The notes under the pieces: model-generated
Seen by the model: only the letters and a program-made list of their open reading frames with translations
Database searches by the model: none
Told to the model about the DNA's origin: nothing
Assembly (NCBI GenBank): GCA_036172245.1
Contig: JAYWIR010000029.1
Location: 1,798,001-1,862,000, forward strand
Source: Raillietiella orientalis
Taxonomy: Eukaryota
Length of the DNA stretch: 64,000 nt
Direction: 5' to 3'
Program-made: the position numbers and the translations under genes
In this document: piece by piece, positions 1-64,000 of the stretch
How positions within the stretch are numbered: the first letter of the stretch is position 1
Layout of the letters: each line of letters opens with the position of its first letter

Positions 1-3000
1 AAGCCGGAAAAGGACGTCTTCCCTCCGGAGGAAACAGTGCTTCCAGCGGCTCCTCCTGCTGGCCACCTCGTCAGGTCGCCCACCTTGACAAGCCATTTCG
101 CCCCTGAACAATTAGAAGATAGCCTCTCCGACGTGAGCAAGGTGAACGAAATCCTCCAGCATCCCAGTACAGGGGTCAGAACCGAGATGTCCCAGGACGA
201 GATCAAGGTGGAGCTGACTGCGGTGTACGACACGAGTTTCTTCTCCCACGGAGACGAGCTGTCGAGGGATGAAATTATCTCGTCGGAAGCCGAACCACCC
301 AGGGAGAGAGAGGATCTTGTGAATGGGGTGGAGGAGGAACAGGTCCACGAAGACGCCTCCAGGTCACAGCCCTTCCCTGACAGCAAGATTTCCGCCGAAG
401 AGGAGAAAGAGATTTCTGCTGAAGAGGAGGAGCCCTGTGAGGTCAAAGAGCATCCCTTTCTGGAAGAGGCCAGTCCCGAATTCGGAACTGATTCCGGTCT
501 TCTGCAGCTGGGATTCGAAGAGGGACCTCGGAAGGAAGTTCCCGTGGAGGTAGTGAAAACTCCGGACGAGGTCGCGGACCTCCCTGACAGCGAAGTGGCC
601 ATCTCGCCGAAGGTTGTGTGCTCGAGTCCGGACATCGACGGGCAGAAGGACGGCATCTGCGAAGACAGCAGCGACAAAGATAAGGTCGAAAACGAGATGC
701 CCGCCGAAGAAACTGTCTCTCCTGCCGAAGATCATTCGGGAATCGAGAGAATCGAGGAGGCGTACCAGGAAGGGCCTCCCCCGACTCAAGGTTGGGTGAG
801 CAGCGATGGACTCACCTGGCAAGCTGCCGAGGAGCCCCAAAGCGCCGCAGGGGACGACAGAGAGGAAGTCGTTCCTGTAGCTTCTGGCGAGGAGGCACGC
901 GAAGGCGACGGCGGCAGCAGCGCTCTGCGACTTGGAGAGGTGATCGTCGAGACTAAAGAAGAGCCGCTCCCACGCGAGCACCTGGATCCGCCCGGCCTGA
1001 CCCTGACGCCGGTCCCCTCGGAGGCCGACCTCCAGTCGGAATCCACTGCCAAATCTCCTAAGGACGTGGTGGAACTCAGTTTCGTGAGGGATGGAAGATC
1101 TGAGGGTCACGAAGGATCCTACTACGGAGGAGAGGCGGATCACGTCGCTCCGGAAGAACGGGAAGAGAAGGTGTTCCCGGAGGTCACGCCGCCAGAGGAG
1201 GACCTTCCTCCAGCTCTTCTTCCGGACGAGAAGCAGGGAGATCAGCAAGGTTTTCGTGACATCAACGGAGCGAGCGAAGAGGACCGCGAAAGGGCCTCGA
1301 CGAGTCCTTACAGAAGTCCCGAAGAAGAGGAGCATTCCGAACCGGGAGCCTTGCTCCTCAAAGAAGATGAACGCGGAGAGCTCGAGAAAGCCGACGGAGG
1401 ACTCCAAAATTCTCTTGAGCCCGCCACAGCGAAGGAGGCAGTCTTGGAGCAAACTCGCTCCCCGCCGGGTCATGTGGCAACCGCGGAGGAACAGCGCACA
1501 GAGCTCCCTCAGGGAGGCGAGGCCCCGCTTCCAAGCTCTGAAGGCGCCCCCAGAGGACTTGAAGCTCTCCGCGGGGATCCATCTTTTCCGGAGCTTCCTG
1601 TCTCGGCTTTCGAAAACGGGGAGACCCGGTTCCCCGCGGCGGGGATCAGCTACGAGAGGACATCGTCTTCAGGATCGGAGGATCACTTTGCCGAGGATCC
1701 GTGGACCTGCAGGAAGCTCGTCGAGAGCTGCGCGGTCCCCGATATGGGAAGAGAGGCACCAGAGGAAGGGACCGGAAAGGAGGCTCTGCGCTCCGAGGTA
1801 GCAGACCGGAGGTCCCCTTCCGAGATCTCCCCTGAGGCCATCAGGCTGCCCTCGGTCGCCGGAAAAGAAGACCGAAGGGATATCTCCCTACCCAGCCGTG
1901 GGGAGGGAGGTTCGATCGCCGAGGAGAGAGACAGGGACCCGAGCTTGGGAAAACCAGATAAGGATCGCCTTGTAGAACCGCATGGTGATGCGGAGCAGAT
2001 TCCTAGTACCCCGGATCAGACAGCATCTCACGACTTCGTCCGGGAAATCGACAGGCGCGAAGAAGAGCACGACTTGGGCTCCAGAAGCAGGGAACCCTCC
2101 CTCGGCGGCGAAGAGGAAACTCCCGTCGCCGCTCTTCCTCTGTCGAGTGCCAGCCACCTTAGCTCTTCCTCGGTCGACCTCGACGAGGGGACTCGCGCGC
2201 GCAAGAAGAGCGAGGGGGAGGAGCCACGGCCTCTGGAATGGGAATCGAGCGTCGTCCTCGCCACTGCGAAAGGAGATCCGGGTTCACCGCTCCAGAGGGA
2301 AGGAAAGGAAGCAGACTCCACGGAAACTCCCGCGTCACCCGAGAACAAATACCTTGACGGCGACTTATCCGCACCACCTTGCGATCTCGGCAGGTACGAG
2401 GAAGAGAAGGAGGCAGAGGAACAGCAGCTCCAGAAGAGCGTCCTACCCGCTCGACCATCGGACGACGTTGTCAGCTCCCTGCCCGGATCCCAGGAAGCGA
2501 CTCCCCGACTCCTCCGCGCCGAGGAGGAGAAAACAGCGGCTCCCGACCAGGACGGCGAGAGCGATCCCGGGAGCAAAGCGAGCCGGAAGTCAAGCGCTGG
2601 AAGTCTTCCCGAGGGAACCGTCCTGAGTCGCGGGAGCGTCACACCTCCACCCAGCGGCACCGGAAACGGAGTTTCCGGCGAAGCGTTCGAGGCTGCAGAC
2701 CAAGCCGGGAGCCCCGAGCAGGTCGCCGCAAGGGAATTTGCAGCCGGGCCCTCGCTCCCGGAGAACGTCCCAGGAGGAGTCTCTGACGGGGCGATCGGGA
2801 AGCTCGAGGGAACGACCAGAGACTCCAAAGGAAGGGGGCTGAGTGGGCAACCCGAAGAAACTTCCCGCTTCTCCACCTCCGCCGAGCTACAGGAAGTCCG
2901 CGGGTCCCAGCGCGAGGAGGAGCACAAGCGATCTCTCTCAGCATCCCTTGAAACCCGAATCCTACAGGAGCCTAGAGAGGAAGGTTCAAGTGGCTCGGCA

Positions 3001-5775
3001 TCTCCTCGGTGGGACCTCCCTGGCGAGGAGGAGCCAGGCCGGAGCTCTCCACCAGACAGCCGGAAAACGAGAGCCGAGGACGGCACGAGGATAGCGCGAG
3101 GGCCGTCTCCCATCGGAGGCCCTCTCGCAGAGGTAGCGGCTGAACCCGTCCTCGACTGCGAAGACCTTTACTCTCCGGCACCCGAGTCGCCAGCGTCCGC
3201 GAGGAAGCCCTACGACTTCATGTTGGAGTCTTCCATCTGCTCCCCGGGACGCCGGCTCCTCCAGGAAAGCGACTCCGAGGAGCAGACGACTTCCTCAGAC
3301 GCGAGCGAGGGAAAGGCGTCCACGACCGCGGAAGGGGCCAGCAAGGACTGGCTCGGAAGTCCAGCACACGCGGGGGAGGCGGAGGAGAGCCGCGACCATC
3401 ACGCTGCTCGCCCTGCAAGTGGAAGCCCGGCGTCCCACGGCGAAGACAGCGATGGTCGTCTCACGCCGGACGCCGCCCCTTCTCCGGACGAAGAGAGCAG
3501 CGGAGGAGGAAGGAGGCGGCCTCTGGCCTCGCTTTTAGACTCCTTTGGGTCCGGGAAGGACGGTGAAGATGTCCAGTCGGACGCGGAGCACAAACTCCTG
3601 GACCCCTCTTCTTCGTCGTCGTCGGCAGCGGCGGACGTTCCTGCCGGCTTCTGGCTCGCCGGAAGCTCTGAACCCGCAGCGGTCGACGCGTGCCGCTCCT
3701 TCCCGCAGAGAGATGAAGGCCAGGACGCGGAGGAAGGAGGAGCGGAGGGATCTGCCCGTCCTGATGCGAAGGCCGTTGACGGCAAATCTCCTTTCCGGGA
3801 ACGAACTCTGGACGATGCTATGGGCCACCCTCCGACCTTCGCCGCGCACACGGAGAGTTGCCGCGACCTCGGACTCGGGGCGGGCGCTGCCTGGGGCGCT
3901 GCTCCAGCTGCTGGTGGTGGCGGCCTGAGGAATGGCTACAAGCCGGAAGAGTTTTACTTCGCGAGCTCGGAAGGGATCGTCGAGGAACCGAAGGACAGTC
4001 GAGGGAGGGAGGCGGCACCTGACGTGGGCGTGGGACGCGCCTTCCTGGAATTCGACGAGATCTCCGTCGTCGCGGTCATAAACTCCGACGACGCCGTCCG
4101 TCCGGTCCCCGACTGCCGGCCCCTCGCCACCTGCGAGGAAGGCGAGGAGGCAGAAAGCGAGCAGACGCCATTAGGGGGCAGACTGGAGGATCAGGAACGG
4201 CTCCCGGAGACCGCCAAAGAGGGAGCTCCGGCGCCGGCGCGCGCCGCAGCACCCCCGGAGGACTGGCATCGAGATGGAAGTCATCTTGCGAAGGAGGCGG
4301 CGGGCGAGTCCTCGGACGGAGGTTCCGTCGGAGTCCTGGACCACTCCGACGTCTCGCACGAAACGATAGAGCCGACGTGGGAAGAAGCTCGGCGCTCCTC
4401 CGAACGGTGCGGAGGGCAGCACCTCCCCTGCGGGCACGAGGATGCTGAGCTGGTTAAGTTTACTCTGGACGAGATCAACGTCGAAGAGCACGAGCAGCTC
4501 CGCTGCAGCCACGTGTGCCTGGCCGAGCCCATCTACGAGAGCATCCCCATCCAGAGAGCGGAGATCGTCAACGTCGATGACAGCCCCATCTCCAGCGAGA
4601 GCTTCGTCGGGAGCTACCGAAACGCGTCCCACTCCCCTCCGATGTTTCCGGAATCCCCGGATGCCGAGGCTACCGACAGGGAGCAGCAGAAGCGCACGGA
4701 AGATCCCGCCGAGGGAGAGGCTTTGGCACGTGGGGACCCGGGAGAAGACTCCGGAGAGAAGTCCGCATCCCTCGCTGGGAGCAGGCCGTTCGATTCGGAA
4801 CACTGGGAGCTCTCCAGCGAAGCGAAGAGACTGGGAGAGAGGGCAGAAGGCGACCCCGTGCACCCCCAGGAGACCGGCTACACGGGAGCATCGGACAGCG
4901 ACGTCTCGGACGGGATCGCCGTAAGGTCGCGGGTGGAACTGGTGAGACTTCTCCCGGACCAGGATGACGGCAAGTGATGCTCCTCCCCTGCCCCCGACGA
5001 ATTGCCGCGGGCGCTGCGAACCGCCCCGCACTGACGCTCGATTTGCAGATGACCTCCTCCAGCTGGAGACCGGGCACGCGAGAGCAACGGAGGGCGACGT
5101 CTCGGACGGGATCGCCGTAAGGTCGCGGGTGGAACTGGTGAGGCTTCTCCCGGACCAGGATGACGGCAAGTGATGCTCCTCCCCTGCCCCCGACGAATCG
5201 AAGCGGGCTCTGAGAACCGCCCCGCACTGACGCTCGATTTACAGATGACCCGCTCAAGCTGTGGGGCGAGCCGCAGGGACTCCCCATTCCGTCCCAGAAC
5301 GGGAAGGCGTTCTCCCCGAAAGGCTGGGATCGTCGCAGGTCGGACGATAGCGAGGACCGTGCGTCCGACCCCTGCGTCTACTTCGACCTGGTGTACGTCC
5401 CCTGCCAAGCGAACCCGCGGTACACGTCTGCGGAGTTCTTCCAGACCGTGAGGTCCAGGCACTACGTCATCAGCTCCACCAACCCGAACGTCACGGTGCT
5501 CGACGCCCTGCTGGAAGGCAAAGCGGCCTGGAACGACAAGGAGATGAGTGCGTACAAACACCACCACCTCCCGTCCGCCTCCTCCTCACCTGTGCCGTTT
5601 TGCAGAGACCACGGTTATCCCTACCTACGAAGGCGAGACCCTGACCAAGTGGGTCACGGAGAACGAAGACCTGCTATCCGAGCACCATATAGAAGTGACC
5701 CCTTCCGCCTCGAGGTGCACTATCAACCTACAAGATTACGACACGTGCTGCAACGCGTACAGGCTGGAGCTTTAG
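1..5775 (+). CDS. futsch: MAP1/futsch-family microtubule-associated protein, 5'-truncated by the window edge; exons 1-4969, 5049-5165, 5245-5547, 5606-5775
   Basis: Frame 1 is open from base 1 for about 1650 E/S/P-rich codons. Splicing 4970-5048 (GC-AG), 5166-5244 (GC-AG) and 5548-5605 (GT-AG) keeps the frame. It gives DPLKLWGEPQGLP followed by the MAP1 light-chain domain VYFDLVYVP...FFQTVRSRHYVISS...LDALLEGKAAW...VIPTY...SASRCTINLQD...AYRLEL*, which I recognise as the futsch/MAP1 C-terminus. Confidence 0.93.
4853..5248 (+). repeat. 196-bp tandem duplication covering an exon 3' end plus a whole 79-nt intron
   Basis: GCGACGTCTCGGACGGGATCGCCGTAAGG...GATGACGGCAAGTGATGCTCC...CTGACGCTCGATTT(G/A)CAGATGACC occurs twice with a 196-nt offset (donors at 4970 and 5166, acceptors ending at 5048 and 5244). 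The left boundary is approximate. Confidence 0.92.
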
Positions 5776-6088
5776 TTAGGCGGGATCCGGGAACGCCTCC
5801 TACCTAGCTCCAGTAGGAGTCGGGTTTTCCTAACCGGCGAGCCGACCGATCCCAGCCCTATAGTTATTTTTTTTTGTTTTTGTTTCCCTCCCCTCCCCTT
5901 TTCTTCACATAGGATAGCTTTCGTGTCGTTCTTTGTCTTAGCTCCGTAGCGAAATCCCCATTCCAGGTGAGAAGCGAGCCGCATCTTCACGTCGGGGAGT
6001 CCCGACGGTGGGCAAAGTGATAGAAAAAGTGATATTCCGGGAATGAAATGCTGTGAAGTGTAGCCTTTAATACGAAACGAACTGGAGG

Positions 6089-6090
<2 letters not shown>

Positions 6091-6140
<50 letters not shown>
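6091..6140. repeat. (AC)25 microsatellite downstream of the futsch stop codon
   Basis: Uninterrupted AC run, read directly. Confidence 0.98.
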
Positions 6141-6145
<5 letters not shown>

Positions 6146-9091
6146 AAAAAAAAAAATGCGTGTGCATTCCTTTCGCGGTGATGTGGATCTGAGAACGCCT
6201 CTGCGACGCTGGTGCGGCTGAGGTTTCCTTCTTCCGTGGTGTCAGCTTCACTAACCCTTCCCCCTCACCTCCTTTCGTGTCTGACCGGACGGCCTTCCGG
6301 TTCCGCGGAGCTGCGCGAGCCCCGCCCGCGTATGGCGCTCTCAGCTCCCTAGGGGGAACCGGAAGGAACAGGGATTCGATCCGCAAAGCTCCGTTTCCGG
6401 GCATCCAGCAACCCGCGCAGCTGCGAGAAAAAAAAAAAAAAAAAATAACTGACCTATTTTTTATCATTTTGTGACCAGTCTTTCTTGCTAGTAAAGAATA
6501 CTTCGCAATTTTTGCACCCGCATGATTCATTTCCCGTCGCCTATCGGGGTGTCTTTCAGGTCCGCGGCCGCCAACGAGTTGGGAAGCCGTGAGGTATCTC
6601 GCCAGGCCCAAGTCACAAGCGGGGGCGCACGCGCGCTTTCCTTTGCTTGTTTGTTTTTTGTGCTTTTTGTCCGTGCCTCCTCTCCTTCCCCCCTCCCGCC
6701 TTCTTTTCGCTCTCCACGAGACTGGAAATCTCCTCCTCCCCGAGCTCTCAGAATCTGCTTGGATGTCCGCGACGCGGAGGAGGCTGGCTCGTGAGACGTG
6801 AATGCCATCTTGCTCACGCGTTCATGTGCTTGGACGCATCTGGTCCGGCTCGGCTCGGCGGGGCCTTCGTCTGGATGCTGCCTCAACCCGCGGGAAACTG
6901 GTCGATCTGCGACGAACTCCTAGGTGGCCGAGAGCATGCTGACCCAGGAGCAGCTTGCAGTTCTTCCCCGCGGGACAGTCCTCACGCAGGACAGTCCCCA
7001 AAGTGCAGATGCGAACCAAAAAACGGGAACGCTCTCCCTACGGGGATGCAGCTCCGGTGTGGTGAGGTGGGGGAAAGTCTGTTGAAAGCGATAAACCCCG
7101 GAGAGCCCTCTGGGGCTTATCGCTAGGATTCTGCATGGAGTGTGAGGGGATCTCATAGGAGACGGAAAGCAGGTCACTAGCATGAGACGAGACTACGTGA
7201 CGGAGGAGTTCCTTCCTCGAGGCACTGCTCGCTGCCATTCCGATGGAGCGTCCTCGCAAAGAGCTCACCTAGCTCGCTGCCCCGAGATCGCCTGAGACTT
7301 CCCAGCTGGAGAGGGGCGCTTCCGGCATTTCTTCTGGACTCCGGAAGTTTTCGTCTGGACTCCGTTCAGATTCCCGCCTCCGCATGGGGTGTTACGAATC
7401 TTGCAGCTCTTCCTGGCGGCGTCAGAACCCCTCGACAGGGATGAGAGGCTGCCCCCACCAAGAAGATTACATGTTTCCGAGGGGCGCCAAGACGGTAGCC
7501 GGGAGTGGACCTGATAGGTCCGAAAGGGGTTTGAAGAAGGGGCAGTTTCGTTCTCCCTACCACCGCATCCCTCTTCCCCCCTTCTGCGGGGCAACGGGCG
7601 GGACCTCAAGGAACCAGGGAACCATGACAACCATGGTTCTAGGACTCTGAGTTTGCATTTGATGCTTCATCCGTAGGAGGGATTGCTCCCCTCGTTTTCA
7701 AAGCTCTCCAATAAGACGTCGGGCTATTGCAGCAGCAGAAGGGGAAAAGGAGGAGGACCATGACTCGCCTTCCGCACTCTATACGCGCGTGCCGGCCTAT
7801 TTGATCAAGCCAGCTCCCCAGAGAGGAATTGATCTCGTCCCAGCTCCCCCTGAGCGGACTGGCACGCGTCGCAGAAACTGGCTGCTGAGAGCGGAGGCAT
7901 GCAGTGTCCGAAGGAAGGAAAACTGACTTTTGCGTTCACCTTCCCTAGCATGACCACGAAGGTCTCTCCCGCGAAATTCTTTTGATGAAGTTCGATCGGG
8001 AAAACCCGCTTCGAGGCTCAAGCGTCTCCCCTCTGCGCTCCGAACGTGTTTTCAGTAATTCAGGAAGCTGAACCGGGAGCTAGGAGGCCACCGTCATCAG
8101 AATGCTGTCGCAGCCCACGGAAGACAACGATCTTCGAGCCCTCCTTGTGGACCACCAGAGTGGAAGAGCGCTTCTGCGGTTTCATGTGTTTGGCAGGGCG
8201 CAGGCAACGCATGATCGACGGACTGTCAGCAGTCCTCTTCCTGTCGGATAGACAGCGCGGGAAGCCTCTGGTGATCTTCATTCTTAAGCAGCCCGCCGTC
8301 CCTCTTCTGTTCTTGGGGGCTTTCATCTGGAACTTGGTAGGGGGATTAGCTGAAGGCGAACCGTACAGCATCAAAGGAAGGAAAGCAAACGAAGGTGACT
8401 CCCTCCCCCCGAGGGGTTCGAATCTGTGGAAAGGACAGGAGAGGGTATCGCAGGGACGATCCAGAGAGGCGAAAGTCCTCTCCCCATCGTCGCTGTCTCC
8501 ACCGTCAAACCAGCTGGAGCTTCCCTCCTTTTTCCCTTGAACTGCGCGCTCATCGTCGCCTGCGGCTCCACTTGGCCTGATCAGGCGCGCAGCAACGAAG
8601 TCCGTTCTTGTTCTCCTTTCCGGAGTCAGCCGGACGCCTCTGACCTGCTTTTTGCTCTGCTGGGAGAGCTCGTCCTTCCGCCTACGGAAAGAAGGTCTGC
8701 GGCCCTCACCCATGACGAGTCAAGAGGGTGCGGGACAGACGACCCCTCGTGAACGGGAAGAGGAAGCAGGGCGCACGGGAAGGACGTGCGATCAGAGTTG
8801 CGGGACCGGGAACGAGTCGAGCCTGACACGACGCCTGAGCGCTTCCGCCGACGCGGGTTCCTCGCGACCCTCTCCCTCTATCCTTTGTCGCCGATGAAGC
8901 TGACTCCTGCATGCAGGGGAGAGCGGCAGTTAGAGCAAAGTATCCCTCGTGAGCCACCCCAGCACTGCTCCACCAGCGGGAGGCGGCAGATGGCGGGGCA
9001 GCCGAGTCGCGGGTGGAAGACGACAGGGCCTCCCGAACGTGATCCGGGAACGCCCTTTCTTTTCCTCAGGAGTGGGAGGACACGAGAACAG

Positions 9092-9175
9092 CAAGGAGGA
9101 CGAGGAGGAAGAGAAGGAGGAGGAGAAGGAGGAGAAGAAGGAAGGGAGGAGGAGGAGAAGGAAGGGAGGAGGAGA
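9092..9175. repeat. Polypurine (GAG/GAA/AAG) low-complexity tract
   Basis: About 80 nt that are almost entirely G/A. Confidence 0.85.
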
Positions 9176-10671
9176 CTAAGTGGGATGAAGCTCACCTCAA
9201 CAGGGAGGCGGGGCCACGAGGAACACCGGGCTCCTTGCCAACCAGGTGGTACCAGGCCGCATCGATTCTCCTGGCTCCCAACTGGGAAGCATTCCGCAGA
9301 GGTGGATCCCCAGTCTATGAGCCCACGACAGGAGAGAGAGGGGACCTCAGTGCTTTTCTGAGGACGCATCTCAAGTTCCAGGTTTCTCCTCCTCCATCCC
9401 CTCCATCCACGCGGCGACGGGTGGGTCCGGAGGCTGCGCTAGCAGGAGCGACCCTTCTCCACTCATCCGTGTGTTCTCCGCTCCTCGTTCTTCCCTGGTT
9501 CACTGTGCGCGAGCAGACCCCGGAGATGCCGTTCCGTGGCGCCGGCAGCACTCGGGAAGAGAGCGGCGGCGGCTCTCCCCCGGAGAGAGGTAGTGGACCC
9601 CGGGGTGGACGTGACTGCCAAACAATCGACAGTGCGTTCCTCCAGGTTCGAGCTTGGAATAACCACCGGCACCAGCTGGTCCCGAGGATCTGAACGCCAT
9701 TTCCTGCTCCCTCTTCCCCGCTAAGAGGGGGGCAGGGTAAGCAGGCCCCCTTTGCCCTTCCTCGGCTACCGGGGAAGGCCAGAGACCGACACATGGCTCC
9801 TCCTCCGGCCGCCGCCGCCCCAGGAATTTCCAGGATGCATCCTGGTACCCTACAGCCTCTTCCTGGCACCCTCTTCCCGATGAGGGCTTTCTTCTCTCGG
9901 AGCCCTTTTCGCCTTCCGGGGCTTCGTCGAAGCTGCTGGAACGGCGCTGTCGCGAGAAAACGCGTCCCGAGACCCCGAACACTTCTTTGCCCTCCTCCTT
10001 CCCAAAAAGAGGTGCTAGGGAAGAAAGGAGGGGAGAAGGTCTGAGTTCCTCCTGCTTCCGGGCTGCGCCAGAGACCCACTTCCTCCCTCTTCCCGCCCTT
10101 CCTCCCGCGAGCGGGCGGGCACCTCCCCCTTTCCGGAGGATCGGAGAGGGCAAGTGCGAGCGGGCAGGAGGCATCCGACAGCAGGGTAAGGGGGTGCTGC
10201 CGCTGTCTTCCGAGGATGCGCGCTCACCGCTGGTTCGGCACCGGTCAGAGGAGCAGTTCCCCTTTCTTTACCAGCTCAGAAGGGCGAGCAAGGTCACCCC
10301 CCGAAGAAGAGTAGGACCAGACGAGCATTCTTGAAGCCTCCTAGACCACGAGGGCACGAGAACGGAAAGATCGTTCACTCTCACGGATCCAAAGGGTGCC
10401 ACCTCCTCCTCCAAATCTCCTCTTCTCTCCTCCCTGTCAAGGATCATCCGGGAAGAAACACTTCTCTGGCTCCTCGATCCTCTTCCTTCCGACCTCGCTT
10501 TCCTGATTCCTCCTTCATTCCCTTCGGATTTTCTAGGAAGCCGGCAAGCTATGGGTGCGTGCGGGAGGGCTGCGCGCGAGCCTCTCCCTTCCCCCGTTAG
10601 CCGGCTGGACCCGACAGTAACCATGGACACGCCCATCAAGGAAGTCAAGCGGATCTGAGGGAAGGACTCTG

Positions 10672-10787
10672 TGTCCCTTTCCTCTCCCGTCCTTTCTCTC
10701 CCCCTCCCCCTTCTCTTCCTTCCTGTCCCTTTCCTCTCCCGTCCTTTCTCTCTCCCTCCCCCTTCTCTTCCTTCCTGTCCCTTCCTC
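10672..10787. repeat. 52-bp pyrimidine-rich tandem repeat, about 2.2 copies
   Basis: The unit TGTCCCTTTCCTCTCCCGTCCTTTCTCTC...CTTCCTTCC starts at 10672, 10724 and 10776. Confidence 0.9.
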
Positions 10788-10988
10788 CCCCATCGCAGGA
10801 TCCTGGGTGGAATCGAAGTGTCCGTCGTGAAAACCAGGGAGGGACGGAAGAAGGGATCACCCGCCAAGTCGGTTCGCCTTCTCCTCAGCGAGAGTGGAGT
10901 GAGAAAGGGTGCAGGAGAGTGGGACCTCATCCTCCCCCTCCGACAGACGGAAGCGGAGGAGCACTACAGCGTCCTCTTTTTTTCTCCT

Positions 10989-13789
10989 TTAATCTCCCGT
11001 CTCCACGTAGGTCAGGCGCTTGAAGTAGGTGACGCGCGCGAGCGGGCAGGAGACGTTGACGATGACCCGGTCCCCTTTGTACATGACCCCGGAGTTCTCG
11101 TCCCTCCAGAGGCCCTGGGGGAGGTAGACGTTTCTTCGGATCACGTGAGGCTCCAGCACGGGCGCGACCACCAGCTAACCGGAAATACAGATGGCACCAG
11201 GCTCCGCTGCCGCGTCCCTCCCCGAGGCGAATCCCTGCAGGCCTTACCTCGTCTCCGAGCATAAACTGGTCCGGGACCCCAACGTCTTCCCCCGAGGCAG
11301 TCAGCGATGCGCTCCGGCTGTGGCTCAAGGGACGCATCGGCGGCGCCTGCTGCTGCCCGCCCTGCTGCTGTAGCAGCTGCTTCCAGAGAGGCAGCACGAC
11401 GGTCTCTCGGAGGCGGCTCAGGTTGCTAAGGCACCGGAGGGAGGGCAGCGGCCCGTCAGATGGTGCCGCGGACTACGCGGTGAAGGTGGGAGGGAACATT
11501 AAGGGACGGCGAAGAGGAAGAGACGAGGAGCGGGAGCAAGGGGGAAGGGAGGGAGGGATATTACCGCGCGAATTCCATCGTCTCGTATCCGAAATCCTCC
11601 GGAAGCTGCAGGAACTGCATCACCGGGAAGAAGACCTGCATCTGGAACCAGCGGATGTAGAGCTCCGGGTCGGACTGAGCCTCCTGTTGGAGCGCCGGCC
11701 AGCCTCCGACGGGCCCAGGAAGGAATGCGCGGTAGCCTATTGCGCTGACCCCAAGCGCCGCGGGGATCACGGACTTCAGGTCGGTCCACGACGCCTTCCT
11801 AGGACGCAGACTGGCCAGCAGGGCGTGGTCCCCGGTCCCTCCGGAGAAGGAGCTGACCCCGAAGGGAGGTAGCATCGAGGAGACCGTCCTGCAGAGGGAA
11901 CTTGGCCATCATCGCTGCCGCCATCTGAGGGGCGGAGGGAGAGCGACGTCCCTCCTTCCTCCCCCTCCCTTTGCTCGCAGCGCGGCGACGAACGCTTACT
12001 TGATGAAAGCGTGAGTATGCTGGTCGCCGTCCTGGAAAGGCACGTGGGAGCGGCCGCAGCTCGGGAAGTGGACGCTGGAGCCCACGTTGAGGAAGACGCC
12101 ACCCAGCAGCCCTCTTTCCCTGAGGGCGCTCAGGAATTGCAACTTCCCGGCGAACCATGCGGAGGTGTTGGGGTTGGTGAAATCCAGCAAGGCGACTCCC
12201 GGCGAGGCTCCCGTCACAGTTGTGAGGGCAGGCGTCGTCCCCCGCGAAACGATGAGCAAGCCAAGGGAGACAGCGTCCTCGTAGCTGTCGGCGCTGGTGC
12301 TCAAGTACGGCCCGATCTCGAGGACAACCTCCAGGCCCAGGGAGGCCAGCCTCGTGAGCATCGCCTCCGGCTCCGGGAAGAGGTTCCGGTCAAAGGTCAG
12401 GTCTCCGAGGCGCGCCTGCCAGCGCTCGCCAATGACAATGACCCGCGGACGCACCACGCTGTCCTCGAAGTTCTTGGACACCGAGTCGAGCAGCGCGGCG
12501 GACGAGAACTCGATGTCCGGTCGGTAGGGCCGGAAATCCCATACGGGAGCGTCCAGGTACCGCGTGCCGTCCGTTGAGAGGACGCCGCCGTCGCCGCCGC
12601 CGCCGCTGCTGCCGTTTACTTGACCGTCCGCCCACGTAGCCGATAGCCCCCAGGTCTTCGCCGGACAACCGTCCGCGAGGCACACGCGGTACACGAGTTC
12701 GGCTGAGGACCCCGCGGACAGGTCCCCAGAGTCGCCGCCGCGACGCGCCTGCAGGCAAAGTTCCTTTCCCGGGAAGTAGGAAACGTGCAGATGGGATGAG
12801 CGCATGACCCTGACCCGCACCCCTTTCGAGGTCGTCCACAGAGGGGTTAGTATGTTGCCGAAGGGCAGGTTTCCTGTGAGAAAAGGCACGAAAGTTCCTC
12901 CCGTGTCCTCCACTTCTCCTCCTCCGTACAACCACTCGCCTTCCAGGATTACGCAGTCGGTCGGGAACACGTTGGGATGCAGGCCGACCCACTGCAGCAG
13001 GTAGCACCTTCCGCTTCCGGAGGAGACGGACAGGTTGAAGCTGGAAGAAGGGATGCAGGGGACCCCGATAGAAAGACGCAGCATTGGGGAAACGGGATGG
13101 AGAGAGGGGGGGGGGAAGTGGAAGGGAAGGACGAGACGGGACTCCCGGGCAATCCTCCCCTCACCGGATGTGCAGCCTCGCCGCGTCCTTCCACTCCAGG
13201 CAAAACCGATCCTCCCTGTTGTGGTGCCGCGGGAGGCAAGGATACGGCTTGGTCCGCGGGGGGAGAGTCCTGCCGAACCTCAGCTTCAGCAGCATGTCGC
13301 CGTCCGACGGACTGTGGAAGTGGAAGAACCGGGACGTTTCCTGGATGCGAATGCCTTCCAGCACTACCGTCTGGAGGAGGGAACGTGAAGGGGCAAGGGG
13401 GAGGAGGAGAGACGAGGGAAAGAGGGAGCGCTTGCCCCCGGGCAACGGCGTTCCCTCCCTCCCGTCCCCACCTGCAGTCTGGACTGGTGGACGTAGATGT
13501 AGATCAAGGAGATTCCGGACAGGATCGCGAAGAACAGCAGCGCGACAAACAGGTGCAGCCGCATCTCCTGGGGGTGCCTTCTCTTGGCGAAGCAGGGCAG
13601 GAAAATCTGCTGGAAAAAGCTCCCGTCTCTCCCGGAAAGCAAGAACGAGGATGGACGGGGAAAGGAAAGGTCGGTCTCTCCTTGCCTCAAACCAGCTCCT
13701 GAGGGTGTTCCTCGTGTTCCCACAACAGGAATGGTCTTCTGGGGTGTAGCTGACAAGATCGTGGAGAGGCAAGGACAGGTCGCCATCAT
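10989..13789 (-). CDS. MYORG: GH31 family MYORG/KIAA1161-like type II membrane glycosidase homolog, probably catalytically inactive; exons ~13789-13472, 13370-13165, 13040-12000, 11888-11565, 11425-11248, 11174-10989 (about 750 aa; true N-terminus uncertain)
   Basis: All five introns are GT-AG and preserve the frame. There is an N-terminal TM segment (LHLFVALLFFAILSGISLIYIYV). MYORG-type motifs: CLEWKDAARL, WLYGGGE, GDLTFDRNLFPEP, LLDFTNPNTSAWF, LKSVIPAALGVSAIGY..LPGPVGG, ELYIRWFQMQVFFPVMQF, DQFMLGDELVVAPVL, RNVYLPQGLWRD. The symbol marks the family, not proven orthology. Confidence 0.88.
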
Positions 13790-16486
13790 AGCAAGACGGC
13801 GCCCTCTTGGACGAGGGGGGCGCCACAAACACGGAGTCCTTGTGCCGGAGGGGCGTGAACGTCCTGAGGGAAGAAGCCGTCAGGAAAGGTGCCTCGGACG
13901 CCAGGCAAGGAGGAGAGGGGAGGGTAGGAGACGCTCTTGGCACCTGCGTGAGGGGGGTGGAGTTCTGGTCGCTGGAGGACTCCGAGAGTCAGGGAATATC
14001 CAGAGGGCGTCCCGTGAGGCTTTTCGGACGCGGGTCGTCCTTCCGGAATCCCTCGCGAGTACCCTCCGACAACCGGGAGGTCTTGCGGAGGGGTCCTCCA
14101 CCGTCAGGAGAAGAAAGGGGAACCAGCCGGCTGTTGGAGAGAGGCGCCCTGAGGCGAGGCCGGGATCCAACCGAAGTGAGAAAAAGGGGGAGGCAATTTC
14201 ATCATCGCGTGGGAGGGAACCCTCCTTAGCGGGAGGAAGCAAACGAGCAAATCCAGGAAGCACCAAGAAAATTCGAAAGCCTCTAGGCAGGATGGCCGCC
14301 GCAACCTGACCCCCGGGGAGGAAAAAAAGCGCAGTTGTCGGGCGGCGTCTCGTAGCAGCCAGCCGCCGCCGACCGCACCGCCTTCCAGGGACGAGCAGAG
14401 GGAACGCTCGCGTCTCCTCATCGCTTCCAGGTCAGAGTGACTCCGGGAGGGGCACCACCGACTTCCCGCATCTGGAGGAAGGCGGCGGTCCCTTCCGAAC
14501 CGAAAAGCCGCAGCAGGGAAGCGTCTCCAAGACACGGAGCAGGGGCAGAGGTGCCTTCCGCAATCCCGAGGCGGCCTTCCCACGGCGGAATGGGGATGCA
14601 GCAAAAGCACTCCCTCGACTGTCCTCGCTGCGTTGCGGCTGAGGGATGAGACCGTTCGTTCCCAATTCTGGGATCCGGACTCTCTTACGACAAGGAAGAA
14701 ACGAAGGGGATAGATGGATCGAGCTACAGCACCCTCAGCAGGCCGGCTGGAGAGAGGGGGGAATCTTCCGGAGAGAGCGACGTAGCGGATCTCTCTTCGA
14801 GCAACATCCTGGTCCTCGACGTTCCATGTAACACCCTGCGAAAGATCGAGTCAGAGGATGGATCCGCGCGCAGCTCCCCCCTTCCCTTGGGGAAACTGAG
14901 CCCAGGGGAATCAACGACGAGGGCTCACCCTGCCAAAAATGCCTGTTCTCTAAGGGCAGGGGGCAGCTCCACAACAGAGGTTCCCACAGGATGCTCCGCT
15001 CGCCGGCGACGGGTGCGGCGCAGCCCTGGAGGAGCGCCGTGCGTGCTTTTTTTTGTTTGTTTGTTTTTTCACTCTCCGTTTTGACAAAGAGGAGATGAGA
15101 CATTCTCTCAGCTGCTGAGACACAGTGAGAGAGTTTGAACTGTTACCAGGAAACGATGGACCATCCCGAAAACGCTTCGACCGGCGCTCCTGCTTGAAAC
15201 CGAGGAGCACAAGACGTTTCGGGCGGCTCGGAGGCCTGCCGTTCCTTCCGAGAGACCGTTCTCGTGACGGTGGGCGTTCCCGAGTGCGGAGTGGTTACTG
15301 GCCACCACCTACGTAAAGTAGGAGTCCACACGAGGAAGAAGAAGAAGAGCAGTCTCAAAAGCACAGAGCCCTTGCTGGCGGACAAGCCGCCTCTCCGGGA
15401 ACCTGAAGCACAGCCTTTCCCCTAAAGCAGCAGCAGCAGAAGCAGCTACGTCTCAAGGGCGCAGGATCACGCAGCAGGAGCAAAAGGCGGTGATCGTGTA
15501 CCTCGAAAAGGCTTGAGATGCAGGCGGAGGCGGAATCCGTCCAGGAAAACGGGAATTCGGGAGTGAAGGGGAGCGGAGAGGAACTCCAGCGACCTCCGTA
15601 GGAAGTCCGGTTCCCGAGCGAGACCAAAGAACGGGGGAAAGGGTGTCCGGGAATAAGGTGGCAAAATGCCTCCCGGCAACCCCGAAGAAATCAGCAGGGA
15701 TGCCGCTGCGTGGGTCGCTTGTGTCGATCCGTGCTGAAAGGGATGCAGTGGAATAGCGAACCTCGCCTACGGCTGCGCGGATGCTGTGCTGGAGGGCTCG
15801 CCCATCCTCTCGAGGCAAGTGCGATCCCCTGCTGGAGTCCACGAGGACTATGTGCGACACGCCTCACAGCCTGTCCCCTCTTCTCTCTCTGCCAGAGGGT
15901 GAGCGACGCGGACGCACGTGAGGTTTCTCCCACCGACATTTCCCGCGGGAACATTTTCACTCTTGAAAAGGGCCGCCGTCTCGTTCCGTGGGCAGAAAAG
16001 CGCCACGTGGAAACCGGAGTTCTTCCTCCCCTCACAATTCTCAAGCCAACGACGGGGCCGCGGCTTCGGATCTCCGCTGACCATTCGAGAGACCCGCCGA
16101 CCTCGCTTCTGCCGATCCTGGATGCCCCGAGGCAAAGCTCTGTGCAAACCGAGTGCCGGAAGAGACACACGCGTTCCCAGAGCAGCCAATGGAGCGCCGG
16201 TCCCCGGCTGCTCCGCTGACGCAACCGCCGGCGGGCAGCCGCCCAGCAAGCGTGGGGTGGTGGCAGCGGAGCTCAGGATCCGGGAAACGTGCTGGCCATC
16301 ACATTCCCGGGATCCTGCGCGCAATCCTGCGGGAACGCCACCATCGACGGCGACCTTCGCAGGCCTGTCGATCTCCTGAAATAAATTTCGGAAATTTCTC
16401 CCGCCCTTTCCCCTTCCCCTTACAGAGCACCCACTTTGAATAACACTATCGCACCCATAGGTGCTTCCCTGTAGCGCTACGCCACC

Positions 16487-17158
16487 CTAATCCCTCACGG
16501 GGGCGCCCGAGGTCGCGGACTCCTGGAAAGTCGATCCTCCGTCTCCTGGAGCGTTGGGAAGCTTCGGTGCTTCGCGGATCTTCTGTCCGTGGAGGTATCC
16601 AGCAGCAACCAGCAGGAGGACGTGCACCGCTATGTGACCTGGCGGGACCGCGCGGGGACCTCTTTCCCGTGTGTGTGCCCTTCGGAACGGGAACGACAGC
16701 AGGAACGGGGAAGGACTTGGGATGTGCGTCGTTCTGAGTCTCGATGGTCCACGAACTCTGGAGAGCGCTCTTTGCCCTCGTCCCGATACGTCATTCTCCT
16801 CTCCTTTCTTCCCGAAGTCCCTCGAGAAAAGCGGAGTCCCCGTCTTCGTGCGCTCTCCGTTTTCGGGTTTCGTCCGAGGTGAATCTCGGACGAAACTCTC
16901 TGCCCCATGTTCTTCCCTGAAGTCTGGCCACCGAGCGCACTCGCGAACGCTCTTCTCTGCGCCACATCTCCGATGTTCGCCCTCCCTGCTCGTCTCGCGA
17001 TGCTCATCCAGTAGCTGCTGCATCTCGAAGTCGGCGTCACCTGCTGCCGCGCACTGGGACCACCCGCGCAGTGGTTGCCGGGCGTTTGGCGTGGTCCCTG
17101 ATTTTCCCACGGTGGTTGTGGACTCCTTCACTTTCTTTCCCTCACTTCCTCTTCCCAT
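16487..17158 (-). CDS. Possible coding exon/ORF of unknown product (about 223 aa); may be an upstream exon of the GH31 gene
   Basis: ATG at 17158, charged protein-like composition, an EMQQLL dileucine-type motif, and phase-0 donor candidates. No family recognised. Confidence 0.25.
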   Translation of the reverse strand: MGRGSEGKKVKESTTTVGKSGTTPNARQPLRGWSQCAAAGDADFEMQQLLDEHRETSREGEHRRCGAEKSVRECARWPDFREEHGAESFVRDSPRTKPENGERTKTGTPLFSRDFGKKGEENDVSGRGQRALSRVRGPSRLRTTHIPSPSPFLLSFPFRRAHTRERGPRAVPPGHIAVHVLLLVAAGYLHGQKIREAPKLPNAPGDGGSTFQESATSGAPVRD

Positions 17159-20100
17159 TTCCAAGGGAAACCGATTCCATCTGCCCGCATCTTTTTCTCA
17201 AGCCTCTTCGAGATCCTTTCTCGGACTGCGCCACCTTCGAACCGTTGCGCAAACGCGGGCCTCTCCTGTGACCTGAAGACTCGGCGACGTGCTGACTGAA
17301 GAAGCACGGCGATGGGCGCTGACTCGGTGCAGCAGTGGGTCAAAAAGGCCAGCACAGGGTTGTGACTGCGGGACACGTTCATTGGGTTTGAGTGCATAGG
17401 GGACGGCTCAGGTCGCACGTTTCGATCCTCCACGGTGCAAGACTGAGGACCGACGTCCAGGATCAAAGGGTACGCAAGGCCTTAGGAACACGATGGCCCC
17501 GTGGAGGGATGGCCTAGCAGTGAAGATGGAGCTGTAGTCCCACGTCCGTGGGAGGGACCTCCCTAGCCGAGAGCTGAAATGGCCCTTCGTGCCGCCTCGT
17601 AAGCGACAATTTTCGGAGTCCATGTCTGCGCAGTCGATTGCGAGCGACTGGCATCCCTGCTTCTTCGTAGCCGTGGAAAAGGTTTCCCGATAAGGAAGAC
17701 TGGCAGCCTTCGGGAAGAGCACGGACGGATCTACTTCCGAGGATTTGAGAATCAGGGCATCTCCTTCCCGTTTCTCGTGAGATGAATTCTCCCCCAACCC
17801 TTTCTACGAATCCGGAAACCAATGGGACTCGCCCGCCCGAACGCAGAGGGGGAACTCCCTTCCAGAGAAAGCGTCGCATCGACTCACGTGGGAGTTGTCG
17901 AGGTGATCCACCACCTTTTGATCGCTTTTTGGATCTTTTCTCCGGAGGATGAGAAAGAGCAGCACTGGAATCTCGAGGGGGGAGGGGGAACAGGAAGGAC
18001 CACGGCTCTCCTCCCCGGTTTGTCCAGATAGCCTCGCATAAAGCCGCAGCAAAGGTGGTCCGTTCGCGATCCCGGGATGCTGCGCGCATTTACTGGCAGT
18101 CAATCGATGCAGAGTCCTCGTTTTCCCAGACGGTGGAGGAGGAACCCTGAGGAAGTTACGGACGATCGACACGCCATGGCCATGCCTCCGATACGTCTGG
18201 GAGCCGTGGGGAAAGCGCTGGACCGCTGGCGCCCCTGGCGACCGGAAACCGAAGCTTCTGATTCCTCCTTTACGTGGAAAGGAGGGGGGGGGTGACGAAA
18301 GGGAAAGTCCAGAGCTACGCTTCTGAAAAACGCTGCCAGACACCAGGAGTTTCGCATCCGCAGATGAAACCAAAAAGAAGCCAGAAAGAGAGAAAGGGGA
18401 TGAAGAAGGACGAAGAGGATTTTGATTTTTTTTTTAAAAAAAGGATTTTTTTTTTTATCTTCTCAAGAAGACCACCGAAAGGCCATGTCATCAGCGCTCG
18501 TTCCTGTGACATGCGCACTTTTAAAGGGGGGGGAGGAGGGGGGAGAAGAGACTCTCCTGTTAGGAGGTTCGGCACCCGAGGCCCCACCGGAGAAAAGGGT
18601 CTGCGTGCCCTTCCGAAACCACGGAGGAGCGGGCAGCGGCTTCGGTGCAAACACAGAATTCCGTGGCCGTGGGAGCCCAGGAGCATGCCAACCCTGTTTG
18701 CGCGTGGTGGATCGCACAGCGAGCGGGACAAAAGGAGGTGGAGGAGGAGTGTTCGTTCTCCTCCTCTCTCGCGGGGAGGCTGCGTGGCGTCCCCGTCCGA
18801 CAACGGTCAGCGGAAAACCTCGCTGATGCCTCCCTTCCGGCGCGCGTGGGCGAAAATGTGAGCGCGCACTGGCAGACCGGCACGCCTTGTCGCATTCACG
18901 CCCTCGGAACGTGTGTGAGCGCGCGCGCAGCACGCATTCCCCCCCCCCTCCCCTCCCCTCCCCCTCCCCATGCCCCTGGCAGGAAAACCCAGGCCTCCCG
19001 CCTGGACGAAGGTAACCGAACGAGCCGAAACGAAAAAAAAAAGAAAGAAATTGAAAGAGCAGCCCAGAGCAGGATGAGGCCACGTCCCCGCAAACACCAG
19101 GGAAAGGAAGATCCACGCCATTCGGCAGGATCCGTGGAGCCAGCGGCTCCCGCGACGGCGATCCGAGGTCGGAGGCGGACCGCGCGCCAAGTTTCGCGGG
19201 CGCCGCAGTTTTTCTTGAGGACCATGGGCTGGAAGAGCGCCTCCCGTCGGCAACCCGGAAGCCGTCGCCAGGCAGCAGATAGCGATCTCTTCCCCATATC
19301 CCACGTCCCGCGCCTGTTGGGATTGTGGGTGAAAAGAACGGTCCATCCCCGCGGAGGCAAACGGACAGACAGAGTCTTCCCGAAAGCGGCGGCGAGAAAC
19401 CGCAACTCTCTCGCTTCGTTCGCCTTTTCCTGCTGGGAGAAGGGGAAAACGTCTGTAATCGGAAACGGGGCAGTGGGCGAAGCTGCCCTGCGGCCGAAAC
19501 GCCGTCCCTGACCCCTATCCTTTCCTGTTGCTGCCAGGATCTCCCCAGGGATGGTGGTGTCGCGGCCCGTCTTGAGACTCCCCGAATCTAGGGCGCTTTC
19601 CTCTTGGATCGCAGTCTTTCCGACGGCCTCGTGCATCTTTTTTCCAAGATTCTTTTCCCGCAGCATCCATCATCGGACCGGAGGGAGGGTGACCCTTGGG
19701 AGGGTGGATTCGGGAAGCCGGAGGCTCCTCCCTGTCTCCTTGTGGCAGTGCATATCTTTGGCAGCAGCCTCCCTCGAGTTCCGCCGCTCCTCCGCGAGGG
19801 AAAGCCATGAACTCCAAGGAGGAGGAGGACGAGGCTGATCCAAGGTCGCCGCCGCGGGACTGGCGGCCGCCTCCGCTGTGACGTACCGAGTGGGATGAGC
19901 CCAGCTGCCTGGGAGAAGGGGAGGGGAGAGGGGTCGGAAAAAGGTCGCGGCAGTCATGCCAAACGGACAGGCCCTCCTCCCCTCCCCATCTGCCTGCCCT
20001 ATGCATCAGGGAAGAAAGGCGGGAGGCGAAGGGAAGGCACGTGTGAGTCCACCATTTCTTCAGGGAAGGGACAGTCGAAGGTGACCTTCCTGAGAGTGCT

Positions 20101-20399
20101 GCTGAGACGAGGAGGCCCCTTCCAAAGGAAGGCTTCCGAGACGAGGGCTGGGAGAGGCCTCGGGCCCCGAAAACTCTCGAGAGGGAGAGACGGAGGAGCG
20201 ATGGAGGGGTTGACGTCTCTTCCTCCCGCCCGTCGTCCGCCTCCGATCGACGCGTACCTCCTCGTCCCGGAAGGGAGGTAGCGGCGTCTCCGGTCTCGGG
20301 AGGGAAGGAGGAAGAGGAGGAGGAAGGCGCCCGACGGACGCGGCTGAGGCCCCCGATCTGGAGGAGAGGAATCGGGGGAAAGCGGTCGCGATGTGCCGC

Positions 20400-22300
20400 T
20401 CCCCTTGCCGCGAATGCCCCGGAAGGAACTCCCGCCGCCGCGTGGACTAATCCACCAGCTTCGCCAGGATGATGCCGACCTTCGCAGCGCGGGTCGGTTG
20501 GTCGGGAACGGCCTTGCCTATCCCTGCGCACGCATCACCCCCTCTCCTCCTTCCTTCCTGCCTTTCCTCCCCTTTCTCTCTTGCTCCCGGGCGCCTCCGG
20601 GAGGCGGTGCGACAGGCACGACGCGGGGAGGAAAAGGGAGGAGGGGGGGATCGACTCGCGGCGCGCTTCGCCCCTCGCGCGCGCTCCGGCGGGTGCGAAC
20701 GAATGATCGACGGGAGGAACTCACGTGACCAAGTCGTCGTCTTCCTCCTCCTCCTCCTCCTCCTCCTGGTTCTCCCTGGAAGACGGGTCTTCCGTCGCTC
20801 CGTCCGCGGGGCTCGGCTCCTGCGTCGAGTTCTAGGAGACGACGGCATGAGCGGGCATGAAGAACGGGGGAGGGAGAGGGCGTGCGCGCGCGCGGCGGGG
20901 ACGCACCAGCAAAAGGGAGCCGCCTCCCCCACCACCTTCCACATCGGAGTCCCTCTCTTCCTTCCTTACCGCTCTTCTTTATTTTTTTTTTTCCTCTCCT
21001 CTTTCCTTTTTTTCTTTTTTCTTCCTTTTTTTTTTTTTTTGCTAGCGTTTCCCGCGCGCAGAGCATTTGAGACTCACCATGCTGCTTGTCGACAATCTGA
21101 CCGGACGACCACGACCATCCCGCGGGCCGACGGCGACGACAGCACGCGGCGGCGGCGGACTTCGCTCGCTGGAGACGGCGATTATGCGACACGTCGCGCC
21201 CTCCCGCCCGCCGCACGCGCGTTGCGTGATTGGCATCTCGGAAGGAGGAAGGAGGGGGAGGAAGAGAGGAAACGTCCGCTCTCTCTCCCCCTCCCTCTCC
21301 CTCTCTCTCTCATCAGCACCCGCTCTCGCTGGAGCGCACCGAGCGAAACGACTGCCGCCGCGCGCCACCTGCTTTGTTTCCTACCTTCTGCACGCTCGCC
21401 GCGCGCCCTGCCGCCGCCTGACCGCTCATCTCCTCCGGCTGGAAGACGAAGCCTCCTCTTTACACCCACCCGCCCGCTCCCGGGAACTCTCCGGAGAAGG
21501 GAAAGGCGGCCCCCAGCGAAGGCGTGGACGCTCTCGCGAGGGAGGGAGGGAGGGAGGAGGAGGAGAAAGGAGAAAGGCGTGCTAGAGCCCCGACCGCTCC
21601 GCATCGCGGGCGGCGGGAAGGAAAGGGGAGGAGGAAAAGGTGGCGAACCCCGGACCCTCCTCCCGAAGTGGGGCCGGAAGGACCCGGGATGGAGTAGAGC
21701 GCTTTTCGCTCCGGGAGAAGAGTCGGCACGCGCGCGCGCGCGACCGAGCGGGCTCCGCAGGAACCAAGATGGCTGCCGAGATCTGCGGCGACCTCTCTCT
21801 CCTCCCTGCTCGAGAGGCGCTCGGCGGAGACGCCGCGGCTGCCTGCGGAACGTCCTGAGGCTCTTCGGCTGCTAAGGCCGGAGTTCGCGGCGAGTCGGGA
21901 GTGGGATAGCTCCCTCCTCTTCCTCCTCCTAGAGGGAAGAAGAAGGAGCAGGAACCCGGACAGCGTCCCCACCACTACTCCCGCCTCCGCCTTCTTGCCA
22001 AGTTCCGGGATGGGAGCGCTGCCCTCCGGGCCTCAGTGCGGACCGCTCTCTCCGGCGTGTCTCGCCGCGGCGTCGGACGATCAGACGCGCCATCTCTCCG
22101 CGCGGAGCGACGGAAGGAAAATCAGGAAGAGAAAATCCGCTCGCGGTTAGAAGGCAGGCGAGATCGCCTGGTCTTTTCTTCCTCTTCCTCCCGCTCACTC
22201 CCGCATTCTCCTTCTTCTGCGAATTTCCCTCTCCATCCTCTTTCTTCGTCCATGACCTCAGGAACCTCCGAGCTCACAAAGCGGCTGGCCGACGAGACCG
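20400..22300. promoter_or_regulatory. Very GC/CpG-rich, promoter-like segment
   Basis: Dense CpG, many GGA/CCT tracts, an alternating (CG)n run at 21726-21742, and a YY1-like CAAGATGGCTG at 21765-21775. No transcript evidence. Confidence 0.3.
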
Positions 22301-22869
22301 CCTAAGACCCTGGACCCACCTCCTTCCTCCGGGTCCAGAAACGATATCGTCCTCTCTCCTTCCCCTGCTCCCGGGTCCGCAAGACGCTGAGCTGAGGACT
22401 CTCACGCTGCTGCAAGCCACAGCTCCGTGCGGCGGGAGGCAAGCGCCTTCCCGAACTGCCTCAGGGGCGAGGTGGTCGGCTGGAGAACCCCGCATCTAGG
22501 GCGAGAAACGGAGGAGGGAGAGAAGGTTGGCTCGAAGAATCCCTTCGGGTGAGTCCTCCATCCCTGGCGGACTCTCGCTCGGACTTCCACAGGAACTTCG
22601 CCTCGGGGAGCATCAGTGGCTCGTTCCGCCGGGAGGAAAGCGCTAGCTCCGCCCTCGCCTGCGCGCGGCGGAGAGCGGAAAGCATCGAGCAAGATGTGTC
22701 GCTTGCACGGCGAGAATCCCAGTAGAGAAAAGAGATGGATGCCGAAGATCCCTTTACTTACGTGCCCGTTTACTTTTGATGATTTATTCATCGCCCCCTG
22801 TCCCGTGCCTACTCCTCTGCCATGGACCAAATCAAAGGCCTCACCAGAAGCTACCGGTCCGCGTCGGAG

Positions 22870-23545
22870 GTCGTCTGGTTGAAGACCCATCGCGCGTGGC
22901 ACCGAGCGTCGAATCCCCTCGGGGAGGATCGACTCCGAGAGATGGGGGTGCGTTGTGGGTTCGGGTTTCTCTCACAAGATGACGCTGGTTGGCTTGCATC
23001 CATTCTGGTGCGGGGCCGGTAGCGGTTCAAACCGGGTGCCCTCGATGAGTGGCCGGGACAATGGGAGTCGAGCTCCGGGTCCTTCCAGGAATCAAGGAGC
23101 GGGAATTCTCCTCCGGTTATGCGATGGAGAGGACTCCCCATTCCGGGAGTAGGTGTCGCCACCTCTCCAGAGAGTGAGGCAAAGAAGAGTGTCGCTCCCT
23201 TTAGGGAGCGCTCTTCTGGGAAATTTCGGAATCTTCCCTTTGGGGCTCTCTCTAGAAAAGCAAACAGGAGCGGTTCCTTTGCAGGTTCCCTCCGGAGGAG
23301 AAAAAATGAAGAGAACCCCTCCGGAGAGAACAAGGAAGGTGATTCCCTTCGAGGGTTCCCTCCCCACTCGTGAGAGGGACGGACAACAAGCCTTTCCTGG
23401 ATTCACATTGCGGTCCCATTTCCAAGAGTTGACACGCACCCTGGGGTGGCGTGGAACAGCGTCGAAGAGCTGCGTGAGCCGTCGCCAGAAGCGCGATGGT
23501 TCTCGAGGCACTCAGAGAACCTCCCCCAAAGGAGGAAAACCAGAA
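22870..23545 (-). mobile_element. Repeat H copy H1 (putative LINE 5'UTR/ORF1 region) with an empty target site at 23007-23020
   Basis: Shares collinear blocks with H3, H4 and H6: GAGTGGCCGGGA, GGAATCAAG, GGTTCCCTCCGGAG sub-repeats, CCTGGATTCA, AAGAGTT, GGTTCTCGAG. Confidence 0.7.
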
Positions 23546-25009
23546 GCTACCATGGAAAACTCTTTTGGCTCTTCTCTTGTGAGCAAGAAACGCCCTCGAC
23601 ACAGCCAAGTGAAGTCCTCCTCACCCTTCCTTCTTCTCCATTTTTCCTTCTTCCTTCCCCCTCCTCACTCTCCTCCCTCCCCCTCCTCAACCTTTTTCCT
23701 CTTCCCCCCCGACTTTCTTCTTCCTTTTTTTTGGCTCGCGCGAGAGCACCAGAGTTTCATAGCCGCCAGACGGAGCACGAGCGGAGAGCCCGCAGGGAAG
23801 AGGAGGAGAATCGATAAACGCCTAGGGACGCTTCGCAGGCTGTGGGAGGGATCCTGGTGACGGACGGGAGGAAAATTTCGGCACACGGGAGAGGCCCGCG
23901 ACGAGCAGACCGGGACGACCCTCGCCTCATCTCTGCCTCAGGCCGATCCCCTAGCATCTCTCGAGCGGCCGAGAGTCACAGGCCGTGAAGGAAGCCGTGG
24001 GAAGAAGGGACGAGGTCGCGCCCTACCCACGCAGCACCGGGTGAAAAACAGGATATCAGTCTCGGGCGGCAGTCTCCGATCGTGGGCGTGCTCAAAGACG
24101 CAGCGGAACGGCTTTTGCCGTCACAGAGGTTTCCGGGCACCCGCGAGATCTCTGCCGTCCGTGGCCCTCCCGAGAATCGCAGAGCAGGCTGGGGAACGAA
24201 GAAAAAAGACGCCGATCCCTGGGGAGCTGCGGATGCTCCTCTCCCATCCTTGTGGAGTGCCTTTCTCCGACGTGGATTTTCTCCTCTTCCTGCTCCCACG
24301 TCCGAGGAACCAGAGAACCAGCATCTGAGATGGAAAAGGTCGCGCGCGGCATGATGAGAGGCAGTCCCCTCCACCCCCCTCCACCACCACCGAAGCTGCG
24401 TGGAGTCTGCAGTCCTCTAGAGAGAACCTGGAGACGCCGCGGGCAAAAGTCACTGTCTGACCCGTTTCGCATCGTGCTGGACGCCTGGAAACCAGCAACT
24501 TCTTGCCCTCCTTCCCTATTGCTCCCCCTCCTCCTCCTCCGAATTAAACCTCACCTTCCTTTCGTAGAGAGGCAGGTCGGCGTGGGTCCGCAATCTCCGA
24601 CACCTAACGCACAGGCCTGCAAATGTGACCCAAGGCCTCCAGAAAGATTCCCCCTTCGCGCAGGAAAAAGGGACAGGGAGAAAGTCTCCCCTACAAAGAA
24701 CAATGGCGATCGTTGTGTCGCGACGTCCGGGAAGTCTCAAGGGGTCGACCACTCTTGGCAAAAACGACTCTTTGCCTTGCTGCCCCTCCGAGGTCCGCTC
24801 TTCTCGACATTCCCCTGGAGGCCTCGAAATGCCCTCGACCGGCCATGTGGGAGAGCGCCGATTGTTCCCATTTTCTCTCCGCCCGGGATTCATCCCCTCT
24901 CCCTCTCTGCCATGGACTTCAGAGTCCCCCTGCCGGAACGGCCCCTGAAAACCCTCTCTCTCTTGAAACTTCGTTGGGCCATGCGCTCGAGGAAGACCAA
25001 TCAGGTTCC

Positions 25010-25290
25010 TGCTGAGTCCACAAGAACCATTCGCCTCCTCGAAGCTCTTTAACGTTGTCCACGGCGTCCTTCAATTCAGGACTTCGCGAGGGGACCACCC
25101 TATGAATTCAGGAAGGGATCCGGGGGAGGAGTCCGTTCCTCTCTCACGCTTGGGAGGGGTCCCCCGAGGGAACCCTCCACCCAGGTTGCCTCCAAAGGGA
25201 GTCCCAAAGGGAACCTCTTCCTAATTCTCTCCTAAGGTACCCCGGAGGGGATCTCTTCCTCATTTCTCCTCTGGAGGGAACCCTGAACGG
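25010..25290 (+). mobile_element. Repeat H copy H2, 5' part (directly upstream of LINE fragment L1)
   Basis: CAAGAACCATTCGCC...CCACCCTATGAATTCAGGAAGG...GGAACCCT matches the reverse complement of H3/H4. Confidence 0.65.
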
Positions 25291-25299
25291 ATCAGCTCC

Positions 25300-26734
25300 T
25301 TGGACCGCCTCCAGATCGCCCTCAGGGACAAAGGGAGGCCCCGAGTCTGCCTAAAAAAATTGCGTACTCTGCGCCGGGACGGCGACCTAGGACTCCTGAT
25401 GCTGGAGAGAATGGAGCTGCAGACCCAGTTTCCAATAATTGCCCTCGTGGCAAACCTTTGGAGAACCACCTGGTGCCAATCCGCACGCCTTCTGGTCCAG
25501 CAAGCCACCGGCAGCGTGAGACTCTCATCCTTCCTTGCGCGCGCTCCACGCAGTCTCATTCACTGCAGACTGCACCTTTGGCAGGTGGCCACGCTGGCCA
25601 GGAAAAACGGATGCATCTCGTGCCGCCCCGCGAACGGTAATCCTGGTTGCAGGAAACCGTTCGCACGTGGGCGAGAATCCAGGAGCCAAGCGCGGAACAT
25701 GTGCGACGTTTCCTGTACGAGCGTAACAACAACTGCACTCTCCGAGATATCCTAGAAGATCCCGTGAAGAGCGCGGGGGCAGACAGAACCTCACTAGCCG
25801 CCGCGCTGCCCTCTCTTAGGGAACACATGGGCAGCAACGTCGCGGCTAGATGGGAGGTTACTGTGGAAACCTCCGGAGGAGTAAAGGACTGGGCGAGTGG
25901 ACGACCGGCCAGTTCACCGACGCTGCGACCCCGAGTGCTCGGCCTCGTAGACTTTTGCGCTGGAACATGTTACTGGGAATTCTGCACGAAGACTCGCAGT
26001 GGCCCTCGGTGCTCGGCTCGCACCCTCCCCTTAAAGTGGCAAAAGTTGTTGTTGCTGCACTGGGGCCTCCCGTGCAACGCCCGCCGGCATCAGTGGACAC
26101 GGAAGGGAGGGAGGGACCCGAACTGTGCAAGGTGAGGGTAGCGCAAATCCCTCCCGCACCTCTTAGTGGAGCGTATTGCGCTCCGGACCCTGTGAGAACG
26201 CTTTGCTGCGACCCTTGGAACCCCAGAGGCAATGCCAGAGATGTTTGAAAGTGCCTCTTCCTGCGCGACACCCTCACGCCGGCAGCATCCCTAGCAGCAC
26301 TTTGCTGCCTACGCGGCGGGACCATGGCTGCATGGAGCAGCAACGCCAGAGGAGATCAGAACGACAGGGACACCATCTATTTTTCTGTCCTCTTCATGAG
26401 GACAGCGTCAAGATGGCCCCATCTGGGAACCATAAAACAGGAACTTGCCGGCATCCTTACAAGGATGCAGAGGACACCCTCCGGCACACAGTGATCCGTT
26501 CCCGAACCCCCCCCCCCCCATTGTTTTTTTTACTGTATGTTTTTCGTTTTATTTTTTTCATTTTGTTTGTCTCCCCTTCCCCTGTGCTGCCGAGGCGACC
26601 CCGCTGGCCTGCGGGCCAGTTCCCAGTAGGTTTCTTCTCGCGGTTATGAGTAGCGTTGCAGGATCAGATGTCCTGCCACAGATATGTATGTTTATTTTTT
26701 ATATTTGTTTATAATCCGACGTGACTGGGTGTCA
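25300..26734 (+). mobile_element. L1: decayed 3' 1.4 kb of an L1/Tx1-like non-LTR retrotransposon (post-RT region, zf-RVT-like motif, 3'UTR, terminal hairpin)
   Basis: Frameshifted peptides LQIALRDKGRP...GDLGLL and KWQKLLLLHWGLPCNARRHQW...DPNCAR*G*RKSLPHLL. Homologous to 38.7-40.3 kb. Ends GTGACTGGGTGTCA. Confidence 0.8.
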
Positions 26735-26900
26735 ACCAGTACCGCCGCAGCTGAAGTCTGTGATCCAGCCAGAATCATATTGTGAAGGGGCACTCGAACT
26801 CAGGATGCACCCGTTTCTCTGGAGTCGATCCTCGACTTGGGGATTCGAACCCCGCAACGCTTGGTACACAATGCGAGAAGACTTGGGCCACGTGGTCCTT
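26735..26900 (+). mobile_element. Repeat H copy H2, 3' part (resumes at the target site after L1)
   Basis: ACCAGTACCGC...CGAACTCAGGATGCACC...TTCGAACCCCGCAACGCTTGGT aligns with the reverse complement of H6 (48040-48189). Confidence 0.72.
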
Positions 26901-29900
26901 CCAATACGGGCTCCTGCTGCTTGCCTTGGGCCCGCGTGGGGCATCTCCAGTTCAAGGTAGCTACCCCGTCCCTATTCAGACAGCCGTAAACGAAAGTAAT
27001 GCGCCTGCTCACGCAGCCCCACGAAAAGTGAAGGGCATATCCGGGAAAGGGAAGCAGGAAAAATGGCCTTGAAACATCCCAGCCATGTTATCCGGGGGTA
27101 GTTTGCAGGGAAGTCAGGTCAGCTGAGGAAGGAGAAGAAGATGCCGGTGGTGAGCAATCGCTCGTGCATCGTGGGCGCTTTCGAGACCGGCAGAGTGGCG
27201 AACGCTCATCTCCATCAACTCGTCGTCTACACCGACACCGAACAGCATCCTTTCCAGGAGACGGATGGTCCTCGAATTACCACACTTCTTCGTCAGTAGG
27301 AATTTGGAATGGGACTCATAGACGTTGAACTCTTCAAGACTTTTTGCTTATCTTGCTTCCCTTCTTGCTTGTGATCGAAGCGTCTAGCACTCCAGTTCTT
27401 GCATTTTGTTCCGCTTTTGAGTAGCAGCCACAGAAACGTCCTCTCACGTAGGATCTGTCATGCAAGATGCTTCCCCTTGGTACCTGTAAAGCATACGAGC
27501 AGTTAGTTTCTCCCGACAAGATACTCCGAGACAGAAGATAGACAGAAGTGGAACCTGGAGACCAGTCCGGAATGGAGAAGCGCGCAGCTTCCTTGCCCCC
27601 CTCAGCATCCTCTGCTTCCATGCCGTCTGCTCTCGTCCGTAGTTCACGCAGTTTCTGAGATCCGCACGTTGCGGACCGAGCTGTCATCTCATCAGCTTAA
27701 ATCCAGGAGTAGCAGAATCTCGAGTTGAACGGATCGCTTCGAGACGAACTGTGATTCTGGTTTGAATCCCCCCATTGACTTGGAGACCCAGCTCCTTTCG
27801 CCTCCCGTGGATGCGTTTCAATAGAGTCTTCATCTGAAGGTCTCTCTTGCCCATTCCTCGCTGATTCGCTCCCATTGTGCGTTGAATTCGCACTTCGTCG
27901 TTAGCTCCTTTCTTGCTGTCACCTTGCGCATTCTGTATCCTGGAGGAGCAGAAACTACCGGGTTGGACGAACAGGATTGCTTGTAGAATGCCAGAAATTG
28001 GAGACGTTCAAATGCATAATTCCAATTTTCTACTTGCACGCGCAGCCTTGGACCCCTTCCTCAGTTGTAATGAGGTGCGAACAAGAAAAAGTAGGCCTTA
28101 GATCTTACGAAGCAGATCCCGCGAGCAGTTTTCTATCTTAGCCTTCCTTACCGAACTCAGTTATTCTTTAAGGAGTGAGGCAGCAGCCACGCAGAGACAG
28201 CAGCTCGTTAGAGAAGTACCAACAAAGAGATTCCTAATTCCTATTTAGAGATTTCTATCCTAAGAGATTCGCAAAAGGTGCAAGTTGAAAATTAGAAACA
28301 GTGGTATGAGCAGCTGGCTGCCTCTCAAAATGGACGAACAGGCAGAATATGCTAATGTGAGGCGAAGGAAATAGGAGAAGCGACGAAGCACTACTAAGGA
28401 GCTCTTCGCTTACGGCTAACCGCCATCTCGATGCAGCAGTCGGGGCCACTGAAAATTTCCTGGACTTTCCCCTTGGAAGCGGGCAAGAATGAAGGGAAAG
28501 GAGGAAAGGAAGCTAAAGAGCCGAGACATAGGTTGACAGCCTTAGCTTCAGGTGCCCAGAGTGAATTCTGAAGCTGTGGGGACGGAGAGAATCAGGTCCA
28601 CAAGGAAAGAAACTCGTGCAGGAAGACTGGAGACTGGATCCACGGTTGGTCGTAGGAAATAGAGCTGGTGAGAGAGAGCAAGGATGGTGGGGAGAGACTC
28701 GTGGCGGATAACGAGGAAATCTCACCTCCTTGGGATAGAACCTTTGCCAGCTGTAGCCAGGAGCCGCCTTTCCAAAAAGCTCAATTGAAGAAAGGGAGGA
28801 TTTGATCCGATCCCGAGTACCTTTCTCCGTGTCGATGAGCAAGTGGGAAACCTGGAAGCCACAGGATTAAGTGTGACGGCATGACTGCTTCTCTTGCTTC
28901 TCTAGGATCCAAATTCACCGAACATAGTTGGAGTCAGCACTGCCATTTGAAAATTTCGAGACGGGACTGTCAAGACGCAAGCCATTGGTGTATCAGAGGA
29001 AAGTGGAATATATGGCGAAAGTACGGGGTGTTGGAATTTGCCACGCACGAAATGCAAAAGAGCAAATCGGTAGTGAAGACAAGTACAAAAGATTGGAGGA
29101 TCCACCTAGAAAGGACGAAACTCGAAGGTGGGTACGCAGCAAGACAAAAAAAGAATTTTACGGAAGCAGATGAGCAGATTCGAGAATTCTGCGATTCATG
29201 GGTCGGTTAATCAAATCGTCTCGTAGAGGAGCCTACAAGAGAAGGAAGGAATGGTGGATTGAGTAGCAAAGTCATCATTCTAGCTATGGGAACAAGTGGA
29301 TCAGTCACTCACACCTAATAGTCTCTTGGAACTGAAGGGTCAGAGGAAAGGGATTCCTGGGTAGATACTTTGGAGGGGATTTTCGTGGCGATACCAGCAA
29401 AAAAGAAGGCGAAGCAAGAAACCCTAAACTCCGGAGAAAATGGGTATGGAAAGAAGCTATTTTGTGTAACTTGTCATTGAAAGGGAAAACCTAGTTTTTC
29501 CCTGTCGTTAGCCAAAGGCATCATCTGGTTTGAAAAAGCATAAGACGCGTTACGAGAAGAGGGTGAGAAAGATCCCCTTGAACAGAGGACGGACTTTTCT
29601 TCCATTTTACCGTCGCTCTCTCATAGCAGAAGATGACCGGCGAGGAGACAACTGTCAAGCCGGAGGTGAACATCCTGGAGAGCAGGTCGCTGGAAGTTGG
29701 ACTGCTTTTTCGATGCACGTCAGGCCTCACTGCTTCCTGGAGCATTCCAAAAGCACAAGTGAGATAAAGCCTCCCTGAAGACGCGTTTCCATGAGTACGT
29801 TTTTCTTTCCGGAAGTGGTTCATGAAAGATGATGATCAGATGCAAGGTGGCGATGTGCTGACAGTCGAAAGGAAGGACTCCGTGAGCCGATCTGGAATCC

Positions 29901-32900
29901 CAGGATGTCCGAATTTTCTTGGGAAATTTCACCTTGGAGACCCTGAGCAGTTTCCGGGTAGTCTCTTCGCCCTCAGTTGTGAGGTGGGCTCGGTATCTTC
30001 CTCGATTCAGCAAATTGCCTCCCACACTGCAGCAGGGAATTGTGATCACCGTGAGGTCGATCCACCTCACTCCTGTTTATCCATCGGTCCTCCTTCCTCC
30101 CCAGCAGGTTCGAACCCTTTGGACTTGCTTGGGGACGGCAGACGATGACCCTTCCTTAAAGCGTACATTTTTTCAATGAGTCCATTTTAAACGAACCGCT
30201 CTGCGTGCCAATGTGTGATTTCGAAGAGCACCGGTTGCTTCTCCACGGAATCCGAAGTGCGCATAAAAGGCCGACAGGTTTTGGCATGCGCAGAATGACG
30301 TGACACGACAACGGCCGCATGAGCGTAGTAGCCGCTTTCGTGAGGTTTGGAAATCAGGCTAGGAGCGAGCGTTTCCTGACCATGCACAGACATCAGGAGC
30401 TCAGATATCAGGAGCTCAGCATGCGGTGGCATGTGCTCTCAACAGAACGCCGAATCGTTTATGTTCAGAAGGCGTCACGCGTATCGGATGCTGAGAGTTT
30501 GAATAGATCAGTCAAAATTCATCACGAAGAACGTACAAAGTTGACTGGCCTTACTTTGCGTGAGCTTCAGGGACCGCAGGCGACCGCCACAGTGTGTTTG
30601 AAACAGCCTCAAAAAATCAGCGCACATTGAGCACGTGTCTGCAAGGACAGCAAAGTGAAAAGGCTCCAGAATGCCATTTCCTCTGAGATCGATGCTTTTT
30701 CAGAGGAGAGCACTGTCGACCACACCAAGCGACCTCGGGCAGAAAAGGGCTGTGATTTCAGTCGCAAGTCGGAAGTTCTGCTAATGGAAATCTGGCCTTC
30801 CTTTTCTGCAACAGCCCCCCGGACACCTCCGTGTTTTCGCTCCATGGAAGCTGGAATTTCTGCTGTTTTTGCACTGTGCAATCAACATTCCAGTGCAATC
30901 AGCGCAGCCACCTGGTTTGCCTTAAGGTGCGGGGGAGATGGAATCGTTCTTGCACCTTCTGTTGGACCCGCCCGGGAGACATGTGGTGGTGACTCGCTTC
31001 GGCGCTCCGTCATCCGCAGGACTTGCTGTAGCGCTTCTTCACTCAATGCGGACTGAGGACAGGCTCTGTAATTGCAGCGATCTGTTGCATCCGCTCCATA
31101 GTGACAGTCCGCTCCGTGATGGAGTCTCGTTTGTAGCGATGGGAGGCCACCAGCGTAGCAACTGCCTTGATGAGGACGGCTCAGAAGTGGCCTCACCTGC
31201 AAGAGGAAGTCTCCAGGGTGATTGCCGAGATTGCCATCATTCAGCATCAGCTCTAGGAAGGAAGGAATGTTTGATACCTAAGACCTCCGTTCCTACCCTC
31301 TCATCTTTTCTTATTATTTATTGTCCCTTCCTTCTGTTCCTTGCTTTTTAGAATCCAGCCTGTGTGCCGGTGGTCATCCCCAACGGATTTTTTTTTCTCT
31401 GGCATCTTTTGCATTGGGGTCTTTAGACCTGGTCCTTAACATGAAAAGAAGGATACGAATTTAATGAGAACTTCAAGGTGGAACGCTTCCGATTACTGGT
31501 ATCCCTGCACCTGAGTGCTCTTTGATGAAGGCAGGAAACGACAATCCACTCCCTCAAGAACAATTGCTTCCTTAATTAAGAATCTGCGCAGCAATTTCTC
31601 CAGCACAATTCAATCACTCATGCTCCCTCGTTTGCGGAACAGCAAGACGTCTCAGAGAGCAAGGACGTCAAAAGGAAGACCTGCATTGGAAGGCAGAAGA
31701 GAGGATACTGCCGGCAACACACTCTTCTCCAGAGGAAGAAAAGCAGTTTGTTTCGCCGACGACCTTTTTGATGGTCGAGCTGGAACGTGTCCATGACAGG
31801 TGTCCCAATCTCGGTGTCCCAAAGCATCACAAGCCATCGAAATGCCAGCTGGAACCATTGGCGGCGTTTTTCGACAACTCACAGTCTGAAAAATCTTCAA
31901 CTAGTGAGGGTACCCCCAGAGGACAACCATGGTGACGTAGCTAGTTTCGGTGGATTTCACTCGAAGAACAGTGGCTCGTAATGTGTACTTTTGGTTCCTT
32001 GGAATCGCGACTTAAAGTCAAATCATGAAGCTTAAGAGTGATTGATCAGTCACTCAAGAATGCTTCCGTTTGAAAGTGAATTGATGAACCGATATTCTGA
32101 AATCAACAAGGGTGGATACGATAGTACCCCATCTATACCTTGATTGGTGGGCTGATTTGGGGGGGGGGGCGGTCTCGCAGTAACAGCAAGCCGTGACGCC
32201 CTGATCAGAAAAGAACCAAAAAACAATTAAGGTGGCCATGAAATCAGAATGAAAAAGATGAGAACCAACACCAGAAACGAAAATTATCCCAGAAGATTTC
32301 ATCATGCCGTGTTCATGATGGAAATTTTGCAATTTGCACGGCAGGCATGGGGAAAAGTTCAGGGGAAAAAAAAAGGAGCTCAGTGCATGTAAACAACGAA
32401 AGGCAAAGAACTTATTGGCCTGAGACCTAGGAGCTGGGAAACCTGGTAGGCTATGGAAGCAAGCTGGTAGGATGCAGTCGCTTGTGAGAACACGGTTTTG
32501 TTTCCTGGGCATCACAGCCATACGGCCGCCAACGCACCGTGTGTCTGTCTTGCAGTTCTTGAAGGCAAGGAAGGTCGTCTTCTGGATACCGGAGGATCGA
32601 GCAAGGGATCCTTCAGAAGCCTGAACAAGGGAAAAGAAAGTGGATGGGAACGAGAGACTGCGGCAGACTCCGGCTGCTCCAGCCCAATCTCTCCACTGAG
32701 TGAATCTCCCATCTTTGGTGATCCTCGCAGCAGTCTTTCACTATCTTGTGACCTATTTCTTGCGATCTCGCCACTGCTACGGTTTCTTTGCTGAGACTCC
32801 AGGACCGTGAGCTGATAGAGTGATGGCAGCGACGACTAGACTGGCTCAGCAATTGCAGGGCTCGAGAAGGAATTCCCGGTCGCTTTGAGACCGGCTAAGA

Positions 32901-33799
32901 AAGGTCGCCTCCAGGGATTCTTCGAACGCCTCACGAAATTTCATGTGATGCTTTTGAAAGGTGTTGCTGGACCAGGGAAAGGTTTTCCTGGACGCCTCCT
33001 CTCTTCATCGACGCGGCTTCCCAGTCACAAGAGGGTTCCCTCCTGAGCTCAGTCGCACCACTGTAAGAAAAGCCTGGTTACCTCCAGAAGGAATCTGAAC
33101 CCCAGAGCGTTGGCACCTTAATGTTACCGCTCACCCTTGATGTCAGGTCTTCCCGGACACGTGACTCCGATGCACGGATACGGTCTGTTCAGTTTCTCTG
33201 CCTTCCTTCTTCCTGCCAGTGCTTCAAGGAAGTTCATAGCCCACAAACGGCTGAGCTTTGGTTGTCCCTTTGTGGACAGCCACAAATCCAGGAAGGCAGA
33301 TGGGCCTTCCCGCATCGCAGCTGCTTCCTCCGGTTTCTTCTTTTCTTCCCTGTCCGGTACGTGCTCCGAGGGTCTCTGGGAGAATTTGCGTGCCACTCCG
33401 AAGCTATTGCTTGCGATCCCTGATAGAATGCTCCTCTCAGGAATAAAAGACTAGCTGCTTTTCCTCTCAGGAACTAGAACACAGTCGAGGGAGCCTTTAC
33501 TATCAGCTCCTACAAGCTTCTTCCTGAATGCAGGGAGCAGATCTTCTCCGATTCTCGAGTGCGGCTCGTTCATCAGGGACACAGCGCCGGATGTTGTCGT
33601 GGCGTCCCTAGAAACGGCTGCCTCGCTTCGGTGATTCTCTTCTTCCATGTACTCCTCCTGCCTTTGGACTTTCTCTCCGCGGTCCCTTTGAATTGCTTCC
33701 AGCACCCTCGTTTTTTCCTCTGGGATCCCATCCACTCCCTCGTACCCTTCCCCGAGCCAGTCCGCTACGAATCCTCAGGGTTCCTCGGAAACCGTAAGG

Positions 33800-34990
33800 C
33801 GCACAAACTGCACCCGCGTCGGCAATCGCGTGGCTGCGGTTTCCGCGCGTGGCACCAAGTGTTGTGGGTTTGGATCCCTCCCGGGGAAGGGTCGATGCAG
33901 AGAAAGAAGGGTGCATCGCGGGTTTCGATCCCCCCCCCCCCTCGCGCGATGACACTGGTTGTCCTGTTGGCCTACAGGCTTCGGGTGCGGCATTGGTTGA
34001 CGCCCGGTCATGCCGAGGTTTTATTTATAAAATAAACATAAACGTCTGTGGCAGGACGTTTGACCCTGCCACGTCACTTATAACCACTCTCCCACACAAA
34101 TGACTCCACGAATAACCACGAGGAACCTGCTGGGAACTGGCACGCAGGCCAGCAGGATTCGCCTCGGCAGCACAGGGAAAGGGGAGACAAACAAAAGAAA
34201 AAAATAAAACAAAAAACATACATTCAAAGAATGGGAAGGGGGGTTTAAGAAGGGATCACTGTGTGCTCGAGGGCGTCTTCTGCATCCCTGTAAGGATGCT
34301 GGAAAGTTCCTGTTTTAGGACTTCTAGATGGGGCCATCTTGACGCTATCCTCATGAAGAGGTGCGGCATTGGTGGAGGCCAGATGCTCCCGTTGAGTGGC
34401 CGGGACTGTAAGTCGACCTTCCGGGGTCCTTTTAGGAATCAAGAAGCCTTTCGGGGGGTTTTCCTCCGGTTGCGGAAATGAAGCCGCACCATGAAGCTGG
34501 TTGATGACGTCTCCCCCTTCCCTCGGGGGTGCACTGCTCCCTTCAGGGAGCACCTCTCAGAGAAATCGGAAAGCGTCCCCTCGGGGTTCTCTTTAGAGGA
34601 GGAGGGAGCGAGGAGCCGATCCTTTCCGGAGGTCCTTCCGGAGAGGAAACAAGGAGTGGTTCCCTTCAGAGAGAATGAGGAAGAGGGGCTCTCCCTTCGG
34701 GGTTCCCTCCGAAGGCAACCGGGGCGAGGGTTCTCTCCGGGATTCCCTACTAAGAGTAAGAGAGGAACGGGCTCCTTCCTGGATTCAGAGGGTGGCTCCC
34801 TCCCGGGGTGCCCCTCAACTTGAAGAGTCCACTATACGCGCCCTCGAGTGGTGTGGAATCGTGCTGAAGAGCTTGGTAAACCCCTAGGCGAGAATGGTTC
34901 TTGAGTACTTGGCGAACCAAAAAAAAAAACGGAAACCCTAAAAAAAAAAAAAAATCTGGAAGGAAGACAGAGAAACAGAAAAGAAAGTGC
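33800..34990 (-). mobile_element. Repeat H copy H3, interrupted by L2; ORF1-like sequence probably continues to ~33450 or further
   Basis: 34360-34990 and 33800-33997 are collinear with uninterrupted H1 and H6. A degenerate knuckle-like stretch, TWCHA(C)GNRSHAIAD, lies near 33820-33865. Confidence 0.75.
33998..34359 (-). mobile_element. L2: 362-bp 5'-truncated LINE 3' end with a perfect 14-bp target-site duplication
   Basis: GGTGCGGCATTGGT at 33984-33997 and 34360-34373. The body matches L1 26390-26734. No poly(A) tail. Confidence 0.88.
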
Positions 34991-37184
34991 GATGTTTCGT
35001 GTCCATTATGGAGAGGAAAGAGTACACGTTCGAGCACTGACGCAGGTGTGACCGTTATCACGAGGTTGCATGGAAGGAAGGGAGGGTGGAGGTAGCATAG
35101 ACGGTCTGAGATCAGCGGGCGAAGGTGAGCTTGCAAAGCGCGCGCCATGCCCGTTCCGCTTCTTCCGGAGAAATCATCTGCCCAACTGCCTCTCTTCCCG
35201 CTTAGGGCTGGTCCAAGGAGTCTCCCGCTGAGGTGTCTTCGAAAGCGGCTGCGAGTATGCTCCCAGGGACGAAAGAGAGACCCGCTCCTCGCCTTGCTCC
35301 TGAAACCCTCACGCTGCCGTGGAAACGGACGCAAGGACGGCCGTCTCTGTGAGCTCTCCGCGAGCAGGCGTGTCAAAGTGGATCGGCCGCTCGTGAGTTC
35401 TCTGGGCGCCGAGGGGTCATCAGCATGACCCGGTTTATTTCGAATCCTTCTGAGTCACTCCAGTCCTCTTTCCCGTTTCGAGGTGAGTAAAAGTGCACGG
35501 AGGGGGCCACGCGAAGCCGCGGAAGCACCGTTCGAAGCCGAACGGGAAAAAAAGCAAACACAGGAAAGCCGGGAGAAAATCCAAACACGGGAGATGACGT
35601 GTTCGAGATTCCTGCGCGCCGCAGAACGCACGTCTGCAAACCTCGCCGTCCGTTTTGTCCCGACTTTCTTCCCCAGCATGACGAAAGCATCTCCAAAAGA
35701 TCGAGGCTCCCCATTGGGGGGACTTATCTGCTGATAAAACTCACAAACATAGATTCCCACGGATCAACATTTCTGGCATATATTCGAGTCAAGTGACACA
35801 GAATTTTCGAGGGCGAGATGCGAGCAGGATGGAATGAGTTCAAACTCTGCAATGATTTTTTTTTTTTTTTTAAAAAAAAAAAATGAAGACTGCATAAAAA
35901 TTAACGCTTGTCAGACATTTGAAGATTTATGAAACAACCGATGGAATAACTTCTCTAAGAAACAGGCTCCTACTCACGAGGTCCCCTGACATTGGCGGGA
36001 AAAACCGATAAGGTTAACCTGAATTCAAGTAGGTGCAATTTTCAGTTTTCTTGGGTCACCTTCCGGGAGGCAGCCTCAGTCCCGAACTGGAATTGACCAC
36101 AACATCTCGAGCAAGGCCTGGATCAGTGGGCTCCATGCCTCGAAGCCTACCGTGTGCTTCCAAGGAAGCGGGCCAGAAAGGAGACTTCCTCTCCATGCCT
36201 TTGCTGCTTGCCTGCCTGAAGAATACGGTCAGACGTGTTTCCCTGTCGAACTGATCCTGGCTCAGCGCTCGTGGAATCTCAAGTTTCATGAGGGATATGG
36301 CACTCGGTTCCAAATAGAGAGGTCCTTCGGCATCGGTCATCGTCATGAGCACAAAAGAAAATCTACAGCCTGAAGCCCTCTATCGATGGGAGATCTTGGT
36401 AGCAGCTTTTACAACATGGAGATAGAGAACTCTGGAACGGCGGGACATGATCTCATCGATCACCTTTTGTCGGGTTTTGATCTTCCACACTCAAACTCCT
36501 GTAACTTCCGTGTTTCCTAACCAGTGGAAGAGAGCGTTCATTCGCAACGGATTGTCCACTAAGCATCCAGCTCCACATCCTGCCATACTCTGGAGTGAAT
36601 GTCCTTTGCCCATCCTAGGCGATTTTAACACAGGAAATATTTTTTTATGTTCAATGGCACAGTGTATCTCCTTGACCTGAGGTCAGTCTTGGAAATGCGA
36701 GCGAAACTGGACGGATTAATGGTTCCATCTGGACTCACCAAGGGTATTTGGAATACTTCTCAGGTCTTTCTAAAACAGTTGTAGCGAGAAGAAATCAAGA
36801 CAGCTTCGAAAACAGGTCTTTGATCTCCCATGAGGGATGGAATGGTAACCGAGAGAGAGCTCCCTGCATATGTTTCCGAAGAGAACAAGAACCTTCGAGC
36901 TTTTCCATCGCCCATTTCGATGGGTGGTGTTCTCTTACTGCCAACTTTTCCCATGACCTTCCTCGTTACTTTATTGTCGGGAGTGTTTCCTAGTTGATGA
37001 TGCTCCCCTTGCAACTTCAAGAGCCCTGTTTGCTTCCTGTTCTTGTCCGAGAGTCCTGCTTCCGAAACTCTTCCGTTTTCAGCATCGGTGTGAAGCTTTC
37101 ATCCTTTTTGCATTCTCCCATGGGCTCTCCAATCTATTCGTCCGGGCATCAACTTGGATTCTGCCTCTTCTCGTGCTGGAAACC

Positions 37185-37760
37185 CTAGGACCCGGTTCCC
37201 TTCGGGGTTTCTCTCCGATTGTGCGAGTGGAGCCGTACCATGGAGATGGTTGGTACCTCTCCAGAATGTCAGAAGCGCGCTGCTCCCGTCGGGAAGTGGA
37301 CCCTTCAGAGAAATTGCGAAGCGTCCCTTCGGGGTTCTCTTCAGAGGAGGAATCATGAAACGGATCCTTCGGAGAAGAAATAATCGAGCGGTCTCCTCCA
37401 AGGGATCCCTCTGGTGAGAATAAGAAGAGGTTCCTTCGTGGGTTCCTTTCGGAGACAACCAGGGCGAGGGTTCCCTTCATGGTTCCCTAACAAGCGTAGG
37501 AGGAAAGGACTCCTCCGAAGCCCTTCTCGGATTCATAGGATGTCCCTCCGAAAGTTCTCTCGGAGAGAGATGACAGACACTCTCGAGTGCCATGGATAGC
37601 ATTAAAAAGACTTTAGCTTAGGTTAGGTTAAGTTCGGTTCTCTCGCAGGTTCCCTTCGGAGACAACCAGAGAGAGGCGAGCAGCTCTTCAGCACTTGGCG
37701 AACCAAAAAACAGAAAAGAAAAGAAAAGCTGGAAGGAAAGTAGAGAAAACAGAAGAACTG
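37185..37760 (-). mobile_element. Repeat H copy H4 (truncated before the target site)
   Basis: AGCGTCCCTTCGGGGTTCTCTT, CAACCAGGGCGAGGGTTC and ACTTGGCGAACCAAAAAA...CTGGAAGGAA are shared with H3. Confidence 0.75.
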
Positions 37761-38730
37761 CAAGTGAGTCTTCCTTCTTCCCTACCAACTTTTGAGGATT
37801 TTTTTTTCTGCCGCCGAGCTAGAAGAATTCGTTTCCTTGCAGCAAGTGGAATGTTCACCCCGCATCTTCCCCTATGAGAAATAGCTCCGGGATAAGTGCG
37901 TCGCCGGATCACTGAGGCACCTCTTACGTAGGCGAGCATCTGGAAAGCATCAGGATGGATGAAAGCCCTCTTCTGTCTCAGTCACCTCGCCCAGCTCTCC
38001 AGTGGTCAAAAACGAGCGGCTGTCCCCGTGAGATTCCATGCCGTTTAGAGGAGGAGGAGCAGCACCTTGCTTCACGAGGCCCCCTTCGCTCTCCATCTGT
38101 CGTTGTGGATCACTAGCAGGAAGGTCGTCTCCGTTCTTCTTGTCTCCCTCGTCGGTCACTCGGAGAAACAAACGAACGCACCAGAGGGAGGGTTAAGGGT
38201 CTCGGACGAGAGGGTGGGATCCGTAACAGCCAAGCATCGCTCGGAACCTTCTAGTGGATCCTTTCCTTAGCATCTGCAAATCACTTGACCATCCTTTTCG
38301 TTTCCTGGGGAACACGCTGTCCCCCTTCTGCTGCCAAGAATTGGAATCTGACACGGCCGATAAGCAGGAGAGCCTCTTCTAAGGAAGACTTCTCCTCTGC
38401 GTGCTCTGAGATCAGTACGCCACGTACGACACTTCAGCTCCCGAATGAACTCCAACGAGTCCGAGGTTTCTCAGGTCGATTACCTTCCCTAAGTCTAACT
38501 TTCAATAACGGAAGGGACAATGAGGAATGGGAGAGAGGCCCCGTTTCTTTCCTTCCTGTCCTTCTTCGCCAAGGTCTCAGACAAACAAGCCACAATTCTT
38601 CTTTGAACGATATTCTCAGCTTGCCTCTCGGAAGCACAGGACTGAATACAGAGGATGGTTCCCTTCCCTGTCTTCCCTGATGCATTCTCTTTACCTCCGG
38701 AAGAGAATGGCAGCAGCCAACTAGAGATAG

Positions 38731-40267
38731 ATGTCCACTTGCACTACCATAGGAATGAAGTTCGTGCCCCCCACCCTCTTCCGCCCCCTGCTTTTTGTTT
38801 GCTCAACATCGAAAAATATAAAGAGGCGGACGAAGGACCTCCTGAGAATCGCCCTGTGGGCACAGGGAGGTCCCGATTCCGCTCTGAAGGACTTGTGTGC
38901 TCCGTGTGATGGCGGAGGCTTCATCTCCCTGACTCCGAAGCACCTGGAGCGGCAGTTTCCGTGGAGGACATCTGCCCTAGTAGCGAAGCTTTGGAGCACT
39001 AACTGGTACGAGCCCGCACTATACCTGGTCAAGCGAGCCACCGGCTACGCGGGACTGTCTTCGTTCCTGGCACGGCGGCGCAAATGCAACGTGTCCAGCT
39101 GCGGACTGGAGCTCTGGCGGGTGGCCAAGCTGACCAAGACTAGCAACTGGATCTTCTGCCAGCCCGCGAACGGTAGTGCCTGGAGGCAGGAAACCGTTCG
39201 CACGTGGGTCAAGAACAGCGAAGCGAGTCTGGAGATGCGGCAGCGACTGCGACATTTCTTCTAGAACAAGCGCTCTTCTACAGGACCTCATCCTGCAGCC
39301 CACCACGCGTGCGTGGGCAGACAGGACCTCCCTAGTCACGGCACTGCCCTCCCTCAGGGAGCACCTGGACAGTAACCAGCTTGCCAAATGGGAGGTCTGT
39401 TGCGAAGTCAGTCAGAAGACGAGGGAACTAGGTGGTTGGACCACGGGCCAGCTCACGGACGCTGCGATCCCAAGTGTCCCACCGAATTGCGCTGGGGTGA
39501 GCTGCTGGGAATCCCGCAGGAAGGTCTCGGGTGGCAGGCCCAGCGCTGAAGAACAACCGGGCTCTCCCCCCTAAGTGGCAGGAGTCGGCACTTCTGCTGT
39601 TGCACTGGGGTCTCTCGTGCAACGTCCGCCGGTCTCACTGGACCCGGGTGGCTGTGGACCCGAACCGTTGCAGGTGCGGGGAACGGAAATCTCAGCTCTC
39701 GCACCTGCTTGTATACTATGTTGCCCTCTGGCCCCTGTGATTGCGTTACGCAACGGTCCTTGGTGCACCGACGGACAATCCCAGGGACGTGACGAAGTGC
39801 CTCTTCGTGCGCGATGCCCAGTAGCTCTTTGCTGCTGTCGCAAAGAGCTTCTCGGCCTTTTGGCTAAGATCAAACTACCTACGTGGGATTGTGGTGGCCT
39901 GGAGCTACGCAAGAGGAGGACGGCGCGATAGGGACGTCATCTGTTTCGCCTTGCTCTTCCTGTGGACGGCAGCAAGATGGCCCCACCTGGGGCATACTCG
40001 GATGGAACTTGCCGGTATCCTGGAAAGGATGCAGAGGACGCCCTCCAGTGGACAATGATATCTTCCCGTGCCCCACAGAGTTTTTTGTATTATTGCTTTT
40101 ATTTATTTTTATTTTTGTTTTCCCCTTCCCCCTCCACTGCCGAGGCGAACCTCGCTGGCCTGCGTGCCGGTTACTCGGCAGATTCCGAGCATTTTCGGAC
40201 AATGTAGGGCCGATGGCCGTTCTCATGTTTATTTTCTATAATGAACGCCCGAGGGATAGGCGTGACC
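38731..40267 (+). mobile_element. L3: decayed 3' 1.5 kb of the same LINE family
   Basis: LRIALWAQGG...LCAPCDGGG (L1/Tx1 post-RT P..GGLG-like motif), QETVRTW, DRTSLVTALPSLREH, KWQESALLLLHWGLSCNVRRSHW...DPNRCRCGERKSQLSHLL; same 3'UTR as L1. Confidence 0.82.
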
Positions 40268-43200
40268 AACGCCTCCTCAGTAGTTGGATGACGAGCCAGA
40301 TGGATGACATAGACTGTGGGCCGGAAGATTGCTACGTAGGGAGGACCTGAAGGGTTTCATCTAAGAGGATGTCGTGGTCTTTCTTCTGTGCAAGGTCAGC
40401 CTCGTTCTGCAGTCTCCGCACTCTTTCTCTGCACTCAACAGACGATGGATCCACAAGACTTTTACTGCACTGGAAGACCACGCACAACAGGCGCCTTGAT
40501 CTCATCACGGGTATGTGGAAGATTCTTCCCTAGACAACTACTCAGGGTACTTCTTTGTTCAAGATGGATACCTTGACTGGACTCTGCATTCACCATCATA
40601 TGCTGCTCTCGTGCAAGGGACAGTTCGTTGACTTGAGTTAGAGCCACGCCAGCCATACGATGCTCCTCCTGACCATTCTCCTGCTACGGGAGGCGAAGAC
40701 AGAAGACATCTCTCCTCTCCTCGGAAAGGACTGAGAGTCGCAAGGATCGGCGCTGGTGGTCCTCGCCCCAATTCTCTTCTACCCATCCATTTTGCTTGTA
40801 TATTTTCCCCTTTTTCTCTGTCACTCCAGACCTGTCTCTCCAGACCAGCCACACGTAGAACAGTATCCTTCCTGTTGCAAAGATCCTGGTGGGAACTCAT
40901 TTCCTACTTTATGTCTTTGTTTTTTCATGGGGAAATGAATGTTCCAAGGTAGCTGGCCAGGAAGTGAAGCTCTTTTCCTTCTGACGCCTATGCGCAAACA
41001 CTCTAACATCCGTGACCGCACTAACATTCCGAGATCTTCACGCTCGCTCAGAAGGGATGATGGCATCCACGGTATGAGAAAACTTTTGGAAGGCTGAATC
41101 GAGGTTGCCCGCAGAAGATCCAGTCTACCCCTCATTTTAGGGTCCACCACGTTCAGTCGCCTCTCCCTTCTACGTGCTCTCCGTGTACCATGGACCGATG
41201 TCGTGCGTACCCTTCCACGAACCACAGCCTGTCAGTTGCCTGGAAACGAATCTTCGGGCTTAACGGAAAGTACGAGGGGTGCTTTCAAAATTTCCTACCT
41301 TCCTGTTTGATACTTCTCCATGCTTCTCCATGTCCTTGAATTCAGTTCCCACGAGGAAGGGTTACCTCACGGGGATAATTTCAAATCTCCTCAGGAAGGG
41401 ACACCAGGAAGAGATTTAGAAACTCTTCTGATGCCTCCCCGCATTCCCAAGAAAACTTTCTTAGCTGCTTATTGATCCACTGCTTATGTCCTCTGCTCCT
41501 GAAGACTTTCGCCACCTTACCTTCCATTGCTTGCTCTTCCCGTTTTGTTTTGTTTCTTTGACTTGGAAGTTGCTCAGGATTCTAAACAGCAAGAGGAGTG
41601 CATTCGCAACACAACTCTTTTTCTCAGCACCCCCACCCTACGTTGCGGCCACAGAGTCAAACGACACACAGCTAAGGATCCTCACGTAACTGTCTCCTGG
41701 GAGCTTTTCCGGTGCTCCGACGCCATCTTTTCCGGTGGTTTCCGAGTCCTCCGCGGATAGGCTCTCTTCCAAAGATTCACCCTCATGCCGATGGTACGAT
41801 GGACCCGAGCACCGAAGGAAGGAAAAAAAAATCAACACGGTACGTGGAAGAGCCGCTCTGGAATCTGGATCTCGTGCGCTCCTTGAAAGTCCCCTGCGGC
41901 CAAGTACGCCTCCATACCTCCGGCCCGGATAAGACGGCGCTGCTTCTTCGCGTCACCCGATCCTCTTGACGGCATCTCGGATCGATCTTGCCCATCGGAA
42001 CAACGAGCTTCTGCTAACGGATCTGAAGGTGGCCCGACCTTCAAACGAACGAACTGGTCCAGACTCACCGCTGAAAAAAAAGGGTTTGCTGGCACGCGCT
42101 CAAGCTTTGGCACGGATAAGGAACGTCTCCAAGGCAACGAGGGGAAATTCCCGATTGCAGTAGCAAAGCGAATCCAGGGAGGAGAGAGAAAGCGCTGACA
42201 ACAACCAAACGACGATCGTAGACGTGCAGACAGCGAAATGAGATTGGGCGCGAGCCAGCACCGAAACCACGGTGGATGTCTTTCAGCGTCTTGGCCTTCT
42301 TACTCCCCCACGCTCGGGAAAGACATCGCAAAGAATCGCCGCAGAAGATGCTCTGGGCCCAAGGCTCGCTTGCAACCGCCGTAGGTCTCGTTGCTCACGA
42401 GCGGAGGGCGAAGAAACAGTTCAGTCTAGGAGGTGAATGACAAGGAAAGGGTCCATAGGGCTGCCCGTGGATTCACCCGCACCAGTCCCTCCCTCCCTAT
42501 CTCTTGTCCTACCCAGATCTTCGGGAATCACGTTCGTTGATGTGAGGCCGATCCACCCTATTTATTCTCTTTTTTTTTTTTCTGTTGGCGTTCCCTTCGT
42601 CCTACTTCCGTCTCCCCAGAGGAGTTCCTCTCGCATCAGGACGGCATAGGCGGTTTTTGTACAATCGTACAGATGGAAATCCCGGAAATCCAGGGTGAGG
42701 AAGTTGGAGCCCATCGAGGAAACGTTCCTGGTTCCCGCGTCCGCACTCTGGAGACTCTGTGCTCCCAGCAGAGCCCCTGGCAACCGGAATCTCGCGCGCA
42801 GTCAGCCCCAGCCACGAGTCGAAGCGACCGAGCCCGTCCCGGGTCACCGTCGTTCCGGGAGGAAAACTCCGGAAACCGAGAGTGTGTGCTGAGCATCCCA
42901 GCGCGCTTCGTTCGCGCCCGCGCTCCTTCCCACGCGCGGCAGAGACGAGGAAGAATCTCGCGGCCCTTCTGGAGCCGCCGTAAGTCTCGGAGCGCGGAGG
43001 GAGGGGGCGGCAGCGACTTCCCCTCTGAGAGCGGATGAAGGGGCGGTGGGAGTTCCGAGGAGCCACCACCGGAAATTTCCCACCGTGAGTTTTCCTGCGG
43101 AAAGCGGAAGGGGAGGGGCGCCCTCCTCGTCTTCCCCCTCCACTGTAGCAGGCGGACGGAGCGCTGCTGCTTCAAGGACACGCAGAGATGCTGCGTCCGT

Positions 43201-44499
43201 CAGGAAATCCTTCGAGGATGCCGACGATGGCAGCTCCTCGCGCAGGAAACTCTCGACGACTGTCGCTCGGTGCCACTCCGGACGCACGCCCTCCCTTCGC
43301 TTCCCACAGACGGCGAGCGGCGAGGGAGAGGCATCCCGAGGGATCGGACAAGCAGAAACTGGGGATCCCGAGCCACCTTGCGCCTGCGCGCGTCCCCGCT
43401 TCCTTGCTCCGACCGCGCCCCTCTTCCAACATCCTCCAGCTTTCCGAACTTCTACAAAGGACAGATTCTCAATGGAGCATCCGGCAAAGTTGCCTCTGGT
43501 TCGTCCGCGGAAGGACCCCTAAGCTGCGAGCGTTGCTCCGCTTTTCATCAGGAGCAATCTGCAAAAGATCCAGATCCGACTTCCGTTTCACAACTCTTTA
43601 TTGCATCACGGCGATCAATTCCCCTCCTCCTCTGCCTCCTCCTCCTCTTGAAGGAAAATGGAAAAAAAAAAAAAGATAGATGAACCCACAGCAAGATGGG
43701 GAGGAGAAAAAAAAATACTTACGTGGCGCAATCGTTTGACGTATTTGGAATGTCTAATGGCAGGAGGAAGATGGAAAGGACCAAAATAGGAAGAGGCGTA
43801 CACAATGCGGAAGCTCCGGATGCTGGGTGTGACGTGTGTATTTTTCTTTTTTCTTTGCCTTTCGCTAGAGAGGAGCAGGGATGGACGTCCTGAGATTTAC
43901 GCCCGTCACGAGCAACGGACGCACTCGGTCGCGAGCGCGAGGCTATCATGGCGCCACCTACGCCCTCACAGCTGGCTTTCTGCAGAGAAAGCTCGGGAGA
44001 GCGGCCGCCCACCGCGCTGCGATCGCCGCTGCCCTGCTCCCGCCATCCCCGGCAAGCAGGGGAACTTCGTGGCAACGTCAGCACCGCCGTGGGGATTCTC
44101 TCACCGAGTTCCGTGGTCCTCGAAGGATCCTCGATGCTCTGCTAGGGGTCTCCCTCAGTTTCTCCTTCTGCTTCCCACCCTCAGCTCCCCTGGTTCCGGG
44201 AAAGAAGAATGTGGCTTTCCGGAAGGTCCCCTCTCCTTCCTTTCCATGTATCGCCGCCCCCCGAACGCCGGATGGTTCCAAGCAGGCAGCTCCTTGAAAG
44301 TCGGGTTCCCTCCCTCGGGAGCGATGCGAGAGAGTCCAGATCCGCATCTGACGGGTGGGGGAAGGAGGCGACGCGTGCCGGGAAAGGAAAAATTCCCGGG
44401 AGGAGCGGCTCCGGGAAAAACGGAACGCTCGAAAACTCCGAGACGACGGAATCGATCGACTTTTCGGAGAGGGTCCGACCCGACCTCCGTCCCCTAGCG

Positions 44500-44700
44500 G
44501 GAAGGAGGCTCGCGCGACCACCGGAAGAAGCAATTCTTCAAGGTTTAGGGAATGAATGCCTCGGGAGGGGACCACCCTGTGAACTCGGGAAGACTTCGGA
44601 GGAAGGAGTCCGTTCCTCCCTCGCGAGGCTGGGTGGCAACTCCGGAGGGGACCGCCTCTTCCTTGTTCCCTCCGGAGGGGCTCCCTCGAAGCATGTGGTA
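44500..44700 (+). mobile_element. Repeat H copy H5 (short internal fragment)
   Basis: GGGGACCACCCTGTGAACTCGGGAAG...GGAGTCCGTTCCTC matches 25090-25142. Confidence 0.55.
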
Positions 44701-47700
44701 CTGCGGGAGCACCACGGAACAGGTCCCGAGGAACGAACTGGGTGGGGGACGCCCAAATCACCCGTGCGGATCGCTTAGCTTCCGACCTATTTTTCGCATG
44801 GGCTCTCGAGATCTCACGTGGGGGGAGGAGGGGGAGGGAACACGAAGGAAGCCCGTGAAGTTCTCGTCCATCTCTTCGTCTACCTGCCTCCTTCCGGCCG
44901 TGCCCACCACTGTTCGGCTACGCAAGGTCACACGCCCAAACGCGATCGCGCTTCCTCCTTCCTCGCGAACGTTTATCTTCATCTCCCGGGAAACTCTCTC
45001 TGCCTTGATCTGGCGAGTTATGAGTGCTCCGGAAGGACCTTCTGCCATTCCGAAAATACGCGGCTGATGGCTATCTGCCGCCGCGAAAGGCTGCCGGCGG
45101 CGCGCGTTCCCTAGCAGAGCGCCGCCTTCCCCGAGAGTTCCGCAAACGGCAGCGGCAGGTCCCAAAGCCGAGGTCGGAAACCGGGATTTCCGCTCCGCTC
45201 TGACGGTGCCGACTCCGCGAGGAGAGGAAAGGAAACGCGGTTTCAGGACTCTCTCTGCTTTCTTCAGAGCCCGCAACTGCTACCCCCCCTTCCCCCCAGC
45301 ATCTCTACGGGCATCTCCGAGCCGTCCCGGCTCGCTCAGAGAGAGGAACAGGAGCGGCATTTTTTTCCCTGGAGTGTCGGCAGGAACTGGCGCACGCCCC
45401 GTGGGAGCATCGCGAGGTGAAACCACAGGAACGCTCCTCATGAGTGCTCCCAGCCCAAGGAGCGGCGGCAGCGTCACCTCCGCGACTCTCCCACGCCCTT
45501 AGAGACGGAGCTGAGGCCATTCTCCAGAGCAAGACGAACGGCGCTCTCCCCCGTTTGCGAGGAGGAGACTCGGGGACCTGGGAGTTCTCTGGGAGTGGTC
45601 CCAGAGAACGAATAGGTCCCTCATTCGGTTAAGCGGTCTCCCGTCCCTCGCCTCGAAAGGCAAGTGCAGGTTCGTGATTTTCCCTCTTTGCGAAAGGAAT
45701 CAGCTTCCCTTGAACATGAAACGCATGACCATTGAGAGATGACAGCATCCCGCGAGGGCGTGACCACTTCTTTGTTTCGGGAGGGTACCGATCTTTTGGC
45801 TAAGATCAAAGTGTTACCTGGATGAGGAGAACGTGAGGGCGCCGCGCCGACGTGGTCCACCAGACGCCATCTACAAGACGCCTTCCACTGGCCAGCCGTG
45901 CGAACGTGCGGCGCAACGTTCCCCGCCAGTACGCGCTGCGCTCGCGCGCCCCACGTTCCCTTCTTCAACGCACACTCACGACCGCGTTTCACGCGACGGG
46001 AACGCTCACTCCTATCTTTTGTCTGACCGTCTTCACCGGCAACCCTCGGCCAAGTCTTCCTCCTCCTCGTTTCTTCGCTCTCTTGCACTTGAGGACCACC
46101 GAACCTGAGCTGACGCTACGTCCTCGACGATGCTGGGGTTCCTACGTGGAAGCGAACAAGGAAAAACATCCCTTTAGTAGGCTGGATTTCTCAGAGACAG
46201 GACAGGACAGCCTGAGAGCTCCTCAGACTCTCCGCACGAAAAGTTGACCCTCTCCCGGTCTCCAGGAAAAACACGAGGTATGCCAGCGAAGGTCGGTTTT
46301 GGATAAAAACCTGGGAAACAATCCGGTTTCCGAATCCTCCAACAGATACGTGAAGCGAAGGATTGCGTTTCCAGGGAAGGATTTCCACCTCATCCCTGGG
46401 GATGTCACGTGCACGACAGCTGTGCGGAAGCCTAACTTGTGTGACTCAACGGAAGTCGCGCAAGTTATCAGTTGGCCTTCAGAGAACTCCCTTGCTCCGG
46501 GAAAGGCTGATAAGGAAGAACAGGAACAGTAGATGGTGCTCTGGGCGCGCTCAGTCGGGCCGCTGGAAGTCGGTTTTCCCCTTCTGTGAACACGCGGAAG
46601 ACACGGAGGCGGCCGCTGATTTCCTCATCACGAAGTGTGCAATATCCCGGGACCATCTTCCCACGATGTCCGTGCCTGCGATTCCCCCCCTCTCCCCAGT
46701 TTGCACTGCCTCCGCGAGGAAGAGCTGACTCGGTTTCGTCGTCGTCTCCAGCTTCCTTTTTCTTGCGTGCGTTGCGTCTGTTGGCTCGCCTACTCTGCCC
46801 TGACTGTGTCGGTACTGCGTGGTCCACCTTGTGGTGGCAGAAGCGTGCCTGGGTCGCCCTCCGAAAGGTCGCAGCCTGCCGTGCTATCGGCGTGATGTTG
46901 AAGATTGCCTGGAGGCAAGTCGAATCTGGCACGTCCACATTTCTCGCAGCATTCTCACCGAGATGGTTCTTCCACGAAGCTACAGAAGCAATTACTTTAT
47001 GCTTCAGGAAAACTCCCTGGTAACCATTTCGCGACCTTCGATTGCTCCGCCTCCTATAGCCTTCTGGCTTCCGCTACTGCTTCCGCTTCTCAGCTACCTT
47101 TTTTTTCTTCTTCTTTTCTTTTTTTCGATCGGTGTAATCCTCAATACGCGGAAGGCTCCGGGATGAAGTCGCGAGCATGTCTTCTGGATCGAGTTCTGTC
47201 TACCTTGCAGGCGCCATTCTGCGTGATGGACGGACAAGAACCCCTTGGAAGAAGGGATCTGGGTCCTCGAATTGGACTTTCATTGTCGTTCGAGAGGACA
47301 TGACCAATACTGGACCCCTCTTCCTAGATCCAGCCTAACAGATGGGTCCCTGAGTTGCCCCTTTCAACAATCCTCACAAGAAGGGGGAAGTCGAAGGACG
47401 AGTCCAAACACAATCCTCCATCCCCACGCTGTCTTGAACCCCCATGGTCTCCTTCTCTAGGTTGCGACCGCGTGACGTTGCACCCAACCTCAGCATGGAA
47501 AACCTGAAAAAAACTCATTCATCTCAGCTCTGAATCACCCACTTCAAAAAAAAAAAAAAACCTTTTACATTCGTAACTGCAGGAGTCGCCCTACCTTCAA
47601 GGGGAAACGCAATGCACAAAAAAAAATGAACCTTCGAAACCCTTTTTAACACCCGGGACGACCACTTCAGGACCCAGGGGTCTTTCTGTCACCCGTCGAG

Positions 47701-48029
47701 AGAGTTCCGGCATCCGCCCATTCCTTTCAAGCTCAGTCGCCGAGGTGAGGGTCAACTTCTAACGAACAAGTCTCCTCACTCGATCCCACATCCAGAAGAT
47801 TCTTTTCTATCGGAAAATTCAGTCCCTCTCCAACAGTCGAGTTTCCGGCATCGACCCTCTGGACGCGAGAAAGGAAAGCCCACGCCGCCTGTTGGAAATG
47901 AAGCGGATTGCCTCGGGACACAAAGCTTCCCTCAGGAGAGACCCTTCCATACGAATAATCCACTCCCTCGTCTCCTGGATCTCGCTCAAGTTTATGACCT
48001 TCGCGGGACTTCTCTGACTCTTGCCCTCG

Positions 48030-48770
48030 TGGGAGGCCATGTGGTCATAGTCTCCGCCCCACGTGACACCAAGTGTTGCAGGTTCGAATACTCGGAAAGA
48101 ATCGACACCGAAAGATGTGGGGTGCATCCTGGGTTCGGGCTCCTCCCGCAAGATGACGCTGGTAATCCTGCATTCGGTGCGGTACTGGTAGCTGGAAAAC
48201 CGGATGCTCCGATGAGTGGCCGGGATTGGGAGTTGACCCTCCAGGATTCTCCCAGAAAACGGAATCAGGGAGTCCAGTTCCCTACGGGGGAACTCCGTTG
48301 TGCGAAGGAGACGTCCCTCCCTGGGGGAGACCCTCCATCTCGTACCATGGAGCTGGTGGATTGATGATACTCCTCCAGAGTGCAAGAAACGCGCTGCCTC
48401 CTTTGAGGATCTCCCTTTAGAGAAAATCCGGAAGCATCCTTCCGGGGTTCTCTTCAGAGCAGGAAACAAGGAGTGGATCCTTTCCGAGTTCCTTTCGGAG
48501 AAGAAATGAGGAAGAGATTCCCTTCGGGGTCCCCTCCCAGGCGTCAGAGGAACAAAATCCTTTCTACGGAGCCCTTTCTGGACTCATAGGGTGGTCCCAT
48601 CTTGAAGAGTTAACCCGCACCCTCGGATAACGTGGAGCAGTGTGAGCCGACAGAACTGAGTGAGCCACTGCCAGGCGCGCGACGGTTCTTGAGGTACTTC
48701 TGCGGACCAAAAAAAAGGAAACTCGAAAAGAAAAAAAAAGAGCTAAGAGAAGGAGAACAGCGAAGACAGG
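48030..48770 (-). mobile_element. Repeat H copy H6 with an empty target site at 48176-48189
   Basis: Collinear with H1 and H3: CAAGATGACGCTGG, GATGAGTGGCCGGGA, CCATGGAGCTGGT, CTTGAAGAGTT, GGTTCTTGAG, A-rich end. Confidence 0.75.
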
Positions 48771-48829
48771 ATTTAAAATGATTTTCATCATCCTAGGCCA
48801 TGCTGCATAGCAGCAAAGAAGAAACTTCT

Positions 48830-49385
48830 GGGGGCGTGGACAACTCGGGAAGTGACGGCGACCCCGAGTGTCCCACCCCACGGACTTGTATGCTGGGAAG
48901 AGCTGCTGGGCATCCCTCCGCAGGATCCGAAGTGGCCCCCAGCATGCTGGAGCAGCGGCTCCCTCCCCCCCTCAAGTGGCAGCAGTTGGCGTTGCTGCTG
49001 CTGCATCAGGGGAATCCCATGTAAAGCGCGCCTACACCACTGGACCCTGGGGAGTGTGGGGTAAGGGAAACCCTCTCGTACCTGCGAGGGGCTCACATCG
49101 GGTCAACAGGAACTTGCCGGCATTGTTACAAGGATGCAAAGGACTCTCTCCAGCACGCAGTGATCTCTTCCCGAACCTCCCCATCTTTTGACTGTATGAT
49201 TTTTGTTTCATTTTTTTTCTTTTTGCTTGTCTCGCCTTCCTCTGTGCTGCCAAAGAGAACCTCCCTGTCCTGCGTGCCGGTTCTCTGAACGTTCCTTTTT
49301 GTAACTTGGCAGGACCCTTGGTCTTGCCACTGACTTGTATGTTTATTTTTTTACAAATAAACGCCCCGGCGCCACCAGGTGACAA
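48830..49385 (+). mobile_element. L4: internally deleted LINE 3' fragment
   Basis: LPPPLKWQQLALLLLHQGNP, then a jump to AACAGGAACTTGCCGGCAT and the 3'UTR GTATGTTTATTTTTT..AATAAACGCCC. Confidence 0.78.
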
Positions 49386-50514
49386 ACCAAGGCCGAAAAG
49401 AAGGTCTTGAGGCGTCCAACCGCCAGGCAGGGGTCCGAAATCTTGGACTTCGACCAGGAAGCCGTAAGCTCATCTTCCGTCGCTTCACCGCGCCGTAAGG
49501 TCGGCCGGAAGTCGAAGACTCCCCGGAAGCACGACCCCTCTGGAGAAGAAGTACAGGGGAAGAAAAAGAAGGGGTTAAGGAGATAGAAAGGGTCTAGTAG
49601 AAAAGGACTATGGAGAAGGGATACAGCCGGTCTCCGGAATCGAGGCAGCCATGAGCGTGGGAACGCGGGACTCCTCAACGGAGAAAGTCCCGCGCTCCGA
49701 TGCCGAGGGAAAGGAGACCAAGGGGACCGCTGAGGCGTTCCTGGCTCCCAATCCCCCTGAAGACTATCCGTCCCCTGCGCGGAAGGGTGCCCCTTTGCCA
49801 GTTTCCCAAGAATAAATCCCGGGCTCATCTCGCCGCCGGCTACGCCTGGTCCGTTGGAACGCCAACGGGCTGCGCAACGGCGGCAAGAGACGGGACGTAG
49901 CCTCCACTCTGCGAGACTTCGATTTGGTGCTGTTGCAGATCCACGTGATCTCCGCTCAGGAAGCCCAGGAAATCGAGAGAATCGCCAGTGGTAGGCTGCT
50001 CTCGATAGCTGCTGGTAGGCCCCTCGCAGTCCTCAGGATCAGGGGCGCGGCTAGAGGCAGTGCGGCACCACGCACGAAGACGCATTTCCAAATGTCCCTG
50101 GGGCCGCCTTCCGGGGTTCTTTGCCGCGTCCGCGAAAGCGTGACAGCCTGGAACGCGAGAGGAGACCGGAATGGCCGGCACGCCGTCCACTGGGCGCGGA
50201 TCTTCCTGAGGATCCCCTCGAGATGGTCCCACCTGGGCGAGACGCGGACAGAACTTGCCGGATCCTGCCTGAACAGGATGCAGAGGACACCTGGTAGCGT
50301 ATCGCGATCCCTTCCTCGGTTCCCCACCCCCTTCCCCGTTTTGTTTGTTTATTTTTTGTTTTTTTCCCCTCCCTCCTCGCTGCCGAAGCGGACCTCGTCG
50401 GTCTGCGTGTCGCTCTTCGGCAGGTTCATTGCACGTGGTAGAACCAACGGTTCTACCATACAAATACAATGTTATTATTTCATATAATAAATGCTCCGGC
50501 ATAACCAGCTGATA
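49386..50514 (+). mobile_element. L5: LINE copy with putative ORF1 remnant, APE endonuclease N-terminus (~49838-50030) fused by a large deletion to the ORF2 C-terminus and 3'UTR
   Basis: RLRLVRWNANGLRNGGKRRDVASTLRDFDLVLLQIH fits the APE start motif (xWNxNGL...KR...D...LQE/xH). Followed by WARIFLRIPSRWSHLG and the shared 3'UTR. Confidence 0.75.
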
Positions 50515-50806
50515 ATCATCCTAAGGTAATGATACCCCTATAACTTCGCTACTGGCCTTGAAAAAAAGAAAGAAACGCGCGCGAACGCTTTGGCTACTCT
50601 GTGCTGCGAAAATAGCGCGAAGATGTAACTTTATTTTTTTTGGAGCCAGGGGTGGGCGCCCTTGGCTGGTACGTGCTCATTCCTGTTGGGGCGGGTGGAC
50701 TCCACCTCCTGCATTGAGGGTCCGCTTGTCGTCCGGGACGCGGAACGGGCTGATGGATGACTCGCATTTTTTTCTCGAGTCCGAAGGGCCAACTCGTGGG
50801 GAAGGG

Positions 50807-51186
50807 TTGACATCCGGTCACGCAGGGCGTATATTTATGAAAAATAAACATACATCGGTGGTAGGACGTTTCGTCCTGCCACGTCACTTACGAATACGAT
50901 AAGGAACCTGCCAAGATTTGGCACGCAGGCCAGCGGGGTCGCCTCGGCGGCACAGAGGAAGGGGATACAAACAAAAAGAAAAATAAAAGGAAAAATACAA
51001 AAAGAGAAAAGTGGTGGGTTCGGGAAGGGATCACTGCGTGCTGGAGGGTGTCCTCTGCGTCCTTGTGAGAATGTCGGCAAGTTCCCGTTTTACTGTTCCC
51101 AAATGGGGTCATCTTGACGCTGTCCTCAGAAACAGCACCGCAAAATACATGGCGTCCCTGTCGTTCTGTCATCCTCATGTAGAAGG
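50807..51186 (-). mobile_element. L6: ~380-bp 5'-truncated LINE 3' end with a degenerate 16-bp TSD
   Basis: AACTCGTGGGGAAGGG (50791-50806) versus AACACGTGTGGAAGGG (51187-51202), 14/16 identical. The body matches L1 26350-26734. Confidence 0.82.
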
Positions 51187-51234
51187 AACACGTGTGGAAG
51201 GGCGGGCAGCACAACGGGACCAGCCATGCGTTTT

Positions 51235-51295
51235 AATACAGTGGCGCCGGGACGTCTGTTTAAACAAATAAACATACAAATCACTGGGAACTGAC
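51235..51295 (-). mobile_element. L7: tiny remnant of the LINE 3' terminus
   Basis: Minus strand CAGTTCCCAG...TTGTATGTTTATTT...CCCGGCGCCAC resembles the L4 terminus. Confidence 0.5.
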
Positions 51296-54200
51296 TTGTG
51301 TGTTTATTTATTTGTGTTCTGGGAACTGGGAGCTTGACAATAAAACGTTCAAACACATAGTGTGATCGTGTGTACCTGGTGCTTCCTCTGGATGATGCTG
51401 CCCAGAAAAGACCGGAAGTTCCCAGAAAGCAAGGAGAAGAGGAAGGAGACCAGGATTCATGGCAGAGCCCGATCAGATCGCATCAGCAAGCAGAGTTCGA
51501 GGGAGAGGGGGCGGCATTTCCGGGGGGGGCGACTGTGGAGACAATGACGACGGGCAAGACCAGGGGTACCACGTGGACGTCCTGACTGGCTGCCAGCCCA
51601 GCCCACGGACTCGCGACGTTCCCTCGAGCTGCGAAGAGCCGGAAGCGACCCATGGACCGAGCAGCGGCTGGCAATGAGCTGGCGACCAGCCCGGCCAGAT
51701 CGTGGTAGGAAATGCAAAGGGAAACAAAAACAAAAAATAGGAGCATTCTATTTCCTCGGGAATTACCAGAAATTATCTCCAAAGGTGCCAGCACGGCTGA
51801 GGATCGCGAAGAGTTGGTTCCCTGCTCCGCCCGCCAGATTTCTCGAACGATGACAAAAGACGATTGTGAAAATTTGTGAAGACGAGCAAAAAATCTGAAC
51901 TTTCAACTGCGGTGAGAAATGCAGTGGACCACAATTCGAAGTCAGCGAAGCGGATGTCCTCGAAGGGAACTCACGTCGACCATAAATCACTTCGCATCCC
52001 ACTCGAAGCTGAAGTGGGTTGCGCCTGCGACCGTTCAGACATATCCCGAGACCGTGCTGAAAAAGAGCTGCACCAGAGGATTCACCTCGAATTTAGGCTT
52101 CCGATACAGTGGTTTAGAAGCCCACGCTCTCTACATGTGAACGAAAACAGTCAGGGAGCAATATCTCTGCCATCTTTTCTCGGAGACTGGCGAACCATAT
52201 CTGCTGTCTCAAATACTCCCTGAGCACTCCCGTTCCACGAGTTCGACTTTGCTTTATAGATTTTAAACGATGTGCGCTCGTGTTTTTGGTTCTTATCAAG
52301 ATGGAATGAGAATGCACTTGACAAAGCTTCAGGCCTGGCTACGTCAACGTAAGCAGGCATCGCAGACGGAAGAAAAAATCAATGCAGCTTGCAGACGATT
52401 CCCGAGAGTGAGCGAACGCACAGAATGGTCGGCTTGCTTTCATGGGCCATTGCGATTTGGGGATTTCCGTATGGGGTGTGTGCTCTGCAGGCATCTCAGT
52501 TCGAACGGGAGCTAAAAAGTTTGGTCCAGAAGTTGACTGGAGCCACACTACCGTTCAACAAAATTACAGACACACGCGGCCGTATTATTGACCCATCCCA
52601 AAAACGGAAAGTGAGTTCACCAAAAGCGAATTTTTTTTTTTTTTTTTCCATGTACGTGTAAATCCTAAGTGCAGGGGAAAACTCGAGATTCCTCCACGTC
52701 ACTAGCTATTTGATCCTGCTTCAAAACCACGTGGGATTTGAAAACAAATGTCAAGACGGAAAGCACTGCAGACCTCAGGATCTTTTCGTCGCGGTTTGCT
52801 AGGAGGACACAGGCAGCCACCACCTGAGAAATGCTCTAGCAGTTTCGAACGTTGGGGTGATGCTGAACGCTTCTCAGTTGCAGAGTAGATGGTTTCCGGA
52901 AGCCCTGGCTCATAGGAGCGTGCTAAGCCAATTGCATTGTATTGTTCTCGGCGTGGACCCCAGTGATCTTCAGCTGGTCAGAATTGTAGGTCTCTTGCAT
53001 GGGGATGTAATTGCTGGGAACCATCTGCAAACCTGTTATTTTGTGTAAGAAACAAAAGGTTGTTCAGAGTTATGGAAATAATGTAAAGGCGATTAACAAA
53101 CCAGTTACTTTCAGAAAAAGGGGAACCCAATCACTGTGAGATAAATCAATCCCAATGGGAAAGGATCCGTCACATTTAGTGCAAATTATTATTCCTCCAC
53201 AAGTCGATGGAGAGCATAAATGATCACTGAGCTTCTTGTAAGTGAGGAATGGTCATATGATTGCATGATTCCACATCTACTGCGTGAGCAAAGTAAAGAA
53301 ACATTCGTATGAATCAGAATAAAAGGATGAATTTCATTTAGTTATTCAAGCCAATAAAATAATAGGGTTGATTTGCAGGTCAACACCGAAGACAGAAGTT
53401 TGGAAACCAGAGAAAAGGTTCCTGCAATCAAGTATAGTGAAGCATAATGACCAAGTGCATACTAATGGAGGGCACATTAAAAAACTTAAGCAAGACACTG
53501 CTGATTCAAAAGACTGAGCTGACACCTGTCTATTGGAACAAACCATTCATTTCTCTCTCAATGACATATTGAGCTGGCAGTAAATTGGTGGAAAATTAAA
53601 GTGTCCCGATAGGTGACTGTGAGAAATCAGAATAACCTATCTCCACTGCTCAGAAGATGAGGGAGAATGGACTACTGCACTCTACAGCTCATGCTAAGTA
53701 TACAGAGTACTCCAGGTTAATGTCATCCCTGATTTGGTAGCAAACACGAGGATTCATTTAGCAAATGAAGAACAGTTCGGAATTTGCAAATAGAAAAGCA
53801 GTAGATACAAAAGCTCACGAATCAATGGGGTATACAACAGGTGCTCAAGAAACATTTGATGGGGGGGGGGACAAAAGTTGCTATAAAAAGGAAATGAATT
53901 CTACATTGATGAAAGATTGGATTAACGGAGAAATGATATAGATATATATATGAACGTAGGTAAGACAGAAGAAGTGAATGGAACCACGTGAGGCGTCTTA
54001 GATGCCATGATACGAATAAGTGGAAATTAGTGGAAGGCAGGAATCATTGTGAGGACAGAGATAATGTGCAGTCGATAAAAAACAGGAACAGGTCTAAGGA
54101 CGAAAAGATTAATCAAGATGGAAGACGGTCTGATGGACACATGTAAGCCTCAGCAGTGGAAGAGCAAATCACGGAAACACAAACAGTTCGATATTCATGG

Positions 54201-57200
54201 AGCAGAGAAGCAAATAAGATACAAATGAACCGAAATCATCGGAAAATCAGGTACACGTGAAGATGAGCGTCACTACAAACCAGTTGAATATAGTTAATGT
54301 AGATGCAGAGGATTTTAGACGAACAGAAGACATATAACCGTGCACATCCACGGAAGATCTAGATGATTTACCGATTCTTACGAGGCAGACATAATGATGC
54401 AAACACAGGTCATTCGAAAATCCACCCAAGACGCATTCTTCGTGATTCTGAAGACGCGGCGCGATTCCTCATCAACAGAAGACAGATGTAAGAATTCCCA
54501 CATAGGTGACTCCAAATCTACAAGATTTGAAAGTCGACGGAAATCGGGGATAATTTCGAGGAGCTAGATAATTCGACTCAACGGGATACAACGGCAAAGT
54601 ATCAAAAATACAGGTGCACTTGGATCCGAGTACCCAAAATCCCCAGGAAATACACATACCGATGAACACAGCATATTCAGGATTGATGAAGGAGCTGCTG
54701 GATAATTATCAGTATGCAAATGGTTTGAAAACCATGGGAATTGGATGTGGCTTCGAAGGTGTAGATACATGGAAGGTAACACACAATTATGTGGAGACAA
54801 GCGATTGGAGATCGGCAAAATTCAGATGCAGATGCAACGACGCAGGTACTTCACTGCCGGCGGAAGATGAGCATCACTCGGAGAAATGCCAATCGTGAGA
54901 TGAACCGAACACCTGAGTGTGGCGAACACGCAAGGGTTTCAAAATCAGCAGAAAGCGGAGAATCGAGAAGATACGATCGCGAACACATGGAAGACATATG
55001 TGGTTGTGAAGACGCAGATATTTCGAATGCATAGATCTGAGATCAAAGCAAACTAAAATAAATATGAGAAACTTAGGTGGTCGAAAAGGCACAAGAGGAT
55101 GAATATATTCACAAAGACAGAGACGATCCGAAGTAGCCGAATCAGCTGGGACGATTATATGTACGACTTTCAATGAGTAAAGCATACATTAATAATTAAA
55201 GACAATCACTAATAAGAGAGTCTTGCTGGAGATGCCAGCGATCATCGGGACAAAGACGGTGAACTTGAAGATGAGTCAAACCTATTCACAGATGAATTGC
55301 GATGGCTTTCTATTGAAAACAGATGCAATTGCTCGGACATCGATGACCCCAAAAATCGGCACTACCCAAAGATTGAAGGATTCAAAGGATTCCGAGTCCA
55401 CTGAAGATACAAATTACGGACAGGTCCATAGATGATTTGGCGTTCAGCACACAGATTGGGAGCACACATCAAAATCTGGACATTTGTATGAAAGTAATGA
55501 GTTTGCAATTCCTGAACGCAGAAGTTTCCCACTTGGTAGGAGACTGGTGATTTCGCTAATGAGTGTGTCATAAAAGATATAGATAATTTTGAAATCGATG
55601 AGAAAATGCATTAACACCTCAGGATGACGGTGGGAGTCTCTGGAGACGTGTGGGATGGAGAACCTCAGAGGAGCACATCTTATGTATGCTGCTTGCTGGT
55701 ATTTCTTCCATTTTGGATTCTGTAAGCAAGTTGATGCGAATCAAGGAGCATTTGTCAAGCACCAGAAATTGAATACATTTCTCGCGCAGAGTTTGGCCAC
55801 AGTCAATGGTGAAAGAGAAACGAGCGATCAATAGCCCATCAAGTTTGATAGAGTGAACACTAGTGAGCTTGCTATTCGTAGTTTCCCAGGTAAGGAAGAA
55901 GCTCCGAAACAACAGAAAAAAACCAGCTGAAGTTACTGCAATTGGTATCATCATATTCCCAGTAATCGCAGGGTAACAGAGCCCTGTGGGTAACAGATTT
56001 AGAGGCGATGCGTTTGTCTTGACCAGTATGTACAAAAAACAAGAGGTTGAAAATGTCTTCGTAATCCTGGTCAACTGGGCTAAAAAAAAAAAGACGAAAA
56101 TTCCTAGTTGTGATGATTGAAGCAGGAATATTGTAGCTTTAGTAGTAGCAGCATTTATATTACGAACGTTTAACACAGTGAACAGACTAAATCGGATGCA
56201 GGAAAATGGCAAAACATGGACTCCCTTAAGTTTTGATCGAACATTCCAGGAATATTTCATTTATTCCATTTTGATTTGCACTTCCATGCGAAGAAATCAA
56301 TTGGGCGAATCGTAACATTTTCACAAGCCCACAATCGTTTCAAGTCGAATTGTGTTTACCACCTTCATGGAACACCTCATAGAACGTAGAACTGTGCATC
56401 ATCTTAAAACTCAGTGGTCCACTAGGATTTCCCAAAGTATTACAAAACTATTTTCTCATATCCCTCATTGCACACAATCATGGCATTTGTTTGATAACAT
56501 AGAACAAAAAGAATAATTCTGCAGAGGAACCAGTTTTACTCGGTTCCAAGACTCATTTACCTTGAAGGCAGCATTGGTCTCCATTGTGGCAATGATTCTT
56601 TGATGTTTTCAGAATTTGCAAAGATTGCTTTTCAGAATCGAAACTATGTTCTGTGAATTTCATTTCTTTTGTTAATCTTGAGAGCTGGGAGGTTTTAACA
56701 TTTTTCATTACTCCATAAGTTTGTTCAGACTAACTAATAGATCTGATTAGACAATTTCTAGGAGCATACGGACACTAAGATTCATACAATATGCATTAGT
56801 CACTGCTGCTTGACAAGATTCGACTATAACAAGGATGCTGTGTTGAAAAACACAAGGTTTCTATGTAGAGAAGACAGTTAGTTATAAGGCATCAATATTA
56901 AGGTGTTGTGACCAAAAATATGCTAAAGGTAAGCTAATGGCAAACATCGAGGAATTTAAACATACAGAATCAAGGATGGTCTTGGAGGTGTTCTAGAAGG
57001 ACAATAAGCAAAACTAAGTAGTTCAATGCCTCAAACTGATAAACTATAAATAGAAGAATGAAAAAAAATTAACATATAAATTTGTAGCATAATTGACACT
57101 TTTCATGGGAAGGATTTCAAGCCCCAATTAGTAATTTTTTTTTTTTTTTCTTAAATGATACTTTTCATGAACAAACCACAGCTGTTACTTTTGGTTCTTT

Positions 57201-57384
57201 GAACAAAAGTCATTAGAATCTGCAATTTTAAAATAAATGAAATTCAAGTGTGCTTCATAAAAATGGGATTTTAAAATAAATTTAGGAACAAATGTGTAAA
57301 AAACATTAAAAACACAAACACTGGTCACACCCAACCATGAAGTTATAGTTATTTACTATATTTCAAAGATATGAAAACTGCAAA

Positions 57385-59119
57385 TCAATTGGATGACAAC
57401 TTGACGAGCATATCTGAAAGAACAGCATAAATACCAGCATACAGAAAACTGCTCACCAGTGAGAAAGTTTATAATCTCCTTGACGTAATCTTGAGAATTA
57501 GCATCAGGACGAAGACCTGGATGAAGATACAACTCAAAAGTAGGTCCATATATGGAAAAATACTGATAAATATGAAATTCTGTAACCAGTTATGCTTTAC
57601 TTCATGCTCTGGAATATCTACAGGTAGATCAGTTATGCCCACAGCCAAAGAAGTTAAATATGTCCAGAGACGTGCAGCATTGGCATTTTGGTAACCTCCT
57701 ACCAACACACTTTGTACCTCTTATAACTTAAGAAAAAACACAACTCACCTCCACCAAGCAGTAAAGTTGGCATCTGCCACTGAAGTATCTGTTGCACACA
57801 AGTACCAAAACCTGCAAGAGTTAAATTGAAAGAGTCCACAGGATCACCCACTAAACCATCTGCTCCACACTGACATACAACAGCATCAAACTTAAAATGG
57901 GAATGGATACTCTTTGCAATCCTAGAATTCTTTTAATTAATGCTTTAGTAATCATTTAGTAACCATACTTTGAGAAAATAAAACTCAATGTCTCATCCTT
58001 CAGACCTTCCTTGAGAGGGACATTGAGAGCACAATATTTTCCTTTGCCTGATCCTAATTCATGCAAACTTCCACTTCCAGGAAAGAACCCAGGTTCAAAA
58101 AGGTGTATAGAGAATGTCATGATTCGATTGCTGAATTCAAAAGCATTTTGCACTCCATCACCTTTGATAAATTACATCTACTTGTGGAAAACATTTCTCA
58201 CCATGATGTATATCCAAATCAATGTACAGAATCTTAGCAAATCGTTTCTGCAGCCTATCTATGGCCAGAACAATATCATTGATGTAACAGAAGCCTGAAG
58301 CATGATCCCTAAAATAAGATAACTCTCCAGCAATCCTAAAAAAAGTAACCTTTGTGCATGATGCCATCCTCCCATCCAATTTATGGCAATATCAGCTCCA
58401 TTTAACAAGGCATCAGCAGCAGTTAGAGATCCTCCAGCCAGATAACAGACTATCTCAAACAGGTTATCAATGATAGGACAGTCAAATTCTACAGCAGATA
58501 CATACAATCAAATTGCCACGAAAAAAAATACTTTACCTAGATTGAAATCTTCATTTTCATGTGGAGAACTTTTAGAAGACAGGGTTGAGAGATATTCAAC
58601 GTAAGAAGTCGCATGAAAGCAAGTAAGATCTGATTCCCTTGCTGCTATGCATGGAACAACATTCAATCTCTCCAACAACCCATACGCTGCTATTAAGGAA
58701 TGTACAGTTGATGCCTAAATCAATATTTCTAGATAAAATAACATGAATAAGAAAATATTCATATTTTTTTTCTATATTTTTAAAACCAAATTATTACAAA
58801 CACATATTATGGATAGCGATATGAATTGTTCCAATTTTCATTGACATGGCAATTTCTAAATCTGAACAAAATATTTCCAATTAAATATTTCACTGGGTTT
58901 CTCTTGAGACACATGCAATCCACATAATTAGTAAGTAATAGGTCCTTGTAACTGTAAACAGATTAATTAAAAAAATCCATACTAATATTCGGTTGATAAA
59001 TATGCACATTTGTAATACGCTACACAAAAAGAAAGTTTGCTCACTCTTTTGTGAAACTTCGGAAGGCGATCAACATAAGAGACGAAAGTTTCGTCAAATA
59101 CGTAGGTGACCTTTTTCAT
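57385..59119 (-). CDS. HDAC8: Histone deacetylase 8 (class I), 365 aa; exons 59119-59045, 58714-58537, 58488-58350, 58308-58202, 58161-57969, 57921-57749, 57698-57601, 57562-57457, 57413-57385
   Basis: Eight GT-AG introns give a 1098-nt open CDS. Motifs: [115 protein letters not shown] and RAS are HDAC8-like. Catalytic and Zn-binding residues are intact. Confidence 0.95.
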
Positions 59120-62100
59120 TTTGAAAGACTGCTTACACTTTGAGAATGGTTTTTTATACCCATATATTTTTTTCCTGATGGGGCTCTAAATGTTTTTGCC
59201 TTGTGCTAGTTTAAACCCATGAGAAACACTTCCGAAGGTTTTGAGGTGAAGTCCTCTACGGTTTCTCCCTCTTTGAAATGTCGTGCAAATTATCAAACCA
59301 GTTTTGTAACATAATTATTCAGAGTCCGTGTGTATAAACTAATAGAGTCCCCAATTTATGAACCATTATCCATGTTTTCTGCTACCACTTTCCGAAATAC
59401 TTTTTGACCACGGTAACCGCTGGTCGGAAAGCGAATATCGCGCTTAACACAACGACAGTTCTCCCATATTATATTATATCAGCCTATTTATTTTTGAAAA
59501 TAAATACTTCTCATGAATTCTTTACCTCATGTTCATAGCCAATGGGATTTTGAAAATTGAGCGATTAGATTAAAATAGGAAAATCTTTAAATTCTTCCTT
59601 AAGACTCCGAAGAATGGTTGTTAAGATACATATTGTGCATTGTATGACGCTAAGACTCACGTAATGATGTTAGCTATTATTAGTTAACTAACATATTCTA
59701 TTACTGATTCATCATTCTCACTCTCCGGACCATACAGCAAATATTCCAGATTTAGCTTAGATGTTGCCCCTGACAACAGTTTTTGGAATCTCGTTTGCTT
59801 CTAGAAAAAACATGTTTGTTACTTAATCAGTGTGCATTCTGTTGAGCAACGAATAAGCTCCAGAGTCGAAATAAATTTGTTCTTGTATTGCAAACCATAG
59901 TGATCAAATTCCATAGTATAAAGAACAGTCTAAAATGTACTGAGATTGAAGTCATTACACAGATCTCCCTGTGTGCCACGTTCGTTCGGCTACATAATTA
60001 TGTCCAAAGAACGTGGTTCTTTGTGATCTATTCACGCGACTTTACTTAAAGAAATCTGAATAAAAATAATAAATCACTTCAGGTTAACTGAGAACTCCTC
60101 TGCTTAGGTGGCACGGAACTTTTGTTAATAAATGTGTTGATGGTTTGCATTAGCCTGTGGGATTGTCAGAAAACAATTCAATTTGTCTCACATGCACTTA
60201 CTGGCTACATGAAAAAAGCCATGGCTCTTCCAGAGAAATGGTTAAAACTATATACTTTTTTGGATATAATAAAGCTAAAATCATGGTTCTATTTCGTGCT
60301 TCTCTTAGTTATTTAGCAGGAAATGTAGGTTGCAAACAGGAAGAACTATATCACATCTTCCTAACTTAAACAGCTTGATTTCGTTAAATGGCATTTGAAA
60401 GGTCACAGAAATAGTACAATAACAGCGTTTATTTCTGACTTCGGTGATATTCTAAAGTCCAATGTTCTAAAGCATGAGTCTTCTGAGCAACGATTCAGAA
60501 TAGTTGGACAGCCTCACAAATAGTGATCCCAAACCGCTTTTACGGAATCGAAGGCTTCCACCTGATGGATCATGTCGAAAGGTTCCTACCTTGGAGTGGA
60601 CACGGCTCAAAAATTTAATCAAATCCACATCTTTCGTTCGTACTTGTGAAGTAGAATGTGGAAGGTGTCTATGTAATAACAAAACTTACTATGACGATAA
60701 AGTCGAAAAATAGGAAATCTTTCCGAAAACCCGAATTCTAGATTGATTGAAACACTATCAACTTGATGTAACCAAGTCTAGCGATACAAGTGGAAGTGGA
60801 TCAACATCAGTGTGATGTATAAGCATCTGCTTCGTTTGAATGCAAAAGTGCTATTGCTTCGAGGTATTTGTTCTTTCAGCAGTTTTCTTCACTCATGATA
60901 AAACACGAACCAGGTTTTTTCTGTACCGCCGAATGTCAGGAAGTGCCCCCAGTTCACACTATTCGTTTCGTTTATGATTAGGTGGATAAAGTTATGTACA
61001 TCTTGAAAACAGGCGGAAGATTCTGTAGTGTAGCTGTTGCCAAAGAGCGATGTGTAATTCTTTTTTCATAGCTTAGCACTGCCAATTCTCTTTTCTTTCG
61101 GCTCTCATTGGTGGCAGTTTCAGCCACAGATATGTTTCTTAATATTGCTATCTGCGTTTCGTCTCGAACAAGGTACAAAATTTTAGAACACTCAAGGATG
61201 GAACCTGGAGCCTCCAGGTAATTATTAGCAGCGTGCTGTTTTTTTGCTCCAGGGAATTTCTAATTTTCCAGACTAGCTTTCATTAGACAAGCTTGGAAAC
61301 TCCGGCAGCAGTATACACCTTCACGAACATTCTATTTTTTTGTGTGTTTCTTTTGAAGCATATTTTTTTCCTTCTTTCTTTCATTTTAGTAAGCAAGCGG
61401 TTTTTTTTACCTCTAAAGGTTAAAAAAATGTGGCCTACCAGGAGATTTCTGCAAAAGCTCACACTGTTTATGAATGTACTTTAATCCTAGTGCTGCATGG
61501 CGTAGTTTTAACAGGCTTCAAAACCTGACGATAAAACTGAAAGAAAATTTCCCTCCGTAAGACAGGAAGAGCTGGTTTTTCAACCGCAGACATCCATGGA
61601 GGTGATGCAGTGCACTTGGATATAGGTAACCTCATCTCATAGTGGCAAGGGGTTTCTTCTCTCAATCAATCATTCAGTTCCGAAAAACCTTTGCCAACGG
61701 TCCATGCACTTCTCTTGATCTTCCTTTATGCCGAAATCCCCGTCCCAGCCCTCCCCAACATGAGTTGCTGCAAATTCCCATCCGCAGGAAAGCACTAAGA
61801 GGAAGGAAAATGATTGCTCACGTAGAAGCTTGGAAAGTCTTCGGGGCTGTTGATTTCATGCAATCCAAATCTCATCCCAGCAGCTTTATGCCACGTCTAT
61901 TCTCAGACTCACTTTTACATCTACGAAAAGATCCTTAGTACCCTATCTGAATATGAAAATACGACATATCTACCACAGAATTAATATTTCATGTTCATAT
62001 AGCGAAAGTGAGAAAGTTTTTTGTCCCTCACACAATTAGTTCCGACGTCCACGGATGGAGCTTGCATAAAGGTACCAGGAATAGCATGGACATATGTTGT

Positions 62101-62197
62101 GATATGAGGGAATGAGTGTCAGCGAGTGAAAAAGTAGTCATACTGTCAACCTTGATACTGCATTTCAACAAGGCGAAGATCTATTTGACCAGCGACA

Positions 62198-63900
62198 TTA
62201 TACGTACTTTCGATGTTCCTCGACTGCTTCTTCAATTCTTATGAAGGTTCTAGAACAGGAATTGGAGAGATTGCATAAGGAGGAGGCATTTAAGTATGTT
62301 TTCCCAATTGATGTGTTGCTGTCTGTATTCTCTTTCCCTTCGGATCTCGTTTCTTTCTGTTGATTCTGTCGATAAGTGCTGTCCCAAGACATGCTTGAAG
62401 CTCTTTCGAACCGTCCTGAATCACATGGATTTCCCTTTCTTGTTTTTCTTGCTGTGTTTTCCCTGAGATGTCGGTTTCCTTATCTGTGCTTGACTCCTCC
62501 TATTTATCGGAAATGTCTACTTCATCCTTTGCACCCACGTCTGACTTCCGTAAACTTGTTTCGGTCAGCTCACTACTTCCTGATATTCCAGTAAGAAGTC
62601 TCTGCATCCTGCAAACTCACCAACAGGACCCCTCTACCCCAACAGGATTACTTTGCAGAGAATGAACGTCCTGCAAATCGATGAGTGAATGGATTCGCAC
62701 GATGGCAGTGATGCCCCCAGATCACAAAGGACGTATACTTTCATGACAAAAACACACTTTCATGAGCCACGGCACATATATCCTTTCGTTTGAAGAATGG
62801 AGTGCCTGCGGAGTTCGCGATCCTCCATCTTTTCGTTTAAGTGAAGTTTAGGATAAATTATTGCAAGGTGGAAGAAGTTTTTTTCCTGCTCTCACACTAG
62901 GGAAACTGGTCTCATATTTGAAGCAGAGTAGTTTCGAATTCTACGCATCTTCATCAACCAGCTGGAGCACGATGATGGTTTCGAACCGTTGAGTTTGACG
63001 AATGTCGCGTGCTCGAAGCAGCAGGAGATACCTGATAACTCCACCCTTTTCTTATGACGTCTTTCAGTAAGCTGAACTGATGTTGGTAGATGGGTTCTGA
63101 ACAACTGTTGCATATGTCTTCGCTTTTGCATCATCCCGCATTCTGTTTAGAGGTCACCTTTCCAGAAAGAGAGATCATGGAAACCTACTTCTCTAAAAGG
63201 CTTGCCTTTTGTTATCAAAAATTAGATAAATGTCTCAGACCCAAACTGAACATCTTCTGTGATCCTGCGATGCGACAGTTCTGAGATCTGTATTAAATGC
63301 AAAACAAAGAGAGGTTTCAAGAGTCTTACCCCCTTCACCCCTTCCCTTTCAAAATCCAATGTTTGAAAAATCCTCAGGTTCCCTCAATGCATGAAGAGAT
63401 TTGATGCTGAGAAAACATCGGATCCTTGAAGAGTCTGGACTTTTGTCGAGATTGGAGATAGTTGCTGTTCCTGTTGTTGTTTATATCTCTTAACTAGGAA
63501 GGACTAGATTAGGGAGTCGTCGTGTTTCCTGCGTGTGTGCTTCCTGCTAGAATCTGAGTCCTTAAATCCCTTGTTTTTATTCAGAGAACCTCCATGGAAT
63601 TTGTCGTTTCAGATGAAAGCGCTGGCCGAGGATGATTTCCTGTTCTCACAGATTGACCTTCAGCAGCCCCGTGTCTGGTTGCTTCAGAGTTGATAGGAAA
63701 GTGCCCTCTCAAAGATTCTGAATTTGTAGTCCCACCCACTTTAATCTTTTCCTGACTTGGGCTTTCAGTTTGATTCGTTTCGTGTACATTTTACCTTGCA
63801 CTGTTTTGTTTTCTTTCAGGAGTTTCATCTGGGCTTCCTACAGTCGCTTTCCCAAAGTTCCCAAAACAATCAAGAGAATTACTTTCCTGGAAGCTGGATC
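62198..63900 (-). pseudogene. Possible decayed exons of an S/E/T-rich low-complexity protein
   Basis: Long protein-like frames interrupted by isolated stops (62198-62670; ~63330-63900), with plausible splice signals (TTTGCAG near 62672; GTAAG near 63325). No family recognised. Confidence 0.2.
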
Positions 63901-64000
63901 GGGGTCATCGTTACGTGATCATGAGATCCCGAAGAGATTGCTTTTCGTCGTCTACCAAGGAGAATCTACTTCCGCATGAAAATGAAATTAAAACAGCCCA

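Follow-up and report, generated by a model that had tools for sequence, protein, structure and literature searches.

The window, that is, the whole 64-kb stretch of DNA analysed here, contains two dispersed repeats, L and H (Table 1), and these two explain, for the purpose of genome annotation, why repeats are nested in a cluster at 25-51 kb. The window also holds a GH31-like ORF and a long acidic low-complexity ORF. Searches with nhmmer recovered seven copies of L, each with its own 5′ end. The copies have a common 3′ end (...GTCA) without poly-A, which in the well-preserved copies abuts the flanking DNA directly, and reading of the junctions gave GTCA-like bases followed by A.C-like bases in 7/7 cases.

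Table 1 Copies of repeats L and H in the 64-kb window, with empty sites, 3′ flanks and target-site duplications
Feature	Coordinates	Strand	Extent, sequence and evidence
H1	22859..23521	+	pairwise BLAST limits
H1 empty site	23007-23020	-	ACCGGCCCCGCACC
H2, upstream part	25011..25302	+ (L-sense)	H model 203-461; nhmmer E 2.9e-33; adjoins L1 5′ end
L1	25303..26734	+	1432 bp, 5′-truncated; L model 80-1548; nhmmer
H2, downstream part	26735..26912	+	178 bp; H model 714-884; nhmmer E 6e-17; begins with target ACCAGTACCGC, immediately 3′ of L1
H3	33843..34989	+ (presumed own sense of H)	split by L2; nhmmer and pairwise BLAST limits
L2 duplication, 3′ copy	33984..33997	-	ACCAATGCCGCACC
L2	33998..34359	-	362 bp, 5′-truncated, within H3; L model 1210-1548; nhmmer
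L2 duplication, 5′ copy	34360..34373	-	ACCAATGCCGCACC, 14/14 match
H5	37190..37781	+	H model 102-629 only, without target part; nhmmer E 1.4e-56
L3	38756..40264	+	longest, most diverged L copy; nhmmer
L3 3′ flank	40265-40274		ACCAACGCCT, in non-H DNA
H4	44532..44686	-	short fragment, H model 289-415, without target; nhmmer E 7e-15
H6	48025..48780	+	pairwise BLAST limits
H6 empty site	48176-48189	-	ACCAGTACCGCACC
L4	48816..49385	+	internal deletion; L model 663-965 plus 1162-1548
L4 3′ flank	49386-49395		ACCAAGGCCG, in non-H DNA
L7	50050..50514	+	body 50136-50514, L model 1144-1545; inverted 5′ piece; nhmmer
L7 inverted piece	50050-50119	-	L model 1020-1089
L5 duplication	50791-50806 and 51187-51202		CCCTTCC[A/C]CACG[T/A]GTT, 16 bp, 2 mismatches
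L5	50807..51186	-	380 bp, 5′-truncated; nhmmer
L6	51239..51288	-	short piece of L 3′ end; nhmmer E 0.0018 and alignment

Copy L1 comprises a degenerate ORF2 C-terminal region, whose reading frames are interrupted by stops and shifts, followed by a ~450-nt 3′ UTR that terminates in ...GGGTGTCA, poly-A being absent. The 3′ UTR of L is predicted to form a hairpin of 11 pairs, and in four of these both sides have changed with pairing kept. The inverted 5′ piece of L7 stems from the adjoining upstream sequence of the element and resembles the outcome of twin priming. Duplications of the target site were seen in two of the six L copies tested, L2 and L5, the other four having none. The alignment score of the L2 duplication was reached in 0/500 shuffles (local alignment), and the L5 duplication, matching at 14/16 positions, gave p = 0.006 in the shuffle test, by which no duplication was detectable for L3 (p = 0.88), L4 or L7.

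Repeat H has a purine/A-rich stretch near one end of copies H3, H5 and H6. ARAGORN and Rfam revealed neither a tRNA nor another RNA gene at the target H. A B-box-like 11-mer is perfect in H2 and carries a single mismatch in H6, yet its window-wide count (25 found, 22 expected) is at chance level, so that a derivation of H from a tRNA or RNA gene is unsupported. We infer both the sense and the nature of H: it looks more like a SINE-like retroposon, purine/A-rich at one end and presumably older than L, than like the transposon-derived repeat of the initial annotation.

Insertions of L into H and at sites outside H

L1 and L2 were inserted at the same base of different H copies (H2 and H3, respectively) and in the same orientation relative to H, with H sequence detected by nhmmer on both sides of either element. 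The description of these junctions in the initial annotation was borne out: L2 lies in H3 between perfect 14-bp repeats, the L1 end is followed by H sequence, and H1 as well as H6 carry an empty site across which H is continuous. Since the L1 5′ junction falls at H model position 461 and the target lies near 714, ~240 bp of H2 (model 462 to ~705) are missing.

Directly 3′ of four of the seven L ends lies the motif ACCANNNCC[GT], of which the 64 kb contain 17 instances when both strands are counted (1.3e-4 per position). H carries a good copy of this motif (as in the empty H6 site), which would be why separate H copies were struck at the same base. Flanks were scored against the empty H6 10-mer as reference, the motif having partly been defined after the data were seen. 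L3 matched at 6/10, L4 at 7/10 and L5 at 6/10 positions, meaning that three of the five L copies outside H reached at least 6/10, for which the chance (three or more) is ~4.5e-5. The flanks of L3 and L4, which the initial annotation had read correctly, yielded no trace of H with nhmmer at maximum sensitivity. L6, which it had assigned to a different site, indeed has a flank unlike the motif (three matches, nine of the ten reference bases compared), and so does L7 (ATCATCCTAA, three matches to the reference site).

The ACC or ACCA with which the motif begins is ambiguous in origin, target or element, and could be contributed by the RNA 3′ end via microhomology. If ACC(A) is discounted, the signal consists of A at +4, CC at +8/+9 and G/T at +10, with a hand estimate of ~7e-4 for L3 and L4 jointly. 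A chance origin of the motif at the L ends is excluded, on a motif defined in part post hoc and on the seven L copies of one 64-kb window. To judge from these flanks, the specificity looks to reside at the level of the motif rather than of H. What stands of the earlier claim that a LINE targets one site of H are the two hits at the same base; H as such is not supported as the target, since L3 and L4 carry the motif in non-H DNA.

Three other explanations bear on this pattern. That a single ancestral L insertion in H was spread later, as a composite unit, by gene conversion or by 3′ transduction, is extremely improbable. Both filled H copies do carry L at the same base and in the same orientation. 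However, L2 has its own perfect duplication, and its 5′ end lies 1130 L model positions from that of L1; H on both sides of each copy excludes transduction; and H2 and H3, at 74.8% identity, are less alike than L1 and L2 (85.8%), and each of the two filled copies is at least as close to the empty H6 (79-80%) as to the other. Because the 5′ junctions differ, H flanks both elements and H2 and H3 are no closer than to H6, L1 and L2 are supported as independent insertions, in agreement with the initial annotation, which had drawn the same conclusion from their different lengths (1432 and 362 bp) and had named one amplified insertion as the counter-case.

An endonuclease without any specificity is quite doubtful as well. 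Here, ACC(A) would be element RNA priming through a few bases of microhomology, and both the double hit in H and the CC at +8/+9 would reflect coincidence or a structural hot spot. The uniform GTCA-like and A.C-like reading of all seven junctions fits this, and the 5′ copy of the L5 duplication begins with CCC and is preceded by G, which leaves room for an A that is not target-derived. Yet ACCA or ACCG already stands at this place in H6 and H1, whose sites are empty, as well as in the 5′ copy of the L2 duplication, two independent hits at the same base would be very unlikely without a preference when four site-bearing H copies are present in 64 kb, and L3 and L4 have the A at +4, CC at +8/+9 and G/T at +10 in common. 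The converse, namely that L is strictly H-specific, with a protein that recognises more of H than the 10-bp motif and with the copies outside H as rare off-target insertions at look-alikes, we consider unlikely. In its favour, two of the four site-holding H copies are filled. The two junctions preserved best are those of L1 and L2, which both lie in H and whose targets are identical at nine of the first 11 bases. Tx1 families as described in PMC4494074 set a precedent in preferring one transposon family as target. Against this, five of the seven L copies lie outside H by nhmmer, the L5 site, which is not in H, shows a good duplication, and occupancy of motif sites in the window (2/3 filled in H, 2/13 elsewhere) did not differ significantly (hand hypergeometric P = 0.14).

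Protein relatives of L

A profile of the L1 and L3 ORFs, searched against 1.84 billion representative proteins, retrieved one true relative, the metagenome protein P0001 (E 4e-46); public protein sets thus hold next to nothing that is related to L. The other four profile matches (P0002-P0005) were dropped as low-complexity repeat proteins, judged by their sequence. The profile aligned to P0001 residues 460-599, just after the RT of this protein, and in tblastn residues 461-601 matched L1 with 48% identity and residues 437-597 matched L3 with 56%. P0001 contains the Pfam domain RVT_1 (E 5e-24), and its N-terminus falls between endonuclease and RT. In a PDB search, its best solved relative was human LINE-1 ORF2p (E 1e-39, residues 3-397), while R2 proteins scored about 1e-17 to 1e-11 over the RT core only. 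Judged on P0001 by this search, the RT of L would be nearest to those of the L1 group. The next relatives of P0001, and with them any other LINE protein, share only 26-30% identity with it, and many of the top-scoring ones carry Pfam APE (PF03372) together with RVT_1 and zf-RVT. PF03372 is combined with PF13966 in many of the top P0001 database matches, the best match with PF14529 replacing PF03372 scoring much lower.

Within the window, Pfam assigned none of the 73 ORFs of at least 120 aa from 24-52 kb to a family at E ≤ 0.01. Neither this ORF scan nor tblastn of 204 proteins, nearly all of them LINE-type relatives of P0001, detected an RT domain, and the tblastn matches to the window came via P0001 only. 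A full-length copy, or one with the N-terminal half of the element or with its endonuclease domain, was not found among the seven L copies, nor did Pfam reveal a restriction-like endonuclease signature in L ORFs of at least 120 aa, degenerate as these are.

Searches for L elsewhere covered metagenomes, genome contigs and viral contigs. A metagenome scan with a GC-rich 20-base L pattern hit at least 119 loci; among the matches listed none was homologous to L, H or P0001, to which the listed loci gave a single 37-nt BLAST match. In genome contigs, a balanced 23-base L pattern had no match, and P0001 as query returned one unrelated RT only (26% identity). In viral contigs, there were no matches to the L pattern, no loci for P0001 and no relatives of the ORF profile among 99 stretches, and a second L pattern hit ten loci, none of them L-like. 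Because of its RT-bearing relative, the common 3′ end, the seven distinct 5′ ends and the 14- and 16-bp duplications, the assignment of L to the non-LTR retrotransposons (LINEs) is supported.

Proposed insertion mechanism and comparison with known elements

Our preferred explanation, which we regard as probable, is that L represents a now-dead LINE family of the L1-like group that inserted by target-primed reverse transcription and preferred a short target sequence. On the element-sense strand, the first nick would be placed immediately 5′ to ACC(A)NNNCC(G/T), and cDNA synthesis would start at the fixed 3′ end of the RNA (...GUCA, poly-A absent), with the conserved 3′-UTR hairpin probably assisting the protein in recognising its own RNA. 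A second nick 14-16 bp downstream would give rise to the target duplication, and 5′ truncation, 5′ inversion and occasional deletion of target sequence would generate the varied 5′ junctions. In this manner, H sites with the motif would have been hit by L1 and L2, and motif sites outside H likewise by L3 and L4. The source of the preference may be an APE-type endonuclease, a domain detected only in relatives that share 26-30% identity.

A more far-reaching proposal, which we put forward tentatively and with more doubt than conviction, is that L could be a deep, undescribed L1-like LINE branch of a GC-rich, possibly non-animal eukaryote, with its own ~10-bp GC-rich target recognition, a hairpin-guided poly-A-free 3′ end and a SINE-like safe harbour, its Tx1-like behaviour having arisen independently outside the Tx1 clade. 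Among endonuclease-bearing retrotransposons, LINEs with sequence specificity are rare, and they are studied as natural site-directed DNA writers. With its short GC-rich target and fixed 3′ end, L would add an independent case of how APE-type endonucleases gain specificity, and it would also illustrate how mobile elements limit harm via insertion into other repeats.

With L1-group LINEs, L shares 14-16-bp duplications, 5′ truncation and 5′ inversion; duplications of such size and both kinds of 5′ end are typical of L1. In contrast to that group, L has a fixed 3′ end and no poly-A tail. Members of the strict L1 clade are defined by a 3′ tail of poly-A or A-rich sequence, whereas the well-preserved L copies end in ...GTCA. 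The targets differ as well, that of L being GC-rich and that of L1 a TTTT/AA-like motif.

The precise poly-A-free 3′ junction and sequence-specific insertion are features that L has in common with R2, R1 and other rDNA- or RNA-gene-specific LINEs, as described for R2 in PMC10499050. However, the match of P0001 to R2 proteins is far weaker than that to LINE-1 ORF2p, and, in contrast to R2/R1-type targets, neither Rfam nor ARAGORN identifies the target of L as an RNA gene.

LINEs of the Tx1 clade, which occurs in animals, are already known to target other transposons (PMC4494074). Examples are Xenopus Tx1L in the piggyBac-type Tx1D, crocodilian Tx1-Mar in Mariner-N4_AMi and others in LTR/Harbinger elements (PMC4494074, PMC4640811). 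As described in these two papers, Tx1-clade LINEs, like L, have a preferred place within another dispersed mobile element and have reached it in many independent events, and the role proposed there, safe landing in multicopy DNA, would be the same for L. The Tx1-clade targets described are DNA and LTR elements, whereas H looks like a SINE-like retroposon, and the preference of L differs further in reaching non-H sites with the 10-bp motif. In its behaviour, the target preference of L would thus bear a resemblance to Tx1, which is not proof of membership in the clade. Taken together, we rate L as a further example of the site-choosing mobile elements already known.

Repeat families of the window and the coding identity of L

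Comparison of the window with itself, followed by profile searches, revealed two families of repeats in its 22-52 kb part, the LINE-type family L and the dispersed repeat H. All conclusions on L are based on its seven copies within 64 kb. These copies have one 3′ end in common, an AT-rich stretch followed by ...GACCGGGYGTCA and devoid of poly-A, and their 5′ starts all differ (L model positions 2, 80, 663, 1144, 1168, 1210 and 1491).

Features of the window, with the L copies as found by profile search and the sequence that follows each
Feature	Position	Strand	3′ flank	Remark
L1	25303-26734	plus	ACCAGTACCG	
L2	33998-34359	minus	ACCAATGCCG	
L3	38756-40264	plus	ACCAACGCCT	
L4	48816-49385	plus	ACCAAGGCCG	internal deletion
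L5	50807-51186	minus	ACCCTTCCCC	
L6	51239-51288	minus	AAACGCATG	50-bp fragment
L7	50136-50514	plus	ATCATCCTAA	body
H1	22859-23521			uninterrupted at target
H2	25011-25302 + 26735-26912			two pieces
H3	33843-34989			holds L2
H4	44532-44686			fragment
H5	37190-37781			truncated
H6	48025-48780			uninterrupted at target
Open frame	1-4974	plus		1658 codons, runs off window start; product acidic, serine/glutamate-rich, low-complexity, no Pfam family matched
ORF	11999-13279	minus		residues 262-383 match glycoside hydrolase family 31 TIM-barrel domain (E 3.6e-11); no relatives found in protein search
Tandem duplication	4869-5261			197 bp x 2, 91% identity
Tandem duplication	10672-10791			about 52 bp x 2, 96% identity

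None of the 73 ORFs of at least 120 aa between 24 and 52 kb matched a Pfam family. A degenerate reading frame is common to L1 and L3 (65.8% nucleotide identity, 1385 columns), and a profile of it matched five of 1.84 billion representative proteins at E ≤ 0.001; four of these were set aside as low-complexity repeat proteins. The fifth, P0001 (E 4e-46 over its residues 460-599), is a 619-aa protein encoded on a 2870-bp metagenome contig, and its reverse transcriptase domain (Pfam RVT_1, E 5e-24) spans residues 125-396. Human LINE-1 ORF2p is its best solved relative (E about 1e-39), as compared to about 1e-17 to 1e-11 for R2 proteins. In tblastn, P0001 aligned to L3 (38761-39249) through its residues 437-597, with 56% identity, and to L1 (25303-25716) through residues 461-601, with 48% identity. 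By this coverage, the L copies in the window are 5′-truncated LINEs that retain the C-terminal region of ORF2 and a ~450-nt 3′ UTR; no copy of the N-terminal half of the family was found. Within a set of 5.8 billion proteins, the remaining relatives of P0001 were only 26-30% identical, and many of the top-scoring ones carry APE (PF03372), RVT_1 and zf-RVT (PF13966), suggesting that L belongs among the APE-type, L1-like LINEs (in the sense of LINE-1, not of the copy L1).

Three of the seven 5′ ends (window positions 34359, 50136 and 51186) and the point where L4 resumes beyond the internal deletion (49032) fall within 66 model positions (1144-1210), which may reflect a strong RT stop or a short, ~370 bp non-autonomous derivative. 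Four copies (L4, L7, L5 and L6) are packed in both orientations into 2.5 kb (48816-51288), with L4 starting ~35 bp past the end of H6 and L5 lying ~40 bp downstream of the L6 end; this cluster is a local repeat graveyard. G+C drops along the window: it is about 60% at 1-26 kb, about 50-57% in the central, repeat-rich part and 35-43% in the last part. Just one ORF of at least 120 aa is located in 52000-64000.

Two insertions at one position of repeat H

Repeat H is about 650-750 bp long, its copies being merely 64-68% alike over their length. Its middle is made of short, loosely repeated GGTTCCCTTCGGAGAGAA-type units (23100-23400, 34450-34800, 37200-37550 and 48250-48600), so that H copies cross-match out of register. 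The plus-strand end of H3, H5 and H6 is a purine/A-rich stretch and H5 lacks the other end, which suggests H to be an old SINE-like retroposon whose own sense runs against that of the L copies within it. H matched no tRNA or other RNA family, and B-box-like words, as a test of tRNA origin, were at chance level.

In line with the initial annotation, ACCAGTACCGC comes directly after the L1 end at 26734, and the 178 bp beyond that end match H model 714-884 (E 6e-17); L2 lies between perfect ACCAATGCCGCACC duplications (33984-33997 and 34360-34373; 14/14) whose alignment score was matched by 0 of 500 shuffles. Both copies are oriented alike with respect to H. The two empty sites that had been described likewise proved continuous across the target position, H6 with ACCAGTACCGCACC (48176-48189) and H1 with ACCGGCCCCGCACC (23007-23020).

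Might the two filled sites descend from a single insertion amplified later? Their 5′ junctions differ, L1 joining H at L model 80 with a deletion and L2, flanked by a perfect duplication of its own, at model 1210. Each L copy has H sequence on either side, which also rules out 3′ transduction of H. Moreover, over the 170 nt adjoining the site the filled H copies are 74.8% alike, that is, no closer to each other than to empty H6 (79.1% and 80.0%). Thus, L1 and L2 are independent insertion events, as originally proposed. L1 and L2 themselves are 85.8% alike. L is therefore the younger of the two families and inserted into different H copies.

The 5′ end of L1 adjoins H model 461 and its 3′ end 714, leaving ~240 bp of H absent; this fits insertion with target deletion, or a later deletion. 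L5 is flanked by a 16-bp duplication with 2 mismatches (50791-50806 and 51187-51202; p = 0.006), and the same test returned no target duplication for L1, L3, L4 and L7. An inverted piece (50050-50119; model 1020-1089, minus strand) lies 16 bp upstream of the L7 body (model 1144-1545) and derives from element sequence just upstream of the L7 5′ end. In LINE-1, inverted 5′ pieces of this kind are known as twin priming, and the L7 arrangement is the pattern that would be expected from it. Finally, the last 155 nt of L contain a hairpin (GTGGCAGGAC...GTCCTGCCAC) kept across copies, with two-sided changes preserving pairing at 4 of its 11 predicted pairs, which may be an RNA feature recognised by protein.

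Insertion preference at the level of a short motif

Outside H, L3 and L4 are followed by the related sequences noted initially (ACCAACGCCT and ACCAAGGCCG), and nhmmer with all filters off did not detect H in the flanks of L3, L4 or L5. Counting both strands, the window holds 17 instances of the motif ACCANNNCC[GT] (1.3e-4 per position), five of them at L junctions. The reference for scoring was the empty H6 site, which does not depend on the flanks under test; against it, the five copies outside H gave 6, 7, 6, 3 and 3 matches (10 positions; 9 for L6). As 1.7% of window 10-mers reach 6 matches, the chance of at least three of five copies doing so is 4.5e-5, and the preference of L for a short motif is therefore real. 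The leading ACC(A) of the flanks may stem partly from element RNA via microhomology; the 5′ duplication copy of L5 begins CCC after a G. With ACC left out, chance remains an unlikely source of what L3 and L4 have in common, namely A at +4, CC at +8 and +9 and G/T at +10 (about 7e-4, estimated by hand).

The motif sites number 16 when each is counted once, and L fills 2 of the 3 in H vs 2 of the 13 elsewhere (hypergeometric P = 0.14, calculated by hand); a preference of L for H beyond the motif is thus putative. What was initially observed is confirmed, and the interpretation proposed with it is supported in part: L is a LINE whose insertion preference lies at the level of the motif, and one H site was hit by it twice.

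Relation to known target-specific LINEs

Target-specific APE-type LINEs are described in the Tx1 and R1 clades (PMC4640811). The Tx1-clade examples given in PMC4494074 include Xenopus Tx1, which inserts into the piggyBac-type Tx1D, the crocodilian Tx1-Mar families, which target Mariner-N4_AMi, and other families that enter LTR elements or insert about 300 bp into Harbinger elements. Insertion inside another mobile repeat is thus already known behaviour, and given these precedents the targeting by L is of a known kind. What is new is the family as such, which has a single close relative among public proteins, and possibly its host, along with a GC-rich motif, a 3′ end lacking poly-A and a SINE-like target.
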